Source: an uncultured Gemmatimonadaceae bacterium (GTDB taxonomy: Bacteria; Gemmatimonadota; Gemmatimonadetes; Gemmatimonadales; GWC2-71-9). From it: a stretch of 44,696 nucleotides of DNA. Location: the NCBI GenBank assembly GCA_964608715.1, contig CAZSPH010000002.1:6545-51240 (forward strand). The letters run 5' to 3'. The position numbers and the translations under genes are program-made. Of this stretch, positions 1 through 44,696 are shown one piece after another. The notes beneath the pieces were generated by a model. It worked only from the letters and a program-made list of their open reading frames with translations. It did not search any database and was not told where the DNA came from. Position 1 is the first letter of the stretch, and every line of letters starts with the position of its first letter.

Positions 1-570
1 CGCGGGTCGGCGGGATACGGCCGTGACTGGCGCACTGCCATCTATCGGCACATGGGTGGGCGTGATCTCGAGGATCACGTCGATGGCTCGAAGTACCTGA
101 CGTCGAAGTACGGCATCCACCCCGAGCGGATCGGGATCTATGGCGGCTCCTACGGCGGCTTCATCACGCTGATGGCACTGTTCACCAGGTCCGAGTACTT
201 CGGTGCCGGTGCGGCGCTCAGGTCGGTGACCGACTGGGCCCACTACAACCACGGCTACACGTCGCCGATCCTGAACCTCCCGCAGGAGGATACCACCGCC
301 TACCGGCGTTCCTCTCCGATCTTCTTTGCGGAAGGTCTGGAGGATCCACTGCTGATTGCCCACGGAATGGTCGATGTCAACGTCCACTTCCAGGACGTGG
401 TCCGGCTGGCGCAGCGCCTGATCGAACTCGGCAAGGATCGCTGGGAGATGGCGGTATACCCGGTAGAGGACCACGGGTTCGTCCGTCCGGATTCGTGGAC
501 CGACGAGTATCGCAGGATTCTCGAACTCTTCGACCGCTGGTTGCCGGACACCAGCAGGACTCGTGAGTAG
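1..570 (+). CDS. S9-family (prolyl oligopeptidase / dipeptidyl peptidase type) serine peptidase, C-terminal catalytic domain; 5'-truncated at window edge
   Basis: Frame 1 is open from nt 1 ([20 protein letters not shown]...). Nucleophile elbow GGSYGG, then HGMVDVNV (Asp) and VEDHGF (His), typical of S9 alpha/beta hydrolases. Confidence 0.85.
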
Positions 571-1456
571 CAGCGACGGCGGTATCCGGGTCATCAAGGG
601 CGGGGTTGTCATCAACCTCACCCTTGCCCTCGGCAAGGCCGCTGCCGGCGTGTTCGGCAACTCCTCGGCACTGGTCGCCGATGCCGCCGAGTCCATCGGC
701 GACCTGCTCGCTTCGGCCGTGGTGTGGAGCGGTCTCAAGGTTTCGGCCCGCGCGGCTGATGAGGACCACCCCTATGGCCATGGCAAGGCGGAATCGCTTG
801 CCGCTGCCGCTGTAGGGCTGATGCTGCTGGTGGTGGCGGTGATGATCGTCGTCACCGCCGTCGAACAGTTGATGACTCCACACGATGCCCCGGCTGCCTG
901 GACCCTGGCGGTGCTGATAGTGGTGGTGGTGGTGAAGGAACTCTGGGCCAGACGGGTGATCAGGCTGGCCCGCGAGATCGGCAGCGGAGTGATCGAGGCA
1001 GATGCATGGCATCATCGCAGCGACGCGATCACCTCGGTTGCGGCATTCATCGGGATTACCGTTGCAGTCATCGGTGGACCGGGATGGGCCGGGGGCGATG
1101 AGCTGGCCGCCATTCTTGCTGCGGGGTTCATCGCGTTCACCGGCTGGAATGTGATCAGTCCGGCGCTGCACGAGTTGATGGATGGCGCGCCACCGAACGA
1201 ACTGCTGGACAAGGTTGCGGCAGCAGCACTGGCCGTTCCGGGCGTTCTGGCAATCGAGCCGCCGCGTGCCCGCAAGAACGGCACCCGCTTCCTGGTCGAC
1301 ATGCATGTGCAGGCCGATCCCGATCTGCGGCTCTTCGATGCGCACGAACTTGGACACCGGGTACAGGAAGCAGTCTGCCGGAAGGTTCCCGAGGTCGCCG
1401 CCGTCCTGGTGCACATGGAGCCTTTCGGAGACCGTTCCCGACGATCGGCGGGGTAG
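563..1456 (+). CDS. cation diffusion facilitator (CDF) family metal efflux transporter
   Basis: Hydrophobic N-terminal half with CDF-type motifs ([12 protein letters not shown]; [12 protein letters not shown]) and a C-terminal cytoplasmic domain ([14 protein letters not shown]). The GTG start overlaps the upstream stop. Confidence 0.85.
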
Positions 1457-1459
1457 CCG

Positions 1460-2782
1460 GTGACCGACACGCTGGTAAGGAAGGTTGCGGATCGACTGGC
1501 GGAACTGGCGCCGGATGATGGTCCGGTGCTGCTCGCCATTTCGGGCGGAGCCGACTCGATTGCGATGCTCCATCTGCTGGCGGAGTCGACAACCGTTCCG
1601 CTGATCGCCGCTCATGTCGATCATGGAATCGATCCGGAGAGTGACCGGCCAATGGAACTGGTACGGGCTGCCGCCACGGAACTGGGACTGCCTTTCGAGG
1701 CGACGCACCTGCATCTGGGGCCGGCTGCCACCGAGACTGCTGCACGGGAAGCCCGGCGTGAAGCGCTGATCGACGTCGCCGATCGAGTCGGAGCATCGGT
1801 GATCGCCACTGCACATCATGCGGGTGATCAGGCGGAGACGGTACTGATGCGAGTGCTCCGGGGTACCGGGCCGGCCGGACTGGCCGGGATCCTGCCTCGA
1901 CATTGTCGCTGGATCAGGCCACTGCTCGATGTCGAACCTGAAGCGCTGCGATCCTTTCTCGCCGACCGTGGCATCCGCTGGTGGGAGGATCCGGCCAATC
2001 GCGATGCCAGGCATCTCAGGTCATGGCTTCGCTCTGACCTGATGCCGCAGCTCGAACGTCGCCTGCCCGATGTCGGCGACCGGCTCCGTGCGGTAGCCGA
2101 TCAGGCGGGAACGGCGCGGCGCGGCTGGGATCAGGTGCTCGAGCACCTGCAGGAACTGGAGATTGTGGCGATCTGGAGGGGAGTCGCCGTTTCGTTGGCC
2201 GGCCTTCGCAAGCTTCCCGAAGAACTGCGATGGCAGGTGATCGGGGCCCTGTTCAGGCGGGTCGGTGGCACCGGGATCTCACGGCCCCAAGCGGTTGCCC
2301 GTCTGATCGAAGGAGGACGAAGCGGCAGTTCAGTGGCAGCCGCTGATGATATCCAGGTATCAGTCGACCGCAATTGTCTGGTGCTGGTGCGGCTCGATGA
2401 GCAGCCCTGGGAGGACCAGCCGGTCGTTGGACCAGGGCGATGGGAACTCGGCCCGGTGGCAGTCTCCTGCCGTATTGGCGTGGTTCCGGCCGATCAGGCG
2501 CGTGATGGAGAGGCTGCGTGGCTTGCGTCGGGCTATTACGTTGCCCGTCGGTGGCAATCGGGCGATCGGATTCGTCCCCTTGGGGGAACCGGGAGTCGGC
2601 CGGTTGCCGTTCTGCTGAGAGAGCGGGGCGTATCGGCGGTCCTCCGGAGTCGGTGGCCGGTGGTGGTGCCAGCCGATCGGTCGGCAACCATTGTATGGGT
2701 GCCAGGCATCTGCCGCTCGGAGGAGAATGTGCTGGCTGCCGGAGAGGAGGGCTGGCGTCTCGATGCCGAGTGGCTGCGCTGA
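1460..2782 (+). CDS. tilS: tRNA(Ile)-lysidine synthetase
   Basis: PP-loop motif SGGADS near the N-terminus (LLAISGGADSIAMLHLL). About 440 aa. Sits in the conserved tilS-hpt-ftsH order. Confidence 0.9.
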   Translation: MTDTLVRKVADRLAELAPDDGPVLLAISGGADSIAMLHLLAESTTVPLIAAHVDHGIDPESDRPMELVRAAATELGLPFEATHLHLGPAATETAAREARREALIDVADRVGASVIATAHHAGDQAETVLMRVLRGTGPAGLAGILPRHCRWIRPLLDVEPEALRSFLADRGIRWWEDPANRDARHLRSWLRSDLMPQLERRLPDVGDRLRAVADQAGTARRGWDQVLEHLQELEIVAIWRGVAVSLAGLRKLPEELRWQVIGALFRRVGGTGISRPQAVARLIEGGRSGSSVAAADDIQVSVDRNCLVLVRLDEQPWEDQPVVGPGRWELGPVAVSCRIGVVPADQARDGEAAWLASGYYVARRWQSGDRIRPLGGTGSRPVAVLLRERGVSAVLRSRWPVVVPADRSATIVWVPGICRSEENVLAAGEEGWRLDAEWLR

Positions 2783-3312
2783 GGGCGGCAGGGCCGGTGG
2801 CCGGACCATCCGGGAGGTCTATCCTGCCGAGCTGATCGGCAGCAGGGTGGCCGAACTGGGTCGGGAGATCACGGCGGCATATCCCGACGGGGAACTGCTG
2901 GTCCTCGGTCTCCTGAAGGGAAGTTTCATCTTTCTCGGCGATCTGGTCCGCCAGGTCGACCGTCCTCTCCAGGTGGATTTCCTGGTTGCCAGTTCGTACG
3001 GGGCGGGAAAGGTGTCGAGCGGTGAGGTGAGGCTGCTCTACGAGCCTGATACCTCGCTGGCCGGAAAGCACATCCTGGTGGTGGAGGACATCATCGACAG
3101 CGGTCGGACGCTGTCCGCGATGCTCGAGTTGTTGAGGGCGAAGCAGCCTGCCAGTCTGGCGGCATGCGCCCTGCTGGACAAGCAGTTGCTGGTGGATCCC
3201 ATTCCCGAGGTGAAATGGGTCGGATTTGCCGCTCCCGGGCTCTTCCTCGTAGGCTACGGCCTCGATCACGCGGAGGAGCATCGACATCTACCGTTCATCG
3301 GTGACCTGATTG

Positions 3313-3320
<8 letters not shown>
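2763..3320 (+). CDS. hpt: hypoxanthine(-guanine) phosphoribosyltransferase
   Basis: PRPP-binding motif [15 protein letters not shown], and N-terminal [19 protein letters not shown] resembling Hpt. The listed ORF starts at 2691. ATG 2763 gives a typical ~185-aa protein; the start is uncertain. Confidence 0.88.
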
Positions 3321-5291
<1,971 letters not shown>

Positions 5292-5295
<4 letters not shown>

Positions 5296-6461
5296 TAGTC
5301 CTGCCGCTGTCTGCCGGCAGCAGCACGGGGGTACGGGACGCCCTCCTGGCCAGAGGCTGGGAGGGCGAACTTGCGGACCTGAGCGGCGGCGGGATGGAAC
5401 GGGCGGTGTTCGTCGCCGACCAGGTTCCGGATGCAACCATCGAGGCGATGGTCCCTCTCGCTGGCAGACTCGGCCTCGACCTCGTGACCGGGCCAGACTG
5501 GCTGCTGCTTTCCGGACCACGATCCCGCCTTGGTGCCTTCGCCCGGCCCTGGCTGCAACCCGAAGCGGTGCAGCAACTGGCAGTTGCTGTCGGAATGCGC
5601 CTGCCGGCAGAAGCAGCCCGCATCTGGCGCTGTCGGTCGCGGGAGATTCCGCTCGATCGACCGGTCATCGTCGGCGTGATCAACGCGACTCCCGATTCCT
5701 TCAGCCCCGCGAGCAGAGCAGGCAGCATCGAGGAAGCGGCCGCTGCCGCAGAGCGGCTGATCGTCGGAGGAGCGACGATGCTGGAAGTCGGCGGTGAATC
5801 GACCCGTCCGGGAGCCGACGTCGTCGGAGCCGATCAGGAACTGTCCCGCGTGGGCCCGATGATCGAGGCGCTGGTGCAGCGTTTTCCCGATATCCCTCTG
5901 ATAGTCGATACCGTTCGAAGCAGTACTGCAGCGGCGGCACTGGAACTCGGTGTCGTTGCCGTCAACGACGTTACCGCGGGACGGCACGATCCTGCCCTTA
6001 CCGGCACGGCGGCACGCGCTCGCGCCGGTCTGATTCTTTCCCACTCCCGCGGCGGACCGGGCAGCATTGCCTCCGACAGTCACATCCGTGAAGGTGAGGA
6101 CATCGTCACCGCAGTGGCAGGAGAACTGTGCCTCGCAGCAGATGATGCAATTTCCGCCGGCTGTGGTGCCGATACGCTGGTGATCGATCCGGGCTTCGGG
6201 TTCGGCAAGTCGCCGGCGCAGAACTTTGCGCTGCTCAGGGGAATCGATGCCCTGGTCGCAACCGGATACCCGGTGATGGCGGCACTGTCCCGCAAACGGT
6301 TCCTCGGCAATGCCACCGGTCGCGAAGTAGACGATCGCGATCGGGCCACCGCCGCCGCATCCGCTCTCGCGTACGCCGGCGGTGCGCGACTCTTCCGGGT
6401 GCATGATGCCGCAGCGGTCAGAGATGCGCTGGCGGTTGCCGCGGCGATGGAGGAAGGATGA
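5292..6461 (+). CDS. folP: dihydropteroate synthase with ~120-aa N-terminal extension
   Basis: DHPS signature [12 protein letters not shown] begins near residue 126, and the pterin-binding barrel continues to the C-terminus (GFGFGKS, SRKRF). The GTG start overlaps the ftsH stop (GTGA). Confidence 0.9.
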
Positions 6462-8773
6462 AGAACGAGGCCGCAGTCGAACGGATGCCGGTGCGTGCCG
6501 CTGCGATTGCAGCTCTGGCAGTACTGGCCGGTTATCTGATCACCCTCGCTCCGACGGTGACCTTCTGGGACGCCGGAGAACTGATTGCCGCAGCATACGA
6601 TCTCGGCATCCCGCATCCACCGGGAACGCCGCTCTACGTGATGCTCGGACACGTCTGGGGCAGCATCATCCCGTTCGGCAATCCGGCCTGGCGTCTCAAT
6701 CTTCTGAGCGCGGTATGCGGAGCGGTCGCGGCTGGATGCTGGTTCCTGGTTGCCCACAGCTTCTCGGTGCGGGTGTTTCGTGACGTGCCGGCGTGGCTTC
6801 ATTCTGCGGTGGGCGGCGCGGCGGCGGTGCTGGCCTCGTTCAACTTCACCACCTGGCAGAATGCGGTAGAAGCGGAGGTCTATGCCGTCGCGATGGTAAC
6901 CATCGCTCTGGCCTCCTGCACCGTGATGGCGTGGCGGAGCAGGAGGAGCGGAGCTGGCAGTGGCAGGCTGCTGCTGGTGCTCTTCTTCCTGGGGGCGATT
7001 TCTATCGGGAACCACCTCCTGGCACTGCTGGTCGGGCCTGCACTGATCGCGATGCTGGTCGCGGAGCATCTCACTGCGCCGCCGAGTGAATGGACCGATG
7101 GAGTCGTCGAAAGGTCGCGCATCCTTCTCCTCGCCACCGGCTGGCTGCTGATGATAGCTGTCGGACTCGGCAGCACGAGGCTGATGATTGCCACCGGGGC
7201 GCTCTTCGCCGCTGCTTCGGTCAATGCGCTGACCAGGCGCCAGGCCGGATTCCTGGCTACGGCATTGATCCTGATGGTGATCGGTGTCTCCACCTACGGC
7301 TTCCTGTACCTCCGGGCGCAGCAGGCGCCGTTCATCAACGAGGCCGATCCCTCCACCTGGCAGGCGCTGCTCGACGTGATCCGCCGGGCCCAGTACCCGA
7401 TCCGCACACCGCTCGACGATCCGACCATTCCTCACGGCGACGGCAATCCCGGTCGGACTCTCGCAATTCTCGGCTACCAGCTTGCCAACTACGCCCAGTA
7501 CTTCGACTGGCAGTGGGCCCGCAGCCTCGGCAACGGTGCCCTCACCGAAGGACCGCGACTCGCGATCACGATGGCAGCGGCCTGGCTTGGCCTGCGCGGT
7601 GCCGGCGTGCAATGGCGGCAGGACAGGTCAGGCTGGTGGTTCATGGCGACCTTCATCGCCGTGACCGGCATCGGACTGGTTCTCTACATGAACTTCAAGC
7701 CGGGCCCGTCGATCGGCTGGGACCGCTGGGGATCTCTCGGCCAGCACGAGGTGAGAGAGCGCGACTACTTCTTCGTCGCCTCCTTCGTCGGCTGGGCGGT
7801 GTGGATGGCGCTCGGACTTGGCTCGGTTGCCTCCCGCATGCTGGAACGGCCAAGTGGCGGAGTGGCCTGGGCGCGTGCGCTGATGGCTGCAGCGCTGCTG
7901 CCGTTCGTGCTGAACTTTGCCGATGCCTCGCGCCGCCATGGCGCCGATGCGACGCTGGCGCGCGACTTCTCCCGGGCACTGCTCAATTCGGTGCCGCCGG
8001 GAGGAATCCTGTTCACCTGGGGCGACAACGACACCTTCCCGCTCTGGCACGCCCAGGTGGTCGACGGAATCCGCCCGGACGTGATCATCGTCTGCCTGGC
8101 GCTGGCCGAAACCGAATGGTATCAGCGTCAGCTCCGTGAGCATCGTCCTTCGGCGGCCAATCCGGCTACACTGCCCGCCGTCTGGCGCGGCCATCCGGTT
8201 CCGGATCACCGGCTGCCGATCCACGGGCTCGATGATGCCACGATCTGGTCGCTCAGGCCTCAGCGGACCGAGCGCGACTACGAGCTTCCGCTGCCCGGTG
8301 GCGGAACGATGCAACTGCCTGCGGGAACGGTTCTCGCCCGCAAGGATCTGCTGATGCTGAGCGTGGTGCAGCAGAACGCTGGTGCCAGGCCGATTTCCTG
8401 GGCTCTCACCACTGCTCACAGGACCTTCGGTGCTCCCGTGGTCCAGCAGGGGATGACGATGACCATTCCCTACGGCGACGTGATCGACCCCGAAGCGCTC
8501 TACCTCGAGGACGATCGCATTCCTCCCATCGATATCGTCACGACCCGGCGGCTGATCGATGAGACCTGGGACTTCGGGGTACTGATGACCCGTGACGTTG
8601 CCGCACTCGATCCGACGATCCGGGCGATGGCTGCAACCATCGCGGCCCCATTCGCCCAGATCGGACTGGCGCTTGCCCAGGGGGGGGACATCAGTGGCAA
8701 CCGTTACCTCCGGCAGGCTGCTCACCTTCTTCCCGGACGATTCGAGCTGACGAGCCTGCTGCTCCGGCCCTGA
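6458..8773 (+). CDS. DUF2723-type polytopic membrane protein (GT-C fold, TMEM260-like putative glycosyl/mannosyltransferase)
   Basis: N-terminal signature TFWDAGELIAAAYDLGIPHPPGTPLY typical of DUF2723, ~10 predicted TM helices, and a large C-terminal soluble domain. ATGA overlap with folP. Confidence 0.75.
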   Translation: MKNEAAVERMPVRAAAIAALAVLAGYLITLAPTVTFWDAGELIAAAYDLGIPHPPGTPLYVMLGHVWGSIIPFGNPAWRLNLLSAVCGAVAAGCWFLVAHSFSVRVFRDVPAWLHSAVGGAAAVLASFNFTTWQNAVEAEVYAVAMVTIALASCTVMAWRSRRSGAGSGRLLLVLFFLGAISIGNHLLALLVGPALIAMLVAEHLTAPPSEWTDGVVERSRILLLATGWLLMIAVGLGSTRLMIATGALFAAASVNALTRRQAGFLATALILMVIGVSTYGFLYLRAQQAPFINEADPSTWQALLDVIRRAQYPIRTPLDDPTIPHGDGNPGRTLAILGYQLANYAQYFDWQWARSLGNGALTEGPRLAITMAAAWLGLRGAGVQWRQDRSGWWFMATFIAVTGIGLVLYMNFKPGPSIGWDRWGSLGQHEVRERDYFFVASFVGWAVWMALGLGSVASRMLERPSGGVAWARALMAAALLPFVLNFADASRRHGADATLARDFSRALLNSVPPGGILFTWGDNDTFPLWHAQVVDGIRPDVIIVCLALAETEWYQRQLREHRPSAANPATLPAVWRGHPVPDHRLPIHGLDDATIWSLRPQRTERDYELPLPGGGTMQLPAGTVLARKDLLMLSVVQQNAGARPISWALTTAHRTFGAPVVQQGMTMTIPYGDVIDPEALYLEDDRIPPIDIVTTRRLIDETWDFGVLMTRDVAALDPTIRAMAATIAAPFAQIGLALAQGGDISGNRYLRQAAHLLPGRFELTSLLLRP

Positions 8774-8780
8774 GCCACCA

Positions 8781-8801
8781 GCCCCGCTATATTTGAAGGC
8801 T
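8781..8801 (+). promoter_or_regulatory. 21-nt motif GCCCCGCTATATTTGAAGGCT containing TATATTTG (TAnnTTTG-like); candidate promoter
   Basis: AT-rich 8-mer in an otherwise GC-rich 28-nt intergenic gap, ending 6 nt before the yggS ATG. It recurs with 18/21 identity at 29203-29223 upstream of tRNA-Asp. Confidence 0.35.
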
Positions 8802-9485
8802 ATGTCTGAGCAGCAAGTTGCCGCCCGGATTGCCGCGGTACGGCAGGAGATCGCCTCCCGGCAGCAGGCAGCGGGATGGCGGCATCCGGTGAGACTGATA
8901 GCGGTCACCAAGACCTGCGGCCCATGGGCCGTGGCTGCTGCTGCGGCGGCAGGTGCCGATGGTGTCGGCGAGAACCGGGTTCAGGAGGCGCTGCCCAAGA
9001 TGGCAGACTCCGCCGGGGTGTCGGTCGACTGGCACTTCATTGGCAGCCTGCAGCAGAACAAGGTGCGCCAGATCGCCGGACGGTTTGCGCTGGTCCACTC
9101 GGTCGACCGGATCGGACTGGCAGAGGAGATCTCCCGTCGCACCCCGACCGGCATGGTGCAGGACGTGCTGCTGCAGGTCAACTGTTCCGGAGAGGCACAG
9201 AAGGGCGGGGTATCGCCCGGCGACCTGTTGCCGCTCCTGACCCGGATTGCGACTCTGGACCGGATCCGGGTGACAGGGCTGATGACGATGGCGGCATTCG
9301 GTGCCGATGAGCCGGAGCTGCGCCGAACCTTCGGTCTGCTGCGGGGGCTGCGTGACGAGGCGGGTGCTGCCGGCTTCCCGCTGGAGCATCTCTCGATGGG
9401 AATGTCGGACGACTACGCAGTGGCCGTCGAGGAAGGGGCAACGATGATCCGACTCGGCTCGGTGATTTTCGGAGAACGAGACTGA
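8802..9485 (+). CDS. yggS: YggS-family pyridoxal-phosphate homeostasis protein
   Basis: LIAVTKT (PLP lysine), HFIGSLQQNKVRQI, LSMGMSDDY and IRLGSVIFG. An alternative TTG start lies at 8793. Confidence 0.92.
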   Translation: MSEQQVAARIAAVRQEIASRQQAAGWRHPVRLIAVTKTCGPWAVAAAAAAGADGVGENRVQEALPKMADSAGVSVDWHFIGSLQQNKVRQIAGRFALVHSVDRIGLAEEISRRTPTGMVQDVLLQVNCSGEAQKGGVSPGDLLPLLTRIATLDRIRVTGLMTMAAFGADEPELRRTFGLLRGLRDEAGAAGFPLEHLSMGMSDDYAVAVEEGATMIRLGSVIFGERD

Positions 9486-9486
9486 A

Positions 9487-12400
9487 ATGGAAGACCGGAA
9501 GATGACAGGAAAGCCCCGCACCGGTTGGCCCCAGTGGCCCGACCGCGGACCGGACCGCATGGAACAGGACCTCCTCGCTACCTGGCGCGACGAGAAGCTG
9601 TTCGAGCAGGTCCAGGAAGCCGGCAGCGGGAAGCCGGGCTTCGTCTTCTTCGAAGGCCCTCCCACCGCCAATGGCCGCCCGGGCATTCATCACGTCTTCT
9701 CCCGGACGATCAAGGATCTGATCTGCCGCTACCAGGCGATGAACGGGAAGCGGGTCACCCGCATCGCCGGCTGGGACACTCACGGGCTCCCCGTTGAACT
9801 GGAAGTGGAGAAGCGCCTCGGCTTCGCAGGCAAGCAGGACATCGAGAAGTACGGTGTGGCGGAGTTCGCGAAGGCGTGCCTCGACAGCGTATTCACCTAC
9901 CGCGATGAGTGGGTGCAGCTCTCCGAGCGGATCGGTTACTGGCTGGACTACGATCGCGCCTATGTGACCTGCACCCGGGACTATGTCGAATCGGTGTGGT
10001 GGCTGCTCAAGCGGCTCCACCAGCGCGACATGCTCTACCGTGGTCATCGCGTGCTGCCGTACTGCCCGCGCTGCGGCACCGTGCTTTCCTCGCACGAACT
10101 GGCGCAGGGCTACGCCGATGTGCGCGATCGTTCGATCTACGTGACCTTCCCGCTCAGGGACGGCAGCGGCCGCGAGCTGGTGGTATGGACCACCACGCCG
10201 TGGACCCTGCCCAGCAATGTCGCGGTCGCGGTGAATCCGGGGATCGAGTATGCGGAGTTCGAGTCGCCGCTCCACCCGGGCCGCCGTTTCGTGATGGCGC
10301 TTTCGCGCGAAGCGAAAGCGATCGAACTGCTGGGTGAGGGCACGATAGCTGTCCGGAACTTCAGCGGCTCGGAATTGGTCGGAGCGGAGTATCACCGGCC
10401 GCTTCCTGTCGTGGATCTGCCAACCGACCGGAATGCCGAGATCGTGGTCGCCGGGTCGTTCGTCACCGCCGATGACGGCTCCGGTCTGGTGCACATGGCG
10501 CCTGCCTTCGGTGCCGACGACTATGCCGCCGGTCAGGAGTTCTGCCTGGCACTGCTTCGGCCGGTGGCGGCCGACGGCACCTTCGCGGGCACGAACTGGC
10601 CCGAGCTGGAAGGAAGACTGGTCACCGACGATGCCACCAACGAGCTGATCATCCGCCGTCTCAAGACCGACGGGCGGCATCTGAAGACCGAGGCATACGA
10701 CCACACCTATCCCCACTGCTGGCGCTGCCGGTCGAAGCTGATCTACTACGCTCGCGATTCGTGGTTCGTCCGGACCTCGGCGGTCAAGGAGCGGATGCTC
10801 GAGTTCAACTCGCAGATCGGCTGGCATCCGCCCGAGGTCGGCGCCGGACGCTTCGGCGAATGGCTTGGCAACAACGTCGACTGGGCGCTGTCGCGGGACC
10901 GCTACTGGGGTACGCCGCTGCCGATCTGGGTGAACGATCGCGATCCATCGCAGATCGAGGTGATCGGCTCGCTCGAGGAACTCCGGGAGAAGTCGGGATA
11001 CGTACCGGCGGACGATCTTGGCGTCCACAAGCCGTGGGTTGACGAGGTGACCTGGACGGCACCGGATGGCGGCACCATGCGTCGTGCCCCCGAGGTGATC
11101 GATACCTGGTTCGATTCGGGGGCGATGCCGTGGGCGCAGTGGCACTACCCGTTCGGCGATACGGGGCAGCTCGAGGGCCACTTCCCGGCCGACTACATCT
11201 GTGAAGGAATCGACCAGACGCGTGGCTGGTTCTATTCGCTGCTGGCGATCGGTACCACTGCGTTCGATGCGGCGCCCTACCGCAACGTGATCGTCAACGA
11301 GCTGGTTCTCGATGCATCCGGTCAGAAGATGTCCAAGAGCCGCGGCAACGTGGTCGATCCTTGGGCCCTGATCGAGCGTCATGGTGCCGATGCGGCACGT
11401 CTCTACCTGCTGATGTCGAGTCAGGTCTGGCTGCCTAAGCGTTTTGACGAACGGCAGATCGGCGAGGCCGTGGGCGGTTTCATCAACGCGCTGCGCAATG
11501 CCTGGCAGTTCTTCGCACTGTATGCGCCGGTCGACGACCCGGCTGCTACCGACGAAGTGAAGCTGGCCGACAGCGATCGCTGGATTCTGGGGCGACTCGA
11601 TGCCACGGTCGCAGCAGTGAGGGCTGGCTTCGACGGCTACGATGTAACGACCGGGCTTCGGGCCCTCAACGACTTCGTGATCGACGATCTTTCGAAGTGG
11701 TACATCCGCCTCAACCGCGACCGTTTCTGGGCCGCAGATTCCTCGGCTGATCCCGCCGCGGTGGCAACACTGCACGAGGTGCTGGTCGGCTGTGCCAGGA
11801 TGCTCGCGCCGGCCGCACCGTTCGTTGCCGACTGGCTGCACCGCGCACTTGCCGGGGCCCCGGTACATCTGGCCGATTTCCCGATCGACCGGGGCCGACT
11901 CGATGTCGCTGCCGATCGGGCGATGGATGCCGCCCGCCGCCTCTCCTCGCTGGGCCGCTCGGCCCGCGAGAATGCCAACCTGCGGGTACGTCTTCCACTG
12001 GCAACGATGAAGGTCGCGGTACCTGCAGCGATCCGGGGTGTCGAGTTCGATGCCGTTCTCGATCTCGTCAGGGCCGAGACCAACGTCAAGGCGATAGAAC
12101 TGGTGGAGTCTGATGCCGACCTCGTGCGGCTCAAGGGGAAGCCCAATTTCCGGACTCTCGGCAAGGTCTACGGTGCCGACGTGAAGATGGTCGCCGCTGC
12201 CACGGCGACACTGCCGGCCGACGCGCTGCGCGCCCTGGAGAGCGGTGTGCCGTACACCGCGGTGATCGCCGATCGGGAGATCATCTGGCAGCCGGAGGAT
12301 GTGACCGTCGAACGTGAGGTCGTCACCGACTGGGCAGTGGCCAGCGAGGGCGGGTTCGTGGTGGCTCTCGATCCGCATCTGACCGCCGAACTCGCAAGGG

Positions 12401-12714
12401 AAGGGCTGGCGCGGGAACTGGTCAGCCGGATCCAGCGGCTGCGCAAGGATGCGGGACTGGATGTGTCGGATCGGATCGCACTGTCGATCTGCGTGACGGC
12501 CGGTTCGAGGGCCGAGGTGACCGAGGCCGCGGAGACCCACCGCGACTATATTGCGGGCGAAGCTCTGGTGCGCGATCTGCAGATCGGAACCATGCTCGAG
12601 AGTGCGGACCGGTGTGAATCGGTCTCCATTGACAACCATGTCGTCGAATTCGCTCTTCGCCGACTCGGGGACGGTCGGACCGTATCCGGCCCAGAAGCAA
12701 TGGACGTGTCGTGA
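9487..12714 (+). CDS. ileS: isoleucine--tRNA ligase (long, type-2-like form)
   Basis: HIGH-region PPTANGRPGIHHV, KMSKS motif, a CP1 editing insertion, 1075 aa. Confidence 0.97.
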   Translation: MEDRKMTGKPRTGWPQWPDRGPDRMEQDLLATWRDEKLFEQVQEAGSGKPGFVFFEGPPTANGRPGIHHVFSRTIKDLICRYQAMNGKRVTRIAGWDTHGLPVELEVEKRLGFAGKQDIEKYGVAEFAKACLDSVFTYRDEWVQLSERIGYWLDYDRAYVTCTRDYVESVWWLLKRLHQRDMLYRGHRVLPYCPRCGTVLSSHELAQGYADVRDRSIYVTFPLRDGSGRELVVWTTTPWTLPSNVAVAVNPGIEYAEFESPLHPGRRFVMALSREAKAIELLGEGTIAVRNFSGSELVGAEYHRPLPVVDLPTDRNAEIVVAGSFVTADDGSGLVHMAPAFGADDYAAGQEFCLALLRPVAADGTFAGTNWPELEGRLVTDDATNELIIRRLKTDGRHLKTEAYDHTYPHCWRCRSKLIYYARDSWFVRTSAVKERMLEFNSQIGWHPPEVGAGRFGEWLGNNVDWALSRDRYWGTPLPIWVNDRDPSQIEVIGSLEELREKSGYVPADDLGVHKPWVDEVTWTAPDGGTMRRAPEVIDTWFDSGAMPWAQWHYPFGDTGQLEGHFPADYICEGIDQTRGWFYSLLAIGTTAFDAAPYRNVIVNELVLDASGQKMSKSRGNVVDPWALIERHGADAARLYLLMSSQVWLPKRFDERQIGEAVGGFINALRNAWQFFALYAPVDDPAATDEVKLADSDRWILGRLDATVAAVRAGFDGYDVTTGLRALNDFVIDDLSKWYIRLNRDRFWAADSSADPAAVATLHEVLVGCARMLAPAAPFVADWLHRALAGAPVHLADFPIDRGRLDVAADRAMDAARRLSSLGRSARENANLRVRLPLATMKVAVPAAIRGVEFDAVLDLVRAETNVKAIELVESDADLVRLKGKPNFRTLGKVYGADVKMVAAATATLPADALRALESGVPYTAVIADREIIWQPEDVTVEREVVTDWAVASEGGFVVALDPHLTAELAREGLARELVSRIQRLRKDAGLDVSDRIALSICVTAGSRAEVTEAAETHRDYIAGEALVRDLQIGTMLESADRCESVSIDNHVVEFALRRLGDGRTVSGPEAMDVS

Positions 12715-13094
12715 CCAAGGAACAACTGAAGCACCTCGAAGGACGACTTATCGAGGAGCGTGGCCGCGTCATGAAGGAACTCGGATACTACGGAGAGGCA
12801 TTCAACGCCTCGCTGCAGTCCTCCGACGGCGATCTGTCATCGTATTCGTACCACATGGCTGATCAGGGTACCGATGCGATGGAGCGCGAGAAGCAGTTCC
12901 TGATGGCCTCCAAGGAAGGGCGCTACCTCTGGCACCTCAACGAGGCACTCCGGCGGCTGTACAACGCTCCGAACAACTTCGGCAAGTGCCACCAGTGCGG
13001 CACCGTGATCGACTTCGAGCGGCTCGACGCACTGCCGCATGCCAGACTCTGCATCTCCTGCAAGGAGAAGGAAGAGGATGGCAAGCGGCGTTGA
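12711..13094 (+). CDS. DksA/TraR-family C4 zinc-finger protein
   Basis: C-terminal CHQCGTVIDFERLDALPHARLCISC four-cysteine finger preceded by a coiled-coil region. GTGA overlap with ileS. Confidence 0.85.
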   Translation: MTKEQLKHLEGRLIEERGRVMKELGYYGEAFNASLQSSDGDLSSYSYHMADQGTDAMEREKQFLMASKEGRYLWHLNEALRRLYNAPNNFGKCHQCGTVIDFERLDALPHARLCISCKEKEEDGKRR

Positions 13095-13578
13095 TCGCCG
13101 GTTCTTCATCGCGATGATGGGCGGGGTGGTCCTGATCGACAGGATTACCAAGGTCTTCTTCGAGCGGTGGCTGATGACGACCGGGCCGGTCTCGGTGATC
13201 GGAGAGTTCTTCCACTGGCGGCTGGTCTACAACCGCGGTGCGGCCTTCGGGATGGGGGCCTCCAGCGACCTTTCCCGCTGGATCCTCTTCGTGATCGCGA
13301 TCATTGCGGTGGTCATCCTCTACCGGATGAATCGCGAATCGGAGCCGGGTGACCGGCTGCGACAGCTCTCGCTCGGCGCAATCGCCGGCGGAGCGGCCGG
13401 CAACATGATCGACCGGATCGTATCCCCTCCCGGGGTGGTCGACTTCATCGACTTCGATTTCGGTTTCTACCACTTTCCGACCTTCAACGTCGCTGACATC
13501 GCGATCACCTGCGGTGCGGTGGCACTGGGCTGGTCGCTCTGGCGAGAGGAGCGCAGTCGTGCAGCCGTTGCCGGCTGA
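13078..13578 (+). CDS. lspA: lipoprotein signal peptidase (signal peptidase II)
   Basis: Four TM segments, NRGAAFG and FNVADIAITCG (catalytic Asp contexts). ATG 13078 is preceded by GAAGGAAGAGG. Conserved ileS-lspA linkage. Confidence 0.9.
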   Translation: MASGVDRRFFIAMMGGVVLIDRITKVFFERWLMTTGPVSVIGEFFHWRLVYNRGAAFGMGASSDLSRWILFVIAIIAVVILYRMNRESEPGDRLRQLSLGAIAGGAAGNMIDRIVSPPGVVDFIDFDFGFYHFPTFNVADIAITCGAVALGWSLWREERSRAAVAG

Positions 13579-14590
13579 CGACGGCGTCGACACCGGCTGC
13601 TCATTCTCGGTGAGTGCTCCGGTTACGGAGCGGCTCGACCGCTTCCTCGCCGATCAGTTGCAGTGGTCGCGGACCCAGGCCGCCCGCATCGTCGCGGGAA
13701 AGCTGGTTGAAGTCGATGGCAAGGTTGCCCGGGCGTCCCGGACTATGGTTCGCGGTGACCTGGTCACCGTGCGTCCGCTTCCCGAAGCGGCCCCCCGCAG
13801 GCTTCTGCCCCACCATCTGCCGCTCTCGATCATCTACGAAGACGAACATCTGGCAGTGATCGACAAACCGGCCGGTCTGGTGGTGCATCCGGCCCCCGGC
13901 CACTGGAATGACACTCTGGTCAACGCCCTGGTGGCCCGGGGTACCACGCTTTCCGGCGGGGCCGAAGGACGGCCGGGGATTGTCCACCGGCTCGATCAGG
14001 ACACCAGTGGGGCAATGGTGGTTGCCCGCACCGACGAGGCCCATCGGAAGCTCGGAGCGATGCTGGCGGCCCGCCGGATCCATCGCACCTATGCGGCACT
14101 CTCCTGGGGGCATCTCGACGGCCCCCGGGTGATCGAGGCGTCGATCGACCGGCATCCCGTGGACCGCAAGCGGATGGCCATCCGGGAAGATGGCAGAACT
14201 GCCCGGACCGATGTCTTTCCGGCCGCCCGTCTCGGCCCGGTGGACCTGCTCCGCCTGGAACTCCATACCGGCCGCACCCACCAGATCCGGGTGCACCTCG
14301 AATCGATCGGTCATCCCGTGGTCGGTGACCGGGTCTACGGTGGCGGGGGGGCGAGGCGGATTTCCGGCCCCGAGCGGGCGCTGGCGAGGGCAGTCGACGA
14401 TGCCGCACCCAGGCAGGCACTTCACGCGGCCATTCTTGCTTTCCGCCATCCGGTTACCGGCGAGGACATGGTCTTCCGGGCCGCCTGGCCGGCGGACCTC
14501 CTTCCCCTGATGGAGCTGCTGGTGCCATCCGAGACTTTATCGGATCGGGAGGCAGTGCTGAGCAGCCTGGGGTTCCATCGGCGTGACTGA
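13559..14590 (+). CDS. rluD: RluA/RluD-family 23S rRNA pseudouridine synthase
   Basis: S4-like N-terminus (RLDRFLADQL), catalytic HRLDQDTSG, and TGRTHQIRVHL. The start is uncertain (13514 ORF start vs GTG 13559). Confidence 0.9.
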   Translation: MQPLPADDGVDTGCSFSVSAPVTERLDRFLADQLQWSRTQAARIVAGKLVEVDGKVARASRTMVRGDLVTVRPLPEAAPRRLLPHHLPLSIIYEDEHLAVIDKPAGLVVHPAPGHWNDTLVNALVARGTTLSGGAEGRPGIVHRLDQDTSGAMVVARTDEAHRKLGAMLAARRIHRTYAALSWGHLDGPRVIEASIDRHPVDRKRMAIREDGRTARTDVFPAARLGPVDLLRLELHTGRTHQIRVHLESIGHPVVGDRVYGGGGARRISGPERALARAVDDAAPRQALHAAILAFRHPVTGEDMVFRAAWPADLLPLMELLVPSETLSDREAVLSSLGFHRRD

Positions 14591-14945
14591 AGACCAGCTC
14601 TCCGGTGGCGGGTTGATCGCCCGGGCTGGCGGAGTGCGCTGGTTCGTACCGGTTGCCGGCGTCCTGGAGGTTCTCCGGGCGCCGGTCGTAGCCCGTGTTC
14701 CCGGCGCCCCGCCCGCTCTGCTCGGAGTGGTGAATCATCGGGGAAGGGTGCTGCCGGTGGCGGATCCGGTACGCGCGCTCGGGCTCTCCGGAGCCAGCGG
14801 GATCTCGGTCGAGGTGGTGGTCGTGGAGGGTGGCGGCCGCCGGTTCGGCATTGGTGTGGACGGCGTCGTGGAACTTGCTCCGGCCGCTCGCATGGGGCTT
14901 GCAACGATGGACCTCGACGCGGTCGCGGCCGCGATATTCGGTTGA
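14583..14945 (+). CDS. cheW: short CheW-like coupling protein
   Basis: CheW-domain pattern: WFVPVAGVLEVLRAPVVARVPGAPPALLGVVNHRGRVLPVADP ... FGIGVDGVVEL. Only ~120 aa. The GTG overlaps the rluD stop by 8 nt. Confidence 0.75.
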   Translation: MTEDQLSGGGLIARAGGVRWFVPVAGVLEVLRAPVVARVPGAPPALLGVVNHRGRVLPVADPVRALGLSGASGISVEVVVVEGGGRRFGIGVDGVVELAPAARMGLATMDLDAVAAAIFG

Positions 14946-14970
14946 CCGGTATTTCCTGGGAGAGCTGACT

Positions 14971-15336
14971 GTGGCACATCGGATCCTGATCTGTGACGAT
15001 GCGATCTTCATGCGGACGATGATCGCAGACATTCTGACCGGCGCGGGCTACGAGGTCGCCGGCGAGGCCGAGAGCGGCCTCCAAGCGGTCGATCGGTACA
15101 AGGCGCTCAAGCCCGATCTCGTCACGATGGACATCGTGATGCCGGACATGGGCGGCATCGATGCTGTCCGCGCCATCATCGAGATCGACCCGGATGCCCG
15201 GATCCTGATGTGCTCGGCGATGGGCCAGCAGCAGCTGGTGGTCGAGGCGGTGCAGGCCGGTGCGAAGGATTTCGTGGTGAAGCCGTTCCAGGCCACCCGC
15301 GTTCTGGAGGCGGTGAAGCGGGTCCTCGACGGGTGA
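14971..15336 (+). CDS. cheY: single-domain response regulator (CheY-like)
   Basis: ILICDDA (acidic pair), LVTMDIVMPDMGG (phospho-acceptor Asp), CSAMG and VVKPF (Lys). GTG 14971 follows GGGAGAG. The upstream extension to 14830 overlaps cheW and was not used. Confidence 0.92.
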   Translation: MAHRILICDDAIFMRTMIADILTGAGYEVAGEAESGLQAVDRYKALKPDLVTMDIVMPDMGGIDAVRAIIEIDPDARILMCSAMGQQQLVVEAVQAGAKDFVVKPFQATRVLEAVKRVLDG

Positions 15337-16829
15337 CCGACCAGCGGCGGGCGCGTTATCTGGCACTGTTCGCCGCCGAATCGCGGACCCTGCTGGCGGG
15401 CGCCCGCCGCTCGCTGCGTGACTGGGACGATGCCCCGGCAGATCCCGCCAACGGCGACGCCGTCTTCCGGGCATTGCACACCGTCAAGGGAATGGCAGCA
15501 TCGCTGGAGTTCCAGGACCTGGTTGAAGAGATCCACGCAGCCGAGACCGAACTGGCTGAACACCGCAGTGGCGCGTCGCTGGTATCAGCCGATTGGCTGG
15601 TTTCATTCGGCAGGATGCTGGACCGACTCTCGGTTGCAACTGAGAGTGCTGCCGGAACGGTTCCCGATGGCACGACATCGCGACCGGGCGCGACTACTCC
15701 CGTCGTGCGGGTCGACCTCTCCCGGCTCGACGCACTGCTCGACGAACTCGGTGGACTGGTGACTGCCAGGCAGGAGCTGGCCCGCCACGCTGCCGGCGAC
15801 CCCTTCCGTCCGGTTTCCCGTGCCGCGGTAGCGATGACCCGCCGGCTCGATGAGGTCCAGAACCGGATTCTGGACGTCCGCCTCGCTCCTCTCACCGAGA
15901 TCATGGAGCCGGTTCCGCCGATGGCCCGCGAACTGGCACGACACCTCGGCAAGGAGGTCACGGCAGAGATCACCGGTGACGAACTCGAAGTCGACCGGGG
16001 AATTCTTGCCGTTCTCCCTGATGCGATGATTCACCTGGTGCGGAACGCGATCGATCACGGTATCGAACCTCCCGGGGAGCGCCGTGCCGCAGGGAAGGGT
16101 GCGACCGGGCGGATCTCGATCCGGGCCCGACAGGATGGCGAGACGGTGGTCGTGACCATCTCCGATGACGGCCGGGGAATCGACCGGCGACGGGTGGCTG
16201 AAAGGGCGGTTGCTGCCGGGATACTTCAGTCCGGGGCAGAACTGGGCGATAACGATCTTCTGGGAGTACTCGCTCGGCCCGGTTTCTCGACTGCCGCTAC
16301 CGTTTCCGAGGTATCGGGGCGAGGGGTGGGCCTGGACACGGTGGTCGCAGGTCTGCACGGCGTAGGTGCTGCGCTGTCGCTCACCTCGGTGCCGGGACGC
16401 GGGTCGATCTTCACCATCCGGCTTCCGATGCGGGTCGGGATCGTGAAGGCGCTGGTGACGGGGATCGGGCCGGAACGGTACGTGATGCCGCTGACCCAGG
16501 TCAGTGAACTCGTAGCCTGGGATCCGGCCGCCGCACGGGTGGAAGGCGGTCGGACAGTGATGGATCTCCGCGGGGCCGATGTCCCGGTGGTGGATCTGCG
16601 ACGGCTGCTTCTCTTCCGGGGAGCGGCACCGCCGCCGCACCGTCCTGCGGTCGTCTGCGACATGCAGGGGCAGCGGATCGCCCTGATCGCCGACGAGATA
16701 GTCGGCCAGGTGGATGCCGTGGTGCAGGCGTTCGATCGACCTGCCGGACTGCCCCGGTGGGTGGGCGGTGCCACCGTACTCGATGACGGCAGACCGGCGC
16801 TGATGCTCGACCTGGCAGGTGTGATGTGA
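15333..16829 (+). CDS. cheA: CheA-type histidine kinase lacking a P2 domain (~498 aa)
   Basis: HPt motif FRALHTVKGMA, P3 (VRVDLSRLDALLDELGGLV), HATPase boxes HLVRNAIDHGIE / DDGRGID / GRGVGLD, and a C-terminal CheW-like P5. GTG 15333 overlaps the cheY stop (GTGA). Only ~25 aa link HPt to P3. Confidence 0.92.
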   Translation: MTDQRRARYLALFAAESRTLLAGARRSLRDWDDAPADPANGDAVFRALHTVKGMAASLEFQDLVEEIHAAETELAEHRSGASLVSADWLVSFGRMLDRLSVATESAAGTVPDGTTSRPGATTPVVRVDLSRLDALLDELGGLVTARQELARHAAGDPFRPVSRAAVAMTRRLDEVQNRILDVRLAPLTEIMEPVPPMARELARHLGKEVTAEITGDELEVDRGILAVLPDAMIHLVRNAIDHGIEPPGERRAAGKGATGRISIRARQDGETVVVTISDDGRGIDRRRVAERAVAAGILQSGAELGDNDLLGVLARPGFSTAATVSEVSGRGVGLDTVVAGLHGVGAALSLTSVPGRGSIFTIRLPMRVGIVKALVTGIGPERYVMPLTQVSELVAWDPAAARVEGGRTVMDLRGADVPVVDLRRLLLFRGAAPPPHRPAVVCDMQGQRIALIADEIVGQVDAVVQAFDRPAGLPRWVGGATVLDDGRPALMLDLAGVM

Positions 16830-16854
16830 CGCAAGAGAGAAAGGAGTTCTGCTC

Positions 16855-17481
16855 GTGACTGCTGTACTGAACGACCTCGATACGCTGAGACGCGATGGCC
16901 TGCGGGAGGTGGCCACGATTGGCGCCGGACATGCGGCCACCGCTCTCTCCCAGCTCACCGACCGGCGGATCATGATCTCGGTTCCGCAGGTGCGCCAGCT
17001 CGATTCCCGCTCGCTCCCGACAATGCTCTCCGGCTTCGGCGATCACGTCGCAGTCGTCAGCATGCGGATGCTGGGCGACCTCACCGGCCGGGCACTGCTG
17101 GTATTCAGCGAGCAGGATGCGGTGCGACTCTGTGATCTGATCCTCCGCCGTGTCCCCGGCCCGGTCAGGGCCCTGGGTGATCTCGAGCAGTCGGGGCTCA
17201 AGGAAGTGGGTAACATCGTCTGCTCCGCCTACCTCACCGCGCTCAGCAACTTCATGGGAATGATGCTCCTGCCGTCGGTTCCCGGACTGATGATCGGGCC
17301 GACCGGTCCGGCGGTGGAAAGCAGCCTGGATCCGGCCGACACCCCGGGCAACCTCGTCTTCTGTGTCGACACCGCGTTCCGGACTGACGGTGTTCCGGCG
17401 CAGCCGTTGACCGGAGCATTCCTGCTGATGCCGGACCGCGCATCGATCAGGGCAATCCTCGAGGCGATCAGGCTCGACTGA
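16855..17481 (+). CDS. cheC: CheC-family CheY-P phosphatase
   Basis: Two copies of the D/S-x3-E-x2-N-x22-P signature. The first is DGLREVAT..x22..P (Asn replaced by Thr). The second, SGLKEVGN..x22..P, is canonical. Confidence 0.85.
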   Translation: MTAVLNDLDTLRRDGLREVATIGAGHAATALSQLTDRRIMISVPQVRQLDSRSLPTMLSGFGDHVAVVSMRMLGDLTGRALLVFSEQDAVRLCDLILRRVPGPVRALGDLEQSGLKEVGNIVCSAYLTALSNFMGMMLLPSVPGLMIGPTGPAVESSLDPADTPGNLVFCVDTAFRTDGVPAQPLTGAFLLMPDRASIRAILEAIRLD

Positions 17482-17482
17482 G

Positions 17483-18619
17483 ATGGCCGACCGGGATGCC
17501 CTGGTCGGCGCACTTGCGGGTCGCTGTGATCCGGAACATGCCGCCACCCAGACCGGACTGGCCTGGTACGCCGGACGTCACGGTCACCAGCGCGTGGCAC
17601 TTGCTGCAGCGCGTGCTGCGGTCGCCGCAGCCGATCCTCCGGCGGCCGCCTGGACTGCGCTGGAGGCGCTGACCGCCGGCAGAACCGACCGTCTGGTACT
17701 TCCTGCGGACAGCGACACTGCTGCATCCGATCCCGAACCCCGCATTGCAGTCGCCGCCGGCGTCGAAGCTCACCGCCACGACGCATGGGTCGTGGCCGAG
17801 CTGTGCTACCGTGCCGCCATCGGCGACGACTGCTGCCGGGCCGCGGCAACTGCCAACCTGATGGCGCTCCACGAGCAGCGAGGTGAGGCGGCCCCCGCAG
17901 ATCGACTCTGGGAGACCGTCGCCGCTTCTCCCGGGTGGCATGCCCTTCACAATCGCGCTCTGGCCCTGGCGCGCCGGGGCAACGTCGGCGCTGCCAGAAG
18001 ACTGCTGGCCGGCCACCGCGATCCGGTGGTTGCCCACGCCGAACTCCTGTTCCTGGTCGGCTACCTGGCGCTGCTCGAAGGTGATGCCGCGGCCGGCCGT
18101 GTCGCGCTGGAGGCGGCGCTCTCCCGTGACGGGGCGCTTGCCAGGGCGCTGTTCGCGCTGGGCATCGCCTGCGATCAGCTCGACCGCCCGGGAGATGCCA
18201 TCAGCTCGATCCGCCGTGCTCTGGTCTCCTCACCATGGTTCGCTCCACAGGTATGGCTGCTGGCATTGCCGGATGGTGACGGCTGCGTCGAACAGCCTGC
18301 CTCGATCGTCGAGGGTGGAGTGGACGGTCCGACCGATCAGATTCTGCTGGCACTCGGACGGTCGCTGCTCTTCACCGGGCAGCAGGTGGAGGCGCTGGCG
18401 GTCTTCGACCAGGTGCTGCTGCGCAATCCCGATCATCCGGTCGCCCGGTATCACCGCGGGGTGGTACTCGCCAAGCTGCGCCGCTACGACGAGGCTCTGG
18501 GTGACTGGCAGCGGGTACGCGATGCCCTGCCGGGCGATGCGGAGCTGGCAGCGCTCGCTGCCCGCAGCGCGGCCTCGGCGGGACGGCTCGCCGAACTCTT
18601 CGCCGGTCCGGAGCGGTGA
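17483..18619 (+). CDS. TPR-repeat protein
   Basis: Ala/Leu-rich helical repeats with TPR-like periodicity (e.g. ALAVFDQVLLRNPDHPVARYHRGVVLAKLRRYDEALGDWQRV). The start lies 1 nt after the cheC stop. Confidence 0.7.
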   Translation: MADRDALVGALAGRCDPEHAATQTGLAWYAGRHGHQRVALAAARAAVAAADPPAAAWTALEALTAGRTDRLVLPADSDTAASDPEPRIAVAAGVEAHRHDAWVVAELCYRAAIGDDCCRAAATANLMALHEQRGEAAPADRLWETVAASPGWHALHNRALALARRGNVGAARRLLAGHRDPVVAHAELLFLVGYLALLEGDAAAGRVALEAALSRDGALARALFALGIACDQLDRPGDAISSIRRALVSSPWFAPQVWLLALPDGDGCVEQPASIVEGGVDGPTDQILLALGRSLLFTGQQVEALAVFDQVLLRNPDHPVARYHRGVVLAKLRRYDEALGDWQRVRDALPGDAELAALAARSAASAGRLAELFAGPER

Positions 18620-19527
18620 TGCACGGGCCTCTGCACGAGATAGGACTGGTCGAGGTCCTCCAGTTGCTGGAACGGGGAAGGCGCTCCGGTCGTCTCGTCG
18701 TAGTCGGTGGCCGTCACGACGAGCATCGAACGGTGGCGATCGACCGTGGCAGGATCGTCGATCTCCGCCCGCTCACCGAGGCGGATCTGCTGCTCCACCT
18801 CGCGATCCGGGCACTGGTACCTGCAGGGACGGTCCGTGCCTCTCCGGAACTGATGGCGATGGCGCGATGCGAGGTTGCAACCGCCGTTCTGCTGGACATG
18901 CTGACCTGGTCGGTCGGCCGGTTCGATTTCACGGCCGGCGAGGTTGAAGCCGGGCCACTGGACATCACTCCTTCGGGACTGATGATGCAACTGGTGGCAG
19001 GCGAATCGGCCCGGACCGAAACGGCTGAGGCTGTGGGCAGTTTTGCCGCGGTACCTCGTTTTGCTTCCGTCGCGGAGATTGCGGGCGGTACACCACTGAT
19101 GCTGGACAATCTCGACTGGCGGATTCTCGACCGGATCGATGGTCGTCGCGATATCGCCGCGCTCGCCCGTGAACTCATGGAGCCGGTCGAGTCGGTCGCC
19201 CGGCGGTCACTGCGGCTTGCTGCTGCCGCTATAATTCATCTCGACATGCCTGCCGGCGATTCCGTTGCCAGGGCCAGAGCGGTGCTCGATCAGGGCGATG
19301 CCGTGGCGGCCATCGGGATCCTGGCGGAACGGGTGGCTGCAGCCCCGGAGGATGGAGAGGCTTGGCGATGGCTCGGCTTTGCCGAATTGCGGATGGGCAG
19401 GATCGATCGGGCATCCGCTGCGTGGCGGGCCTGGGTGAACGCTTCCCCGGTCCACCATTTCGAAGCAGCGCCGCTGCTCGCCGCCGCCGAAACGATGATG
19501 GAAGCACTGCGAGGAGCCGGTGACTGA
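18616..19527 (+). CDS. DUF4388/PATAN-type N-domain protein with C-terminal TPR-like region
   Basis: N-terminus GPLHEIGLVEVLQLLERGRRSGRLVV ... GRFDFTAGE matches the DUF4388 pattern. Mid-region NLDWRILDRIDGRRDIAALAREL looks like a small winged-helix-like segment. GTGATG overlap with the upstream gene. Confidence 0.7.
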   Translation: MMHGPLHEIGLVEVLQLLERGRRSGRLVVVGGRHDEHRTVAIDRGRIVDLRPLTEADLLLHLAIRALVPAGTVRASPELMAMARCEVATAVLLDMLTWSVGRFDFTAGEVEAGPLDITPSGLMMQLVAGESARTETAEAVGSFAAVPRFASVAEIAGGTPLMLDNLDWRILDRIDGRRDIAALARELMEPVESVARRSLRLAAAAIIHLDMPAGDSVARARAVLDQGDAVAAIGILAERVAAAPEDGEAWRWLGFAELRMGRIDRASAAWRAWVNASPVHHFEAAPLLAAAETMMEALRGAGD

Positions 19528-20275
19528 TATCGCAGGTCCGTTGTCCGGCGCTGATCCGGAACCCGCCTTCCTGGAGCTGGGAGAGCGACTCCGTCAGCGC
19601 GGCCAGCTCGAGGCCGCGCTCAGCGTGGCGATTGCCGGAGTCACCCGCCACCCGCAGCTTGCCGCCGCTCACGATCTGGTCGGAAGGGTACGCGCCGATC
19701 AGGGCGACGATGCCAGTGCGCGCCAGGCCTGGCTTGCCGCGCTCGAATGCGAATCCGGTCATCCCGGCGCCCTCAAGGGACTCGCCTTTCTCGCCTTCCG
19801 CAATCACGACCTCGCCGAGGCTGAGCGACGCCTGGAGCAGGCGGTCCGCAGCAGTCCGGGGGATGCGGGAGTGGTCGGCGCACTCGATCGTGTCAGGGCA
19901 GCCCGGAATGCGGACAACGAAGTGGTCCGGATCGAGGATGGTGCCCACGGACTTCTGCTGGTCGATCGTGACGGATACCGACTCGTGGGAGATGCCAGGC
20001 TCGACCACGAAGACGATCGGTCGCCCGACCTTCTGGCCGCCGATGCGGCAGCGGCGGCCCGCGAAGCTGTCCGGCTCTCGCGGCTGCTGGAACTGGGAGA
20101 ATGGCAGTCGCTGGTGGTAGAGAGTCGACGGCAGCGGGCCGCAGTGGTACCGGTACGGCACGATGCGACACTGCTGCTCAGGCGCTCGCCGCTCGCCCCG
20201 GTCGGGCGGCTGATGGCGGTGGCCCGCCGCGCCGCCGTGGTCGCGGGCGAATGGATCGATCGGAACGTCGCATGA
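19520..20275 (+). CDS. TPR (N-terminal) - Roadblock/LC7 (C-terminal) fusion protein
   Basis: N-terminal TPR-like helices (RQRGQLEAALSVAIAGVTRHPQLAAAHDLVGRV...). The C-terminal ~110 aa show a Roadblock pattern (GLLLVDRDGYRLVG ... AAAAAREAVRLSRLLELGEWQSLVVESRRQRAAVVPV). Confidence 0.65.
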   Translation: MTDIAGPLSGADPEPAFLELGERLRQRGQLEAALSVAIAGVTRHPQLAAAHDLVGRVRADQGDDASARQAWLAALECESGHPGALKGLAFLAFRNHDLAEAERRLEQAVRSSPGDAGVVGALDRVRAARNADNEVVRIEDGAHGLLLVDRDGYRLVGDARLDHEDDRSPDLLAADAAAAAREAVRLSRLLELGEWQSLVVESRRQRAAVVPVRHDATLLLRRSPLAPVGRLMAVARRAAVVAGEWIDRNVA

Positions 20276-20610
20276 ACGGATGGTTGCCCAGACTCCGGAG
20301 CGCTGCCGGTGTGGCCGGAGTGCGCGCCGTCTTTCTCGTCTCCTCCGATGACGGCCTGATGGTGCAGGAGGTTTCCCGTGACGAGGCGGACGTCGCCGCC
20401 GCCGCTGCACTGGTCGCATCGCTGGTGCGTCGCTCTGCGACGCTCGCAGGCGACCCTCCCGATACCATCACCCTGGCCGCTACTTCAGGCACCGTGATCG
20501 CCGTCGACGCGGGGGACTCGCTCTGGCTGGCAGCCCTGGCCGCGCCGGGAGCCGAACTGGGGCGGCTGCGTCTGGTGCTCGGCGATCTCGCTGCCGGGAT
20601 CGACCGGTGA
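20272..20610 (+). CDS. Roadblock/LC7 domain protein (MglC/MglB-paralog-like, 112 aa)
   Basis: VAGVRAVFLVSSDDGLMVQEV ... AAAAALVASLVRRSATLAG ... ITLAATSGTVIAVDAGDSLWLAALA. ATGA overlap with the upstream gene. Confidence 0.7.
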   Translation: MNGWLPRLRSAAGVAGVRAVFLVSSDDGLMVQEVSRDEADVAAAAALVASLVRRSATLAGDPPDTITLAATSGTVIAVDAGDSLWLAALAAPGAELGRLRLVLGDLAAGIDR

Positions 20611-21071
20611 GAGTACTGCACGACTGGCTCGCCGCGCCGCTCGACGAACTGGTGCGCGAAACCGGTGCGCGCTTCGCACTGGTCACCGGCAGTTTCGGGC
20701 AGGTGATCGGACAGCACGGCTTCACCCGATCGCTCGACGTGATGGCTGCAGCATCGCTCGCGGCCGGCATCGTTGCCACCACGCGCGAAGTCGGCAGCAT
20801 GGTGGGATCCCCGGGAGGATTCGGAGCCATCGCTCATCAGGGCATCGGCCACGGCGTCTGGCTGGAACCCATCAGGTCGCCGCACGGTGACTGGATTCTC
20901 CTGGTCGCCTTCGGTGAGGAATCGACCGTCGGACTGGTCCGTCTCTTCTCGGAGCGATTCGTCCGGGCCATCTCGGCAGTGGGACCTCGTGGCGACAGCA
21001 GGGAACTCCTGGCCGAAGGGTTCGAGCGGGAACTGGACGCTTCTCTGCGTGCACTTTTCGAGGGCAACTGA
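20607..21071 (+). CDS. mglB: MglB-like Roadblock/LC7 protein (putative GTPase-activating partner)
   Basis: Aligns without large gaps to my recollection of M. xanthus MglB: FALVTGSFGQVIGQHG..LDVMAAASLAAGIVATTREVGSMVG...HQG..HGVWLEPI...ILLVAFGEESTVGLVRLFSERF...ELDASLRALF. Lies directly upstream of the MglA-like gene, as in mglBA. Confidence 0.75.
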   Translation: MRVLHDWLAAPLDELVRETGARFALVTGSFGQVIGQHGFTRSLDVMAAASLAAGIVATTREVGSMVGSPGGFGAIAHQGIGHGVWLEPIRSPHGDWILLVAFGEESTVGLVRLFSERFVRAISAVGPRGDSRELLAEGFERELDASLRALFEGN

Positions 21072-21072
21072 A

Positions 21073-21672
21073 GTGGCCCGGGTCGATCACGGAGAAGGGA
21101 AGCTCTCGGCGACGCTGCTGGTGGTCGGATGTCGGGCCAGTGGCCGCAGCATGATGATGGAGGCTGTCAGGCGGCGCGTCTCCGCGCACCGGATCGTCGG
21201 CGGTGGTTCCGGTGATGACGCACCATTCGACTGGCTGGTGCTGGATCTCGGTCGGGTGGGTGGCTGGCAGGTTGCCGTCCGGCTGGTTGCCGTGCCGTCG
21301 CTGGCCGCGCAGTCCGACGTGCGCCGGACGTTGATCGGCGAAGCGGATGGAATCGTTCTGATTGTCGACTCGCTCGCGGGCCGGATAGACGACAATCTCG
21401 AGACCATCCGGCAGCTCCAGGAGGATCTGATCGCCGGCGGCGTCGACCCGCGCGAGATCCCGCAGGTCTACCTCTATTCCAAGCAGGACCTTCCCGGGGA
21501 TCTGATACTGCCGGTGGAGGCGCTCGACGCGACGCTGAATTTCCGCAGCGTTCCGAGTCGCGGCGGCGATCTGCTCCGGGGTACCGGTGTGGTGGAATCG
21601 GTACAGCGACTCGTCTCCATGGTAATGGGCCGGCACGCGACGACTCCCTCCCCGGACGGGTCGCAATGCTGA
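21073..21672 (+). CDS. MglA-like Ras-superfamily small GTPase fold with degenerate G1/G2/G3/G4 motifs (probable pseudo-GTPase)
   Basis: Collinear with MglA: LLVVGCRASGRS (vs VYYGPGLCGKT), PFDWLVL (vs FFDFLPL), AVPSL (vs TVPGQ), GIVLIVDS (vs GVVFVADS), YSKQDLP (vs YNKRDLP). GTG 21073 lies 1 nt after the mglB-like stop. Confidence 0.7.
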   Translation: MARVDHGEGKLSATLLVVGCRASGRSMMMEAVRRRVSAHRIVGGGSGDDAPFDWLVLDLGRVGGWQVAVRLVAVPSLAAQSDVRRTLIGEADGIVLIVDSLAGRIDDNLETIRQLQEDLIAGGVDPREIPQVYLYSKQDLPGDLILPVEALDATLNFRSVPSRGGDLLRGTGVVESVQRLVSMVMGRHATTPSPDGSQC

Positions 21673-23621
21673 ATGCCCACGCCACCTTCGATGCCTTCGT
21701 GGTCGGTTCGTCCAACCGGCTCGCGGTCACCGCATCGAAGGCCGTCGCCGAATCCCCCGGTGCTGCCTACAATCCGCTCTTCATCTACGCCCGTCCGGGA
21801 CTCGGCAAGACTCATCTCCTGATGGCGATCGGCCACGAGGCCAGGCGCGTCGATCAGGGGCGCACGATCGAGTATGTGACGGTGGACGACTTCGTCGAGG
21901 CCTACCAGGCAGCTCTCGCTGCCGGACAGGCCGAAGCCTACCGCCGGCGCTTCATCGGGGCGGATCTGGTGCTGATAGATGACGCCCAGTTGCTTGCCGA
22001 TCGGCGCGAACTTCAGTCCGAGCTGCTCCGCCTGATCGATCAGCTCATGGCTGCCGATCGACAGATAGTACTCGCCGGCGACCGGCCGCCCGAGGAAATC
22101 CAGCAGCTCGATGAACGGCTGATCCGGCGTTTCGGCGGCGGTCTGGTGATCGACATCGCTGCTCCCGACTACGAGACCAGGCTTGCCATTCTCGGTCGGC
22201 GGGCACGCGACCGGCATATCGATCTTCCGGCCGAGACGCTGGCCATGGTTGCGGAACTGCCGATCGGGACCGTGCGTGAACTGATCGGAGCGCTCAACCG
22301 GCTGGCTGCGCAGCAGGCCGTGCAGACCGAACGACTCGAGGTCGGGCAGGCGCGTCGTCTGCTCGAGGCGCTCGGTCACCGGGTTCCCGAGCAGAATGCC
22401 GGGAAGGTGCGTGCTGAAGCAGTGGCAGTGCCCGAAGTGACAGTGGAGCGGGATGAGTTCGGCGATTTCCTGAGTGATCTCACCGCCTCGGTTGCCCGCA
22501 GAGTCGACAGCTGGCGCCAGCGCATAACCGAGGCCTCGCTCCGCTGGTCGGCGGAGGGATTCAGGACCGGGCGACTCGATGCCGCACTGAGTGGCGATCT
22601 TCCCGATGATCCCGAGGAGATCCTGCAGGGATTCGAGCGGGATGTCGCGGCGCTGCGCGGCCTGCAGCAGGAACTCGCGGTGGCGGCACCGGAGCTTCTC
22701 TCCGAGGCACTGCTGTACGATCCCGATCGCCTGGCCAATGCGATCGAACTGGTTGCGGATGCGCGTGAGGCCGGAGCACCACCTCCCGGGCCGTCGCCCC
22801 GGTATCATCTCGACAGCTTTTCGGTGGGCGCCTCCACCCGATCGGCAGTCGCGGCAATCCACGCTGCCGCCGCTGCACCCGGCAGTCGCTACAATCCGGT
22901 GGTTCTGGTCGGCAGGAGTGGCGAAGGAAAGACCCACCTCCTTCACGCCTTCGGCCTGGCACTGCAGGAGCAGGGCCTCCGCCGCGTTGCGGTGATGGAT
23001 GGACGGACCTTCGTGGCCGATCTGGTGACCGCACTGGGCGACGGTACGGTAACCAGATGGCGGCATCGGCTGCGCCGGGTCGATGCCCTGCTGATCGACG
23101 ATGTCGACTCCCTCGCAGGCAAGGATCGCAGCCAGGAGGAACTGTACCTCCTCTACAACATCCTGGTCGAGTCGGGACGTCAGATGGCCTTCACCTGTTC
23201 GGTGCCGCCGGCCCAGCAGGCAGGACTCGAACCTCGTCTGGCCACCAGACTGGGCGCTGGTCTGGTCGTTTCGCTGGGCCCCCCGGATCGCGAGGCGCGG
23301 ATCACCGAGGTCGAGCGGTTGCTGGGAGATGCTGCACTCGATCCCGAACTGGTCGACTACCTGGCAGGGCGGCCCGCTGCGTCGATCCGCGAACTGCAGC
23401 AGCTCGTCAACCGCGTTGCCGCTGCCGCCGATGAACGGGGACTCCCTCTCTCGCTTGCTGTGGCTCGCCGGATACTCGAAGGGGCCACCGTTGCGGATCA
23501 GAGACCGCCCCGTCGCGGCAGCGGACTGGTCGCTCCGGGTGGCGGAGCACTCAGATCACGTGAGAAGATGATCGAGACCTGGCCCACTCCATCCGAACGG
23601 CTGATCGGGGAGTGGCGCTGA
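21666..23621 (+). CDS. tandem double DnaA/Hda-type AAA+ ATPase, no DnaA domain I/II or domain IV
   Basis: Module 1 (aa ~5-235): FDAFVVGSSNRLA, Walker A RPGLGKTHL, Walker B LVLIDDAQ, RLIRRFGGGL, TVRELIGALNRL. Module 2 (aa ~390-610): LDSFSVGASTRSA, GRSGEGKTHL, ALLIDDVDSLAGKDRSQEEL, RLATRLGAGL, SIRELQQLVNRV. A ~150-aa linker separates them, and no HTH-like C-terminus is seen. Confidence 0.8.
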   Translation: MLNAHATFDAFVVGSSNRLAVTASKAVAESPGAAYNPLFIYARPGLGKTHLLMAIGHEARRVDQGRTIEYVTVDDFVEAYQAALAAGQAEAYRRRFIGADLVLIDDAQLLADRRELQSELLRLIDQLMAADRQIVLAGDRPPEEIQQLDERLIRRFGGGLVIDIAAPDYETRLAILGRRARDRHIDLPAETLAMVAELPIGTVRELIGALNRLAAQQAVQTERLEVGQARRLLEALGHRVPEQNAGKVRAEAVAVPEVTVERDEFGDFLSDLTASVARRVDSWRQRITEASLRWSAEGFRTGRLDAALSGDLPDDPEEILQGFERDVAALRGLQQELAVAAPELLSEALLYDPDRLANAIELVADAREAGAPPPGPSPRYHLDSFSVGASTRSAVAAIHAAAAAPGSRYNPVVLVGRSGEGKTHLLHAFGLALQEQGLRRVAVMDGRTFVADLVTALGDGTVTRWRHRLRRVDALLIDDVDSLAGKDRSQEELYLLYNILVESGRQMAFTCSVPPAQQAGLEPRLATRLGAGLVVSLGPPDREARITEVERLLGDAALDPELVDYLAGRPAASIRELQQLVNRVAAAADERGLPLSLAVARRILEGATVADQRPPRRGSGLVAPGGGALRSREKMIETWPTPSERLIGEWR

Positions 23622-25237
23622 TGGCGATCAAGGGATCACTCCGTGAAGCATCACTTGCCGATGTAGTCCAGCTTCTGTTCCTCGGTCGCCGTACCGGCTG
23701 TCTGGCGGTGGCGGGTGATCGCAATTTCGGATCGATCTGGTTCGACGACGGCTGGATCGTTTTCGCCGGACTCGTCTCCCGCCAGGATCGACTCGGTGAG
23801 CGTCTGGTGTCGGCAGGGCGGCTGAACCGCAGCCAGCTCGAACAGGCCATTGCCGCGCAGCAGGCCGTTCCCGGCCGCAAGCTTGGTGCAGTGCTCCGCC
23901 AGCTCGACCTTCTGACGTCGACCGAACTCGATGCCGAGATCACCAGGCAGGTCGAGGAGACGATCTTCACTCTCTTCACCTGGACCGCGGGGACGTTCTC
24001 GTTCGAAGCTGACGTTCTTCCGGACGACCCCGAAGTGACGGTGAGGCTGAACCCTGAGGGACTGCTCCTCGAAGGTGCACGACGGGTCGACGAATGGAGC
24101 GTCATCGCGAAGAAGATCCCTTCGCTCGATGCCGTGTTCGCAATCGAAGGAGACGAGCGCAAGACCGGCGAGGCGCTCGGTCTGGTCGAAATGGAGCTGG
24201 CAGTATTTCCGCTGATCGACGGTCGCCGCACCGCGCGCGAGATTCAGGAGATCTGCGGCCTCACCGAATTCGAGATCAGCAGGGTGCTGTACGGACTCCT
24301 GTCGGCGGGACGGATCAGGCGGACTGCCACGGTCTCCCGGCAACAGGTACCCGGGGACGAAACCCGTCTGGCCGAACATCGCAATCTCGGCATTGCGTTC
24401 TATCGCAGCGGGATGCTGGGTGAGGCCGAGCGAGAGTTCCGTCGGGTCGCAGAGATCAGACCTCAGGATGCCGAGGCTCACTATCATCTCGGTTGCATAG
24501 CAGTGCAGTCGGGCCGCGCCGAAGCTGCGATCGATTCCTTCGAGTCGGCAGTCGTCGCCGGCGGGAGGAAGCCGGTGGTACTGCATGACCTGGCACTGGC
24601 GCTGGAAGTAGCGGGGCGCCTCGACGACGCGGCAGTGGTGCTGGCTGAAGCTGCCGAAGCGGGTCGCGGCGACCATCGGATCTGGATGGACTGGGGCCTC
24701 CTGGCACTGAGACGCAATGAGAGCAGCATTGCGCTCGACCGGCTGGCCCGTGCCCGCGAACTGATCGGAGATGGCGCTGCACCTGCCCGCTGGTACTGGG
24801 GCTGCGCCTGGGCCCAGGCATTGGGGGAGGCGTGGACCGATGCCGTTGCCACTGCCCGCGAGGGAGTCGCCGCACATCCCGCTCACGCCGTGCTCAGGTC
24901 CACTCTCGGCGTGCTGCTGGAGGCCACCGGAGAAGTGGGCGAAGCGGAGGCGCAACTGCGACACGCGCTGGGCGAGGACCCCACCATTCCGCAGATCAGC
25001 AAGAATCTGGGTGACCTGTTCTATCGCGCGGCGCGCTGGGACGAGGCCGAAGAGTCCTATCAGCGGACGGCGGCGCTGGCCCCCGATCTCGGCGACGATC
25101 TCTACTTCCGGCTCGGCAATCTCGCCTGCCGCCGGGGGGACCTGGCTGCGGCCCGTTCACACTGGGAGCGGGCCCTCACGATCAATCCTGAGCACGCACT
25201 CGCGCGTGCCAACCTCGCCGGGGCGGGGGGGCAATGA
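23612..25237 (+). CDS. DUF4388/PATAN-type N-domain + winged-helix-like segment + multi-TPR protein
   Basis: IKGSLREASLADVVQLLFLGRRTGCLAV ... GTFSFEAD (DUF4388 pattern), VFPLIDGRRTAREIQEICGLTEFEISRVLYGLLSAGRI, then >=6 TPR-like repeats. An alternative ATG lies at 23621 (TGATG overlap). Confidence 0.75.
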   Translation: MALMAIKGSLREASLADVVQLLFLGRRTGCLAVAGDRNFGSIWFDDGWIVFAGLVSRQDRLGERLVSAGRLNRSQLEQAIAAQQAVPGRKLGAVLRQLDLLTSTELDAEITRQVEETIFTLFTWTAGTFSFEADVLPDDPEVTVRLNPEGLLLEGARRVDEWSVIAKKIPSLDAVFAIEGDERKTGEALGLVEMELAVFPLIDGRRTAREIQEICGLTEFEISRVLYGLLSAGRIRRTATVSRQQVPGDETRLAEHRNLGIAFYRSGMLGEAEREFRRVAEIRPQDAEAHYHLGCIAVQSGRAEAAIDSFESAVVAGGRKPVVLHDLALALEVAGRLDDAAVVLAEAAEAGRGDHRIWMDWGLLALRRNESSIALDRLARARELIGDGAAPARWYWGCAWAQALGEAWTDAVATAREGVAAHPAHAVLRSTLGVLLEATGEVGEAEAQLRHALGEDPTIPQISKNLGDLFYRAARWDEAEESYQRTAALAPDLGDDLYFRLGNLACRRGDLAAARSHWERALTINPEHALARANLAGAGGQ

Positions 25238-26073
25238 AGATCGGAATCGAGCGGTTCGTCGCCGAGCACCGTCGACTGGTGGATCGCCTGGCCGGTCCGC
25301 TGCCACCGGAGGAACGGCAGGCGGTACGGCAGGAGATCATCGCACTCTTCCGTTCCACCGAGCAGGCAATCGAAGAACTGACCGGGTTCAAGGAAACGAT
25401 CCGCGATCTGGTCGAACGGTTCAAGGCCCTGCCGGATGAAGCCGCTGCCACGGCTTCCGTGGTGCATGATCATCTCGGTGCATCCACGATGCTGGAGCAG
25501 GGCTGGAGTGCGCTGGCCCGCGGCGAGTGGTCGGAGGCCGAGCGGCTGCTGGAGCAGGCGTTGCGGCTCGATCCGCATGCTCCGAATACCGAGGCACTGC
25601 TGGGCTGGGCGCTGATGCATCAGGGCAGGGGAGACGATGCGCTGCAGCACTGTCTCAGTGTTCTGCTCCGGGACCCCGGGAACGGTCTGGCCCGCACCGC
25701 AGTGGGAGCGATCTGCCTGCAGAAGGGAATCGCGGGGGAGGCGATCGAGCACCTCACCAGGGTGGTCCGGCACGGCGGCGATCCCAGAGCCGGGTTGTAT
25801 GCCCAGTACTGGCTGGGTGTCGCCTATCTCGAGCGCGATATGCCGCGTGATGCCATCGATGCGCTGCAGCGCGCGGTGTCCTCCGGCCCCAACCTCGCCG
25901 AGGCCTGGGCGGAACTCGGACGGGCGCTCTGGCGTTCCGGTCTGCATGAAGAGGCACGAACCGCCTGGAATCGGGGCAGTGCCATCCGCTTCTCGCCCTT
26001 TGCCGAACGGTCACGCGAGCTGCTCCAGATGACCGAGGCCGGAAGGATACCGCCACGCTCGCCACTTTCCTGA
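25234..26073 (+). CDS. coiled-coil + TPR-repeat protein
   Basis: TPR-like repeats (EAERLLEQALRLDPHAPNTEALLGWALMHQGRGDDALQHCLSVLLRDPGN...). ATGA overlap with the upstream gene. Confidence 0.7.
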   Translation: MKIGIERFVAEHRRLVDRLAGPLPPEERQAVRQEIIALFRSTEQAIEELTGFKETIRDLVERFKALPDEAAATASVVHDHLGASTMLEQGWSALARGEWSEAERLLEQALRLDPHAPNTEALLGWALMHQGRGDDALQHCLSVLLRDPGNGLARTAVGAICLQKGIAGEAIEHLTRVVRHGGDPRAGLYAQYWLGVAYLERDMPRDAIDALQRAVSSGPNLAEAWAELGRALWRSGLHEEARTAWNRGSAIRFSPFAERSRELLQMTEAGRIPPRSPLS

Positions 26074-26126
26074 TCCTGCTCGCCCAGCTCGGTGGTCCTC
26101 CCACCGATCGTCCGGTTCCTTTCGAC

Positions 26127-27008
26127 GTGCAGGGAGTGGCAGTGGTTGCGCCGGAGAGATACCGGCAACTGGGTCGCTCGCTGGCCGAGATTGCCGCAGT
26201 GCCACGGGAGTGGACCGGCCTGGGGTGGACCGATCTGACTCCATTCACGCTGGTGATAGTTCCCGATGCCGCTGGAATGCAGCGCTGGTCCCGCGGCGCG
26301 CTCCCGGCATGGAGTGCCGGGGCGGCGTTGCCGGCGCGTCGGACGGTGGTGATCCGGGCTGATGCCGGCACGCCGTACCAGACGATGAGACACGAACTCG
26401 CTCATCTCGCTTTCCATTCCCGCATCGATCAGCGCGTTCCGCTGTGGTTCAGCGAGGGCTACGCCGTGCTGGCTGCCGGCGAGATGGGACGGCTGGCCTC
26501 TCTGCAGCTCAATCTGGCAGTCGCACTCGGCAGGGTGGGTTCACTCCGGACGGTGGACGCGGCGCTCAGGAGCGGGCCGAACGATGCCGCCGCCGCATAC
26601 GCGATGGCCGGGGCGGCGGTGGCTGAAGTGGCGAGAAGGAATCCCAGCGGGTCGCTGCTGCCCATTCTTTCCCGGATGGAGAGCGGCGAGTCGTTCCACG
26701 ACGCGCTGGTTGCCACTACCGGGTTCGATCCCGAGTCCTTCGACGAGGCCTGGGTACTGTCCACCAGGCGGAGCTACAGTCTTGGTCTCTGGCTGATTGC
26801 TGGCGGCGGGTGGCTGATTCTGGCACTGCTGCTGGGGGTCGGGGCCTCGCTCCGGAGGCGTCGCGACGTACCCCGCCGGCAGGCGCTGAACCATGGCTGG
26901 GACTTGCCGGCCGAAGAGCCGGAGGGGGAGTTCCCCGGGGCAGCCGGGCAGCCGCTCCCGACGGCTGAGCATGACGAAACACCCGCAGGCAGGATGACGG
27001 TTCGATGA
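26127..27008 (+). CDS. MA-clan (Peptidase_MA_2-like) zinc metallopeptidase with C-terminal TM anchor
   Basis: HELAH zinc motif followed by WFSEGYAVLAAGE (third-ligand Glu context), and a C-terminal TM LGLWLIAGGGWLILALLLGVGA followed by RRRRD. The start is uncertain. Confidence 0.7.
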   Translation: MQGVAVVAPERYRQLGRSLAEIAAVPREWTGLGWTDLTPFTLVIVPDAAGMQRWSRGALPAWSAGAALPARRTVVIRADAGTPYQTMRHELAHLAFHSRIDQRVPLWFSEGYAVLAAGEMGRLASLQLNLAVALGRVGSLRTVDAALRSGPNDAAAAYAMAGAAVAEVARRNPSGSLLPILSRMESGESFHDALVATTGFDPESFDEAWVLSTRRSYSLGLWLIAGGGWLILALLLGVGASLRRRRDVPRRQALNHGWDLPAEEPEGEFPGAAGQPLPTAEHDETPAGRMTVR

Positions 27009-27072
27009 CAACCCCACGCAGAGGGGCTGTTCAGCTTGACCGATGGCCATCGGGGCGCTAGCCTGTACTCCC

Positions 27073-27264
27073 ATGTCAGACTCAGTGCATAGCGCCTCCG
27101 GCCGTGACAACCTGCTGACCCGCAAGGGGATGGCTCTGCTCCTGGCCGGTATCGTCACCATCGGTCTCGGTTACGGCGTGCTGGCAAGCGGCGCGGCTGG
27201 CCCCGCAGCATTTCTGCTGGTGGTGGGCTACGTCGTGCTGGTGCCTGTCTCGCTTGTCGTCTAG
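27073..27264 (+). CDS. small two-TM membrane protein, unknown function
   Basis: 63-73 aa. Two hydrophobic helices (MALLLAGIVTIGLGYGVLA; AAFLLVVGYVVLVPVSLVV) separated by a short Gly/Ala-rich loop (SGAAGP). Alternative ATG at 27043. No homology call is possible by eye. Confidence 0.4.
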   Translation: MSDSVHSASGRDNLLTRKGMALLLAGIVTIGLGYGVLASGAAGPAAFLLVVGYVVLVPVSLVV

Positions 27265-27268
27265 TCCC

Positions 27269-27342
27269 GGGCGAATAGCTCAGCTGGTCAGAGCGCCTGC
27301 CTTACACGCAGGATGTCGGGGGTTCGAGTCCCTCTTCGCCCA
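27269..27342 (+). tRNA. tRNA-Val (anticodon TAC)
   Basis: Hand-folded cloverleaf: acceptor GGGCGAA/TTCGCCC, D-arm GCTC-AGCTGGTCA-GAGC, anticodon arm CCTGC-CTTACAC-GCAGG, T-arm GGGGG-TTCGAGT-CCCTC, discriminator A. No encoded CCA. Confidence 0.9.
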
Positions 27343-27427
27343 CTGGTGTGCCGAATTGGAATGAGGGAGTGCACGTGACGCTCCGTTCCCCGTCATAACA
27401 GGGGAGAACCGTTTTGGAGGTAACGAG

Positions 27428-29182
27428 ATGAAGCTTCGCATGGGTGTCCTGGCTGCCGTCGCGGCCCTGGTTGGAACGACCTCGACCATGGCAGCGCAGA
27501 TCCGTGCCGGTTCGTCGATCGGAAGGCAGCAGGTGAACAACGCGCCGATGATGCTCGTGGGCAATCCGATTCCGGCCAGCGCGCAGGATTCCTCGCTTGC
27601 CGTGGAACTGGGTTCGTCGCTGCGCGAGCGGATGGCCCGGATGGTCGGTCGCGACTACCAGATCGTCACCCGCGAGAGGATGAACGAGGCGCTGGATACC
27701 TACGGCTATCACGCTGACGCTCTGCTGCCGCCGTTCGAGGTCAGGCGCCTGATCCTCGCTGCGAACGGTACCCTCTACGTGCACGGTTCGCTCAGCCGCA
27801 ACGCTCAGGGCGGGATCATGCTGTCGCAGCGGTTCGCCAGCACCCGGTCGAGTGACGGCGCAGGCTACATCGCCAACACCGTTCAACAGAGCGGCGAATC
27901 ACTGGACCGCTTCGCCCAGCGTGCGGTCGACGCACTCAAGGATCCGGTCAAGGCGTACGCCGATGCCAGACAGTGCGTCGACAATGCCGCCACCGACAGG
28001 GCCAAGGCCCGTTCCGCTGCCGAGAAGGCGCTCAAGGCTGTGCCGAACTACGGCCTGGCGGAATTCTGCCTCGGAGCACTCGCGGTGGCCGACGATTCGG
28101 TCAGCGCGGCGGGCGAGACTCATTTCCGGAACGCCCTCAGGACCGATTCGATGGCGATCCCGGCCTACTCGGCTCTGGCGCTGATCAATTTCTATCGTTC
28201 CGACACCACCGGCACCGTGGGCGTCTGGCAGCAGGTGCTTCGGGTCGAGCCCCGCAACCAGCAGCTCCGCGATCAGGCCTTCGAGCTGTTCCGGCAGTTC
28301 GGCCGCCAGGACGCGGCCGAGGAGGTCGCCGATGAGGGGATCCGGCTGGATCCGAACAACTTTGACTGGTACGACCTGAAGAGCAACACCTGTCTCGCGC
28401 AGGAGAAGTTCACCTGCGCCCTCGAGGTGCTGGAGCAGGGCTTCTCGATGGACTCCACCCGCGCGGACACCGCCTTCTTCCGGAACATCTCCGCCGCGGC
28501 CCAGTTCGCCGGGGACAACGACAAGTTCGTGCACTGGGCCACCATCGGCGCCGAGCGATACCCGGATGATCGCGGCATGCTCTCCAGTGCCGCCCGCGCC
28601 AATGGCATTGCCGGCAATGTGGAGAAGGCCAAGGAGTATGCCGCCAAGCTGCTGGTGATCGATCCCGAGGACACGGAGCCGGTGCAGTTCGTGGTTGCAG
28701 CGATCAGCCAGATGACAGACGGCCCCGAGAAGATCGAAGCCACCCGGGAGCTGTGGTCGTTCAACGCGCAGGTGAGGGACAGCTACGACGACATGGCCAA
28801 GACCTACATGGCGCAGGCCTACGTCAATGCATCCAGCAATCTCTACAACGCTGCCGACTATGCCGGGAGCAGGGCGTTTGCCGATTCAGCGCTGGCGATG
28901 GGCATCGAGGATACCGAGCTGCTGAGCTATGCCGGATTCTTCTCGGCATTCTCGCAGATCTCCTCCGGAGCGTTCAACGAGGAGGCGACGGCGATCCGGG
29001 GCCAGGGGACGAGCTGCGCGGCCCTCGACGCATACGCCGCGAAGGTGGACGGAGAGATCGCTTCGCTCAAGCTGGCAACCCAGTCGAGCAACGCGCAGGT
29101 TGCCTCGATTGGAAGCGACACGCTTGCCAAGATGGAAGAAGAGCGGGCCCAGATACCGGTGCTCCGCCAGCGCTGCCGCTGA
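27428..29182 (+). CDS. secreted protein: signal peptide + TolB_N/LpoB-like N-domain + TPR-like helical repeats
   Basis: Signal peptide MKLRMGVLAAVAALVGTTSTMAAQ, GGAGG SD 7 nt upstream. The N-domain LGSSLRERMARMVGRDYQIVTRERMNEALDTYGY resembles periplasmic TolB_N-type domains. The rest is helical-repeat-like. Confidence 0.6.
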   Translation: MKLRMGVLAAVAALVGTTSTMAAQIRAGSSIGRQQVNNAPMMLVGNPIPASAQDSSLAVELGSSLRERMARMVGRDYQIVTRERMNEALDTYGYHADALLPPFEVRRLILAANGTLYVHGSLSRNAQGGIMLSQRFASTRSSDGAGYIANTVQQSGESLDRFAQRAVDALKDPVKAYADARQCVDNAATDRAKARSAAEKALKAVPNYGLAEFCLGALAVADDSVSAAGETHFRNALRTDSMAIPAYSALALINFYRSDTTGTVGVWQQVLRVEPRNQQLRDQAFELFRQFGRQDAAEEVADEGIRLDPNNFDWYDLKSNTCLAQEKFTCALEVLEQGFSMDSTRADTAFFRNISAAAQFAGDNDKFVHWATIGAERYPDDRGMLSSAARANGIAGNVEKAKEYAAKLLVIDPEDTEPVQFVVAAISQMTDGPEKIEATRELWSFNAQVRDSYDDMAKTYMAQAYVNASSNLYNAADYAGSRAFADSALAMGIEDTELLSYAGFFSAFSQISSGAFNEEATAIRGQGTSCAALDAYAAKVDGEIASLKLATQSSNAQVASIGSDTLAKMEEERAQIPVLRQRCR

Positions 29183-29202
29183 CCCCTTCCGCAGGACGAC
29201 CG

Positions 29203-29223
29203 GCCCCGATATATTTGGGGGCT
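29203..29223 (+). promoter_or_regulatory. second copy of the TATATTTG-containing 21-nt motif (GCCCCGATATATTTGGGGGCT); candidate tRNA-Asp promoter
   Basis: 18/21 identical to 8781-8801. TATATTTG ends 14 nt before the mature 5' end of tRNA-Asp. The flanks can also pair (CGGCCCC / GGGGCTG). Confidence 0.35.
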
Positions 29224-29231
29224 GGTCAGAG

Positions 29232-29305
29232 GGGGCTGTAGCTCAGCTGGTTAGAGTGCCGCACTGTCACTGCGGAGGTCGCGGGTTCGAGCCCCGTCAG
29301 CCCCG
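29232..29305 (+). tRNA. tRNA-Asp (anticodon GTC)
   Basis: Acceptor GGGGCTG/CAGCCCC, D-arm GCTC-AGCTGGTTA-GAGT, anticodon arm CCGCA-CTGTCAC-TGCGG, T-arm GCGGG-TTCGAGC-CCCGT, discriminator G. Confidence 0.9.
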
Positions 29306-29313
29306 TCGGTTCC

Positions 29314-29349
29314 CACCCCGCCCGGTTCGCCGCGCGGGGTGTTTCTTTT
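29314..29349 (+). terminator. intrinsic (rho-independent) terminator after tRNA-Asp
   Basis: Perfect 8-bp GC-rich stem CACCCCGC (29314-29321) / GCGGGGTG (29334-29341) with a 12-nt loop, followed directly by TTTCTTTT (29342-29349). Confidence 0.6.
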
Positions 29350-29356
29350 CCGGGTC

Positions 29357-30352
29357 ATGATGTCCGACACCGTTCCATCTCCATCTCACCTCCCCGTCCT
29401 GCTCGATGCCGTGGTTGCACTGGCAGCCGGATCGCGGCGGGCAGTGGACGCCACCCTCGGGCATGGCGGTCATGCCGCAGCACTCCGTGCCTGCGGAGCC
29501 ATGGTGCTGGGAATCGATCGGGACCCGGACGCGCTGGCCATAGCCCGGGCGCGGCTGGGGGACGAGGGAGTCACCTTCCTGGAGGCTGCGTTCTTCTCGC
29601 CCGAGGCGGCAGCGGCCGTCGCCACCTTCCGGCCCGACTTCATCCTGATGGACCTGGGTGTCTCCTCCCGTCAGCTCGATGACGAGACCCGCGGGTTCAC
29701 CTTCCGGCCCGGCGCCCCGCTCGACATGCGGATGGAAGGGGCAGGGATGTCCGCGGCCGACTGGCTGAACGAGGCCGATGCGGAGGAGCTTGCGGCGGCA
29801 CTCCGCAACTGGGGGGACGAACCACGGGCGCCGAGACTGGCGTCGGAGATCATCCGCCGTCGGCGTACGGTGCCATTCGCCACCAGCGATGATCTGGTGA
29901 ACGCGATCCGGGCGGTGCTGGGGCCTCGCAGTGGCCCCGGCGATTTCGCCCGGATCTTCCAGGCGGTCAGGATCGAGGTCAACGGTGAACTCGATGGGCT
30001 CCGTGAGGTCCTGCCCCGGTTCCGCGATGCCCTGGTGCCCGGTGGCCGGCTGGTGGTGATCAGCTATCATTCGGGTGAAGATCGTCTCGTCAAGCATGCA
30101 TTCCGCGAATGGAGCAGTGGGTGCGTCTGTCCCCCCCGTATACCCCGATGCATCTGCGGCGTCACCGCTTCCGGATCGCTGTACCCGCGCAAGGCCCTGA
30201 CTCCCGATGACGCCGAGATCGCAGCCAACCCGCGCGCGCGGAGCGCGAGGCTCCGTGGCTTCCGCTTGGCGGATGCAGCCCCGGGGGAGGTACCTGGTGG
30301 TGGCGTGGACGGCATTCTTCCTGGTGGTATTCGGGACCATCGCGGTGCGTGA
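29357..30352 (+). CDS. rsmH: 16S rRNA (cytosine1402-N4)-methyltransferase
   Basis: HLPVLLDAVV, DATLGHGGHA, LMDLGVSSRQLD, VISYHSGEDRLVK and NPRARSARLR. ATG 29357 was chosen because the 29339 start lies inside the terminator hairpin and T-tract. Confidence 0.92.
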   Translation: MMSDTVPSPSHLPVLLDAVVALAAGSRRAVDATLGHGGHAAALRACGAMVLGIDRDPDALAIARARLGDEGVTFLEAAFFSPEAAAAVATFRPDFILMDLGVSSRQLDDETRGFTFRPGAPLDMRMEGAGMSAADWLNEADAEELAAALRNWGDEPRAPRLASEIIRRRRTVPFATSDDLVNAIRAVLGPRSGPGDFARIFQAVRIEVNGELDGLREVLPRFRDALVPGGRLVVISYHSGEDRLVKHAFREWSSGCVCPPRIPRCICGVTASGSLYPRKALTPDDAEIAANPRARSARLRGFRLADAAPGEVPGGGVDGILPGGIRDHRGA

Positions 30353-30551
30353 CCGTCGTGCCTTTGCCGTGGCCCGTCGAGTGACTGCCCTCGAGGACTC
30401 GCTGAACGTGGTGGCGAGGATGCACGGTGATCTGGCCGCAGAGCTGGCGAATCTGCAGAGTCCCGGGGCGCTGACCGAACTCGGCGAACGTCTGGGATTG
30501 CGTCCCCCCAAGGACAGCGAACTTCTCACGGTCGTCGTGACGGGACCCTGA
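30297..30551 (+). CDS. ftsL: FtsL-like cell-division protein (single TM + coiled coil)
   Basis: The position between rsmH and ftsI fits FtsL. TM AWTAFFLVVFGTIAV is followed by a coiled-coil-like RRVTALEDSLNVVARMHGDLAAELANL. GTG 30297 follows GGGGGAGG by 6 nt. Alternative ATGs lie at 30207 and 30273. Overlaps the rsmH 3' end. Confidence 0.55.
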   Translation: MVAWTAFFLVVFGTIAVRDRRAFAVARRVTALEDSLNVVARMHGDLAAELANLQSPGALTELGERLGLRPPKDSELLTVVVTGP

Positions 30552-32521
30552 TGGCGAAGCCTGCTGTCAGGATCGCGGCGTTGCAGGTTCTGCTGGGACT
30601 CGGAGCACTTGCGGTGGTGGGACGGTCCACGGTGCTGCAGGTGTTCGAGCATTCGGCCTGGCGCAAGCGTGCCGAGGAACGGAGTACCCGCACCCGGGAC
30701 ATCGTCCCCCGGCGGGGCACGATCTACGACCGCACCGGAACGCCGCTGGCGGTCACCTACGAGGCATATCACATCAGGGTCGCGGTGAAGCAGCTCCGCG
30801 ATACCGTGGCCGCCCAGGAACTGCTCCAGCGGACTCTCGCGATTCCGATGGCCGATCTCCGGCGCAAGTTCAACCGGGCCGACATCTACTTCGATGGACC
30901 CTACGACGCCACCAGGGTTCAGCCGCTGCGCGGTGTGCGGGGGATCTACCTCGATCCGATCCGGCTTCGTGAACGGCCGATGGGAGAACTCGCAGCGGCA
31001 CTGGTGGGCCATACCGACCGGACCTCGGGTCGCGGACTAGGCGGGATCGAGGCGATCTACGATTCGGCGCTGGTCGGCCGCACCGGTCGCGAGCAGTACG
31101 TGCTCGATGGTGCCGGCCGGCGGGTACCCCTGCCACGGGCGACCCAGGTCGAGGCGCGGGCCGGCAACGACATCATCCTGACGCTCGATCACGAACTGCA
31201 GGGCATCGCCGAGGGAGCACTCCGCCGGGCGGTTGCCGAATTCGGGGCTCGGGGCGGTGACGTGGTGATGCTGGAGACCGCCACCGGCAGAGTCCGCGCG
31301 GCCGTGTCGCTGCGCACGCCGCCGGGCTCGAACCGGATGGTGTCGAATACCGCCGCGATCATCGAGACCAACGAGCCGGGATCTACCGCCAAGATCTTTA
31401 CGGCGGCTGCAATGCATGTCTCGCACGCCGATACCACGCCGGTCGACGGTGAGGGCGGCCTCTGGCGCCAGCAGATGGGGCGGGCCGTTCGCGAGCACCG
31501 TGACGTGCACCGGGTCAGCGGACTGCTTACCCTGGGCGAGGCGATTCAGCATTCGAGCAACATCGCGATGGCGAAGTTTTCGCTGCGGCTTCCGACCGAG
31601 CAGCACTATCTGACCCTGCGGCGGTTCGGCTTCGGGACACCCACCGGACTCGGGTTCCCGGGCGAGGACGGCGGGCAGTTGCGGCGACCGGCGGCGCTGG
31701 CAAATCCGCTGTTCACCAAGCCGTCATGGGCGCAGGGCTACGAGATGAACGTTTCGTCGGTCCAGATGGCTGCCGCCTACGCTGCGCTTGCGAATGGAGG
31801 AATGCTGCTGGCGCCGGCGCTGATCGAGGAGATCCGTGATCCGGTGACCGGCGAGGCGATCTGGCGGCACCATCCCGACACCCTCCGTCGTGCGGTGGAT
31901 GCCGACGTCGCCGCCAGCATGATGGCCTACCTGCGGATGGCATCCGATTCGGGCGGTACGGGAGCAAGAGCCCAGCTCGATCGCGAGGCGGTTCTCGGCA
32001 AGACGGGAACCGCGAAGGTGCTGGTGAATGGCAGCTACAACTCGGGTTTCTATCGCGCGTCGTTTGCCGGGCTCTATCCCGGCAGCGCGCCGCGATATGT
32101 GATCTACGTGATGATCGATCGCCCCAGCATCGGCTCATACTACGGCGGCGTGGTCGCCGCACCGATCGTCAGGTCGATGCTGCAGCAGGCGCTGGCCCTG
32201 AGATCCGCTCCACTGGAACCGGAACGCCGGGCCGCCGTGCTGGCCGACCCGCCCGCTCCGATGGCAGTAGCGGAACCCGTCGGGCCGCCACGCCTGGCGG
32301 CGTTTCCGCTGACCGGTCCGATGCCGGAGTCCGACCGTCCACGCGAAGTTCCCGCCGTGGTGGGCACCGACCTGAGAGAAGCCCTGCACCTGATGCACCG
32401 CAACGGATTCACCGTGCGGGTGGTGGGCAGGGGAACCGTGAGAGAGACCCGACCCGCAGCGGGATCCGCTGCGGCCGCAGGAGAACGCGTCACACTGGTG
32501 GCGAGAGAGGATCGCAGGTAG
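30551..32521 (+). CDS. ftsI: class B penicillin-binding protein (FtsI/PBP3-type transpeptidase) with C-terminal PASTA domain
   Basis: N-terminal TM. Transpeptidase motifs STAK (SxxK), SSN (HSSNIAM) and KTGTA. The last ~60 aa, VPAVVGTDLREALHLMHRNGFTVRVVGRGTVRETRPAAG, are PASTA-like. Confidence 0.92.
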   Translation: MAKPAVRIAALQVLLGLGALAVVGRSTVLQVFEHSAWRKRAEERSTRTRDIVPRRGTIYDRTGTPLAVTYEAYHIRVAVKQLRDTVAAQELLQRTLAIPMADLRRKFNRADIYFDGPYDATRVQPLRGVRGIYLDPIRLRERPMGELAAALVGHTDRTSGRGLGGIEAIYDSALVGRTGREQYVLDGAGRRVPLPRATQVEARAGNDIILTLDHELQGIAEGALRRAVAEFGARGGDVVMLETATGRVRAAVSLRTPPGSNRMVSNTAAIIETNEPGSTAKIFTAAAMHVSHADTTPVDGEGGLWRQQMGRAVREHRDVHRVSGLLTLGEAIQHSSNIAMAKFSLRLPTEQHYLTLRRFGFGTPTGLGFPGEDGGQLRRPAALANPLFTKPSWAQGYEMNVSSVQMAAAYAALANGGMLLAPALIEEIRDPVTGEAIWRHHPDTLRRAVDADVAASMMAYLRMASDSGGTGARAQLDREAVLGKTGTAKVLVNGSYNSGFYRASFAGLYPGSAPRYVIYVMIDRPSIGSYYGGVVAAPIVRSMLQQALALRSAPLEPERRAAVLADPPAPMAVAEPVGPPRLAAFPLTGPMPESDRPREVPAVVGTDLREALHLMHRNGFTVRVVGRGTVRETRPAAGSAAAAGERVTLVAREDRR

Positions 32522-33966
32522 TGCTGCTGAGCGAGATTGCTGCATGGCTGGACGAGGCAGGCATCGGAGCCGAGCTGGTTGGTCGAGATCCCGACGTCAC
32601 TGCTGTGACTGTCGATTCGAGAGAGGCATCTCCGGGAGCGCTTTTCGTGGCCCTGCGAGGATCGAAGGAAGACGGTATCACTCATGCCGCCGGTGCCGTC
32701 GCAGCAGGGGCCGTTGCGGTGCTGGCCGACCGTCGGGTGGACGTCGGCGTGCCGCTGCTGCTGACAGCCGACGCTGCTGCCGCACTCGAAGTCGTGGCTG
32801 CACGCTGGCATGGCGAACCCGCGCGTGCGATGCGGCTGTTTGCCGTAACCGGCACCAACGGCAAGACTACTTCAGTGGCGCTGCTTCGGCACTTCCTCAA
32901 CTCCGGCAGTTCAGCGGGGAGCATCGGTACCCTCGGTGCCTACGACGGTGCCGGCAACATGGTCAGGTCGACCGCAGGTTCCCTGACCACTCCGGGAGCG
33001 CTCGACCTGCAGCAGACGCTCGCGAGGTTGCGCGACGGCTGTGTTACCGATGTGGCGATGGAGGCATCCTCCCACTCACTGCACCAGCGCCGGTTGGACG
33101 CGGTTTCATTTGCGGGGGCGATCTTCACCAATCTCACCCGCGACCACCTCGACTATCACGGCGACATGAGTGGCTACGGCGCTGCCAAGCTCCACCTCGC
33201 GGATCTGGTCATGGGCGATGGAGTGCTGTCGGTGAACCGGGATGATTCCGCCTGGAGCCCGCTCTTCAGTGATCCGAGAACGGTGACATGGGGCAGGCAC
33301 GCCGATGCGGATCTGAGGATCGTGTCGATGGACTGCCGCGCCGACGGTTCCACTGTCGCTCTCTCTGGCCGGTTCGGAGAGTTCGAGCTGGCGGTGCCCC
33401 TTCCCGGTGATTTCAATGTGGCGAATGCGGTCGGTGTAGTGGCGCTGATGCTGGCCGGTGGCATGTCGGCAGCGCAGGTGGTGGAGCTGATGGACACCGC
33501 ACCGCAGGTGCCCGGCAGGATGGAGCGGATACTCGACCACCCCGGCACGGTGATCCGTGACTATGCTCATACGCCGGATGCACTGGCGCAGGTACTGGCG
33601 ACGCTCAGGCCGCTGACCCCGGGTCGTCTGGTGGTGCTGTTCGGCTGCGGTGGTGATCGTGACCGGGGCAAGCGCCCGATGATGGGTGAAGTCGCGGCGC
33701 GACTGGCTGATTTCTCGTTCGTCACCTCCGACAATCCTCGCACCGAAGATCCGGAAGCGATCATCAACGACGTCGTGGCAGGAATGACCGGCGCCCGTTT
33801 CCATCGTGTCGCCGATCGCAGGAAGGCGATTGCGATGGCACTGGAAGAGCTGCGCTCCGGGGATACTCTGGTGCTTGCCGGCAAGGGCCACGAGGACTAT
33901 CAGGTGATCGGTCGCGAGCGGGTCCACTTCGACGAGCGGGAGATCGTGCTGGAGCTGGTCGGGTGA
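32521..33966 (+). CDS. murE: UDP-N-acetylmuramoyl-L-alanyl-D-glutamate--2,6-diaminopimelate ligase
   Basis: VTGTNGKTT P-loop. The DNPRTEDP (DNPR) motif is characteristic of meso-DAP-adding MurE. dcw context. Confidence 0.95.
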   Translation: MLLSEIAAWLDEAGIGAELVGRDPDVTAVTVDSREASPGALFVALRGSKEDGITHAAGAVAAGAVAVLADRRVDVGVPLLLTADAAAALEVVAARWHGEPARAMRLFAVTGTNGKTTSVALLRHFLNSGSSAGSIGTLGAYDGAGNMVRSTAGSLTTPGALDLQQTLARLRDGCVTDVAMEASSHSLHQRRLDAVSFAGAIFTNLTRDHLDYHGDMSGYGAAKLHLADLVMGDGVLSVNRDDSAWSPLFSDPRTVTWGRHADADLRIVSMDCRADGSTVALSGRFGEFELAVPLPGDFNVANAVGVVALMLAGGMSAAQVVELMDTAPQVPGRMERILDHPGTVIRDYAHTPDALAQVLATLRPLTPGRLVVLFGCGGDRDRGKRPMMGEVAARLADFSFVTSDNPRTEDPEAIINDVVAGMTGARFHRVADRRKAIAMALEELRSGDTLVLAGKGHEDYQVIGRERVHFDEREIVLELVG

Positions 33967-35318
33967 CCTTCGTGGGATATGACGACGCGTTCGTACGGGA
34001 GGCACTGGGACTGCCTGGCACGAGTGACCGCCGGTACACCGCGGTCTGCACCGATACCAGAACGCTGGTGCCGGAGTCGCTGTTCGTGGCGCTGGCAGGA
34101 GAACGGTTCGACGGTCACGAGATGCTCGATGGCGCGCGTGCAGCCGGTGCCATCGGAGCTGTCGTGCGTCAGGGCACCCCGCCTGTCGAAGGCATGACCC
34201 TCTACCGGGTGCCCGATACCCTGGTTTCCTTTGGCGAGCTGGCTTGCGCCAGGCGGCGGACGGTGCCCGGGCCGGTCGTCGCGATTACCGGTCAGAACGG
34301 AAAGACCTCGACCAGGGAAATGGTCGCTGCGGTGATGGGTACCCGCTGGCTGGTTCATCGCACGCCGCAGAATCTCAACAATCTCGTCGGCGTGCCGCAG
34401 ACCATTCTGTCCGCGCCTCCGGACACGGAAGCACTGGTGATCGAGGCCGGAGCGAGTGTCCCGGGAGAGATCGCCCGCTATCGCCGGATCATCGAGCCGG
34501 ACGTCTCGCTGGTGATAGCTGCCGGGAGCGGACATCTGGAGGGTTTCGGTTCGGTTGCCGGAGTGGTGCGCGAGAAACTGGAACTGACTCGCGACGTTCC
34601 GCTGGCAATCATCGGGGTGGTGCCGGAAGTGCTTGCGGATGGCGCCCGGAGACTGGGGGCGGGCTCGGCAGTCACTGCCGGTTTCCCTCCCGCGGAAGTG
34701 ATACCGGAGCAGGTGGAACTGCGACCGGACGGCTGCGCCACCTTTACGATCGACGGATTCACGGTCAGACTGCCGGTACGCGGCAGGCATCAGGTGGGCA
34801 ACGCAATGTTCGCGTGGGCGCTGGTCCGTCACTTCGATCTCGACCGTGAAGCTGCCGTGGCTGCCCTCGAAGCGGTGACGCTGCCGGGGGGACGTGGCGA
34901 GCTGGCTCGGCATGGCGCCATGACGGTGCTCAACGATGGCTACAATGCCAACCCGGAGTCGTTCCGGGCCGCGATCGAGCTGGCCGGAGCAATGCGGACC
35001 GGCCGTCGCCTGGTATTCGTTGCCGGAACGATGCGGGAGCTGGGAGCGGAGTCGGCCGTACTCCACCGGGAGATCGCAGGCGAACTGGCCGGTCTTGCTC
35101 CCGACCTCCTGGTACTTGTAGGTGACTTCGTCCCGGCTTTCGAAGCAATCCGGGGGCGCTACTCCGGCGAGATCGTCGGGGCTGCGGATGCCGGAGCTGC
35201 AGGCCCTCTGCTGGCTTCCCGACTCCGGGGTGATGAACTCGTCTTCCTCAAAGGGTCGCGGGGCACCGCACTCGAACGTATCCTTCCGGCAATCATCCCC
35301 GTCGCCCTTCCCGACTGA
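33963..35318 (+). CDS. murF: UDP-N-acetylmuramoyl-tripeptide--D-alanyl-D-alanine ligase
   Basis: ITGQNGKTSTREM P-loop, Mur ligase middle and C-terminal domains (NDGYNANPES), position between murE and mraY. Confidence 0.93.
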   Translation: MTFVGYDDAFVREALGLPGTSDRRYTAVCTDTRTLVPESLFVALAGERFDGHEMLDGARAAGAIGAVVRQGTPPVEGMTLYRVPDTLVSFGELACARRRTVPGPVVAITGQNGKTSTREMVAAVMGTRWLVHRTPQNLNNLVGVPQTILSAPPDTEALVIEAGASVPGEIARYRRIIEPDVSLVIAAGSGHLEGFGSVAGVVREKLELTRDVPLAIIGVVPEVLADGARRLGAGSAVTAGFPPAEVIPEQVELRPDGCATFTIDGFTVRLPVRGRHQVGNAMFAWALVRHFDLDREAAVAALEAVTLPGGRGELARHGAMTVLNDGYNANPESFRAAIELAGAMRTGRRLVFVAGTMRELGAESAVLHREIAGELAGLAPDLLVLVGDFVPAFEAIRGRYSGEIVGAADAGAAGPLLASRLRGDELVFLKGSRGTALERILPAIIPVALPD

Positions 35319-35324
35319 GAGCCA

Positions 35325-36452
35325 ATGTTCCATCACTTCCTGGTGCCGCTGGGCGACCGCTGGATCTTCTTCAATCTCTTCAGCTACATCTCGTTCCGGG
35401 CTGCCGGAGCGATGGTCACGGCACTGCTGATCGCCTTCGTGGTCGGCCCGTCGATCATCCGGCGACTGCGGGAGCACAAGATCGGACAGGTGATCAGAGC
35501 GGAGGGGCCGGCGTCGCACCAGGCGAAGCGCGGTACCCCGACGATGGGTGGCCTGATCATTCTTGCCGCGACGGTCATCCCGACGCTGCTCTGGGCCCGC
35601 CTCGACAACCATTTCGTGCTGATCACTATCGTGGCCATGCTCTGGACCGGCGCGATCGGCTTCCTCGACGACTACCTCAAGGTGGTACAGGGACAGTCGC
35701 GCGGGCTGGTGGCGAAATGGAAGCTGGTGGGCCAGGTGACCTTCGGTCTGTCGCTGGGCCTGGTACTTCTGAAGTGGCCGGTGGTTTCTCCTTCCATCAT
35801 GCCGCTCACTGCTACCACCGTGCCCTTCATCAAGGCACTGGTGGTGGTGTTTGTCCCGGTGGTGTACCTGGTGTTCGTTACCGGGGTCGTTACCGGTTTC
35901 TCCAACGCGGTGAATCTGACTGACGGGCTCGACGGCCTGGCGATCGGACTCTCGACAATCGCTGCGGGGGCCTTTGCGGTATTCGCATACATCCTCGGTC
36001 GCATTGACATGACCGGCTACCTCAACCTGTTCTATCTGCCCGGTGCCGGCGAGCTGGCGATCTTCTGCGCTGCGCTGATGGGAGCCGGACTGGGCTTTCT
36101 CTGGTTCAACGCCCATCCGGCCCAGGTCTTCATGGGCGACACCGGTTCGCTGGCTCTCGGCGGCGCGTTCGGGACGATCGCAATCCTGCTCAAGTCGGAG
36201 TTCCTGCTGGTGATCATCGGCGGAGTGTTCGTTGCCGAGGCAGTATCGGTAATGCTGCAGACCGGGGTGTTCAAGTGGCATCGCCGGAGCAGGGGAAGGG
36301 AGTACGCCGAGTCTCATCGCGTCTTCCGTATGGCACCGCTGCATCATCACTTCGAGAAGCTCGGCTGGGCCGAGATGACGGTGGTGGTCAGGTTCTGGAT
36401 CCTGGGCGTGTTCTGTGCGCTGGCCGCGCTCGCGACTCTGAAGCTGCGATGA
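35325..36452 (+). CDS. mraY: phospho-N-acetylmuramoyl-pentapeptide transferase
   Basis: Polytopic membrane protein with GTPTMGG, NAVNLTDGLDGLA, FMGDTGSLALGG and APLHHHFE motifs. Confidence 0.97.
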   Translation: MFHHFLVPLGDRWIFFNLFSYISFRAAGAMVTALLIAFVVGPSIIRRLREHKIGQVIRAEGPASHQAKRGTPTMGGLIILAATVIPTLLWARLDNHFVLITIVAMLWTGAIGFLDDYLKVVQGQSRGLVAKWKLVGQVTFGLSLGLVLLKWPVVSPSIMPLTATTVPFIKALVVVFVPVVYLVFVTGVVTGFSNAVNLTDGLDGLAIGLSTIAAGAFAVFAYILGRIDMTGYLNLFYLPGAGELAIFCAALMGAGLGFLWFNAHPAQVFMGDTGSLALGGAFGTIAILLKSEFLLVIIGGVFVAEAVSVMLQTGVFKWHRRSRGREYAESHRVFRMAPLHHHFEKLGWAEMTVVVRFWILGVFCALAALATLKLR

Positions 36453-37813
36453 GCCGACTGGACGAGCTGGTTGCGGCCGGGCGCGAAGTCGCGGTGGCAG
36501 GGCTGGTCCGGAGTGGTACTGCGGCAACCCGTCTGCTGGCTTCACGTGGAGTCCCGGTATACGCCTCCGATCGCAGTCCTGAGATGACGGACGTCGCCGC
36601 CGGCCTGGAGCAGGAACTGGGCTCGTCGGTGGCGGCCGAAGCCGGACGGCACGACCTGGACCGGATCGGTCGGGCGGCGGCACTGGTCGTCTCTCCGGGC
36701 ATTCCTCCGTCGGCGCCCCCGGTGGCGGCAGCCGCGGCTGCCGGCATCCCGATCATCGCCGAAGCGCAGCTCGGCCTCGATGCGCTGGCCGGGGTGCCAT
36801 GGATCGCGATCACCGGAACCAACGGCAAGACCACTACTACGGCGATGGTGGCACACCTCCTTGCTGCGGCGGGGCGGCGGACCACTGCCTGTGGCAACAT
36901 CGGTACACCGGTGTCGGCAGCGGCCCTCGAATCTCCCCCACCCGAATGGCTGGCAATAGAGCTTTCATCGTACCAGCTCCATGACATGGATGCACCCAGT
37001 CCGGTGGTCGGCATTCTGAGCAATCTTTCCGCCGACCACCTCGACCGCTATCCCTCGATCGACGCGTACTACGCCGACAAGGCGCGTCTCTTCGAAGCAG
37101 CCGATCACGAGTCGATCTGGGTGACCAACCTCGACGACGCCGACAGCAGGGAGATGCGAAGCGGAGTTGCGGGCCGACACCTTTCGTTCAGCATCGCGGA
37201 GGGCGTCCGTGCAGACGCATGGTTCGATCGCGAGCGCGATACTCTGATGCTCGGTGACCATGTGCTGATCGAGCGGAGCCATCTGCAGTTGCCGGGTGAC
37301 CACAACGTCGCCAATGCCCTGGCCGCAGCGCTGGCGGTGCGGGTCACCGGTGTGTCGATGGAGAGTCTGGCACCGGGACTGGCGTCGTTCGCTCCGATGG
37401 AGCATCGACTCGAACCGGTGGGCACGGTCGACGGAGTCGGCTATATCAACGACAGCAAGGCGACCACGGTTGCATCGACTGCGGTTGCGATGGCCGCAAT
37501 GGACCGTCCCTTCGTGCTGCTGCTGGGTGGCATTCACAAGGGTGCGCCCTACACTCCGCTGCTGACCCATGTCATGCCGCATTGCGTGGCTGTCGTGGCC
37601 TACGGCGAAGCAGCACCGGTCATTGCTGCCGATCTCGGCGCCGGTGTCGCGGTACATCGGGCAGACAGACTGGATGACGCGGTAGCGATTGCCCGAGGGA
37701 TCGCACCGACGGGAGGAACAGTTCTTCTCTCGCCAGCGTGCAGCTCGTTCGACCAGTTCGCCGACTACGGTGCCAGGGGGCGGCGATTCCGCGAACTGGT
37801 GAGGGCGATGTGA
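36449..37813 (+). CDS. murD: UDP-N-acetylmuramoylalanine--D-glutamate ligase
   Basis: ITGTNGKTTT P-loop and NDSKATT motif. ATG 36449 overlaps the mraY stop (ATGA). The 36275 extension lies inside mraY and was not used. Confidence 0.93.
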   Translation: MSRLDELVAAGREVAVAGLVRSGTAATRLLASRGVPVYASDRSPEMTDVAAGLEQELGSSVAAEAGRHDLDRIGRAAALVVSPGIPPSAPPVAAAAAAGIPIIAEAQLGLDALAGVPWIAITGTNGKTTTTAMVAHLLAAAGRRTTACGNIGTPVSAAALESPPPEWLAIELSSYQLHDMDAPSPVVGILSNLSADHLDRYPSIDAYYADKARLFEAADHESIWVTNLDDADSREMRSGVAGRHLSFSIAEGVRADAWFDRERDTLMLGDHVLIERSHLQLPGDHNVANALAAALAVRVTGVSMESLAPGLASFAPMEHRLEPVGTVDGVGYINDSKATTVASTAVAMAAMDRPFVLLLGGIHKGAPYTPLLTHVMPHCVAVVAYGEAAPVIAADLGAGVAVHRADRLDDAVAIARGIAPTGGTVLLSPACSSFDQFADYGARGRRFRELVRAM

Positions 37814-38970
37814 GTTCCGGCACGGTCAGGCATCCGGGCGAGTATCGCTGGGAAACGCGACTGCTGGCCAGCGTTACGCTGTTTCTCACCGCGATCGGAA
37901 TCGCGGTCTGCTACGCCGCCGGGACCTACCGCGAGGACTGGTATCAGGAGGCCAGTCAGCAGATTTCCGGGGCGATCATCGGTGGCATCGCATTCGTGAT
38001 CGCCGCGAAGGTGGATTACCGGATCTGGTACCGCTTCGCCCGGGCGCTGTTCTACGGCCTGGCTGCACTTCTCGGTCTGATCGCGGTGGTGGCACTGATC
38101 TGGTACGGGCGGCGCGCACCGGATGCGATCGAGGCTGTGGTGCCTCGGATCAACGGATCGCGGCGCTGGATCAGAGTCGCCGGTCTGCAGTTGCAGATAT
38201 CCGAGTTCGCGAGGATCATCATGCCGGTGATGGTGGCTGCGGTCGCCGCCGATCTGGGCAAACGCATCACCGAGTTCAGGCGCGGTTACATCGAGCTGAT
38301 GAAGCCGGTGGGAATCATCGCACTGCTGGTGGTGGTTCAGCCCAACTATTCGATGGCAGGTCTGCTGGCGATGACCGGGCTGACTGTGGTGTTTGTTGCG
38401 GGTGCACGGTTCAGCTACATCTTCCTGACCGTACTCGCCGCAGGTACCGCCGGTGCTGCACTGGTGCTCGTCTCGCCGGTGCGACTGCTGCGCATCAAGT
38501 CCTTCATGCAACCTTCTCTCGAATGCGACAGCGAACTTCAGGTCTGCGATTCCCTCATCGGCTTCGGCAATGGCGGAGTGCTGGGCGTGGGCTTCGGCAA
38601 GGGAACCCAGAAGCTCGGGCATCTTTCCTACGGCTACTCCGATTTCATCCTCTCGGTGCTGGGAGAGGAATGGGGACTGGTCGGAGTTGTCGCCCTGGTA
38701 CTCTGCTTCGTGGTCTTCTGCTGGATGGGATTCCGGATAGCACGCACCGCGCGTGATCTCTTCGGAACCGCCCTCGCCGGAAGTCTCACCGCTACCGTGG
38801 GAATCGGCGCGTTCATGCACGCCGCCGTGGTCACGAAGCTGATGCCCGCAACCGGACTGCCGCTGCCCTTCATATCCGCGGGACGGCTGTCGCTGGTGGT
38901 CTACCTGCTGGTCGCCGGGATTCTCATCTCCATCGGCCAGCAGCGTGGTCGACCGGCTGTCGACCGATGA
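37810..38970 (+). CDS. ftsW: SEDS-family peptidoglycan polymerase / cell-division protein FtsW
   Basis: ~10 TM helices and SEDS motifs (QPSE-like QISEFARI, GFGKGTQK, YSDFILSVLGEEWG, TGLPLPFISAGR). GTG 37810 overlaps the murD stop. Confidence 0.92.
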   Translation: MSSGTVRHPGEYRWETRLLASVTLFLTAIGIAVCYAAGTYREDWYQEASQQISGAIIGGIAFVIAAKVDYRIWYRFARALFYGLAALLGLIAVVALIWYGRRAPDAIEAVVPRINGSRRWIRVAGLQLQISEFARIIMPVMVAAVAADLGKRITEFRRGYIELMKPVGIIALLVVVQPNYSMAGLLAMTGLTVVFVAGARFSYIFLTVLAAGTAGAALVLVSPVRLLRIKSFMQPSLECDSELQVCDSLIGFGNGGVLGVGFGKGTQKLGHLSYGYSDFILSVLGEEWGLVGVVALVLCFVVFCWMGFRIARTARDLFGTALAGSLTATVGIGAFMHAAVVTKLMPATGLPLPFISAGRLSLVVYLLVAGILISIGQQRGRPAVDR

Positions 38971-40070
38971 CGACCATCCTGATGGCCGGAGGCGGCACCG
39001 GCGGGCATCTCTTTCCGGCGATTGCGGTGGCCGAGGCCGTGCTCTCGCTCCGCCCCGAGTGGCAGGCGCATTTCGTCGGTGCAACCCGTGGCATCGAGGC
39101 GCGGGTGCTGCCGGAACGGGAGCTGGGCCACACCCTGCTGCCGTTCGAGCCGATCCATCGGCGGCAGTGGTGGCTGAATGTGCGCTGGCCGTTCAGGGCC
39201 CCCGGTCTGATCAGGCAGGTGGATCGGCTGCTGGACCGGCTCGCTCCAGCCGTGGTGATCGGCTCTGGCGGCTATGTCAGTGGCCCGGTGGTGTGGCGCG
39301 CAGCACGACGGGGGATCCCCACCGGCATTCTGGAACTCGATGCCAGGCCGGGGCTCGCCACCAGACTCGCGGCGCGGCACGCGGACGGGATATGGCTCGC
39401 GGCAGCGGAAGCGGCCACTGGTCTGCCGGTAGCAGTACGGCAGCGGATCACCGTCACCGGAGCACCGATCGTCCCTCCCGACCGATCCCGGCAGGCGGCA
39501 GCCGCAGCGCGATTCGGCATCGACCGGGCGCGTCCCGTGGTAGTGGTTACCGGCGGAAGCCAGGGGGCACTGGCCCTCAATCGGGCGGTCTCGGAGTGGA
39601 TCGCCTTGGGTGGTGCCAGTGACTGCCAGGTGATATGGGCAACCGGTCGCGGCTCGTACCACGAGTTCGTCTCCCATCATGCCCCGCCTGCTGTCAACGT
39701 GATCGACTTCATCAACCCGATGGCTGACGCCTGGGCGCTGGCGACGATCGCGATCGCCCGTGCGGGAATGATGACTCTCGCCGAGCTGGCTGCCTGGGGT
39801 ATCCCCGCGATTCTGGTGCCGCTTCCCACTGCTGCGGCGGATCACCAGAGTCACAATGCCCGTGCCGCCGCCGCCGACGGCGCTGCGCTGGTGCTGCCTC
39901 AGAGCAGCCTCACCGCGGCATCCCTGACGTCCGAGGTCGGGAGGATGCTGGGGGATCGGACCCTTCTGGCCGCGATGGCGGGGGCCGCGCTCGGTCGCGG
40001 TCGGCCGGACGCCTCGCGGGCTATCGCCGAGCGGGCGATAGCGCTGGGCGAGTCGACCGGAAAGGCTTGA
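38967..40070 (+). CDS. murG: undecaprenyldiphospho-muramoylpentapeptide beta-N-acetylglucosaminyltransferase
   Basis: N-terminal GGTGGHLFPAIAVAE, TGGSQGA, and HQSHNA near the C-terminal half. Confidence 0.95.
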   Translation: MTTILMAGGGTGGHLFPAIAVAEAVLSLRPEWQAHFVGATRGIEARVLPERELGHTLLPFEPIHRRQWWLNVRWPFRAPGLIRQVDRLLDRLAPAVVIGSGGYVSGPVVWRAARRGIPTGILELDARPGLATRLAARHADGIWLAAAEAATGLPVAVRQRITVTGAPIVPPDRSRQAAAAARFGIDRARPVVVVTGGSQGALALNRAVSEWIALGGASDCQVIWATGRGSYHEFVSHHAPPAVNVIDFINPMADAWALATIAIARAGMMTLAELAAWGIPAILVPLPTAAADHQSHNARAAAADGAALVLPQSSLTAASLTSEVGRMLGDRTLLAAMAGAALGRGRPDASRAIAERAIALGESTGKA

Positions 40071-40101
40071 GACACAGCGACTTCGCTGTTGTCGTCTCGA
40101 A

Positions 40102-41535
40102 ATGGTGGCAGGTATCTCCCGGGCGCCTTATCTTGCCTTCGTGCCCGGCCTGTTCGACCCCTCTGACCTGCGTCCGCTATTCTTCCTCGGCATCGGTGGT
40201 GCCGGGATGAGTGCATTGGCGCTGGCCGCCCGGCGCCTCGGAATTCCGGTCGCCGGAGTGGACCGTGACGACTCAGGATTTTCCGACCTCATCTCCGCCG
40301 GCGCCGTGGTCAAGCAGATGGCCGACGCCGATGATCTCTACGATGTCAGGGCGGTGGTAACCACTGCCGCTGCGCGGGACGATCATCCGGTGCTGCTCGC
40401 TGCCCGGCAGGCCGGCATTCCGGTGGTGCCGCGCAAGGTTGCCCTCGCCGAACTGGTGAATGGCACCACGCTGGTTGCGATCGCCGGTACCCACGGCAAG
40501 ACCACCACCACGGTGATGACCACCGAGGCTCTTCGCGGTGCCGGCCTGAATCCCTCCGGACTCGCCGGCGGACGGGTCACCACCTGGGGTGGCAATGCTC
40601 TGCTGGGTGGACGCGAGATCTATGTGGTGGAGGCCGACGAGTACGACCAGGCTTTTCTCACGCTGCGTCCGGCGATCGCGGTGATCAACAACGTCGAACC
40701 CGATCACCTCGAATGCTACGGTTCGGTCGAGGCGATGGAAGCAGCCTTCGTCACCTTCGCCGGATACGCTGACGCAGTTTTCATCGGTACCGCCGATGAA
40801 GGCTCCGACCGGGTGGCCGCGACTCTGGCGGATGACCGGGTCGTCCATCGCGTGGTCCGGTTCGGACTGGAGCGCGGTGATGGTGTGGTTGCCCACTTCA
40901 CCGAACTGGCTGCCGACCACACTCACGCGTGGATCCGCTGGCCGGATGGCGTCGAAATCGAACTCACTCTCAGGGTTCCCGGGCTGCACAATCTCCGCAA
41001 CGCGACCGCTGCGATGGCAGTAGTACGGCAGCTTGGCGGCGATCTGATGGGCGCTGCCCAGGCGCTGGGAGAATTCGCCGGCGTGGGTAGGCGGTTCGAG
41101 CGGCTGGGTGAGAGTGATGGCGTCGAGTTCGTCGATGACTACGCGCACCACCCCACCGAGATCACGGCCGCCCTGCTGGCGGCCAGGCAGGCCTTTCCCG
41201 GTCGCCGACTGGTCGCGACCTTCCAGCCTCATCTCTTCTCGCGAACCATCGAGCACGGCAGGGCGATGGGCGAGGCGCTGGCCCGTGCGGACGTTGCCGT
41301 GGTGACCGACATCTACGCCGCCCGCGAGGAGCCGGTACCGGGCGTCACCGGCAGGATCGTGGCCGACGCGGCGGAGCGGACCGGCGATGTCGAAGTCCAC
41401 TACGTCGCCGGACGAGGTGAACTCGAACAGGAAGTCTCCGGGCTGCTGCGGTCGGGCGACGTACTGATGACCCTCGGTGCCGGCGACGTGACTCTGGTCG
41501 GACGGCGGATCCTTGCAGGAATGGTGTCACGGTGA
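40102..41535 (+). CDS. murC: UDP-N-acetylmuramate--L-alanine ligase
   Basis: GIGGAGMSALA, IAGTHGKTTT, DDYAHHPTEI. Confidence 0.95.
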   Translation: MVAGISRAPYLAFVPGLFDPSDLRPLFFLGIGGAGMSALALAARRLGIPVAGVDRDDSGFSDLISAGAVVKQMADADDLYDVRAVVTTAAARDDHPVLLAARQAGIPVVPRKVALAELVNGTTLVAIAGTHGKTTTTVMTTEALRGAGLNPSGLAGGRVTTWGGNALLGGREIYVVEADEYDQAFLTLRPAIAVINNVEPDHLECYGSVEAMEAAFVTFAGYADAVFIGTADEGSDRVAATLADDRVVHRVVRFGLERGDGVVAHFTELAADHTHAWIRWPDGVEIELTLRVPGLHNLRNATAAMAVVRQLGGDLMGAAQALGEFAGVGRRFERLGESDGVEFVDDYAHHPTEITAALLAARQAFPGRRLVATFQPHLFSRTIEHGRAMGEALARADVAVVTDIYAAREEPVPGVTGRIVADAAERTGDVEVHYVAGRGELEQEVSGLLRSGDVLMTLGAGDVTLVGRRILAGMVSR

Positions 41536-42209
41536 GGCGACGCAACGTTCTGATTGCTGTCGCGCTTGCCGCGGTCGCGACCGGAGCGGTGCTCGGCGGT
41601 CGGGCGATGGTTTCGCGCCATCCCTTCTTCCAGGTCCGGGCGATCGAGTTCCACGGCCTCCGATACATCGACGAGCAGGATCTGGCCGGCCGGATCGGAC
41701 TGCCCGACAGCGCCCACGTCGACGTCGATCTCGGACCGGTGGCTGCGGCGATTGCCACGTTGCCGGGCGTCAGGGATGTCAGGGTCGAGCGTCGCTGGCC
41801 TGGAACCGTGGTCGTGACCGTGGTGGAAGCTGCTCCGGTGGCGGTGGCCCCGGTGGGCGAGAGCTACCTGGCCATCGACGACCGCGGCGTGGTGCTGCCG
41901 TACCATCCGGGCAGGATCCGCGAGTCGCTGCCGCTGGCACCCCGGGATTCGGTGACCGCGGCCCTGCTGGCCCGGCTCGCCTCGGTCGATCCTGAAGGCT
42001 ATGCCGGAGTCGAACAGGCCAGCCGAACGGGCGAAGTGATCACCCTGTCGGGAGACGGCCGGATGGTGCATCTGAGACAGGATGCCGATGCCGGCATGCT
42101 GCGGGATCTCGCCGTGGTCCGGTCCCGGCTGGTCGAGGAGGGAATCGCCTGGCGGGAACTGGACGCCCGGTTCCGCGACCGGGTATTCGTGAGACGAGGG
42201 AACGTTTGA
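41532..42209 (+). CDS. ftsQ: cell-division protein FtsQ (POTRA domain)
   Basis: N-terminal TM (VLIAVALAAVATGAVLGG) followed by POTRA-like FQVRAIEFHGLRYIDEQDL. Position between the mur genes and ftsA. GTGA overlap. Confidence 0.85.
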   Translation: MRRRNVLIAVALAAVATGAVLGGRAMVSRHPFFQVRAIEFHGLRYIDEQDLAGRIGLPDSAHVDVDLGPVAAAIATLPGVRDVRVERRWPGTVVVTVVEAAPVAVAPVGESYLAIDDRGVVLPYHPGRIRESLPLAPRDSVTAALLARLASVDPEGYAGVEQASRTGEVITLSGDGRMVHLRQDADAGMLRDLAVVRSRLVEEGIAWRELDARFRDRVFVRRGNV

Positions 42210-43462
42210 GCATTCCGGTGCAACGACTGGTTGCTGCCGTCGACCTTGGCAGCAGTGCGGTAAGGGCAATCATCGGCGAGGTCACCGGTGAAGGATCGCG
42301 CCCCGGACTTCGGGTGCTCGGTACCGGCAACGAGTCGTCGGTCGGAGTGCGCCGGGGGGTGATCCGCGACTTCGAGGAGACGGCGCGGGCGATCCGGAAG
42401 GCCGTTACCGATGCCGAGAGAATGGCCGGTATCCAGGTGGGGACGGTATATGTCGGAGTCGCGGGCGAACTGGCGGTGCAGCGGCTGTCGACCGGTGTCG
42501 CGAGTGTTCCCGGAACCGAGGTGCGCACCTCCGATCTCGCCCGGGTGAACGACATCGCCAGCAACATTGCCTTCGGCCACGACCAGGAACTCCTGCACGC
42601 CATTCCCCTGGACTATCGGGTCGACGGGATCCCGGCCGGGGGAGACCCGGTGGGGATGACCGGCGAGTCGCTCGAAGTGGAGGTATCGTTGGTGACGGCC
42701 CGGGCAGCGGCCCTGCTCCAGACCCGCCGGGCGGTGGAGAAGGCCGGCTGGCACGTGGGGGAGTTCGTCCTGGAACCGCTGGCGGCCTCCCTGGCAGGCA
42801 TGACAGCCGAGGAGCGGGAGCGTGGGGCCGTGCTGCTGGACCTTGGCGCGGGGAGTACCACTGTCGCCATCTTTCAGGGTGGGCTGCTCCGGTACGCTGC
42901 TGCCCTCCGGTTTGCCGGGGGACATGTTACGTCGGATCTGGTGCACGGACTCCATCTCACCCAGGCCGCCGCCGAGCGGACGAAGGTGAAGTGGGGGGCA
43001 GCATATGAACCGATGGTACCGGCCGACGAGGTGATCGAACTGCCGGCGGGCAACGGCCAGTCGGCGCGCCACGTACCGCGGAAACTGGTTGCGCATGTCA
43101 TGCACATGCGCCTCCAGGAGACTGCGGAACTGGCGTGGGATGAGGTTGCCCGGGCGGGGTGGACGATGGATCTTCTCCCGTCGGGCGTGGTGCTGGCTGG
43201 TGGCGGTGCCGCCGCCCCGGGAATCATCGAGCTGGTGCGCGACGTGTTTGCCGCTCCGGTACGGGTCGCGACACCGGGCGCGGAGACCCGCGGCCTTGCC
43301 GATCGGGTGTCCGGTCCCGGCTCGGCGGTGCTGGTCGGGCTGGCGTGGTACGGTGCGCGGCAGGTGATGATGGGTGGCGGATTCGGAGTCGGCGGTCGCC
43401 GGTCTCCGGCGATGGAGAAGGTGTTCGGTCCGGTGCGGCGCTGGCTGCAGGATTTCTTCTGA
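42206..43462 (+). CDS. ftsA: cell-division protein FtsA (actin-like ATPase)
   Basis: VAAVDLGSSAVRAIIGE phosphate-1 motif, LLDLGAGSTTVAIF, GVVLAGGGAA. Lies upstream of ftsZ. Confidence 0.95.
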   Translation: MSIPVQRLVAAVDLGSSAVRAIIGEVTGEGSRPGLRVLGTGNESSVGVRRGVIRDFEETARAIRKAVTDAERMAGIQVGTVYVGVAGELAVQRLSTGVASVPGTEVRTSDLARVNDIASNIAFGHDQELLHAIPLDYRVDGIPAGGDPVGMTGESLEVEVSLVTARAAALLQTRRAVEKAGWHVGEFVLEPLAASLAGMTAEERERGAVLLDLGAGSTTVAIFQGGLLRYAAALRFAGGHVTSDLVHGLHLTQAAAERTKVKWGAAYEPMVPADEVIELPAGNGQSARHVPRKLVAHVMHMRLQETAELAWDEVARAGWTMDLLPSGVVLAGGGAAAPGIIELVRDVFAAPVRVATPGAETRGLADRVSGPGSAVLVGLAWYGARQVMMGGGFGVGGRRSPAMEKVFGPVRRWLQDFF

Positions 43463-43483
43463 CGGGTTGCTGGGAGTGAGCAG

Positions 43484-44692
43484 ATGAGCGTGAGCGGAGG
43501 AATGGTCTTCGAACTCGACGAGCCGACGGCCCAGAGTGCCCGGATGAAGGTGATCGGCGTCGGTGGTGGCGGCGGCAACGCGGTCAACCGGATGATCGAG
43601 GAGGAACTCGAAGGAGTGCAGTTCATCTCGGTCAACACCGATGCCCAGGCCCTCGGCAACTCGCGGTCCGACGTGAAGGTCCAGATCGGACGAAAGCTCA
43701 CCCGCGGTCTGGGTGCCGGTGCCCGTCCCGAGATCGGTCGCCAGGCCATCGAGGAGAACCGGGACGAGGTGCTCGAACACCTCCAGGGCTCTGATCTGGT
43801 ATTTGTCACCTGCGGAATGGGGGGCGGTACCGGTACCGGAGCCGCGCCCATCATCGCCCAGATGGCGAAGGACGTCGGCGCGCTCACCGTCGGGATCGTG
43901 ACCAAGCCGTTTCTCTTCGAGGGACGGAAGCGGATGAAGCAGGCGGAGATGGGCATTACCGAACTGCGCCGCAACGTCGACACGATGATCGTCGTTCCCA
44001 ATGAGCGGCTGCTGGCGGTGGTGGGGAAGGGGATTCCCTTCCAGGACGCTCTCAAGAAGGCCGATGAAGTGCTGCTCAACGCCACCCGTGGGATTGCGTC
44101 GCTGATCACCAGTTCGGGTATCATCAACGTCGACTTCGCCGACGTCCGCACCGTGATGCAGAACGGTGGTGCGGCACTGATGGGAACCGGAATCGGTCGC
44201 GGCGAAAACCGGGCCCTCGAGGCCGCCCAGCAGGCCATCGCCTCGCCGCTGCTCGACAACGTGTCGATCAACGGAGCCAGCGGAGTTCTGATCAACATCG
44301 TCGGTGGTGAAGACTTCTCGCTTGGCGAGGCCACCCAGATCGCCGAGATCATCCACGATGCGGCGGGAGACGATGCCCAGATCATCTTCGGTACCGACAA
44401 CGTTCCGGCCATGACCGGCGAAATCCGGGTCACCGTGATCGCCACCGGTTTCGATCGGGCCGTGAGCGAACCGGTGGTCGATCGTGGACCCTCGCAGGTA
44501 CTGCCGTTCCAGCAGCGGCGGGGATCGCCTCAGGCTCCTGCCAGCCCCGCTGCAACCCCGGCCGCCCCCCAGGCATCCCCTCAGCAGCCATTTGCACGAC
44601 CGGCTGCACCGCCGCCGGCAACGAGACCGTCAACGTCGGGAGAGGTGAACGACATGGAGATTCCCACCTTCATCAGGAGGCAGATGGACTGA
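43484..44692 (+). CDS. ftsZ: cell-division GTPase FtsZ
   Basis: GVGGGGGNAVNRM, tubulin signature GGGTGTGAAP, Pro/Ala-rich linker, conserved C-terminal peptide DMEIPTFIRRQMD. Confidence 0.98.
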   Translation: MSVSGGMVFELDEPTAQSARMKVIGVGGGGGNAVNRMIEEELEGVQFISVNTDAQALGNSRSDVKVQIGRKLTRGLGAGARPEIGRQAIEENRDEVLEHLQGSDLVFVTCGMGGGTGTGAAPIIAQMAKDVGALTVGIVTKPFLFEGRKRMKQAEMGITELRRNVDTMIVVPNERLLAVVGKGIPFQDALKKADEVLLNATRGIASLITSSGIINVDFADVRTVMQNGGAALMGTGIGRGENRALEAAQQAIASPLLDNVSINGASGVLINIVGGEDFSLGEATQIAEIIHDAAGDDAQIIFGTDNVPAMTGEIRVTVIATGFDRAVSEPVVDRGPSQVLPFQQRRGSPQAPASPAATPAAPQASPQQPFARPAAPPPATRPSTSGEVNDMEIPTFIRRQMD

Positions 44693-44696
44693 TGAA

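Follow-up and report, generated by a model that had tools for sequence, protein, structure and literature searches.

Thirteen genes follow one another on the forward strand of the window, the 44.7-kb stretch of DNA analyzed here, from a cheW gene starting at 14583 to a TPR gene ending at 26073. When recomputed on the window, the gene models of all 13 genes and all 12 junctions were reproduced to the base, in exact agreement with an earlier note on this DNA, and nearly all of that note's domain calls were recovered with Pfam and NCBIfam. Gaps separate cheW from cheY and cheA from cheC (25 nt each), cheC from TPR1, and the third Roadblock gene, Rbl3, from the MglA-like gene (1 nt each). The other genes overlap, by 4 nt at cheY/cheA, TPR1/PATAN1, TPR-Rbl/Rbl2, Rbl2/Rbl3, and PATAN-TPR/TPR2, by 8 nt at PATAN1/TPR-Rbl, by 7 nt at MglA-like/DnaA2, and by 10 nt at DnaA2/PATAN-TPR. 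All 13 ORFs are open, with a coding-type GC3 of 0.69-0.87. The starts of cheA (15333), Rbl2 (20272), and the MglA-like gene (21073) are internal to longer ORFs and are supported by orthologous gene calls of equal length at locus L003. Upstream and outside the module lies rluD (13514..14590), a pseudouridine synthase gene with Pfam PseudoU_synth_2 and S4 matches. Its ORF overlaps cheW by 8 nt, the GTG start of cheW lying over the rluD stop, so the transcription unit may begin further upstream; in L003 the same junction is a 17-nt gap. Because close packing extends upstream (ileS and dksA overlap by 4 nt) and every gene across the entire window runs in one direction, sequence does not define the 5' limit of the unit. 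Downstream, the dcw cluster begins with rsmH at 29339, 3.3 kb from the 13-gene cluster, close to the 3 kb given in the earlier note.

We anchored the genome comparison on DnaA2, the tandem DnaA-type ATPase of the cluster, a relative of which is encoded in 184 species-level genomes. The best 80 of these 184 all belong to Gemmatimonadota, a soil phylum, and have the same gene order throughout, in two architectures. The neighborhood is thus syntenic, not scattered, in 80 of 80, in keeping with the single signaling module proposed in the earlier note. Type A, to which the window belongs, lacks cheR, cheD, cheB, and two cheW genes, its CheA lacks the P2 domain, and its MglA lacks catalytic residues. 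By contrast, MglA is canonical in the commoner type B, where a full Che set brackets the Mgl/DnaA2 block: TPR, PATAN, Rbl, MglA, DnaA2, and PATAN-TPR genes lie between cheC and cheR-cheD-cheB-cheW-cheW. The description of an orphan Che core therefore holds for the streamlined lineage of the window and fails for type B, which has CheR, CheD, CheB, and two more CheW proteins. Across the 80 genomes essentially every gene holds its place, at about 100%; counts for the individual type A genes run from 24/24 to 30/30, with Rbl2, at 26/27, the one exception. We conclude that the cluster is one conserved, co-inherited signaling module and not a chance run. The conservation is mostly seen inside a single order, in which synteny extends to the neighboring housekeeping genes, so part of the synteny reflects inheritance rather than selection. 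Type A probably represents one clade, in which case cheR/D/B and MglA catalysis would have been lost together in one event and their losses would not be a correlation.

More distant relatives retain less. L084 lacks CheA and CheW; L086 keeps only Rbl-DnaA2-PATAN-TPR-peptidase; L085 and L088 combine Che genes, a big TPR gene, PATAN, and DnaA2 without Rbl or MglA in another chromosomal context; and in L089 a big TPR protein gene adjoins DnaA2. Since CheA, MglA, or the Roadblocks are dropped while DnaA2 stays beside PATAN and/or TPR proteins, DnaA2 is the hub. The earlier note had missed this invariant core and the dispensability of CheA, MglA, and the Roadblocks in some lineages. The module was found in Gemmatimonadota and a few relatives labeled Cloacimonetes and is probably lineage-specific, with DnaA2 as its conserved hub and probable output. 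A fourteenth gene may belong to the cluster: a Peptidase_MA_2 metallopeptidase (26127..27008; Pfam 1.4e-13) with an HELAH motif and a C-terminal transmembrane helix, starting 53 nt after TPR2. Among the Gemmatimonadota loci in which this region was covered, it follows the module in 28/28 of type A and 34/34 of type B, as well as in the reduced or variant loci L084, L086, and L090; L089 has none.

The first four genes encode chemotaxis proteins. CheW (14583..14945; 120 aa; Pfam CheW 4.8e-17) is a short CheW-like adaptor matching only the first ~90 of 138 profile positions; it occurs in 24/24 type A loci and only 8/34 type B loci. CheY (14971..15336; Response_reg 1.2e-28), a single-domain response regulator that matches Thermotoga maritima CheY (1TMY) at 9e-50, keeps the DD pair of the acidic pocket, the Asp that accepts phosphate (in TMDIVMP), the Ser in CSAMG, and the Lys in KPF, and is the best-conserved protein of the module, with a mean identity of 89% among type A copies and 78% from one type to the other. 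CheA (15333..16829; Pfam Hpt, H-kinase_dim, HATPase_c, and CheW) has a P1(Hpt)-P3-P4-P5 layout, whereas type B orthologs include P2; its alignment with the T. maritima CheA structures 1B3Q/3JA6 scores 7e-65, and it retains the N, G1, F, and G2 boxes and the histidine of the Hpt motif HTVKG. CheC (16855..17481; Pfam CheC 1.2e-15), a CheC-type CheY-P phosphatase, matches the NCBIfam CheC_Thtogales model at 2.8e-36, under that family's cut-off. From these catalytic boxes and phospho-acceptor residues, the Che components look competent.

CheY and CheC are of the Thermotoga/Bacillus type that normally serves flagellar chemotaxis, so the Che genes might be nothing more than the main chemotaxis operon of the cell: cheW-cheY-cheA-cheC and the Mgl/PATAN/DnaA2 genes would be two independent neighboring units with no cross-signaling. 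Consistent with this idea, the cluster has no MCP gene, which is common for che operons of flagellar systems, and co-directional, closely packed genes fill the whole region, unrelated housekeeping genes included. In cultured Gemmatimonas, which bears a single polar flagellum, induction of flagellar genes is accompanied by that of a cheA gene (PMC9862903). However, the type B Mgl/DnaA2 block sits inside the che gene set, with stop and start codons overlapping at both borders (4 nt at PATAN-TPR/cheR and at cheW/TPR), which argues for one module. Moreover, Cloacimonetes-labeled relatives independently join cheW-cheY-cheA-cheW-cheC, big TPR, PATAN, and DnaA2 at a different locus, CheY and CheC remain with the block in L084, where CheA is missing, and a DnaA2-REC fusion exists. 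We consider two separate units quite improbable.

The middle of the cluster encodes TPR, PATAN, Roadblock, and MglA-type proteins. In other lineages a big TPR protein measures 820-960 aa, and TPR1 (17483..18619; Pfam TPR families) corresponds to its C-terminal third; in a tblastn comparison residues 166-375 of TPR1 match the C-terminal end of an 895-aa TPR ORF in L079. PATAN1 (18616..19527) has a PATAN domain (DUF4388 5.1e-14) and a short TPR region (TPR_19), and a search of its sequence for an MshEN motif or MshEN-type insertion found neither. TPR-Rbl (19520..20275), a fusion of N-terminal TPRs to a Roadblock domain (Robl_LC7 1.7e-5, residues 140-219), occurs in every locus counted, 27/27 of type A and 45/45 of type B. 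It is followed by the small Roadblock/LC7 protein Rbl2 (20272..20610), whose Robl_LC7 match is below cut-off (E=0.0024) in the window and reaches 2e-8 in its L079 ortholog, and by the MglB-like Rbl3 (20607..21071), which matches MglB chains 1J3W, 6H5B, and 3T1S at 1e-6 to 5e-6 and the NCBIfam MglB model, below cut-off, at 2.5e-7; mean identity of Rbl3 within type A is 76%. The MglA-like protein (21073..21672) gave no match in a Pfam scan, and a profile of it and its orthologs matches MglA crystal structures at E~1e-57. Its P-loop reads GCRASGRS, with Arg in place of Lys, the switch-I Arg-Thr is absent, TVPGQ has become AVPSL with loss of the catalytic Gln, and SKQD stands in place of NKxD. Type A copies share a mean identity of 50%, compared with 84.5% for MglA within type B. 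These substitutions and identities, which quantify the degeneracy noticed earlier, indicate an MglA-derived pseudo-GTPase, a G protein whose catalysis appears to have decayed.

PATAN-TPR (23612..25237; DUF4388 6.8e-33 and TPRs) is encoded directly 3' of DnaA2 in all loci counted (type A, 29/29; type B, 46/46). Within its PATAN domain, at residues ~60-113, is a tandem MshEN-type helical insertion whose profile matches the MshEN domains of PilF (6F8L, 1.4e-22), MshE (5HTL, 1.2e-10), and PilB (7e-10). The motif has statistical support, is present in 62/73 PATAN-TPR orthologs, and agrees with the published c-di-GMP motif of MshEN (PMC5013675), and the insertion is a predicted c-di-GMP sensor. The earlier note had overlooked it. 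The cluster as described ends with TPR2 (25234..26073; Pfam TPR families), found in 29/29 type A loci; the type B ortholog stands after cheR-cheD-cheB-cheW-cheW.

DnaA2 (21666..23621) matches Pfam Bac_DnaA twice (8e-89), as its earlier description as double-DnaA-like implied. It comprises an AAA+ module (1-235), a disordered linker, a helical domain (~265-370), a second AAA+ module (~375-605), and a conserved C-terminal tail (RSREKMIETWP..ERLxEEW). The helical domain, for which a PDB fold search gave no match, is new. A DnaA2 profile matches 8BV3 at 1.6e-64, the C-terminal half matches Hda at ~1e-8, and both modules keep Walker A, Walker B, both box VII arginines, and sensor II. By its sequence, DnaA2 is best described as an ATPase with two AAA+ modules in tandem that descends from domain III of DnaA. 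It retains many DnaA-specific residues for which a pure scaffold would have no obvious need.

These residues raise an alternative: DnaA2 could co-oligomerize with true DnaA or bind single-stranded origin DNA, capping, poisoning, or stimulating the DnaA filament so that Che, c-di-GMP, and polarity signals gate initiation. The N-terminal module is 38-41% identical to domain III of E. coli and B. subtilis DnaA, keeps sensor I, the arginine finger R281/R285, AID-2 L290, and sensor II R334, and superposes on 8BV3 with an rmsd of 1.6 A over 235 residues (Foldseek, AF2 model, pLDDT 83.8). In E. coli DnaA, H-motif V211 and B-motif R245 bind single-stranded DNA and R227 is AID-1; with numbering checked against the E. 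coli sequence, their counterparts in the C-terminal module are V454, nearly invariant, and R488 and R470, both invariant, in a 53-sequence alignment. Location also fits, as the Gemmatimonadales module lies between yggS/ileS and dcw and L086 has divIVA upstream. Elsewhere, Anabaena PatA is reported to interact with the divisome (PMC7380572), and Caulobacter surface sensing by pili and c-di-GMP to trigger cell-cycle initiation (PMC7196804). By contrast, domain searches found neither DnaA domain I nor domain IV, which binds DnaA boxes, the N terminus (MLNAHATFDAF) shows no Hda-type clamp-binding motif, and the N-terminal module retains neither the H- and B-motif residues nor AID-1, in whose places stand Q81, E115, and I97. 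Furthermore, the companion families (Che, MglA/MglB, PATAN, MshEN, and TPR) are all known from motility or polarity and not replication, and DnaA2 relatives outside Gemmatimonadales occupy other chromosomal contexts, away from dcw. The link to cell cycle or division drawn in the earlier note, whose whole basis is the DnaA resemblance and dcw proximity, is among the points not supported or needing revision; that note's interpretation is partly supported overall. Control of replication is unlikely, if still a live rival.

The combination of an AAA+/STAND-like ATPase, TPR sensors, and a small GTPase could also suggest a conflict or anti-phage system. The second AAA+ module does weakly match Pfam nSTAND and NACHT families, and PADLOC gave one weak hit (mad8, 3.3e-10, no matched stretch passing alone). 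However, defense-system models match no other gene of the block, mobile-element genes are absent, base composition is uniform (64-68% G+C), the AAA+ modules are specifically DnaA-type, and inheritance is vertical at a fixed housekeeping locus in the best 80 of the 184 genomes. This idea is effectively refuted.

Fusions elsewhere bear on the role of DnaA-type modules. P0206 joins two DnaA modules to REC and adjoins an Hpt-REC-Hpt-REC protein, a hybrid kinase, and a REC-HD-GYP protein, and L087 and P0212 carry MshEN fused to DnaA domain III. The L087 copies sit in a type IV pilus locus among pilD, pilB, pilT, pilC, and pilS/R; resembling DnaA2 in the AAA+ core only (37% identity), they are a parallel case and not members of the DnaA2 family. 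These "Rosetta stone" fusions count as evidence that DnaA-type AAA+ modules are signaling outputs. No pil, glt, or flagellar genes were found in or adjoining the cluster in any Gemmatimonadota locus fetched.

We tentatively favor, at somewhat less than even odds, a signal-integrating module in which a Che phosphorelay, c-di-GMP, and Roadblock/(pseudo)GTPase inputs converge on DnaA2 as output, most likely to control the polarity of a motility organelle. Gene content and order, their conservation, the domain identities, and the state of the catalytic motifs are shown by the sequences; we infer each protein-protein step and the target. CheA, coupled by CheW to receptors encoded elsewhere, would autophosphorylate and pass phosphate to CheY, from which CheC would remove it. 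PATAN-TPR, encoded next to DnaA2, would sense c-di-GMP through its MshEN-type insertion. The three Roadblocks, one of them MglB-like, would hold an MglA-type G protein that is probably a real GTPase switch in most lineages and, in that of the window, may have decayed to a catalytically dead subunit, a scaffold or one locked in a single state. TPR and PATAN proteins would bring the inputs together on DnaA2 and determine its oligomeric state, which would depend on ATP. The assembly would then act on a target, most likely by governing where at the pole type IV pili or the single polar flagellum are placed, or how active they are.

A literature search found no paper describing this module, in line with the earlier note's impression that it is uncharacterized; the only trace was a supplementary-table line, "GAU_1409 PATAN>MglA>-PATAN>". 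At this locus a previously undescribed ATPase, a double module that descends from the initiator of replication, DnaA, is joined to chemotaxis-type proteins, a Ras-like switch that has decayed, and a predicted sensor of c-di-GMP. PF05157 (GspE_N, now named MshEN) is prototypical for the PilB1 N terminus. The PATAN domain binds that N-terminal domain, residues 1-366 (bioRxiv 10.1101/2021.06.11.447907), MglA acts together with SgmX, a TPR protein, to stimulate type IV pili (PMC7519303), and MglB and PATAN genes are known neighbors (PMC4316618). It is these characterized relatives that suggest the link to motility polarity. The action that we propose for the DnaA2 assembly would parallel both the Frz-MglA/MglB-SgmX system of Myxococcus and the cyanobacterial PATAN regulators that bind PilB.

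The cluster comprises thirteen genes on the + strand, from cheW to the TPR gene TPR2 (14583-26073), and every other gene of the window lies on the same strand, in DNA with a G+C content of 64-68% throughout. All 13 listed ORFs were open with a coding-type third-position G+C, and the 12 junctions reproduced to the nucleotide those claimed in the earlier note (+25, -4, +25, +1, -4, -8, -4, -4, +1, -7, -10 and -4), whose domain calls were likewise borne out by Pfam and NCBIfam. The cluster opens with a short CheW (120 aa), CheY, a CheA that carries Hpt, dimerisation, HATPase and CheW-like domains and lacks P2, and CheC. Next come a TPR protein (TPR1), a PATAN (DUF4388)-TPR protein (PATAN1; DUF4388 at 5.1e-14), a TPR-Roadblock fusion (TPR-Rbl) and two small Roadblock proteins, Rbl2 and Rbl3, the second of which resembles MglB (PDB MglB chains at ~1e-6). 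The remaining genes encode an MglA-like protein of 199 aa without a Pfam match, the double DnaA-like ATPase DnaA2 (21666-23621; 651 aa; Bac_DnaA twice, 8e-89), a second PATAN protein, PATAN-TPR (23612-25237; 541 aa; DUF4388 at 6.8e-33 plus TPR), and TPR2 (279 aa). Both PATAN proteins have TPR repeats and neither matched Response_reg. MCPsignal, CheR and CheB domains were absent from the window genes scanned (8793-29182 plus selected flanking ORFs).

Housekeeping genes flank the cluster on either side. Upstream lie tilS, ftsH, folP, yggS, ileS, a dksA-like gene, lspA and rluD. The housekeeping stretch at 12711-14590 is packed as closely as the module, with a 4-nt overlap of ileS and dksA; between the longest ORFs the overlap is 56 nt for dksA/lspA and 65 nt for lspA/rluD, which makes internal true starts probable. 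Downstream are a Peptidase_MA_2 gene, tRNA-Val(TAC) (27269-27343), a further TPR gene, tRNA-Asp(GTC) (29232-29305) just ahead of rsmH (29339), and the dcw cluster to ftsZ. A small ORF in the 27074-27343 region, upstream of tRNA-Val, encodes a hydrophobic protein of ~63 aa. No mraZ was detectable upstream of rsmH, and an ORF at 28753-29241 without a Pfam match overlaps the TPR3 gene. The product of the Peptidase_MA_2 gene (26127-27008, + strand) has a HELAH motif and a C-terminal transmembrane helix and lacks a signal peptide. This gene followed the module in the Gemmatimonadota loci checked for that region, reduced ones included, and may be a functional member of it. At the other border, the rluD ORF overlaps cheW by 8 nt, placing the start of close packing upstream of cheW. 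A scan of 9000-28000 for consensus promoters and terminators returned one promoter-like and seven terminator-like sites, not above shuffled sequence and uninformative on the limits of transcription units. Because the packing extends past cheW and the scan is uninformative, the 13-gene boundary is functional, not physical.

Relatives of DnaA2 formed more than 120 clusters at 54-86% identity, with organism names that are all Gemmatimonad* and source names of "DnaA/Hda family protein" or "chromosomal replication initiator". In a scan limited to one genome per species, 184 encoded a DnaA2 relative, and the best 80 of these were all Gemmatimonadota. Conservation of the neighbourhood was a check set by the earlier note; when the window proteins and those of a divergent locus were placed on the 80 loci by tblastn, the module was syntenic in them, in two architectures. 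Thirty loci, including the window's clade, are of type A (DnaA2 identity 63-72%) and have the order dksA-lspA-rluD-cheW-cheY-cheA-cheC-TPR1-PATAN1-TPR-Rbl-Rbl2-Rbl3-MglA-like-DnaA2-PATAN-TPR-TPR2-peptidase. Each gene was present in 24/24 to 30/30 of the loci whose retrieved DNA covers its position, with the exception of Rbl2 (26/27). The other 50, type B (DnaA2 identity 46-53%), read rluD-cheY-cheA(with P2)-cheC-big TPR (~890 aa)-PATAN-TPR-Rbl-Rbl-MglB-like-MglA-DnaA2-PATAN-TPR-cheR-cheD-cheB-cheW-cheW-TPR-peptidase. Nearly all of these genes occur in all type B loci, the exceptions being cheW (8/34), TPR1 (33/39) and one downstream CheW (36/40). CheR, CheD and CheB are thus present in type B, and an MCP gene was found in the loci of neither type. 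In type B the Mgl/DnaA2 block lies within the che gene set, and the PATAN-TPR/cheR and cheW/TPR pairs each overlap by 4 nt; that the che genes and the Mgl/PATAN/DnaA2 genes are merely unrelated neighbours seems to us quite unlikely. Division of CheA into P1-P2 and P3-P4-P5 ORFs was considered as a family trait and rejected, as it occurs in only 2 of 30 type B loci and the gene is continuous in 28; the split CheA in loci L079 (1472-3255) and L058 is probably a frameshift or assembly error.

In the AF2 model of DnaA2 (pLDDT 83.8), residues 1-235 form a first AAA+ module, which a disordered linker joins to a helical domain (residues ~265-370); then comes a second AAA+ module (residues ~375-605), followed by a disordered stretch and a conserved tail, RSREKMIETWP..ERLxEEW-COOH (window 23510-23621). 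With a full-length pTM of 0.48, we set aside any reading of how the two modules pack. Module 1 superimposes on domain III of B. subtilis DnaA (8BV3, Foldseek) with an rmsd of 1.6 A over 235 residues, and module 2 is nearer Hda by sequence, the C-terminal half matching Hda at E~1e-8. Identity to domain III of E. coli and B. subtilis is 38-41% for module 1 and 34% for module 2. The helical domain (pLDDT 89.8 when modelled on its own) matched no PDB fold by Foldseek and no family by Pfam scan, and a likeness of this middle domain to MshEN was rejected on that result. The tail is retained even in a 30%-identical Cloacimonetes-type protein (KKLITDWPAMEDLLEMEY), and we infer that this acidic-aromatic segment might plausibly be a peptide ligand for a TPR protein.

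Residue numbers of E. coli DnaA were verified against the E. coli sequence and then mapped onto DnaA2. In E. coli DnaA, R281/R285 are the box VII arginines (arginine finger), R334 belongs to sensor II, V211 to the H-motif, R245 to the B-motif and R227 to AID-1. Walker A and B, both box VII arginines (R281, R285), L290 and the sensor II R334 are retained in each module. In module 1, K48, D105/D106, D139, R151/R155 and R204 correspond to E. coli K178, D235/D236, D269, R281/R285 and R334, and sensor I is kept; this module has lost V211 of the H-motif (now Q81), R245 of the B-motif (now E115) and R227 of AID-1 (now I97). Module 2 keeps V454, R488 and R470 and has Ser at sensor I, so that the losses in the two modules appear complementary. 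Control of replication by DnaA2 could draw on these many retained DnaA-specific residues and on the presence of dcw and divIVA in the neighbourhood, and is in our judgement unlikely. DnaA2 was rejected as a DnaA, since domains I and IV are missing: Pfam DnaA_N (domain I) and Bac_DnaA_C (domain IV, the DnaA-box-binding HTH) were unmatched, and true DnaA proteins among the search results had PF08299 and PF11638. The TIGR00362 match is limited to model positions 104-339 of 437, and DnaA2 exceeds the cut-off of the NCBIfam DnaA model only through the summing of its two copies. Hda is a single AAA+ module of ~230 aa with an N-terminal beta-clamp-binding motif of the QL[SD]LF type. No such motif is visible in the N-terminus of DnaA2, MLNAHATFDAF, and a protein of 651 aa with two modules and no clamp-binding motif was rejected as an Hda. 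DnaA2 appears to be an initiator-clade AAA+ protein that is active and oligomerises.

An exhaustive HMMER search of 1.84 billion representatives recovered full-length DnaA2 relatives down to ~33% identity, whose loci differ in the companions present. In L084 (DnaA2 34% identical) the chromosomal position is that of the window and the TPR/PATAN/Rbl/MglA/DnaA2/PATAN-TPR/TPR/peptidase block is complete, with cheY and cheC as the only Che genes and neither cheA nor cheW. L090 has the block followed by cheR-cheB-cheW. L086 is reduced to a Roadblock-like gene, DnaA2, PATAN-TPR and the peptidase gene, and also contains an NtrC-like regulator; its DnaA2 (P0191, 10001-12694) is 897 aa long with a C-terminal extension of ~350 aa, and in its second AAA+ module neither Walker A (here KDGHGARG) nor Walker B survives. 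An unrelated locus, cheW-cheY-cheA-AAA_22-cheW-cheC-big TPR-PATAN-DnaA2, occurs in L085 and L088, the latter labelled Candidatus Cloacimonetes bacterium 4572_55. Neither gene order includes a Roadblock or MglA gene, and DnaA2 is colinear with that of the window throughout, middle domain and C-terminal tail included. In these loci the gene for an AAA_22/STAND-like P-loop protein (272 aa; L085 4035-4853, L088 3743-4561) separates cheA from a long CheW-like gene (310-344 aa); the protein has no counterpart in the Gemmatimonadota loci. Finally, in L089, from a Gemmatimonadetes MAG, a big TPR gene adjoins DnaA2, with no Che or PATAN genes near the pair. Two bactofilin genes (3765-4667) lie ~5 kb upstream of this DnaA2; bactofilins are polar scaffolds in Myxococcus, and the proximity may be coincidental. 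The sole constant over the compared loci is DnaA2 adjoining TPR and/or PATAN proteins, and for this reason we regard DnaA2 as the hub of the module.

DnaA-type modules were also found fused to signalling domains. P0206, which belongs to the DnaA2 family (38% identity over 535 residues), ends in a receiver domain. The next gene downstream in its locus (L092 9249-12939) encodes Hpt-REC-Hpt-REC; ahead of P0206, the opposite strand encodes a hybrid histidine kinase with PAS as well as a REC-HD-GYP protein. In L087 (4309-15923, GCA_030620115.1), three MshEN fusions of 983, 398 and 1990 aa with one or two DnaA-type AAA+ modules, together with an MshEN-only protein, sit between pilD and pilB-pilT-pilC-pilS/pilR; P0212 (1876 aa) has the same architecture as these fusions. 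The 1990-aa protein was rejected as a member of the DnaA2 family, its likeness being restricted to the AAA+ cores. Since only the AAA+ core is shared with DnaA2, proteins of this type are, as judged from sequence, a parallel recruitment of DnaA domain III, and L087 is an undescribed recruitment of that domain into a type IV pilus locus. In P0206, L087 and P0212, DnaA-type modules are thus connected to phosphorelay and c-di-GMP signalling, in one case within a pilus locus. The REC and MshEN fusions are independent of each other and suggest repeated recruitment of DnaA-type AAA+ modules as outputs of signalling. P0270 and P0271, with a single DnaA-type AAA+ module, a C-terminal DUF835 and ~280-290 unassigned N-terminal residues, are a further non-initiator architecture of DnaA domain III.

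The PATAN domain of PATAN-TPR contains an insertion, RLGERLVSAGRLNRSQLEQAIAAQ-QAVPGR-KLGAVLRQLDLLTSTELDAEITRQ (residues ~59-113, window 23786-23950), that resembles the MshEN c-di-GMP receptor. MshEN is a tandem 24-residue motif, RLGxx(L/V/I)(L/V/I)xxG(L/V/I)(L/V/I)xxxxLxxxLxxQ in two copies (PMC5013675). In the window the first motif is perfect (RLGERLVSAGRLNRSQLEQAIAAQ) and the second is degenerate at three positions (K1, R7 and D10). The tandem motif, as a strict pattern, was present in 62 of 73 DnaA2-adjacent orthologues, and the second copy is perfect in many of them, including those of the distant loci L084, L086 and L090. A profile of the insertion matched MshEN in the PDB (PilF 6F8L, 1.4e-22; MshE 5HTL, 1.2e-10; PilB, 7e-10). 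The Pfam MshEN model did not match it, and the homology was visible only by family profile against PDB sequences. We predict that the PATAN-TPR family binds c-di-GMP, and we keep this prediction to the family because of the lack of a Pfam match, the 6-residue spacer and the degenerate second motif in the window.

Compared with type B, type A is streamlined. It lacks cheR, cheD, cheB and two cheW genes; its CheA has no P2, which is present in type B; only the C-terminal third remains of the big TPR protein; and its upstream PATAN protein (PATAN1) has no helical insertion. In the window, CheA has the Hpt phospho-His and the N, G1, F and G2 ATP-binding boxes, and CheY has its acidic pocket together with the phospho-Asp, Thr/Ser and Lys residues. 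By type, both CheY and CheC belong with the flagellar proteins of Thermotoga/Bacillus.

The MglA-like protein of type A is decayed. A word-indexed search returned only six relatives because the protein evolves fast, and orthologues were therefore collected from syntenic loci. Homology to MglA is certain at the level of sequence, as a profile of the protein and its orthologues matched the MglA structures 6H17, 5YMX and 3T12 at 4e-57 to 3e-52 over the full length. In type B the motifs GPGRSGKT ... DRT ... TVPGQ ... NKQD were all intact in the 8 of 50 sequences displayed. By contrast, the window protein has the P-loop GCRASGRS, no switch-I Arg-Thr, AVPSL for TVPGQ and SKQD for NKxD. The switch-I Arg-Thr and the TVPGQ glutamine are gone in 27/27 type A orthologues, and the change of the P-loop lysine is a further one in the window's own lineage. 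Mean pairwise identity of MglA falls from 84.5% in type B to 50.3% in type A, whereas that of its neighbours is 72 in type A and 62 in type B for DnaA2, 76 and 62 for Rbl3, 73 and 68 for PATAN-TPR, and 89 and 93 for CheY. The protein's own identity drops while the conservation of its neighbours is equal or higher, and with its catalytic motifs lost the description "degenerate MglA" in the earlier note is correct; the type A protein is best described as a putative pseudo-GTPase that has been retained. As type A probably forms one clade, cheR/D/B and MglA catalysis may have been lost together in a single event. Rbl3, encoded directly upstream of the MglA-like gene, matched the PDB MglB chains 1J3W, 6H5B and 3T1S at 1e-6 to 5e-6 and is by these matches an MglB-type Roadblock protein and putative GAP.

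The observed basis of the mechanism we propose is the parts list, its conservation and the intact catalytic motifs of CheA, CheY and both ATP sites of DnaA2. We infer that Che, c-di-GMP and Roadblock/(pseudo)MglA inputs converge on DnaA2. The CheA-CheY-CheC phosphorelay and the Roadblock/(pseudo)MglA complex would do so via the TPR and PATAN scaffolds, c-di-GMP would act via PATAN-TPR, and the combined inputs would determine the ATP-dependent assembly state of DnaA2. A reading of the module as a defence system is highly improbable: a PADLOC scan of ten module proteins found no defence signature. For the target of DnaA2 we favour the polarity of a motility organelle, a field in which experiments have established roles for four companion families. 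In type IV pilus polarity, MglA and MglB act together with SgmX, a TPR protein. The N-terminal region of the pilus protein PilB1 is typified by PF05157 (GspE_N, now MshEN). PATAN binds residues 1-366 of PilB1, its N-terminal domain (bioRxiv 10.1101/2021.06.11.447907), MshEN is a regulatory domain of pilus ATPases (PMC5013675), and MglB genes and PATAN genes are recognised neighbours (PMC4316618). Against a motility target, no pilus or flagellar gene adjoined the cluster in any Gemmatimonadota locus fetched, and the flagellar-type CheY and CheC also weigh against organelle polarity. Cultured Gemmatimonas has one polar flagellum (PMC9862903), so the organelle could be a flagellum. A broader proposal, to which we give little credence, is that tandem DnaA-domain-III AAA+ ATPases form an unrecognised class of signal output, controlled by c-di-GMP (MshEN in PATAN or fused), phosphorylation (CheY or fused REC) and an MglA/Roadblock switch. 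In Gemmatimonadota they would tie the replication initiator itself to cell polarity and to chemosensory or surface signals, DnaA2 co-assembling with DnaA or with origin single-stranded DNA so that behaviour gates the start of replication.

Genes for PATAN proteins near mglA or mglB were noted by Makarova et al. 2006, as cited in later papers, and by Wuichet and Sogaard-Andersen 2015. The supplementary table of the latter lists "GAU_1409 PATAN>MglA>-PATAN>" for G. aurantiaca T-27, which is probably the module locus with DnaA2 as the unnamed gene. Because of this entry the locus is probably carried by cultured Gemmatimonas strains, which makes experiments feasible. We found no description of the module, of the tandem DnaA-like ATPase or of MshEN in PATAN, in agreement with the earlier statement that the module is not characterised; most subscription journals lay outside the coverage, and absence is not proof. 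The module is a chemosensory and MglA-type polarity system whose effector is new and invariant and whose inputs are combined in a new way, and it is the clearest genomic case so far of a Che phosphorelay, c-di-GMP sensing and an MglA/MglB-type switch in one operon. Its effector, which annotation pipelines name as a DnaA/Hda-family protein or replication initiator and which is neither, is an invariant signalling hub throughout a phylum whose bacteria are abundant in soil. A natural experiment is offered by the window's lineage, in which G-protein catalysis and the adaptation enzymes were lost while constraint on the Roadblocks and DnaA2 is equal or stronger, and through it the idea of a bacterial pseudo-GTPase subunit becomes testable.

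One of the closest known systems is Frz with MglA/MglB/MglC and SgmX of Myxococcus xanthus, where the Frz-MglA link is established genetically and the genes are dispersed. Both systems have a Che-type phosphorelay, an MglA-family G protein, large TPR proteins, and an MglB-like Roadblock with Roadblock paralogues (cf. MglC); in Myxococcus the system is known to set the polarity of type IV pili or of the gliding machinery. The module differs in having all its parts in one operon, in a cluster without an MCP, an FrzE-type CheA-CheY fusion or RomR/RomX, and in the apparently catalytically dead MglA of the window; it also adds two invariant partners, the tandem DnaA-like ATPase and PATAN-TPR with its MshEN motif. 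The cyanobacterial Tax/Pix pathways with PatA-type (PATAN-REC) regulators likewise pair a Che-like pathway with an output protein that carries PATAN; there the PATAN domain is the output and binds the PilB1 N-terminal domain. In the module, however, PATAN is joined to TPR and not to a receiver, CheY is a separate protein, an MshEN-type motif lies inside PATAN, and no pilus gene is nearby.

Actinobacterial conservons (CvnA-D/Mfp) are also operons in which a histidine kinase is coupled with a Roadblock protein and an MglA-family GTPase as one signalling unit; by definition they have four genes, among them those for a membrane kinase, CvnA, and for CvnC (DUF742) (PMC4316618). Neither DUF742 nor a membrane HAMP kinase was found in the cluster: its kinase is a soluble CheA with CheW, CheY and CheC, it has three Roadblocks, and its PATAN, TPR and DnaA2 proteins have no conservon counterpart. 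The insertion in PATAN resembles the MshEN receptors MshE, PilB and PilF in its two tandem 24-residue motifs of the form RLGxxLVxxGxLxxxxLxxxLxxQ, the second of them degenerate in the window, but forms a 53-residue module inside PATAN instead of lying N-terminally on a secretion ATPase, and its spacer is 6 residues instead of 5. DnaA2, like DnaA and Hda, is an initiator-clade AAA+ protein by its Walker A and B, sensor II and box VII arginines in both modules. Unlike them, it has its modules in tandem in one chain with a new helical domain between, lacks domain I, the DNA-binding domain IV and the clamp-binding motif, and is encoded in a signalling operon and not beside dnaN.

Follow-up and report, generated by a model that had tools for sequence, protein, structure and literature searches.

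Outside mobile elements, domain III of DnaA has to our knowledge been known as an engine that initiates replication in DnaA and inactivates DnaA in Hda. In DnaA this AAA+ domain stands together with domains I and II, which bind the helicase and regulators, and with domain IV, which binds DnaA boxes. Hda has only one module, of about 230–250 aa, and an N-terminal clamp-binding motif. Hda and HdaA, which act in the regulatory inactivation of DnaA, are domain III paralogues devoid of domain IV that place an arginine finger on another AAA+ site. ORC/Cdc6 is a member of the AAA+ initiator clade (DnaA/Orc/Cdc6/DnaC/IstB), and in ORC/Cdc6 as well as in the clamp loader a live AAA+ subunit receives an arginine from a degenerate neighbour (Orc1 from Orc4; gamma from delta-prime). 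In ATPases of the MshE/PilB type, an N-terminal MshEN domain binds c-di-GMP and regulates the ATPase, and in Myxococcus xanthus MglA/MglB and Frz form a polarity switch. In the window, i.e., the whole stretch of 44,696 nucleotides that was analyzed, a gene was found in which the engine of DnaA is duplicated in one chain, while the domains for DNA recognition and helicase recruitment are missing. It is called DnaA2x in the following.

The tandem DnaA-type ATPase gene DnaA2x (21666–23621, plus strand) has a stop-free translation of 651 aa, which is 100% identical to the NCBI protein P0001. Both ends overlap with a neighbour: the ATG by 7 nt with the stop of the MglA-like gene that lies upstream, and the TGA (23619–23621) with the start codon of PATAN-TPR downstream (ATG, 23621). 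Two matches to Bac_DnaA (PF00308) were obtained when the whole protein was scanned with Pfam; scanned alone, aa 2–163 reached 168.2 bits (E 2e-49) and aa 379–535 reached 131.7 bits (E 4e-38). DnaA_N and Bac_DnaA_C did not match the whole protein, the tail or the linker at E ≤ 10, which is the result that an earlier, sequence-only reading had predicted for an HMM scan. That reading had also reported the absence of domains I and II, and indeed neither domain I (PF11638) nor domain II is present: the chain has no residue ahead of domain III and aligns from residue 110 of B. subtilis DnaA. All motifs that it had quoted for the two modules were found, its Walker A lysine codons at 21807–21809 and 22929–22931 are Lys48 and Lys422 by arithmetic on the translation, and its estimate of about one-third identity between the modules agrees with the BLASTP value of 36% over 229 aa (E 2e-32). 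It was confirmed that DnaA2x combines two complete AAA+ modules of the DnaA type in one chain, and that this is not the architecture of an initiator.

Module 1 (21666–22379, plus strand; aa 1–238) comprises DnaA domain III and the lid, with K48 (Walker A), D105/D106 (Walker B), R151/R155 (box VII) and R204 (sensor II) as key residues. The corresponding residues of module 2, a second domain III with lid (22800–23483, plus strand; aa 379–606), are K422, D478/D479, R524/R528 and R583. The identity of module 1 to canonical DnaA domain III is 36–41%; B. subtilis DnaA domain III (8bv3) was matched by phmmer with an E-value of 7e-51 and by Foldseek with a TM-score of 0.94, an rmsd of 1.6 Å and 41% identity. 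In the AF2 secondary structure, both modules contain the extra helix between strands 2 and 3 that characterizes the AAA+ initiator clade, in the form of a two-helix insertion (module 1: helices 73–85 and 89–97 between strands 68–72 and 101–105; module 2: helices 446–459 and 462–470 between strands 441–445 and 474–478), and this region aligns to DnaA without gaps. The modules had been proposed to be of the DnaA/Hda type, of which only the DnaA part could be retained: the DnaA model TIGR00362 gave 254.6 bits for module 1 and 172.5 bits for module 2, i.e., two to three times the scores of the Hda model TIGR03420 (85.7 and 87.1 bits; cut-off 194.8), and none of the Hda models TIGR03420, NF005982 and NF006571 matched DnaA2x above its cut-off. 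Type II AAA+ unfoldases (ClpA/B, p97, NSF) also have two AAA+ modules in one chain, and form stacked hexameric rings with pore loops. The modules of DnaA2x are from another clade, and Foldseek comparison with p97/Cdc48 yielded query-normalised TM-scores of 0.23–0.29 with an rmsd above 19 Å. The AF2 model of the full chain had a pTM of 0.49 and does not predict the mutual placement of the two modules.

The region between the modules (aa 239–378) had been described as an acidic and helical linker of about 150 aa. Acidic (27 D+E versus 15 K+R) and helical it is, but it contains a conserved folded domain. A disordered, low-complexity spacer (22380–22451, plus strand; aa 239–262; pLDDT <50), the sequence and length of which differ among homologues, is followed by a helical domain of about 105 aa (22452–22775, plus strand; aa 263–370) and by the connector P-L-P-G-P-S-P-R-Y (22776–22799, plus strand; aa 371–378). 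The helical domain is conserved in the family alignment with the consensus DEFxDFLSD...WRQR..EA.LR..GEGFRT.RL...DPDR, and AF2 modelled it alone as all helical with a pLDDT of 88. No Pfam domain was found in linker or tail (E ≤ 10), a profile of the linker did not match any PDB sequence, a Foldseek search of the PDB with the domain model gave nothing better than an E-value of 3.5, and alignment of the linker with DnaA domain IV by hhalign gave a probability of 0.9%. The helical domain is family-specific and without a fold match.

The C-terminal tail (23484–23618, plus strand; aa 607–651) was likewise described correctly in part. The last 46 aa are rich in Pro, Arg and Gly, and a divergent domain IV, which the sequence-only reading had named as a finding that would contradict it, was detected neither in the tail by Pfam nor in the linker by Pfam, PDB profile search, Foldseek and hhalign; however, that reading had missed a near-invariant motif. 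Behind a disordered stretch (pLDDT <50 at aa 608–635) the tail ends with R-S-R-E-K-M-I-E-T-W-P-x-x-x-E-R-L-x-x-E-W (23553–23615, plus strand; aa 630–650), which has the short core S-R-E-K-M-x-x-x-W-P. The motif is near-invariant in both clades of the family, while the spacer ahead of it varies in length. Among close homologues (type A) E633 is retained in 287, K634 in 286, W639 in 289 and P640 in 278 of 292 sequences, and among distant homologues (type B) W639 is found in 119 and P640 in 117 of 119.

These numbers refer to the full-length homologues that were aligned, 292 of type A and 119 of the Longimicrobiales-type B, and all named sequences among them are from Gemmatimonadota. The same holds for all 26 genome loci with DnaA2x. 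More than 120 homologue clusters with 54–100% identity were obtained, and dozens of 50%-identity representatives have the full layout of module 1, linker, module 2 and tail. A typical full-length homologue has 600–720 aa, and longer variants of up to about 1000 aa occur in the second clade, which carries the name Longimicrobiales/Gemmatimonadota. The DnaA2x family is conserved across the phylum Gemmatimonadota, and a description of it seems to be lacking in the literature.

The conservation of the two nucleotide-binding sites differs between the clades. Catalytic residues of module 1 are retained in 250–292 of 292 sequences of type A and in 118–119 of 119 of type B, where K48, D105, R151, R155 and R204 are each present in all 119. 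In module 2 of type B, the Walker A lysine, Walker B and sensor II have been lost, and yet R524 and R528 are both found in 119 of 119. Because the pocket of module 2 is lost while its arginines are kept and module 1 is catalytic, the residue pattern points to a composite ATP site, which would be formed by the pocket of module 1 and the arginine finger of module 2. In type A, the residues of this putative site (K48 in 292, D105 in 291, R204 in 286 and R528 in 279 of 292) are better kept than the reciprocal set (K422 in 286, D478 in 286, R583 in 274 and R155 in 250 of 292). The two modules would pair head to tail, and the box VII arginine of module 2 would complete the site at which module 1 binds ATP; module 2 would have its own live ATP site as well in the clade of the window. 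As R155, the finger of module 1, is present in 119 of 119 type B proteins despite the dead pocket of module 2, one finger per chain would be spare and might serve a different molecule, for which DnaA itself is a possibility. A lost pocket with a kept finger beside a catalytic module resembles ORC and the clamp loader. In contrast to these, the partners are covalently joined in a single bacterial polypeptide, and unlike ORC/Cdc6, DnaA2x has neither a winged-helix nor another DNA-binding domain. The decay of the type B pocket therefore offers a testable model of a covalent, bacterial composite ATP site of the ORC/clamp-loader kind.

The genomic neighbourhood of DnaA2x has a conserved core and an order-specific part (all genes of the window named here are on the plus strand). 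In all three Longimicrobiales-type loci the order is rluD, DnaA2x, PATAN-TPR and MA-clan metallopeptidase, and Gemmatimonadales loci have the same order, except that TPR or Che genes have come in ahead of the peptidase. In the window, rluD (13514–14590) forms the conserved upstream boundary. The PATAN (DUF4388) and TPR protein (23612–25237, likely start at ATG 23621) has a DUF4388 score of 113.7 bits in addition to its TPRs; its gene lies directly downstream of DnaA2x in all loci except the variant L031, and in both clades the stop of DnaA2x and the start of PATAN-TPR overlap or nearly abut. A gene for a TPR protein (25234–26073) separates it from the zinc metallopeptidase Peptidase_MA_2 (26127–27008; HELAH at aa 89, one C-terminal TM helix at aa 217–240), the third member of a conserved triad, which occurs in the same loci in both clades. 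The start of the dcw cluster with rsmH and ftsI (29339–32521) is the conserved downstream boundary in Gemmatimonadales. DnaA2x has been kept through the whole history of the Gemmatimonadota beside PATAN-TPR and the metallopeptidase. With 48–72% identity across loci, and about 64–72% in close relatives, it is the best conserved protein of the operon.

In Gemmatimonadales, a block of CheY-CheA-CheC, PATAN, three Roadblock and MglA-like genes is inserted upstream. From CheY to the third Roadblock gene it spans 14830–21071 in the window, and consists of CheY (14830–15336), CheA (15210–16829), CheC (16855–17481), TPR (17483–18619), an upstream PATAN-TPR (18616–19527), TPR-Roadblock (19520–20275), a second Roadblock (20101–20610) and a third Roadblock gene (20607–21071); the starts are those of the longest ORFs, and for CheY, CheA and the second Roadblock gene the true start is probably later. 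This synteny holds in those of the loci L001–L026 that are long enough to cover the block. The CheY-to-Roadblock block is absent from Longimicrobiales-type loci, and DnaA2x is retained also where lineages have no MglA or Che genes. The embedding in a GTPase/Che operon, which had been noted from the window, exists there but is specific for the order. The MglA-derived small GTPase-like protein (21073–21672, 199 aa) is only 29–46% identical across loci. In the P-loop of the window copy, GCRASGRS, Arg has replaced Lys; where canonical MglA has TVPGQ, this copy reads AVPSL and lacks the Gln, and it had no Pfam or NCBIfam match. The orthologues in L020, L021, L024 and L028 have the canonical GPGRSGKTT / TVPGQ / NKQD, and that of L028 matches Arf (PF00025) and small_GTP. 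Like the polarity switch of M. xanthus and PATAN-associated MglA/MglB neighbourhoods, the operon of the window has an MglA-derived GTPase, MglB-like Roadblock/LC7 proteins, PATAN and CheA/CheY, and in this one order DnaA2x has become part of a putative polarity operon with MglA, Roadblock and Che genes, directly ahead of division genes. Occasional PATAN-MglA neighbourhoods are known from a survey, in which "DnaA" does not occur and the AAA/ATPase mentions concern other proteins (PMC4316618). Unlike the PATAN-MglA/MglB neighbourhoods described there, the Gemmatimonadota locus includes a DnaA-type ATPase.

The downstream PATAN-TPR protein contains a tandem MshEN-like, putatively c-di-GMP-binding motif at aa 60–113 (nt 23789–23950), in which the 24-residue pattern RLGxx(L/V/I)(L/V/I)xxG(L/V/I)(L/V/I)xxxxLxxxLxxQ occurs twice. 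Both copies are conserved in the aligned orthologues, apart from the frame-disrupted copy of L022; the second copy in the window is slightly degenerate (K for R, D for G). NF053729 (c-di-GMP_motif, MshE-related) gave 34.6 bits, just under its curated cut-off of 38. Judged from this motif, PATAN-TPR is a candidate c-di-GMP receptor. In L030, which represents another lineage, MshEN-Bac_DnaA fusion proteins are encoded beside the type IV pilus genes PilB/PilT/PilC, and fusions of TPR arrays with Bac_DnaA were also found. Both kinds of fusion are links of the Rosetta-stone type. As in MshE/PilB, an MshEN-type motif is tied to an oligomeric ATPase, by fusion in L030 and by operon adjacency in the window, but here the ATPase is a DnaA-type AAA+ protein and not a secretion ATPase.

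Several other explanations for DnaA2x were weighed. That an assembly error or frameshift had joined two adjacent DnaA/Hda-like genes, a concern already raised by the sequence-only reading, is suggested by nothing but the unusual architecture, and it can be dismissed because full-length homologues occur as single ORFs in hundreds of independent assemblies from NCBI, JGI, ENA and Logan, including contigs of 1–4.6 Mb; moreover, a conserved domain lies in the linker itself. Homologues are annotated by JGI as "chromosomal replication initiator protein", and the whole protein scores 425.5 with TIGR00362, above the cut-off of 343.9. It clears this cut-off solely through the addition of two incomplete copies, as each half stays below it and only model positions 104–339 of 437 are matched. 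Domain IV is missing by profile and by fold, as is DnaA_N, and dnaN, recF or gyrB were not found in the window or in the ±10 kb flanks of related loci. DnaA boxes, of which the earlier reading had seen none nearby, are not enriched: TTATCCACA with at most one mismatch occurs once in the window (28618), compared with 2.06 occurrences expected by chance. Hence, next to no credence is given to DnaA2x as the initiator of its genome, and the public annotations of the family as such are very probably wrong. Weaker matches to IstB_IS21 (74 bits in Pfam; NF038214 with 95.7 versus a cut-off of 200), faint nSTAND matches and PADLOC mad8 at 38 bits might point to a helper of transposition like IstB or to an NTPase of the STAND/defence type. 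It is very improbable that they do, as they reflect generic P-loop similarity with scores far under those of DnaA, transposase genes are lacking in the window and defence genes in the vicinity, and a chromosomal position fixed between rluD and PATAN-TPR throughout the phylum is the opposite of an island.

A more serious alternative is a replication-coupled regulator, which would join or cap DnaA-ATP oligomers and stimulate hydrolysis in the manner of Hda, or bind single-stranded origin DNA, and thereby link replication to polarity or division. The similarity of module 1 to canonical domain III would fit, and so would the box VII arginines, both of which are kept even beside a dead pocket and would leave a spare finger. 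The locus adjoins divIVA-ileS-rluD and, in Gemmatimonadales, also dcw. Module 2 of the clade of the window keeps the equivalents of V211, R227, K243 and R245 of E. coli DnaA, which we take from the E. coli literature to have a role in ssDNA binding. It also keeps those of I190, I193, R202, K222, E223 and E228, i.e., most of the ssDNA-contact residues of B. subtilis DnaA (PMC10721633). However, the same residues are kept in the MshEN- and TPR-fused DnaA modules of the pilus locus and may simply be structural or belong to an oligomer interface, and module 2 of type B has T and W at the K222/K243 and R227 equivalents. Domains I and IV are both absent, the Hda models stay below cut-off, and the conserved neighbours are all signalling or polarity proteins and not replication genes. 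A beta-clamp motif (QL[SP]LPL-like) was seen by eye neither at the N-terminus, where domain III sets in directly with MLNAHATFDAFV, nor among the conserved columns. On balance, a regulatory role in replication is doubtful. It is still less probable that DnaA2x is a cell-cycle coupler unique to Gemmatimonadota, in which an ORC-like covalent pair would sense how the origin or DnaA-ATP stands and signal via a c-di-GMP-binding PATAN-TPR and MglA/Che to polarity and dcw. Such a coupler would use a kept oligomerisation surface of DnaA together with an ssDNA-contact surface in module 2, and it would be the first replication-initiator ATPase module rewired as a sensor for signalling between replication and polarity.

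DnaA2x is most likely neither a replication initiator nor an Hda. It shares with DnaA the domain III fold of both modules and, in the copies of the window, Walker A/B, box VII, sensor II and the two-helix insertion; it differs in the number of modules per chain, the new helical domain, the C-terminal motif, the lack of domains I, II and IV, and the signalling operon. With Hda it shares the relation to domain III, the lack of domain IV and the proposed use of an arginine finger, and it differs by its two modules and its non-replication context. We favour, with a probability of roughly 0.5, an ATP switch or scaffold derived from DnaA that has no part in replication and serves polarity and c-di-GMP signalling, with a composite site and fixed partners. 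Binding and hydrolysis of ATP at the composite site would set the conformation or the oligomeric state of DnaA2x, and its two constant partners would be PATAN-TPR, to which it is translationally coupled, and the membrane-anchored MA-clan metallopeptidase. It is tempting to speculate that the C-terminal motif on its disordered tether docks onto a domain of a partner, for which the TPR is the obvious candidate. In Gemmatimonadales, the triad would be joined to the MglA/Roadblock polarity module and the CheY-CheA-CheC pathway, and control of cell polarity or of the division site would be the likely output.

A point against a pure scaffold is module 2 in the clade of the window, the ssDNA-contact equivalents of which would rather suit a role in connection with DNA. 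Taken together, DnaA2x and the MshEN- and TPR-DnaA fusions suggest that modules of the DnaA type serve more widely in signalling and assembly than is now appreciated.

Translation verified an uninterrupted reading frame for 651 aa at positions 21666–23621 of the plus strand, in which all motifs quoted in a sequence-only reading are present at their codons. According to that reading, the protein consists of two tandem ATPase modules of the DnaA/Hda type and lacks the N-terminal and DNA-binding domains of DnaA. When the modules were scanned separately, Pfam detected the two expected Bac_DnaA (PF00308) domains, at aa 2–163 (168.2 bits) and aa 379–535 (131.7 bits), while neither DnaA_N nor Bac_DnaA_C was found even at E<=10. 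The modules, estimated by eye to be about one-third identical, share 36% identity over 229 residues (E 2e-32). That they are Hda-like was not borne out, because each alone is nearer to DnaA: module 1 (aa 1–238) and module 2 (aa 379–606) reached 254.6 and 172.5 bits with TIGR00362, versus 85.7 and 87.1 bits with TIGR03420 (NCBIfam). The whole protein passes the curated cut-off of TIGR00362 (425.5 against 343.9) only through the sum of two partial copies; this accounts for the name given to homologues by JGI, "chromosomal replication initiator protein". NCBI uses only "DnaA/Hda family protein", "DnaA ATPase domain-containing protein" or "ATP-binding protein" for the family. Taken together, the observation of a tandem protein was confirmed, and its interpretation as something other than a replication initiator was supported.

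An AlphaFold2 model built with 42 homologues had a mean pLDDT of 82 and a pTM of 0.49. In superposition, module 1 matched domain III of Bacillus subtilis DnaA with a TM score of 0.94 and an rmsd of 1.6 Å (phmmer E 7e-51). An initiator-specific insertion between strands 2 and 3 is the defining feature of the DnaA/Orc/Cdc6 clade, and two helices are found at this position in each module of the model. The tandem ATPase is a member of the AAA+ initiator clade. Each module is 30–41% identical to canonical DnaAs versus 36% to the other module, values to which an old internal duplication or two separate captures may fit equally.

The protein database searched contained one NCBI entry 100% identical to the tandem ATPase, and full-length homologues with 54–87% identity formed more than 120 clusters. 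A scan with one genome per species revealed 26 loci, all in metagenome-assembled genomes of Gemmatimonadota. When 1.84 billion representatives were searched exhaustively with a profile, dozens of clusters at 50% identity showed the whole order from module 1 through the linker domain and module 2 to the tail. Starting from distant family members, two more searches added one orphan, 32–38% identical to all others, and a second large clade of proteins of 600–1000 aa named Longimicrobiales or Gemmatimonadota (type B; the clade of the window, from Gemmatimonadales, is type A). All homologues that bear an organism name are from Gemmatimonadota, and the canonical DnaAs among the hits of the profile search come from other lineages. 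A fusion or frameshift artefact is excluded because of this large family of full-length homologues across the phylum. In the full-text literature found on DnaA in the contexts of polarity, PATAN, MshEN or Gemmatimonadetes, the family was not described. In three loci reading frames appear disrupted: in L022 (OY970263.1) the ATPase frame ends at 371 aa, similarity continues, and the PATAN-TPR gene also seems affected, and in L025 and L026 it is the MglA-like gene. These disruptions are more likely indel errors of the assembly than true pseudogenes.

The conservation of the catalytic residues was determined for 119 type B sequences and for 292 of type A, the most distant of which are 33% identical. 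In type A both modules retain a complete set: the Walker A lysine (K48 in all 292 sequences, K422 in 286), the Walker B aspartate (D105 in 291, D478 in 286), the arginine finger (R155 in 250, R528 in 279) and the sensor II arginine (R204 in 286, R583 in 274). In type B, K48, D105, R151, R155 and R204 of module 1 are present in 119/119 sequences and D106 in 118. In module 2 of this clade the Walker A lysine is changed to A, G or S, the Walker B aspartates to H/Y-G, and sensor II is gone; both box VII arginines are retained in 119/119. From these patterns, the simplest role for a module that has no pocket and keeps its arginine finger would be to donate this finger to a live site. Module 1 is the always-live ATP site and would receive the finger of module 2. 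The same donor-finger logic operates in Orc4-Orc1 and in clamp-loader delta-prime/gamma, and in the tandem ATPase both partners are in one chain. The pTM of 0.49 leaves the geometry between the modules, and hence the reach of R528 to the module 1 pocket, unfixed by the model.

The linker of 140 residues (aa 239–378) had been described as helical, which holds for a conserved domain of about 105 residues (aa 263–370), while aa 239–262 form a variable disordered spacer. Modelled alone, the helical domain adopted a confident fold (pLDDT 88). Pfam had no match in the linker, including this domain, or in the last 80 residues of the protein, and the domain also had no match in a profile search of PDB sequences or with Foldseek. 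The possibility that the linker conceals a domain IV was considered. The phmmer alignment of Thermotoga maritima DnaA runs on weakly into the linker, and hhalign aligned one stretch of 15 columns, QRITEASLRWSAEGF against KELTTHSLKDIGVAF, with a probability of 0.9%; the RDHTTV recognition part of domain IV is absent from this stretch. With this hhalign value and negative PDB and Foldseek searches, the idea was rejected as unsupported, although the linker may conceivably contain a vestige of domain IV.

The C-terminal tail (aa 607–651) is disordered and closes with the short motif S-R-E-K-M-x-x-x-W-P...E-R-L-x-x-E-W, which is among the best conserved stretches outside the ATPase motifs (type A: W639 in 289/292, E633 in 287/292 and K634 in 286/292 sequences). 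It is kept in both clades behind spacers that differ greatly in length, and therefore it probably binds a partner that the two clades also share. Conjecturally, the obvious candidate is the TPR domain of the PATAN-TPR protein encoded directly downstream.

The gene lies in a closely packed plus-strand operon. Its ATG overlaps the stop codon of the MglA-like gene (21073–21672), and its TGA overlaps the ATG of the PATAN-TPR gene (23612–25237). Upstream are, in order, genes for CheY, CheA, CheC, TPR, PATAN-TPR, TPR-Roadblock, Roadblock, Roadblock and MglA-like proteins; downstream follow PATAN-TPR, TPR, a Peptidase_MA_2 protein (HELAH, one C-terminal transmembrane helix) and a secreted TPR protein. 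The three consecutive Roadblock/LC7 (MglB-like) genes occupy 19520–21071 on the plus strand, the first of which also encodes TPR repeats at its N-terminus; in more distant loci two such genes are present. The block lies between yggS-ileS-rluD and the dcw cluster, the latter beginning right after the operon with rsmH, ftsI, murE, murF, mraY, murD, ftsW and murG (29339–40070). The position before rsmH is usually occupied by mraZ; no ORF fits into the gap of 157 nt at 29182–29339. In every Gemmatimonadales locus that shows both boundaries the signalling operon lies between rluD and rsmH, and gene order and boundaries are the same in all Gemmatimonadales loci long enough to show them, and also around members only 31–39% identical (L028, L032 and L033).

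In contrast, the Longimicrobiales-type loci (L027, L034 and L035) contain yggS-divIVA-ileS-(lspA)-rluD followed by the tandem ATPase, PATAN-TPR and Peptidase_MA_2 genes, and are devoid of Che, Roadblock, GTPase and dcw genes. Thus the conserved core is the triad of ATPase, PATAN-TPR protein and peptidase, and the embedding in a GTPase/Che operon, correctly noted for the window, is an addition specific to the order. Among the products of the operon, the tandem ATPase ranks with the best conserved proteins, with 48–72% identity across loci (about 64–72% in close relatives), versus 29–46% for the GTPase, whose gene evolves much faster than its neighbours. In the window the MglA-like gene (plus strand) has a Lys-to-Arg exchange in Walker A (GCRASGRS), and the catalytic Gln of TVPGQ is missing. 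GxxxxGK[ST] is retained in most close orthologues, and distant ones (L020, L021, L024 and L028) are canonical MglA proteins; the protein may be a pseudo-GTPase in the window's lineage. A paralogous variant of the ATPase of 697 aa (P0167; L031, 3765–12701, GCA_003697105.1), whose second module scores higher on the module 1 profile, has other neighbours: two bactofilin genes, tsaD, gatC, gatA and a gene for an unknown protein of 867 aa precede it, and one for an unknown protein of 200 aa follows; no PATAN-TPR gene is present at this locus.

The PATAN-TPR partner contains two copies of the 24-residue MshEN-type c-di-GMP-binding motif in a helical insertion of its PATAN domain (aa 60–113, window 23789–23950). 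Both copies are conserved in the orthologues aligned, and the domain model NF053729 (NCBIfam) scored 34.6 bits, just below its cut-off of 38. The motif is absent from the upstream PATAN protein (18616–19527), and no paper was found stating that PATAN insertions bear it. The motif makes the partner a candidate c-di-GMP input.

Related combinations occur as fusions elsewhere. In L030 (2359–13973, GCA_030620115.1) three MshEN-Bac_DnaA genes (983, 398 and 1990 aa) are adjacent to one another and, together with a gene for an MshEN-only protein, adjoin pilD, pilB, pilT, pilC and pilS; the 1990-aa protein has two DnaA modules. Thus DnaA-type modules have been recruited to a type IV pilus locus in a different lineage. 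The profile search also returned proteins in which a long TPR array precedes a C-terminal Bac_DnaA module; Pfam detected such an array in P0243. Both kinds of fusion, found in other lineages, tie MshEN or TPR domains to DnaA-type modules and support a functional partnership of the tandem ATPase with the PATAN-TPR protein. C-terminal Bac_DnaA modules are also found in proteins of about 1360 aa (P0245, P0253 and L029, 1654–5760, GCA_975957785.1), and in P0236 and P0264 (1250–1350 aa) an uncharacterised helical N-region precedes the DnaA module.

The tandem ATPase, which occurs phylum-wide, departs from a known kind of ATPase in architecture and probably in function. It would work like DnaA or Hda and is a member of neither. 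Formally its tandem layout recalls type II AAA+ proteins, but with p97 Foldseek gave no more than generic similarity (TM about 0.25). In composition the operon is similar to the MglA/MglB/Frz polarity system and to PATAN-MglA neighbourhoods, which are noted as occasional in a Ras-superfamily survey (PMC4316618); there PATAN is reported near some mglA genes, and the term DnaA does not occur. The protein probably serves as an ATP-dependent switch or a scaffold in a signalling module that combines PATAN/TPR (c-di-GMP), MglA and Che components and lies beside cell-division genes. A defence or mobile-element ATPase was rejected: the PADLOC and IstB matches are generic, and the fixed synteny speaks against it.

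A replication-linked role, e.g., action on DnaA or DNA, is less likely, although several residues point in this direction. Module 2 of the window's clade retains the equivalents of V211, R227, K243 and R245, which have functional roles in Escherichia coli DnaA, and module 1 has replaced several of them (V211 by H or Q, R245 by E). Module 2 of this clade also retains the equivalents of I190, I193, R202, K222, E223 and E228, by which B. subtilis DnaA contacts the DnaA-trio strand in the origin-opening complex (PMC10721633). As proof of DNA binding this argument is weakened, because the same residues are kept in the MshEN-DnaA modules of the pilus locus and in TPR-DnaA modules, and because in type B the K222/K243 and R227 equivalents of module 2 are substituted by other residues. 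The finger R155 of type B module 1 is invariant beside a dead module 2 pocket, and therefore one finger is "spare"; it could act on another molecule, conceivably DnaA. However, the tandem ATPase has no evident clamp-binding motif or domain IV, DnaA boxes are not in excess in the window, and the conserved neighbours are all signalling proteins.

In a protein of 673 aa on a 2.6-kb ENA contig (P0199), a genuine Bac_DnaA_C domain IV (84.8 bits) comes after two Bac_DnaA modules. It could be a tandem DnaA that keeps DNA binding, either real or, given the short contig, a fusion artefact. Between ileS and rluD the window encodes a DksA/TraR-type C4 zinc-finger protein of 127 aa (12711–13094, plus strand), where L035 has lspA (Peptidase_A8); an ORF of 179 aa (13039–13578) overlaps this gene region.

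Follow-up and report, generated by a model that had tools for sequence, protein, structure and literature searches.

A candidate MglA-derived pseudo-GTPase encoded beside an MglB-like Roadblock protein in Gemmatimonadales

MglA and MglB serve as a model for the control of bacterial polarity by a small GTPase. The locus described here raises the question of why a gene for an MglA-like protein with degenerate GTPase motifs should be kept directly downstream of a gene for an MglB-like Roadblock protein, a partner of the GAP type. The gene lies in a window of 44,696 nucleotides (the whole stretch of DNA that was analysed), among the following features:

14583..17481 (+), CheW, CheY, CheA and CheC, directly upstream of the module (synteny with L001 and 14 Gemmatimonadales genomes)
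17483..18619 (+), TPR protein (domain scan, synteny)
18616..19527 (+), PATAN (DUF4388/PatA_N) plus TPR protein (Pfam)
19520..20275 (+), TPR and Roadblock fusion protein, 251 aa (Robl_LC7 at 24.9 bits, TPR; related loci)
20272..20610 (+), second small Roadblock-like protein, 112 aa (weak Robl_LC7 match, E=0.0067, to the longer ORF; gene call in L005)
20607..21071 (+), MglB-like Roadblock protein, 154 aa, with a D/E-rich C-terminal helix (PDB MglB, NCBIfam, conservation)
21073..21672 (+), MglA-derived pseudo-GTPase candidate, 199 aa (homology, fold, purifying selection)
21666..23621 (+), tandem DnaA-type AAA+ protein, 651 aa (two Bac_DnaA modules, without the DNA-binding domain IV)
23612..25237 (+), PATAN plus TPR protein, 541 aa (Pfam; related loci)
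25234..27008 (+), TPR protein and Peptidase_MA_2 protein, the end of the conserved block (domain scan, synteny)

Reading frame, homology and predicted fold

The open reading frame at 21073-21672 on the forward strand comprised 199 codons and began with GTG, 1 base 3' of the TGA that ends the upstream gene. The frame ran 7 nt into the next gene (ATGCTGA, from the ATG of that gene to the stop codon), and this spacing (a 1-nt gap and a 7-nt overlap) suggests co-translation with the flanking genes. The N-terminus, MARVD or MARLD, was kept in all homologues of the protein. Long antisense open reading frames overlapped the gene.

No model matched the 199-aa protein at E<0.1 in Pfam and NCBIfam scans, so that standard annotation would overlook it, and its homology surfaced only in phmmer, profile and structure searches. 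Homology to MglA was full-length and far above chance. A phmmer search against all PDB sequences returned MglA proteins only (M. xanthus, E=5e-16; T. thermophilus, E=5e-14), tblastn aligned MglA residues 4-188 to the window (E=3e-20), and a profile built from 15 members of the clade described below aligned to MglA 1-194 with the P-loops in register (E=1.4e-39).

The predicted structure also kept the G-domain fold. An AlphaFold2 model, made from an alignment of 27 sequences, reached a mean pLDDT of 91.7 and a pTM of 0.87, and its 14 best PDB matches in Foldseek were all MglA (TM 0.78-0.89). The top matches were MglA-GTPgammaS structures with or without MglB (6h5b_A, 6izw_A, 6h17; TM 0.84-0.89, rmsd 2.2-2.6), and the fit to GDP-form MglA was slightly poorer (rmsd 2.6-3.3). 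The better fit of a predicted model to GTP-state structures is weak evidence for the state of the protein.

Degeneracy of the G motifs across Gemmatimonadales

The motif remnants of the 199-aa protein were located as follows:

21127..21150 (+), degenerate P-loop G19-C-R21-A-S-G24-R25-S26, GPGLCGKT in MglA (alignments, 98-sequence clade)
21214..21234 (+), remnant of the switch-I/arginine-finger loop, D48-D49-A-P-F-D-W54 (alignments)
21226..21252 (+), interswitch strand beta2, F52-D-W-L-V-L-D-L-G60, the best conserved segment of the clade (mean identity 0.89)
21289..21303 (+), remnant of switch II, A73-V-P-S76-L77, TVPGQ in MglA (alignments)
21478..21489 (+), G4 motif S136-K-Q-D139, NKRD in MglA (98-sequence motif count)

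The P-loop consensus GxxxxGK[ST] was broken by a replacement of Lys25 with Arg, which is the mildest possible change at this position, and both glycines and the Ser were retained. The D-R-T of the Arg finger and the G2 Thr was missing, with D48 and D49 at the aligned positions; AVPSL stood in place of G3 TVPGQ with its catalytic Gln; and the counterpart of G4 [NT]KxD was SKQD, in which the Lys and Asp were present and the first residue was Ser. In the canonical MglA loci that were fetched, GPGxxGKT, DRTLFFDF, TVPGQ and NKxDLP were near-invariant.

The residues and codons named in the earlier note were right (GCRASGRS with R25 encoded by CGC at 21145-21147, PSL at 21295-21303, and SKQD), and the stretch from VP to VDS indeed spanned 27 residues in both proteins. 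A profile alignment placed no Lys/Thr P-loop, Arg-Thr switch I or G-Q switch II elsewhere in the protein, which bears out the losses as claimed. The gapless alignment from the P-loop to VDS was mistaken: the Arg-finger loop between helix 1 and strand 2 was 5 residues shorter than in MglA, and the numbering of the two proteins, in register at the P-loop, was offset by 5 at FDW/FDF. Since the pairing of R53 with D48 and of T54 with D49 depends on where this gap is placed, the claimed changes R53 to D and T54 to D held as an absence of Arg and Thr at the aligned positions and not as an exact residue pairing. The sole Arg of the loop, R40, aligned to MglA K43, outside the finger position.

An initial word-indexed homologue search gave 6 proteins only, and the clade became visible after exhaustive and profile searches; together with a genome scan, these yielded 98 distinct intact relatives with shared degeneracy and constant length. 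The 14 genome-derived loci among them all came from Gemmatimonadales or Gemmatimonadota MAGs, and the available source names of the others agreed.

G19 and G24 were retained in all 98 sequences, and the position of MglA G21 (Ras G12) was Gly in none. At the K25 position 92 sequences had Lys, 5 Arg and 1 Ala; at the T26 position 95 had Ser or Thr and 3 had Arg. R53 and T54 were essentially absent, and the loop contained neither an Arg nor a Thr that was conserved. The F59 position was Trp throughout (98/98; Trp54 here), and the T78 position was Ala in 91. G81 was kept in 16 and Q82 in 47 of the 98. The N141 position held T in 59, S in 18, N in 17 and A in 4 (T or N in 76/98), and the G4 residues K142 and D144 were retained in every sequence, all P-loop-degenerate members included.

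A sub-clade with Arg in place of Lys25 was formed by the 199-aa protein and three orthologues (62-89% identical), which had its substitutions in common and acidic or Ser residues at the former R53/T54 positions. Their Arg25 was preserved through three codons (CGC, CGC, CGG and AGG), and the two P-loop glycines varied synonymously among the four. P0015 had acquired the same Lys to Arg change independently of this sub-clade, the P-loop Lys of P0316 was replaced with Ala, and Ser/Thr26 was replaced with Arg in P0311, P0317 and P0331. At least four lineages of the clade, that of the 199-aa protein among them, have therefore lost the P-loop Lys or Ser/Thr. A metagenome scan with alignment A1 found canonical MglA loci only and no more members of the Lys to Arg sub-clade, which thus consists of four sequences, with P0015 as an independent case. 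By these motif counts, degeneracy is graded across the Gemmatimonadales clade, and the 199-aa protein stands at its extreme.

Selection on the gene was examined with Nei-Gojobori estimates. For the MglA-like gene, dN/dS was 0.12-0.28 among the close orthologues of the sub-clade, which is not pseudogene-like; the values for the neighbours were 0.05-0.12 (MglB-like gene) and 0.09 (AAA+ gene). In canonical modules MglA was the most conserved gene, with a median pairwise identity of 78.5% versus 46-56% for its neighbours, and in degenerate modules the MglA-like gene was the least conserved (47% versus 69-73%). Within the degenerate clade, conservation was highest in beta2 (LLDWLPLDLG, 0.89) and lowest in the former arginine-finger loop (0.41). 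As far as sequence comparison can tell, constraint on the degenerate MglA is relaxed and has been redistributed from the catalytic loops to beta2, yet it is not lost.

A decaying pseudogene or a spurious open reading frame in GC-rich DNA could be suspected from the missing Pfam and NCBIfam matches, the overlapping antisense frames and the in-frame stops found in one related genome, L023. This reading was nevertheless ruled out by the conservation data, namely the 98 intact homologues of constant length, dN/dS well below 1, the conserved N-terminus, the fixed synteny and the confident fold prediction. The stretch at 21073-21672 is a real, selectively maintained gene for an MglA-fold protein.

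The locus, its variants and the MglB-like partner

The window shared its gene order with 14 Gemmatimonadales genomes. It began with IleRS, a DksA-type zinc finger protein, LspA, RluD, CheW, CheY, CheA and CheC, continued with TPR, PATAN-TPR, TPR-Roadblock, Roadblock, MglB-like and degenerate MglA genes, and then ran through the tandem DnaA-type AAA+, PATAN-TPR, TPR, Peptidase_MA_2 and TPR genes. The dcw cluster (RsmH, FtsI, MurE) followed the module. The gene for the 112-aa Roadblock-like protein was conserved in related loci, and the tandem DnaA-type AAA+ gene was always immediately 3' of the MglA gene in the loci compared.

Two other variants of the locus were identified. In about 30 metagenome loci, the CheC-flanked module, including the MglB-like gene, carried a canonical MglA. 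A Roadblock-free variant, found in genomes named Gemmatimonadaceae, Gemmatimonas sp. or Gemmatimonadota, had PATAN, canonical MglA, tandem AAA+ and PATAN-TPR genes between IleRS-RluD-Che and TPR-Peptidase_MA_2, with CheD-CheB-CheW added. The degenerate gene is the positional orthologue of canonical MglA rather than an additional paralogue inserted elsewhere. In a neighbour-joining tree the degenerate clade fell on a long branch beside other divergent sequences; this placement was treated as long-branch attraction and rejected, and orthology was therefore based on synteny.

No canonical mglA was found in the 44.7-kb window by tblastn with MglA, nor a second MglA gene within +-10 kb in the 14 related genomes. 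Gemmatimonas aurantiaca is listed with two Group-1 MglA genes, GAU_1115 (MglB>MglA>) and GAU_1409 (PATAN>MglA>-PATAN>) (Table S2, PMC4316618), so that extra copies are possible in the phylum. Notably, the dead-looking GTPase has kept its GAP-type partner, and in the Roadblock-free variant a live-looking GTPase stands without one at the locus.

The MglB-like gene was located directly upstream of the MglA-like gene at 20607-21071, as had been claimed, and the constraint on it was unchanged. The 154-aa product matched PDB MglB structures at E=1.4e-6 to 2e-6 and the NCBIfam MglB model at E=2.5e-7, far below the equivalog cut-off, and its Pfam Robl_LC7 score (22.2 bits) was slightly short of the 23-bit cut-off. 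Its median identity was 73% versus 69-70% for the neighbours in degenerate modules, and 46% versus 49-56% in canonical modules. Positions common to MglB of the canonical modules were retained, among them small residues of helix alpha2 and the acidic C-terminal helix (FExELDxxLxxLF). In alpha2, which we take to be the MglA-contacting helix of MglB, a comparison of degenerate with canonical modules turned up no Arg, Gln or Asn that had become invariant; the only newly conserved Arg in the MglB-like proteins of degenerate modules was R117, which lies in the last helix.

In M. xanthus, the C-terminal helix of MglB binds a pocket of MglA formed by beta2, the beta2-beta3 loop and alpha5; the flipped beta2 forms the MglB-binding surface, and the helix stabilises it, leading to MglA binding in any nucleotide state (PMC6785124). 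The alpha5 residues K181 and K185 of M. xanthus MglA, which contact this helix, were Gln and Ser in the 199-aa protein. MglB inserts no residue in the MglA active site and only repositions Arg53 and Thr54 (PMC6876712); since both are missing here, an MglB-type GAP has nothing to act on. By analogy with M. xanthus, the binding mechanism can persist without these two residues.

Proposed role and comparison with known systems

The best reading, which we regard as rather probable, is that the 199-aa protein is a non-cycling pseudo-GTPase adaptor, dead in hydrolysis, locked in an on-like form and bound to its Roadblock partners. Loss of canonical residues is not proof of lost activity, and GTP hydrolysis has most likely been lost, judging from the replacements described above. 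The MglB-like neighbour would then be unable to switch the protein off. The MglA-like protein would be held in an on-like, beta2-flipped form and would stay in permanent contact with the MglB-like Roadblock dimer through its beta2/interswitch surface and the acidic C-terminal helix of the partner, a binding that we infer from adjacency and conservation. As a putative adaptor, it may bridge the Roadblock proteins to the tandem DnaA-like AAA+ ATPase and the PATAN-TPR proteins, and switching may have passed to the adjacent Che phosphorelay or to the AAA+ ATPase. The least certain point is whether the protein still binds a guanine nucleotide as a structural cofactor, toward which the retained motif residues tip the balance slightly. 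Poor nucleotide binding, as the earlier note had predicted, is uncertain, with the G4 Lys and Asp, the P-loop glycines and Ser/Thr26 conserved. Because of these residues, and of Gln82 in half of the clade, nucleotide-dependent behaviour may still occur, at least in GK[ST]-intact relatives.

The main competing view, which is a possibility to be taken seriously although we consider it unlikely, is a nucleotide-free scaffold, i.e., a class-i pseudoGTPase whose pocket is filled or closed by Arg21/Arg25 and the acidic residues 48/49 and which acts as a structural subunit of a Roadblock complex. Four or more lineages of the clade have lost the P-loop Lys or Ser/Thr, which suggests that phosphate and Mg binding are dispensable for the function of the clade, and the loss of the switch-I Thr throughout it, together with the acidic or Ser residues at the R53/T54 sites of the sub-clade, points the same way. 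G4 Lys and Asp, G19 and G24 (all 98/98) and Lys25 (92/98) are nevertheless conserved. In P-loop NTPases a change of Lys to Arg often leaves nucleotide binding intact, as in RecA K72R, which also counts against a scaffold of this kind. Canonical MglA, moreover, is unstable without nucleotide: in M. xanthus, MglA variants mutated in the P-loop or in G4 are unstable (PMC3000849). To dispense with nucleotide, the MglA fold would need compensating changes, and none were identified here.

That the protein is instead an active, re-wired GTPase, with catalytic residues supplied in trans by the MglB-like or Roadblock/TPR partners or by other residues in cis, appears highly improbable. GxxxxGK[ST] and [NT]KxD are intact in most of the wider clade, Gln82 is kept in 47 of 98 sequences, three Roadblock genes are retained alongside, and a Gln or Arg supplied in trans is known in other small GTPases (discussed for Rup, PMC4316618). 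The 199-aa protein, however, lacks Lys25, Gln82 and G21; substitution at the equivalent of Ras G12 lowers hydrolysis and confers GAP insensitivity (PMC3000849); MglB-type GAPs insert no residue (PMC6876712); and alpha2 of the MglB-like protein has gained no invariant Arg, Gln or Asn, with R117 lying in the last helix. No other gene of the module evolves as fast as the MglA-like one, whose product is least conserved in the former catalytic loop. A decoy or regulator of a canonical MglA elsewhere in the genome, which would occupy the MglB-like GAP or compete for effectors, is improbable as well. Active relatives are often regulated by pseudoenzymes (PMC10211241) and second copies exist in the phylum, as in Gemmatimonas aurantiaca (PMC4316618), but the searches of the window and of +-10 kb in the 14 related genomes gave no canonical mglA, and the degenerate gene occupies the locus of canonical MglA in relatives, which indicates replacement and not addition.

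A further-reaching version of the scaffold view, which we hold to be doubtful, is that the Gemmatimonadales MglA has become a nucleotide-independent structural subunit on a three-protein Roadblock platform that would couple a Che-type phosphorelay to the tandem DnaA-like AAA+ ATPase, with the latter controlling cell polarity or division; by analogy, the platform may be a bacterial counterpart of Ragulator-type scaffolds. On this reading, the sister lineage would have gone the other way, with a live GTPase retained and all Roadblock genes gone from the locus, and the MglB fold would have a GAP-independent function. The module adjoins the dcw cluster, and budding morphologies are reported in the phylum Gemmatimonadota.

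Whatever the nucleotide state of the pseudo-GTPase adaptor favoured here, one orthologous site with three variants (canonical MglA with MglB, canonical MglA without Roadblock, degenerate MglA with three Roadblock proteins) constitutes a natural experiment. If the degenerate protein still binds the MglB-like protein, the interaction of MglA with MglB does more than activate a GTPase, and the 199-aa protein would be an MglA-derived bacterial pseudoGTPase with a traceable stepwise origin. The locus also represents an undescribed conserved module in which Che signalling, PATAN and Roadblock proteins are linked to a tandem DnaA-like AAA+ ATPase; full-text literature searches for MglA with pseudoGTPase, Gemmatimon* or DnaA returned no description of the clade or the module.

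A survey of the Ras superfamily in prokaryotes distinguished five MglA groups. It reported that the Arg finger is conserved throughout Group 1, that Groups 2-5 have GTPGQ and that PATAN neighbours are only occasional, and it made no mention of a degenerate MglA group or a DnaA-like neighbour (PMC4316618). With Group-1 MglA of M. xanthus and T. thermophilus (PMC4316618), the 199-aa protein shares the fold and homology along its entire length. Its gene likewise follows immediately on one for an MglB-type Roadblock protein, the beta2/interswitch motif, the ADG...DS..R..N core and the G4 region xKxDLP are conserved, and PATAN genes are neighbours, as they are for some Group-1 members. The 199-aa protein differs in that it has neither the P-loop Lys nor the Arg finger, that equivalents of G21, of the switch-I Thr and of the Gly-Gln in TVPGQ are missing as well, that its Arg-finger loop is shorter by 5 residues and that it evolves much faster than canonical MglA. 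By its sequence, it is a Group-1 MglA homologue that fails four of the defining motifs of the group and is a candidate pseudoGTPase.

PseudoGTPases are an established class in eukaryotes, with a range said to extend from bacteria to human (PMC12490416, PMC10211241). Eukaryotic examples such as CENP-M, Rnd1/3, RhoH, the pG domains of p190RhoGAP and AAGAB (PMC10211241, PMC12490416, PMC5593906) likewise combine the G-domain fold with degenerate G motifs, are maintained by selection, and serve in protein-protein interaction or as constitutively 'on' regulators. The 199-aa protein, unlike these, is bacterial, derived from MglA and still paired with a cognate GAP-type Roadblock partner. The locus also recalls the Rag GTPase-Ragulator/LAMTOR system and other Roadblock-GTPase platforms, in that its small G-domain protein is encoded next to several Roadblock-domain proteins, a grouping suggestive of a stable platform of the latter that holds it; the Rags are active heterodimeric GTPases, however, and the likeness is architectural only, with no sign of heterodimerisation or a membrane anchor here. 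The actinobacterial conservons (CvnA-D; Group-2 MglA) resemble the locus in that their conserved operons unite a signalling kinase with a Roadblock and an MglA-family protein. Their CvnD is an active GTPase with GTPGQ, unlike the 199-aa protein, and the partners are a sensor histidine kinase and DUF742 in the conservons versus CheA/CheY/CheC, PATAN-TPR proteins and the tandem DnaA-like AAA+ protein in the module described here.

A tandem DnaA-type AAA+ gene beside MglA

21666-23621 (+), two-module DnaA-type AAA+ protein, 651 aa
20872-21666 (-), antisense ORF across module genes, 264 aa
21474-23066 (-), antisense ORF across module genes, 530 aa

The locus occurs in three variants, with a degenerate MglA and Roadblock genes, with a canonical MglA and an MglB-like gene, and with a canonical MglA without a Roadblock gene; in each of them a tandem DnaA-type AAA+ gene was located immediately 3' of MglA. 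In the 651-aa protein of the window, a match to DnaA domain III spanned residues 1-224 (E=7e-51), and the segment 389-590 was Hda-like; each half contained a Walker A motif, and the DNA-binding domain IV was missing. No description of this tandem protein was found in the literature. In P0023, a 277-aa protein from a metagenome, a canonical MglA continued directly into the N-terminus of a DnaA-like protein. This read-through is probably a frameshifted assembly, and it shows that the two genes are also neighbours in its source organism.

The two long antisense ORFs, whose base composition was similar to that of coding frames, are putative shadow ORFs, typical of GC-rich DNA. Separately, the degenerate MglA copy of one MAG (L023; CAWKMI010000024.1, about 10001-10621) contained in-frame stops or a frameshift, so that either the assembly is faulty here or the gene has truly been lost in a single lineage.

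Che and Roadblock genes

14583-17481 (+), CheW-CheY-CheA-CheC, fused to the module
19520-21071 (+), three Roadblock-domain genes in a row: TPR-Roadblock fusion, 112-aa Roadblock protein, MglB-like protein

The stops and starts of the three consecutive Roadblock genes overlapped or abutted, suggesting a multi-Roadblock platform. In the block (about 12.7-34 kb), the genes scanned with Pfam included neither a receptor nor CheB or CheR, suggesting that the input or output of this Che pathway is unusual.

In the sister variant of the locus (L104, JAWVHD010000116.1, 8816-16585; likewise L043 and L054), found in genomes that bear the name Gemmatimonadaceae, Gemmatimonas sp. or Gemmatimonadota, the PATAN gene was followed at once by a canonical MglA. 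Roadblock or MglB genes were absent within 20 kb, and CheD-CheB-CheW were present as extra genes.

Flanking genes

6458-8773 (+), protein of 771 aa, TMEM260-like protein O-mannosyltransferase domain (E=3e-37)
29339-33966 (+), division/cell-wall (dcw) cluster: RsmH, FtsI with PASTA domain, MurE

The dcw cluster started about 2 kb past the module end, and this neighbourhood was kept across the Gemmatimonadales loci.
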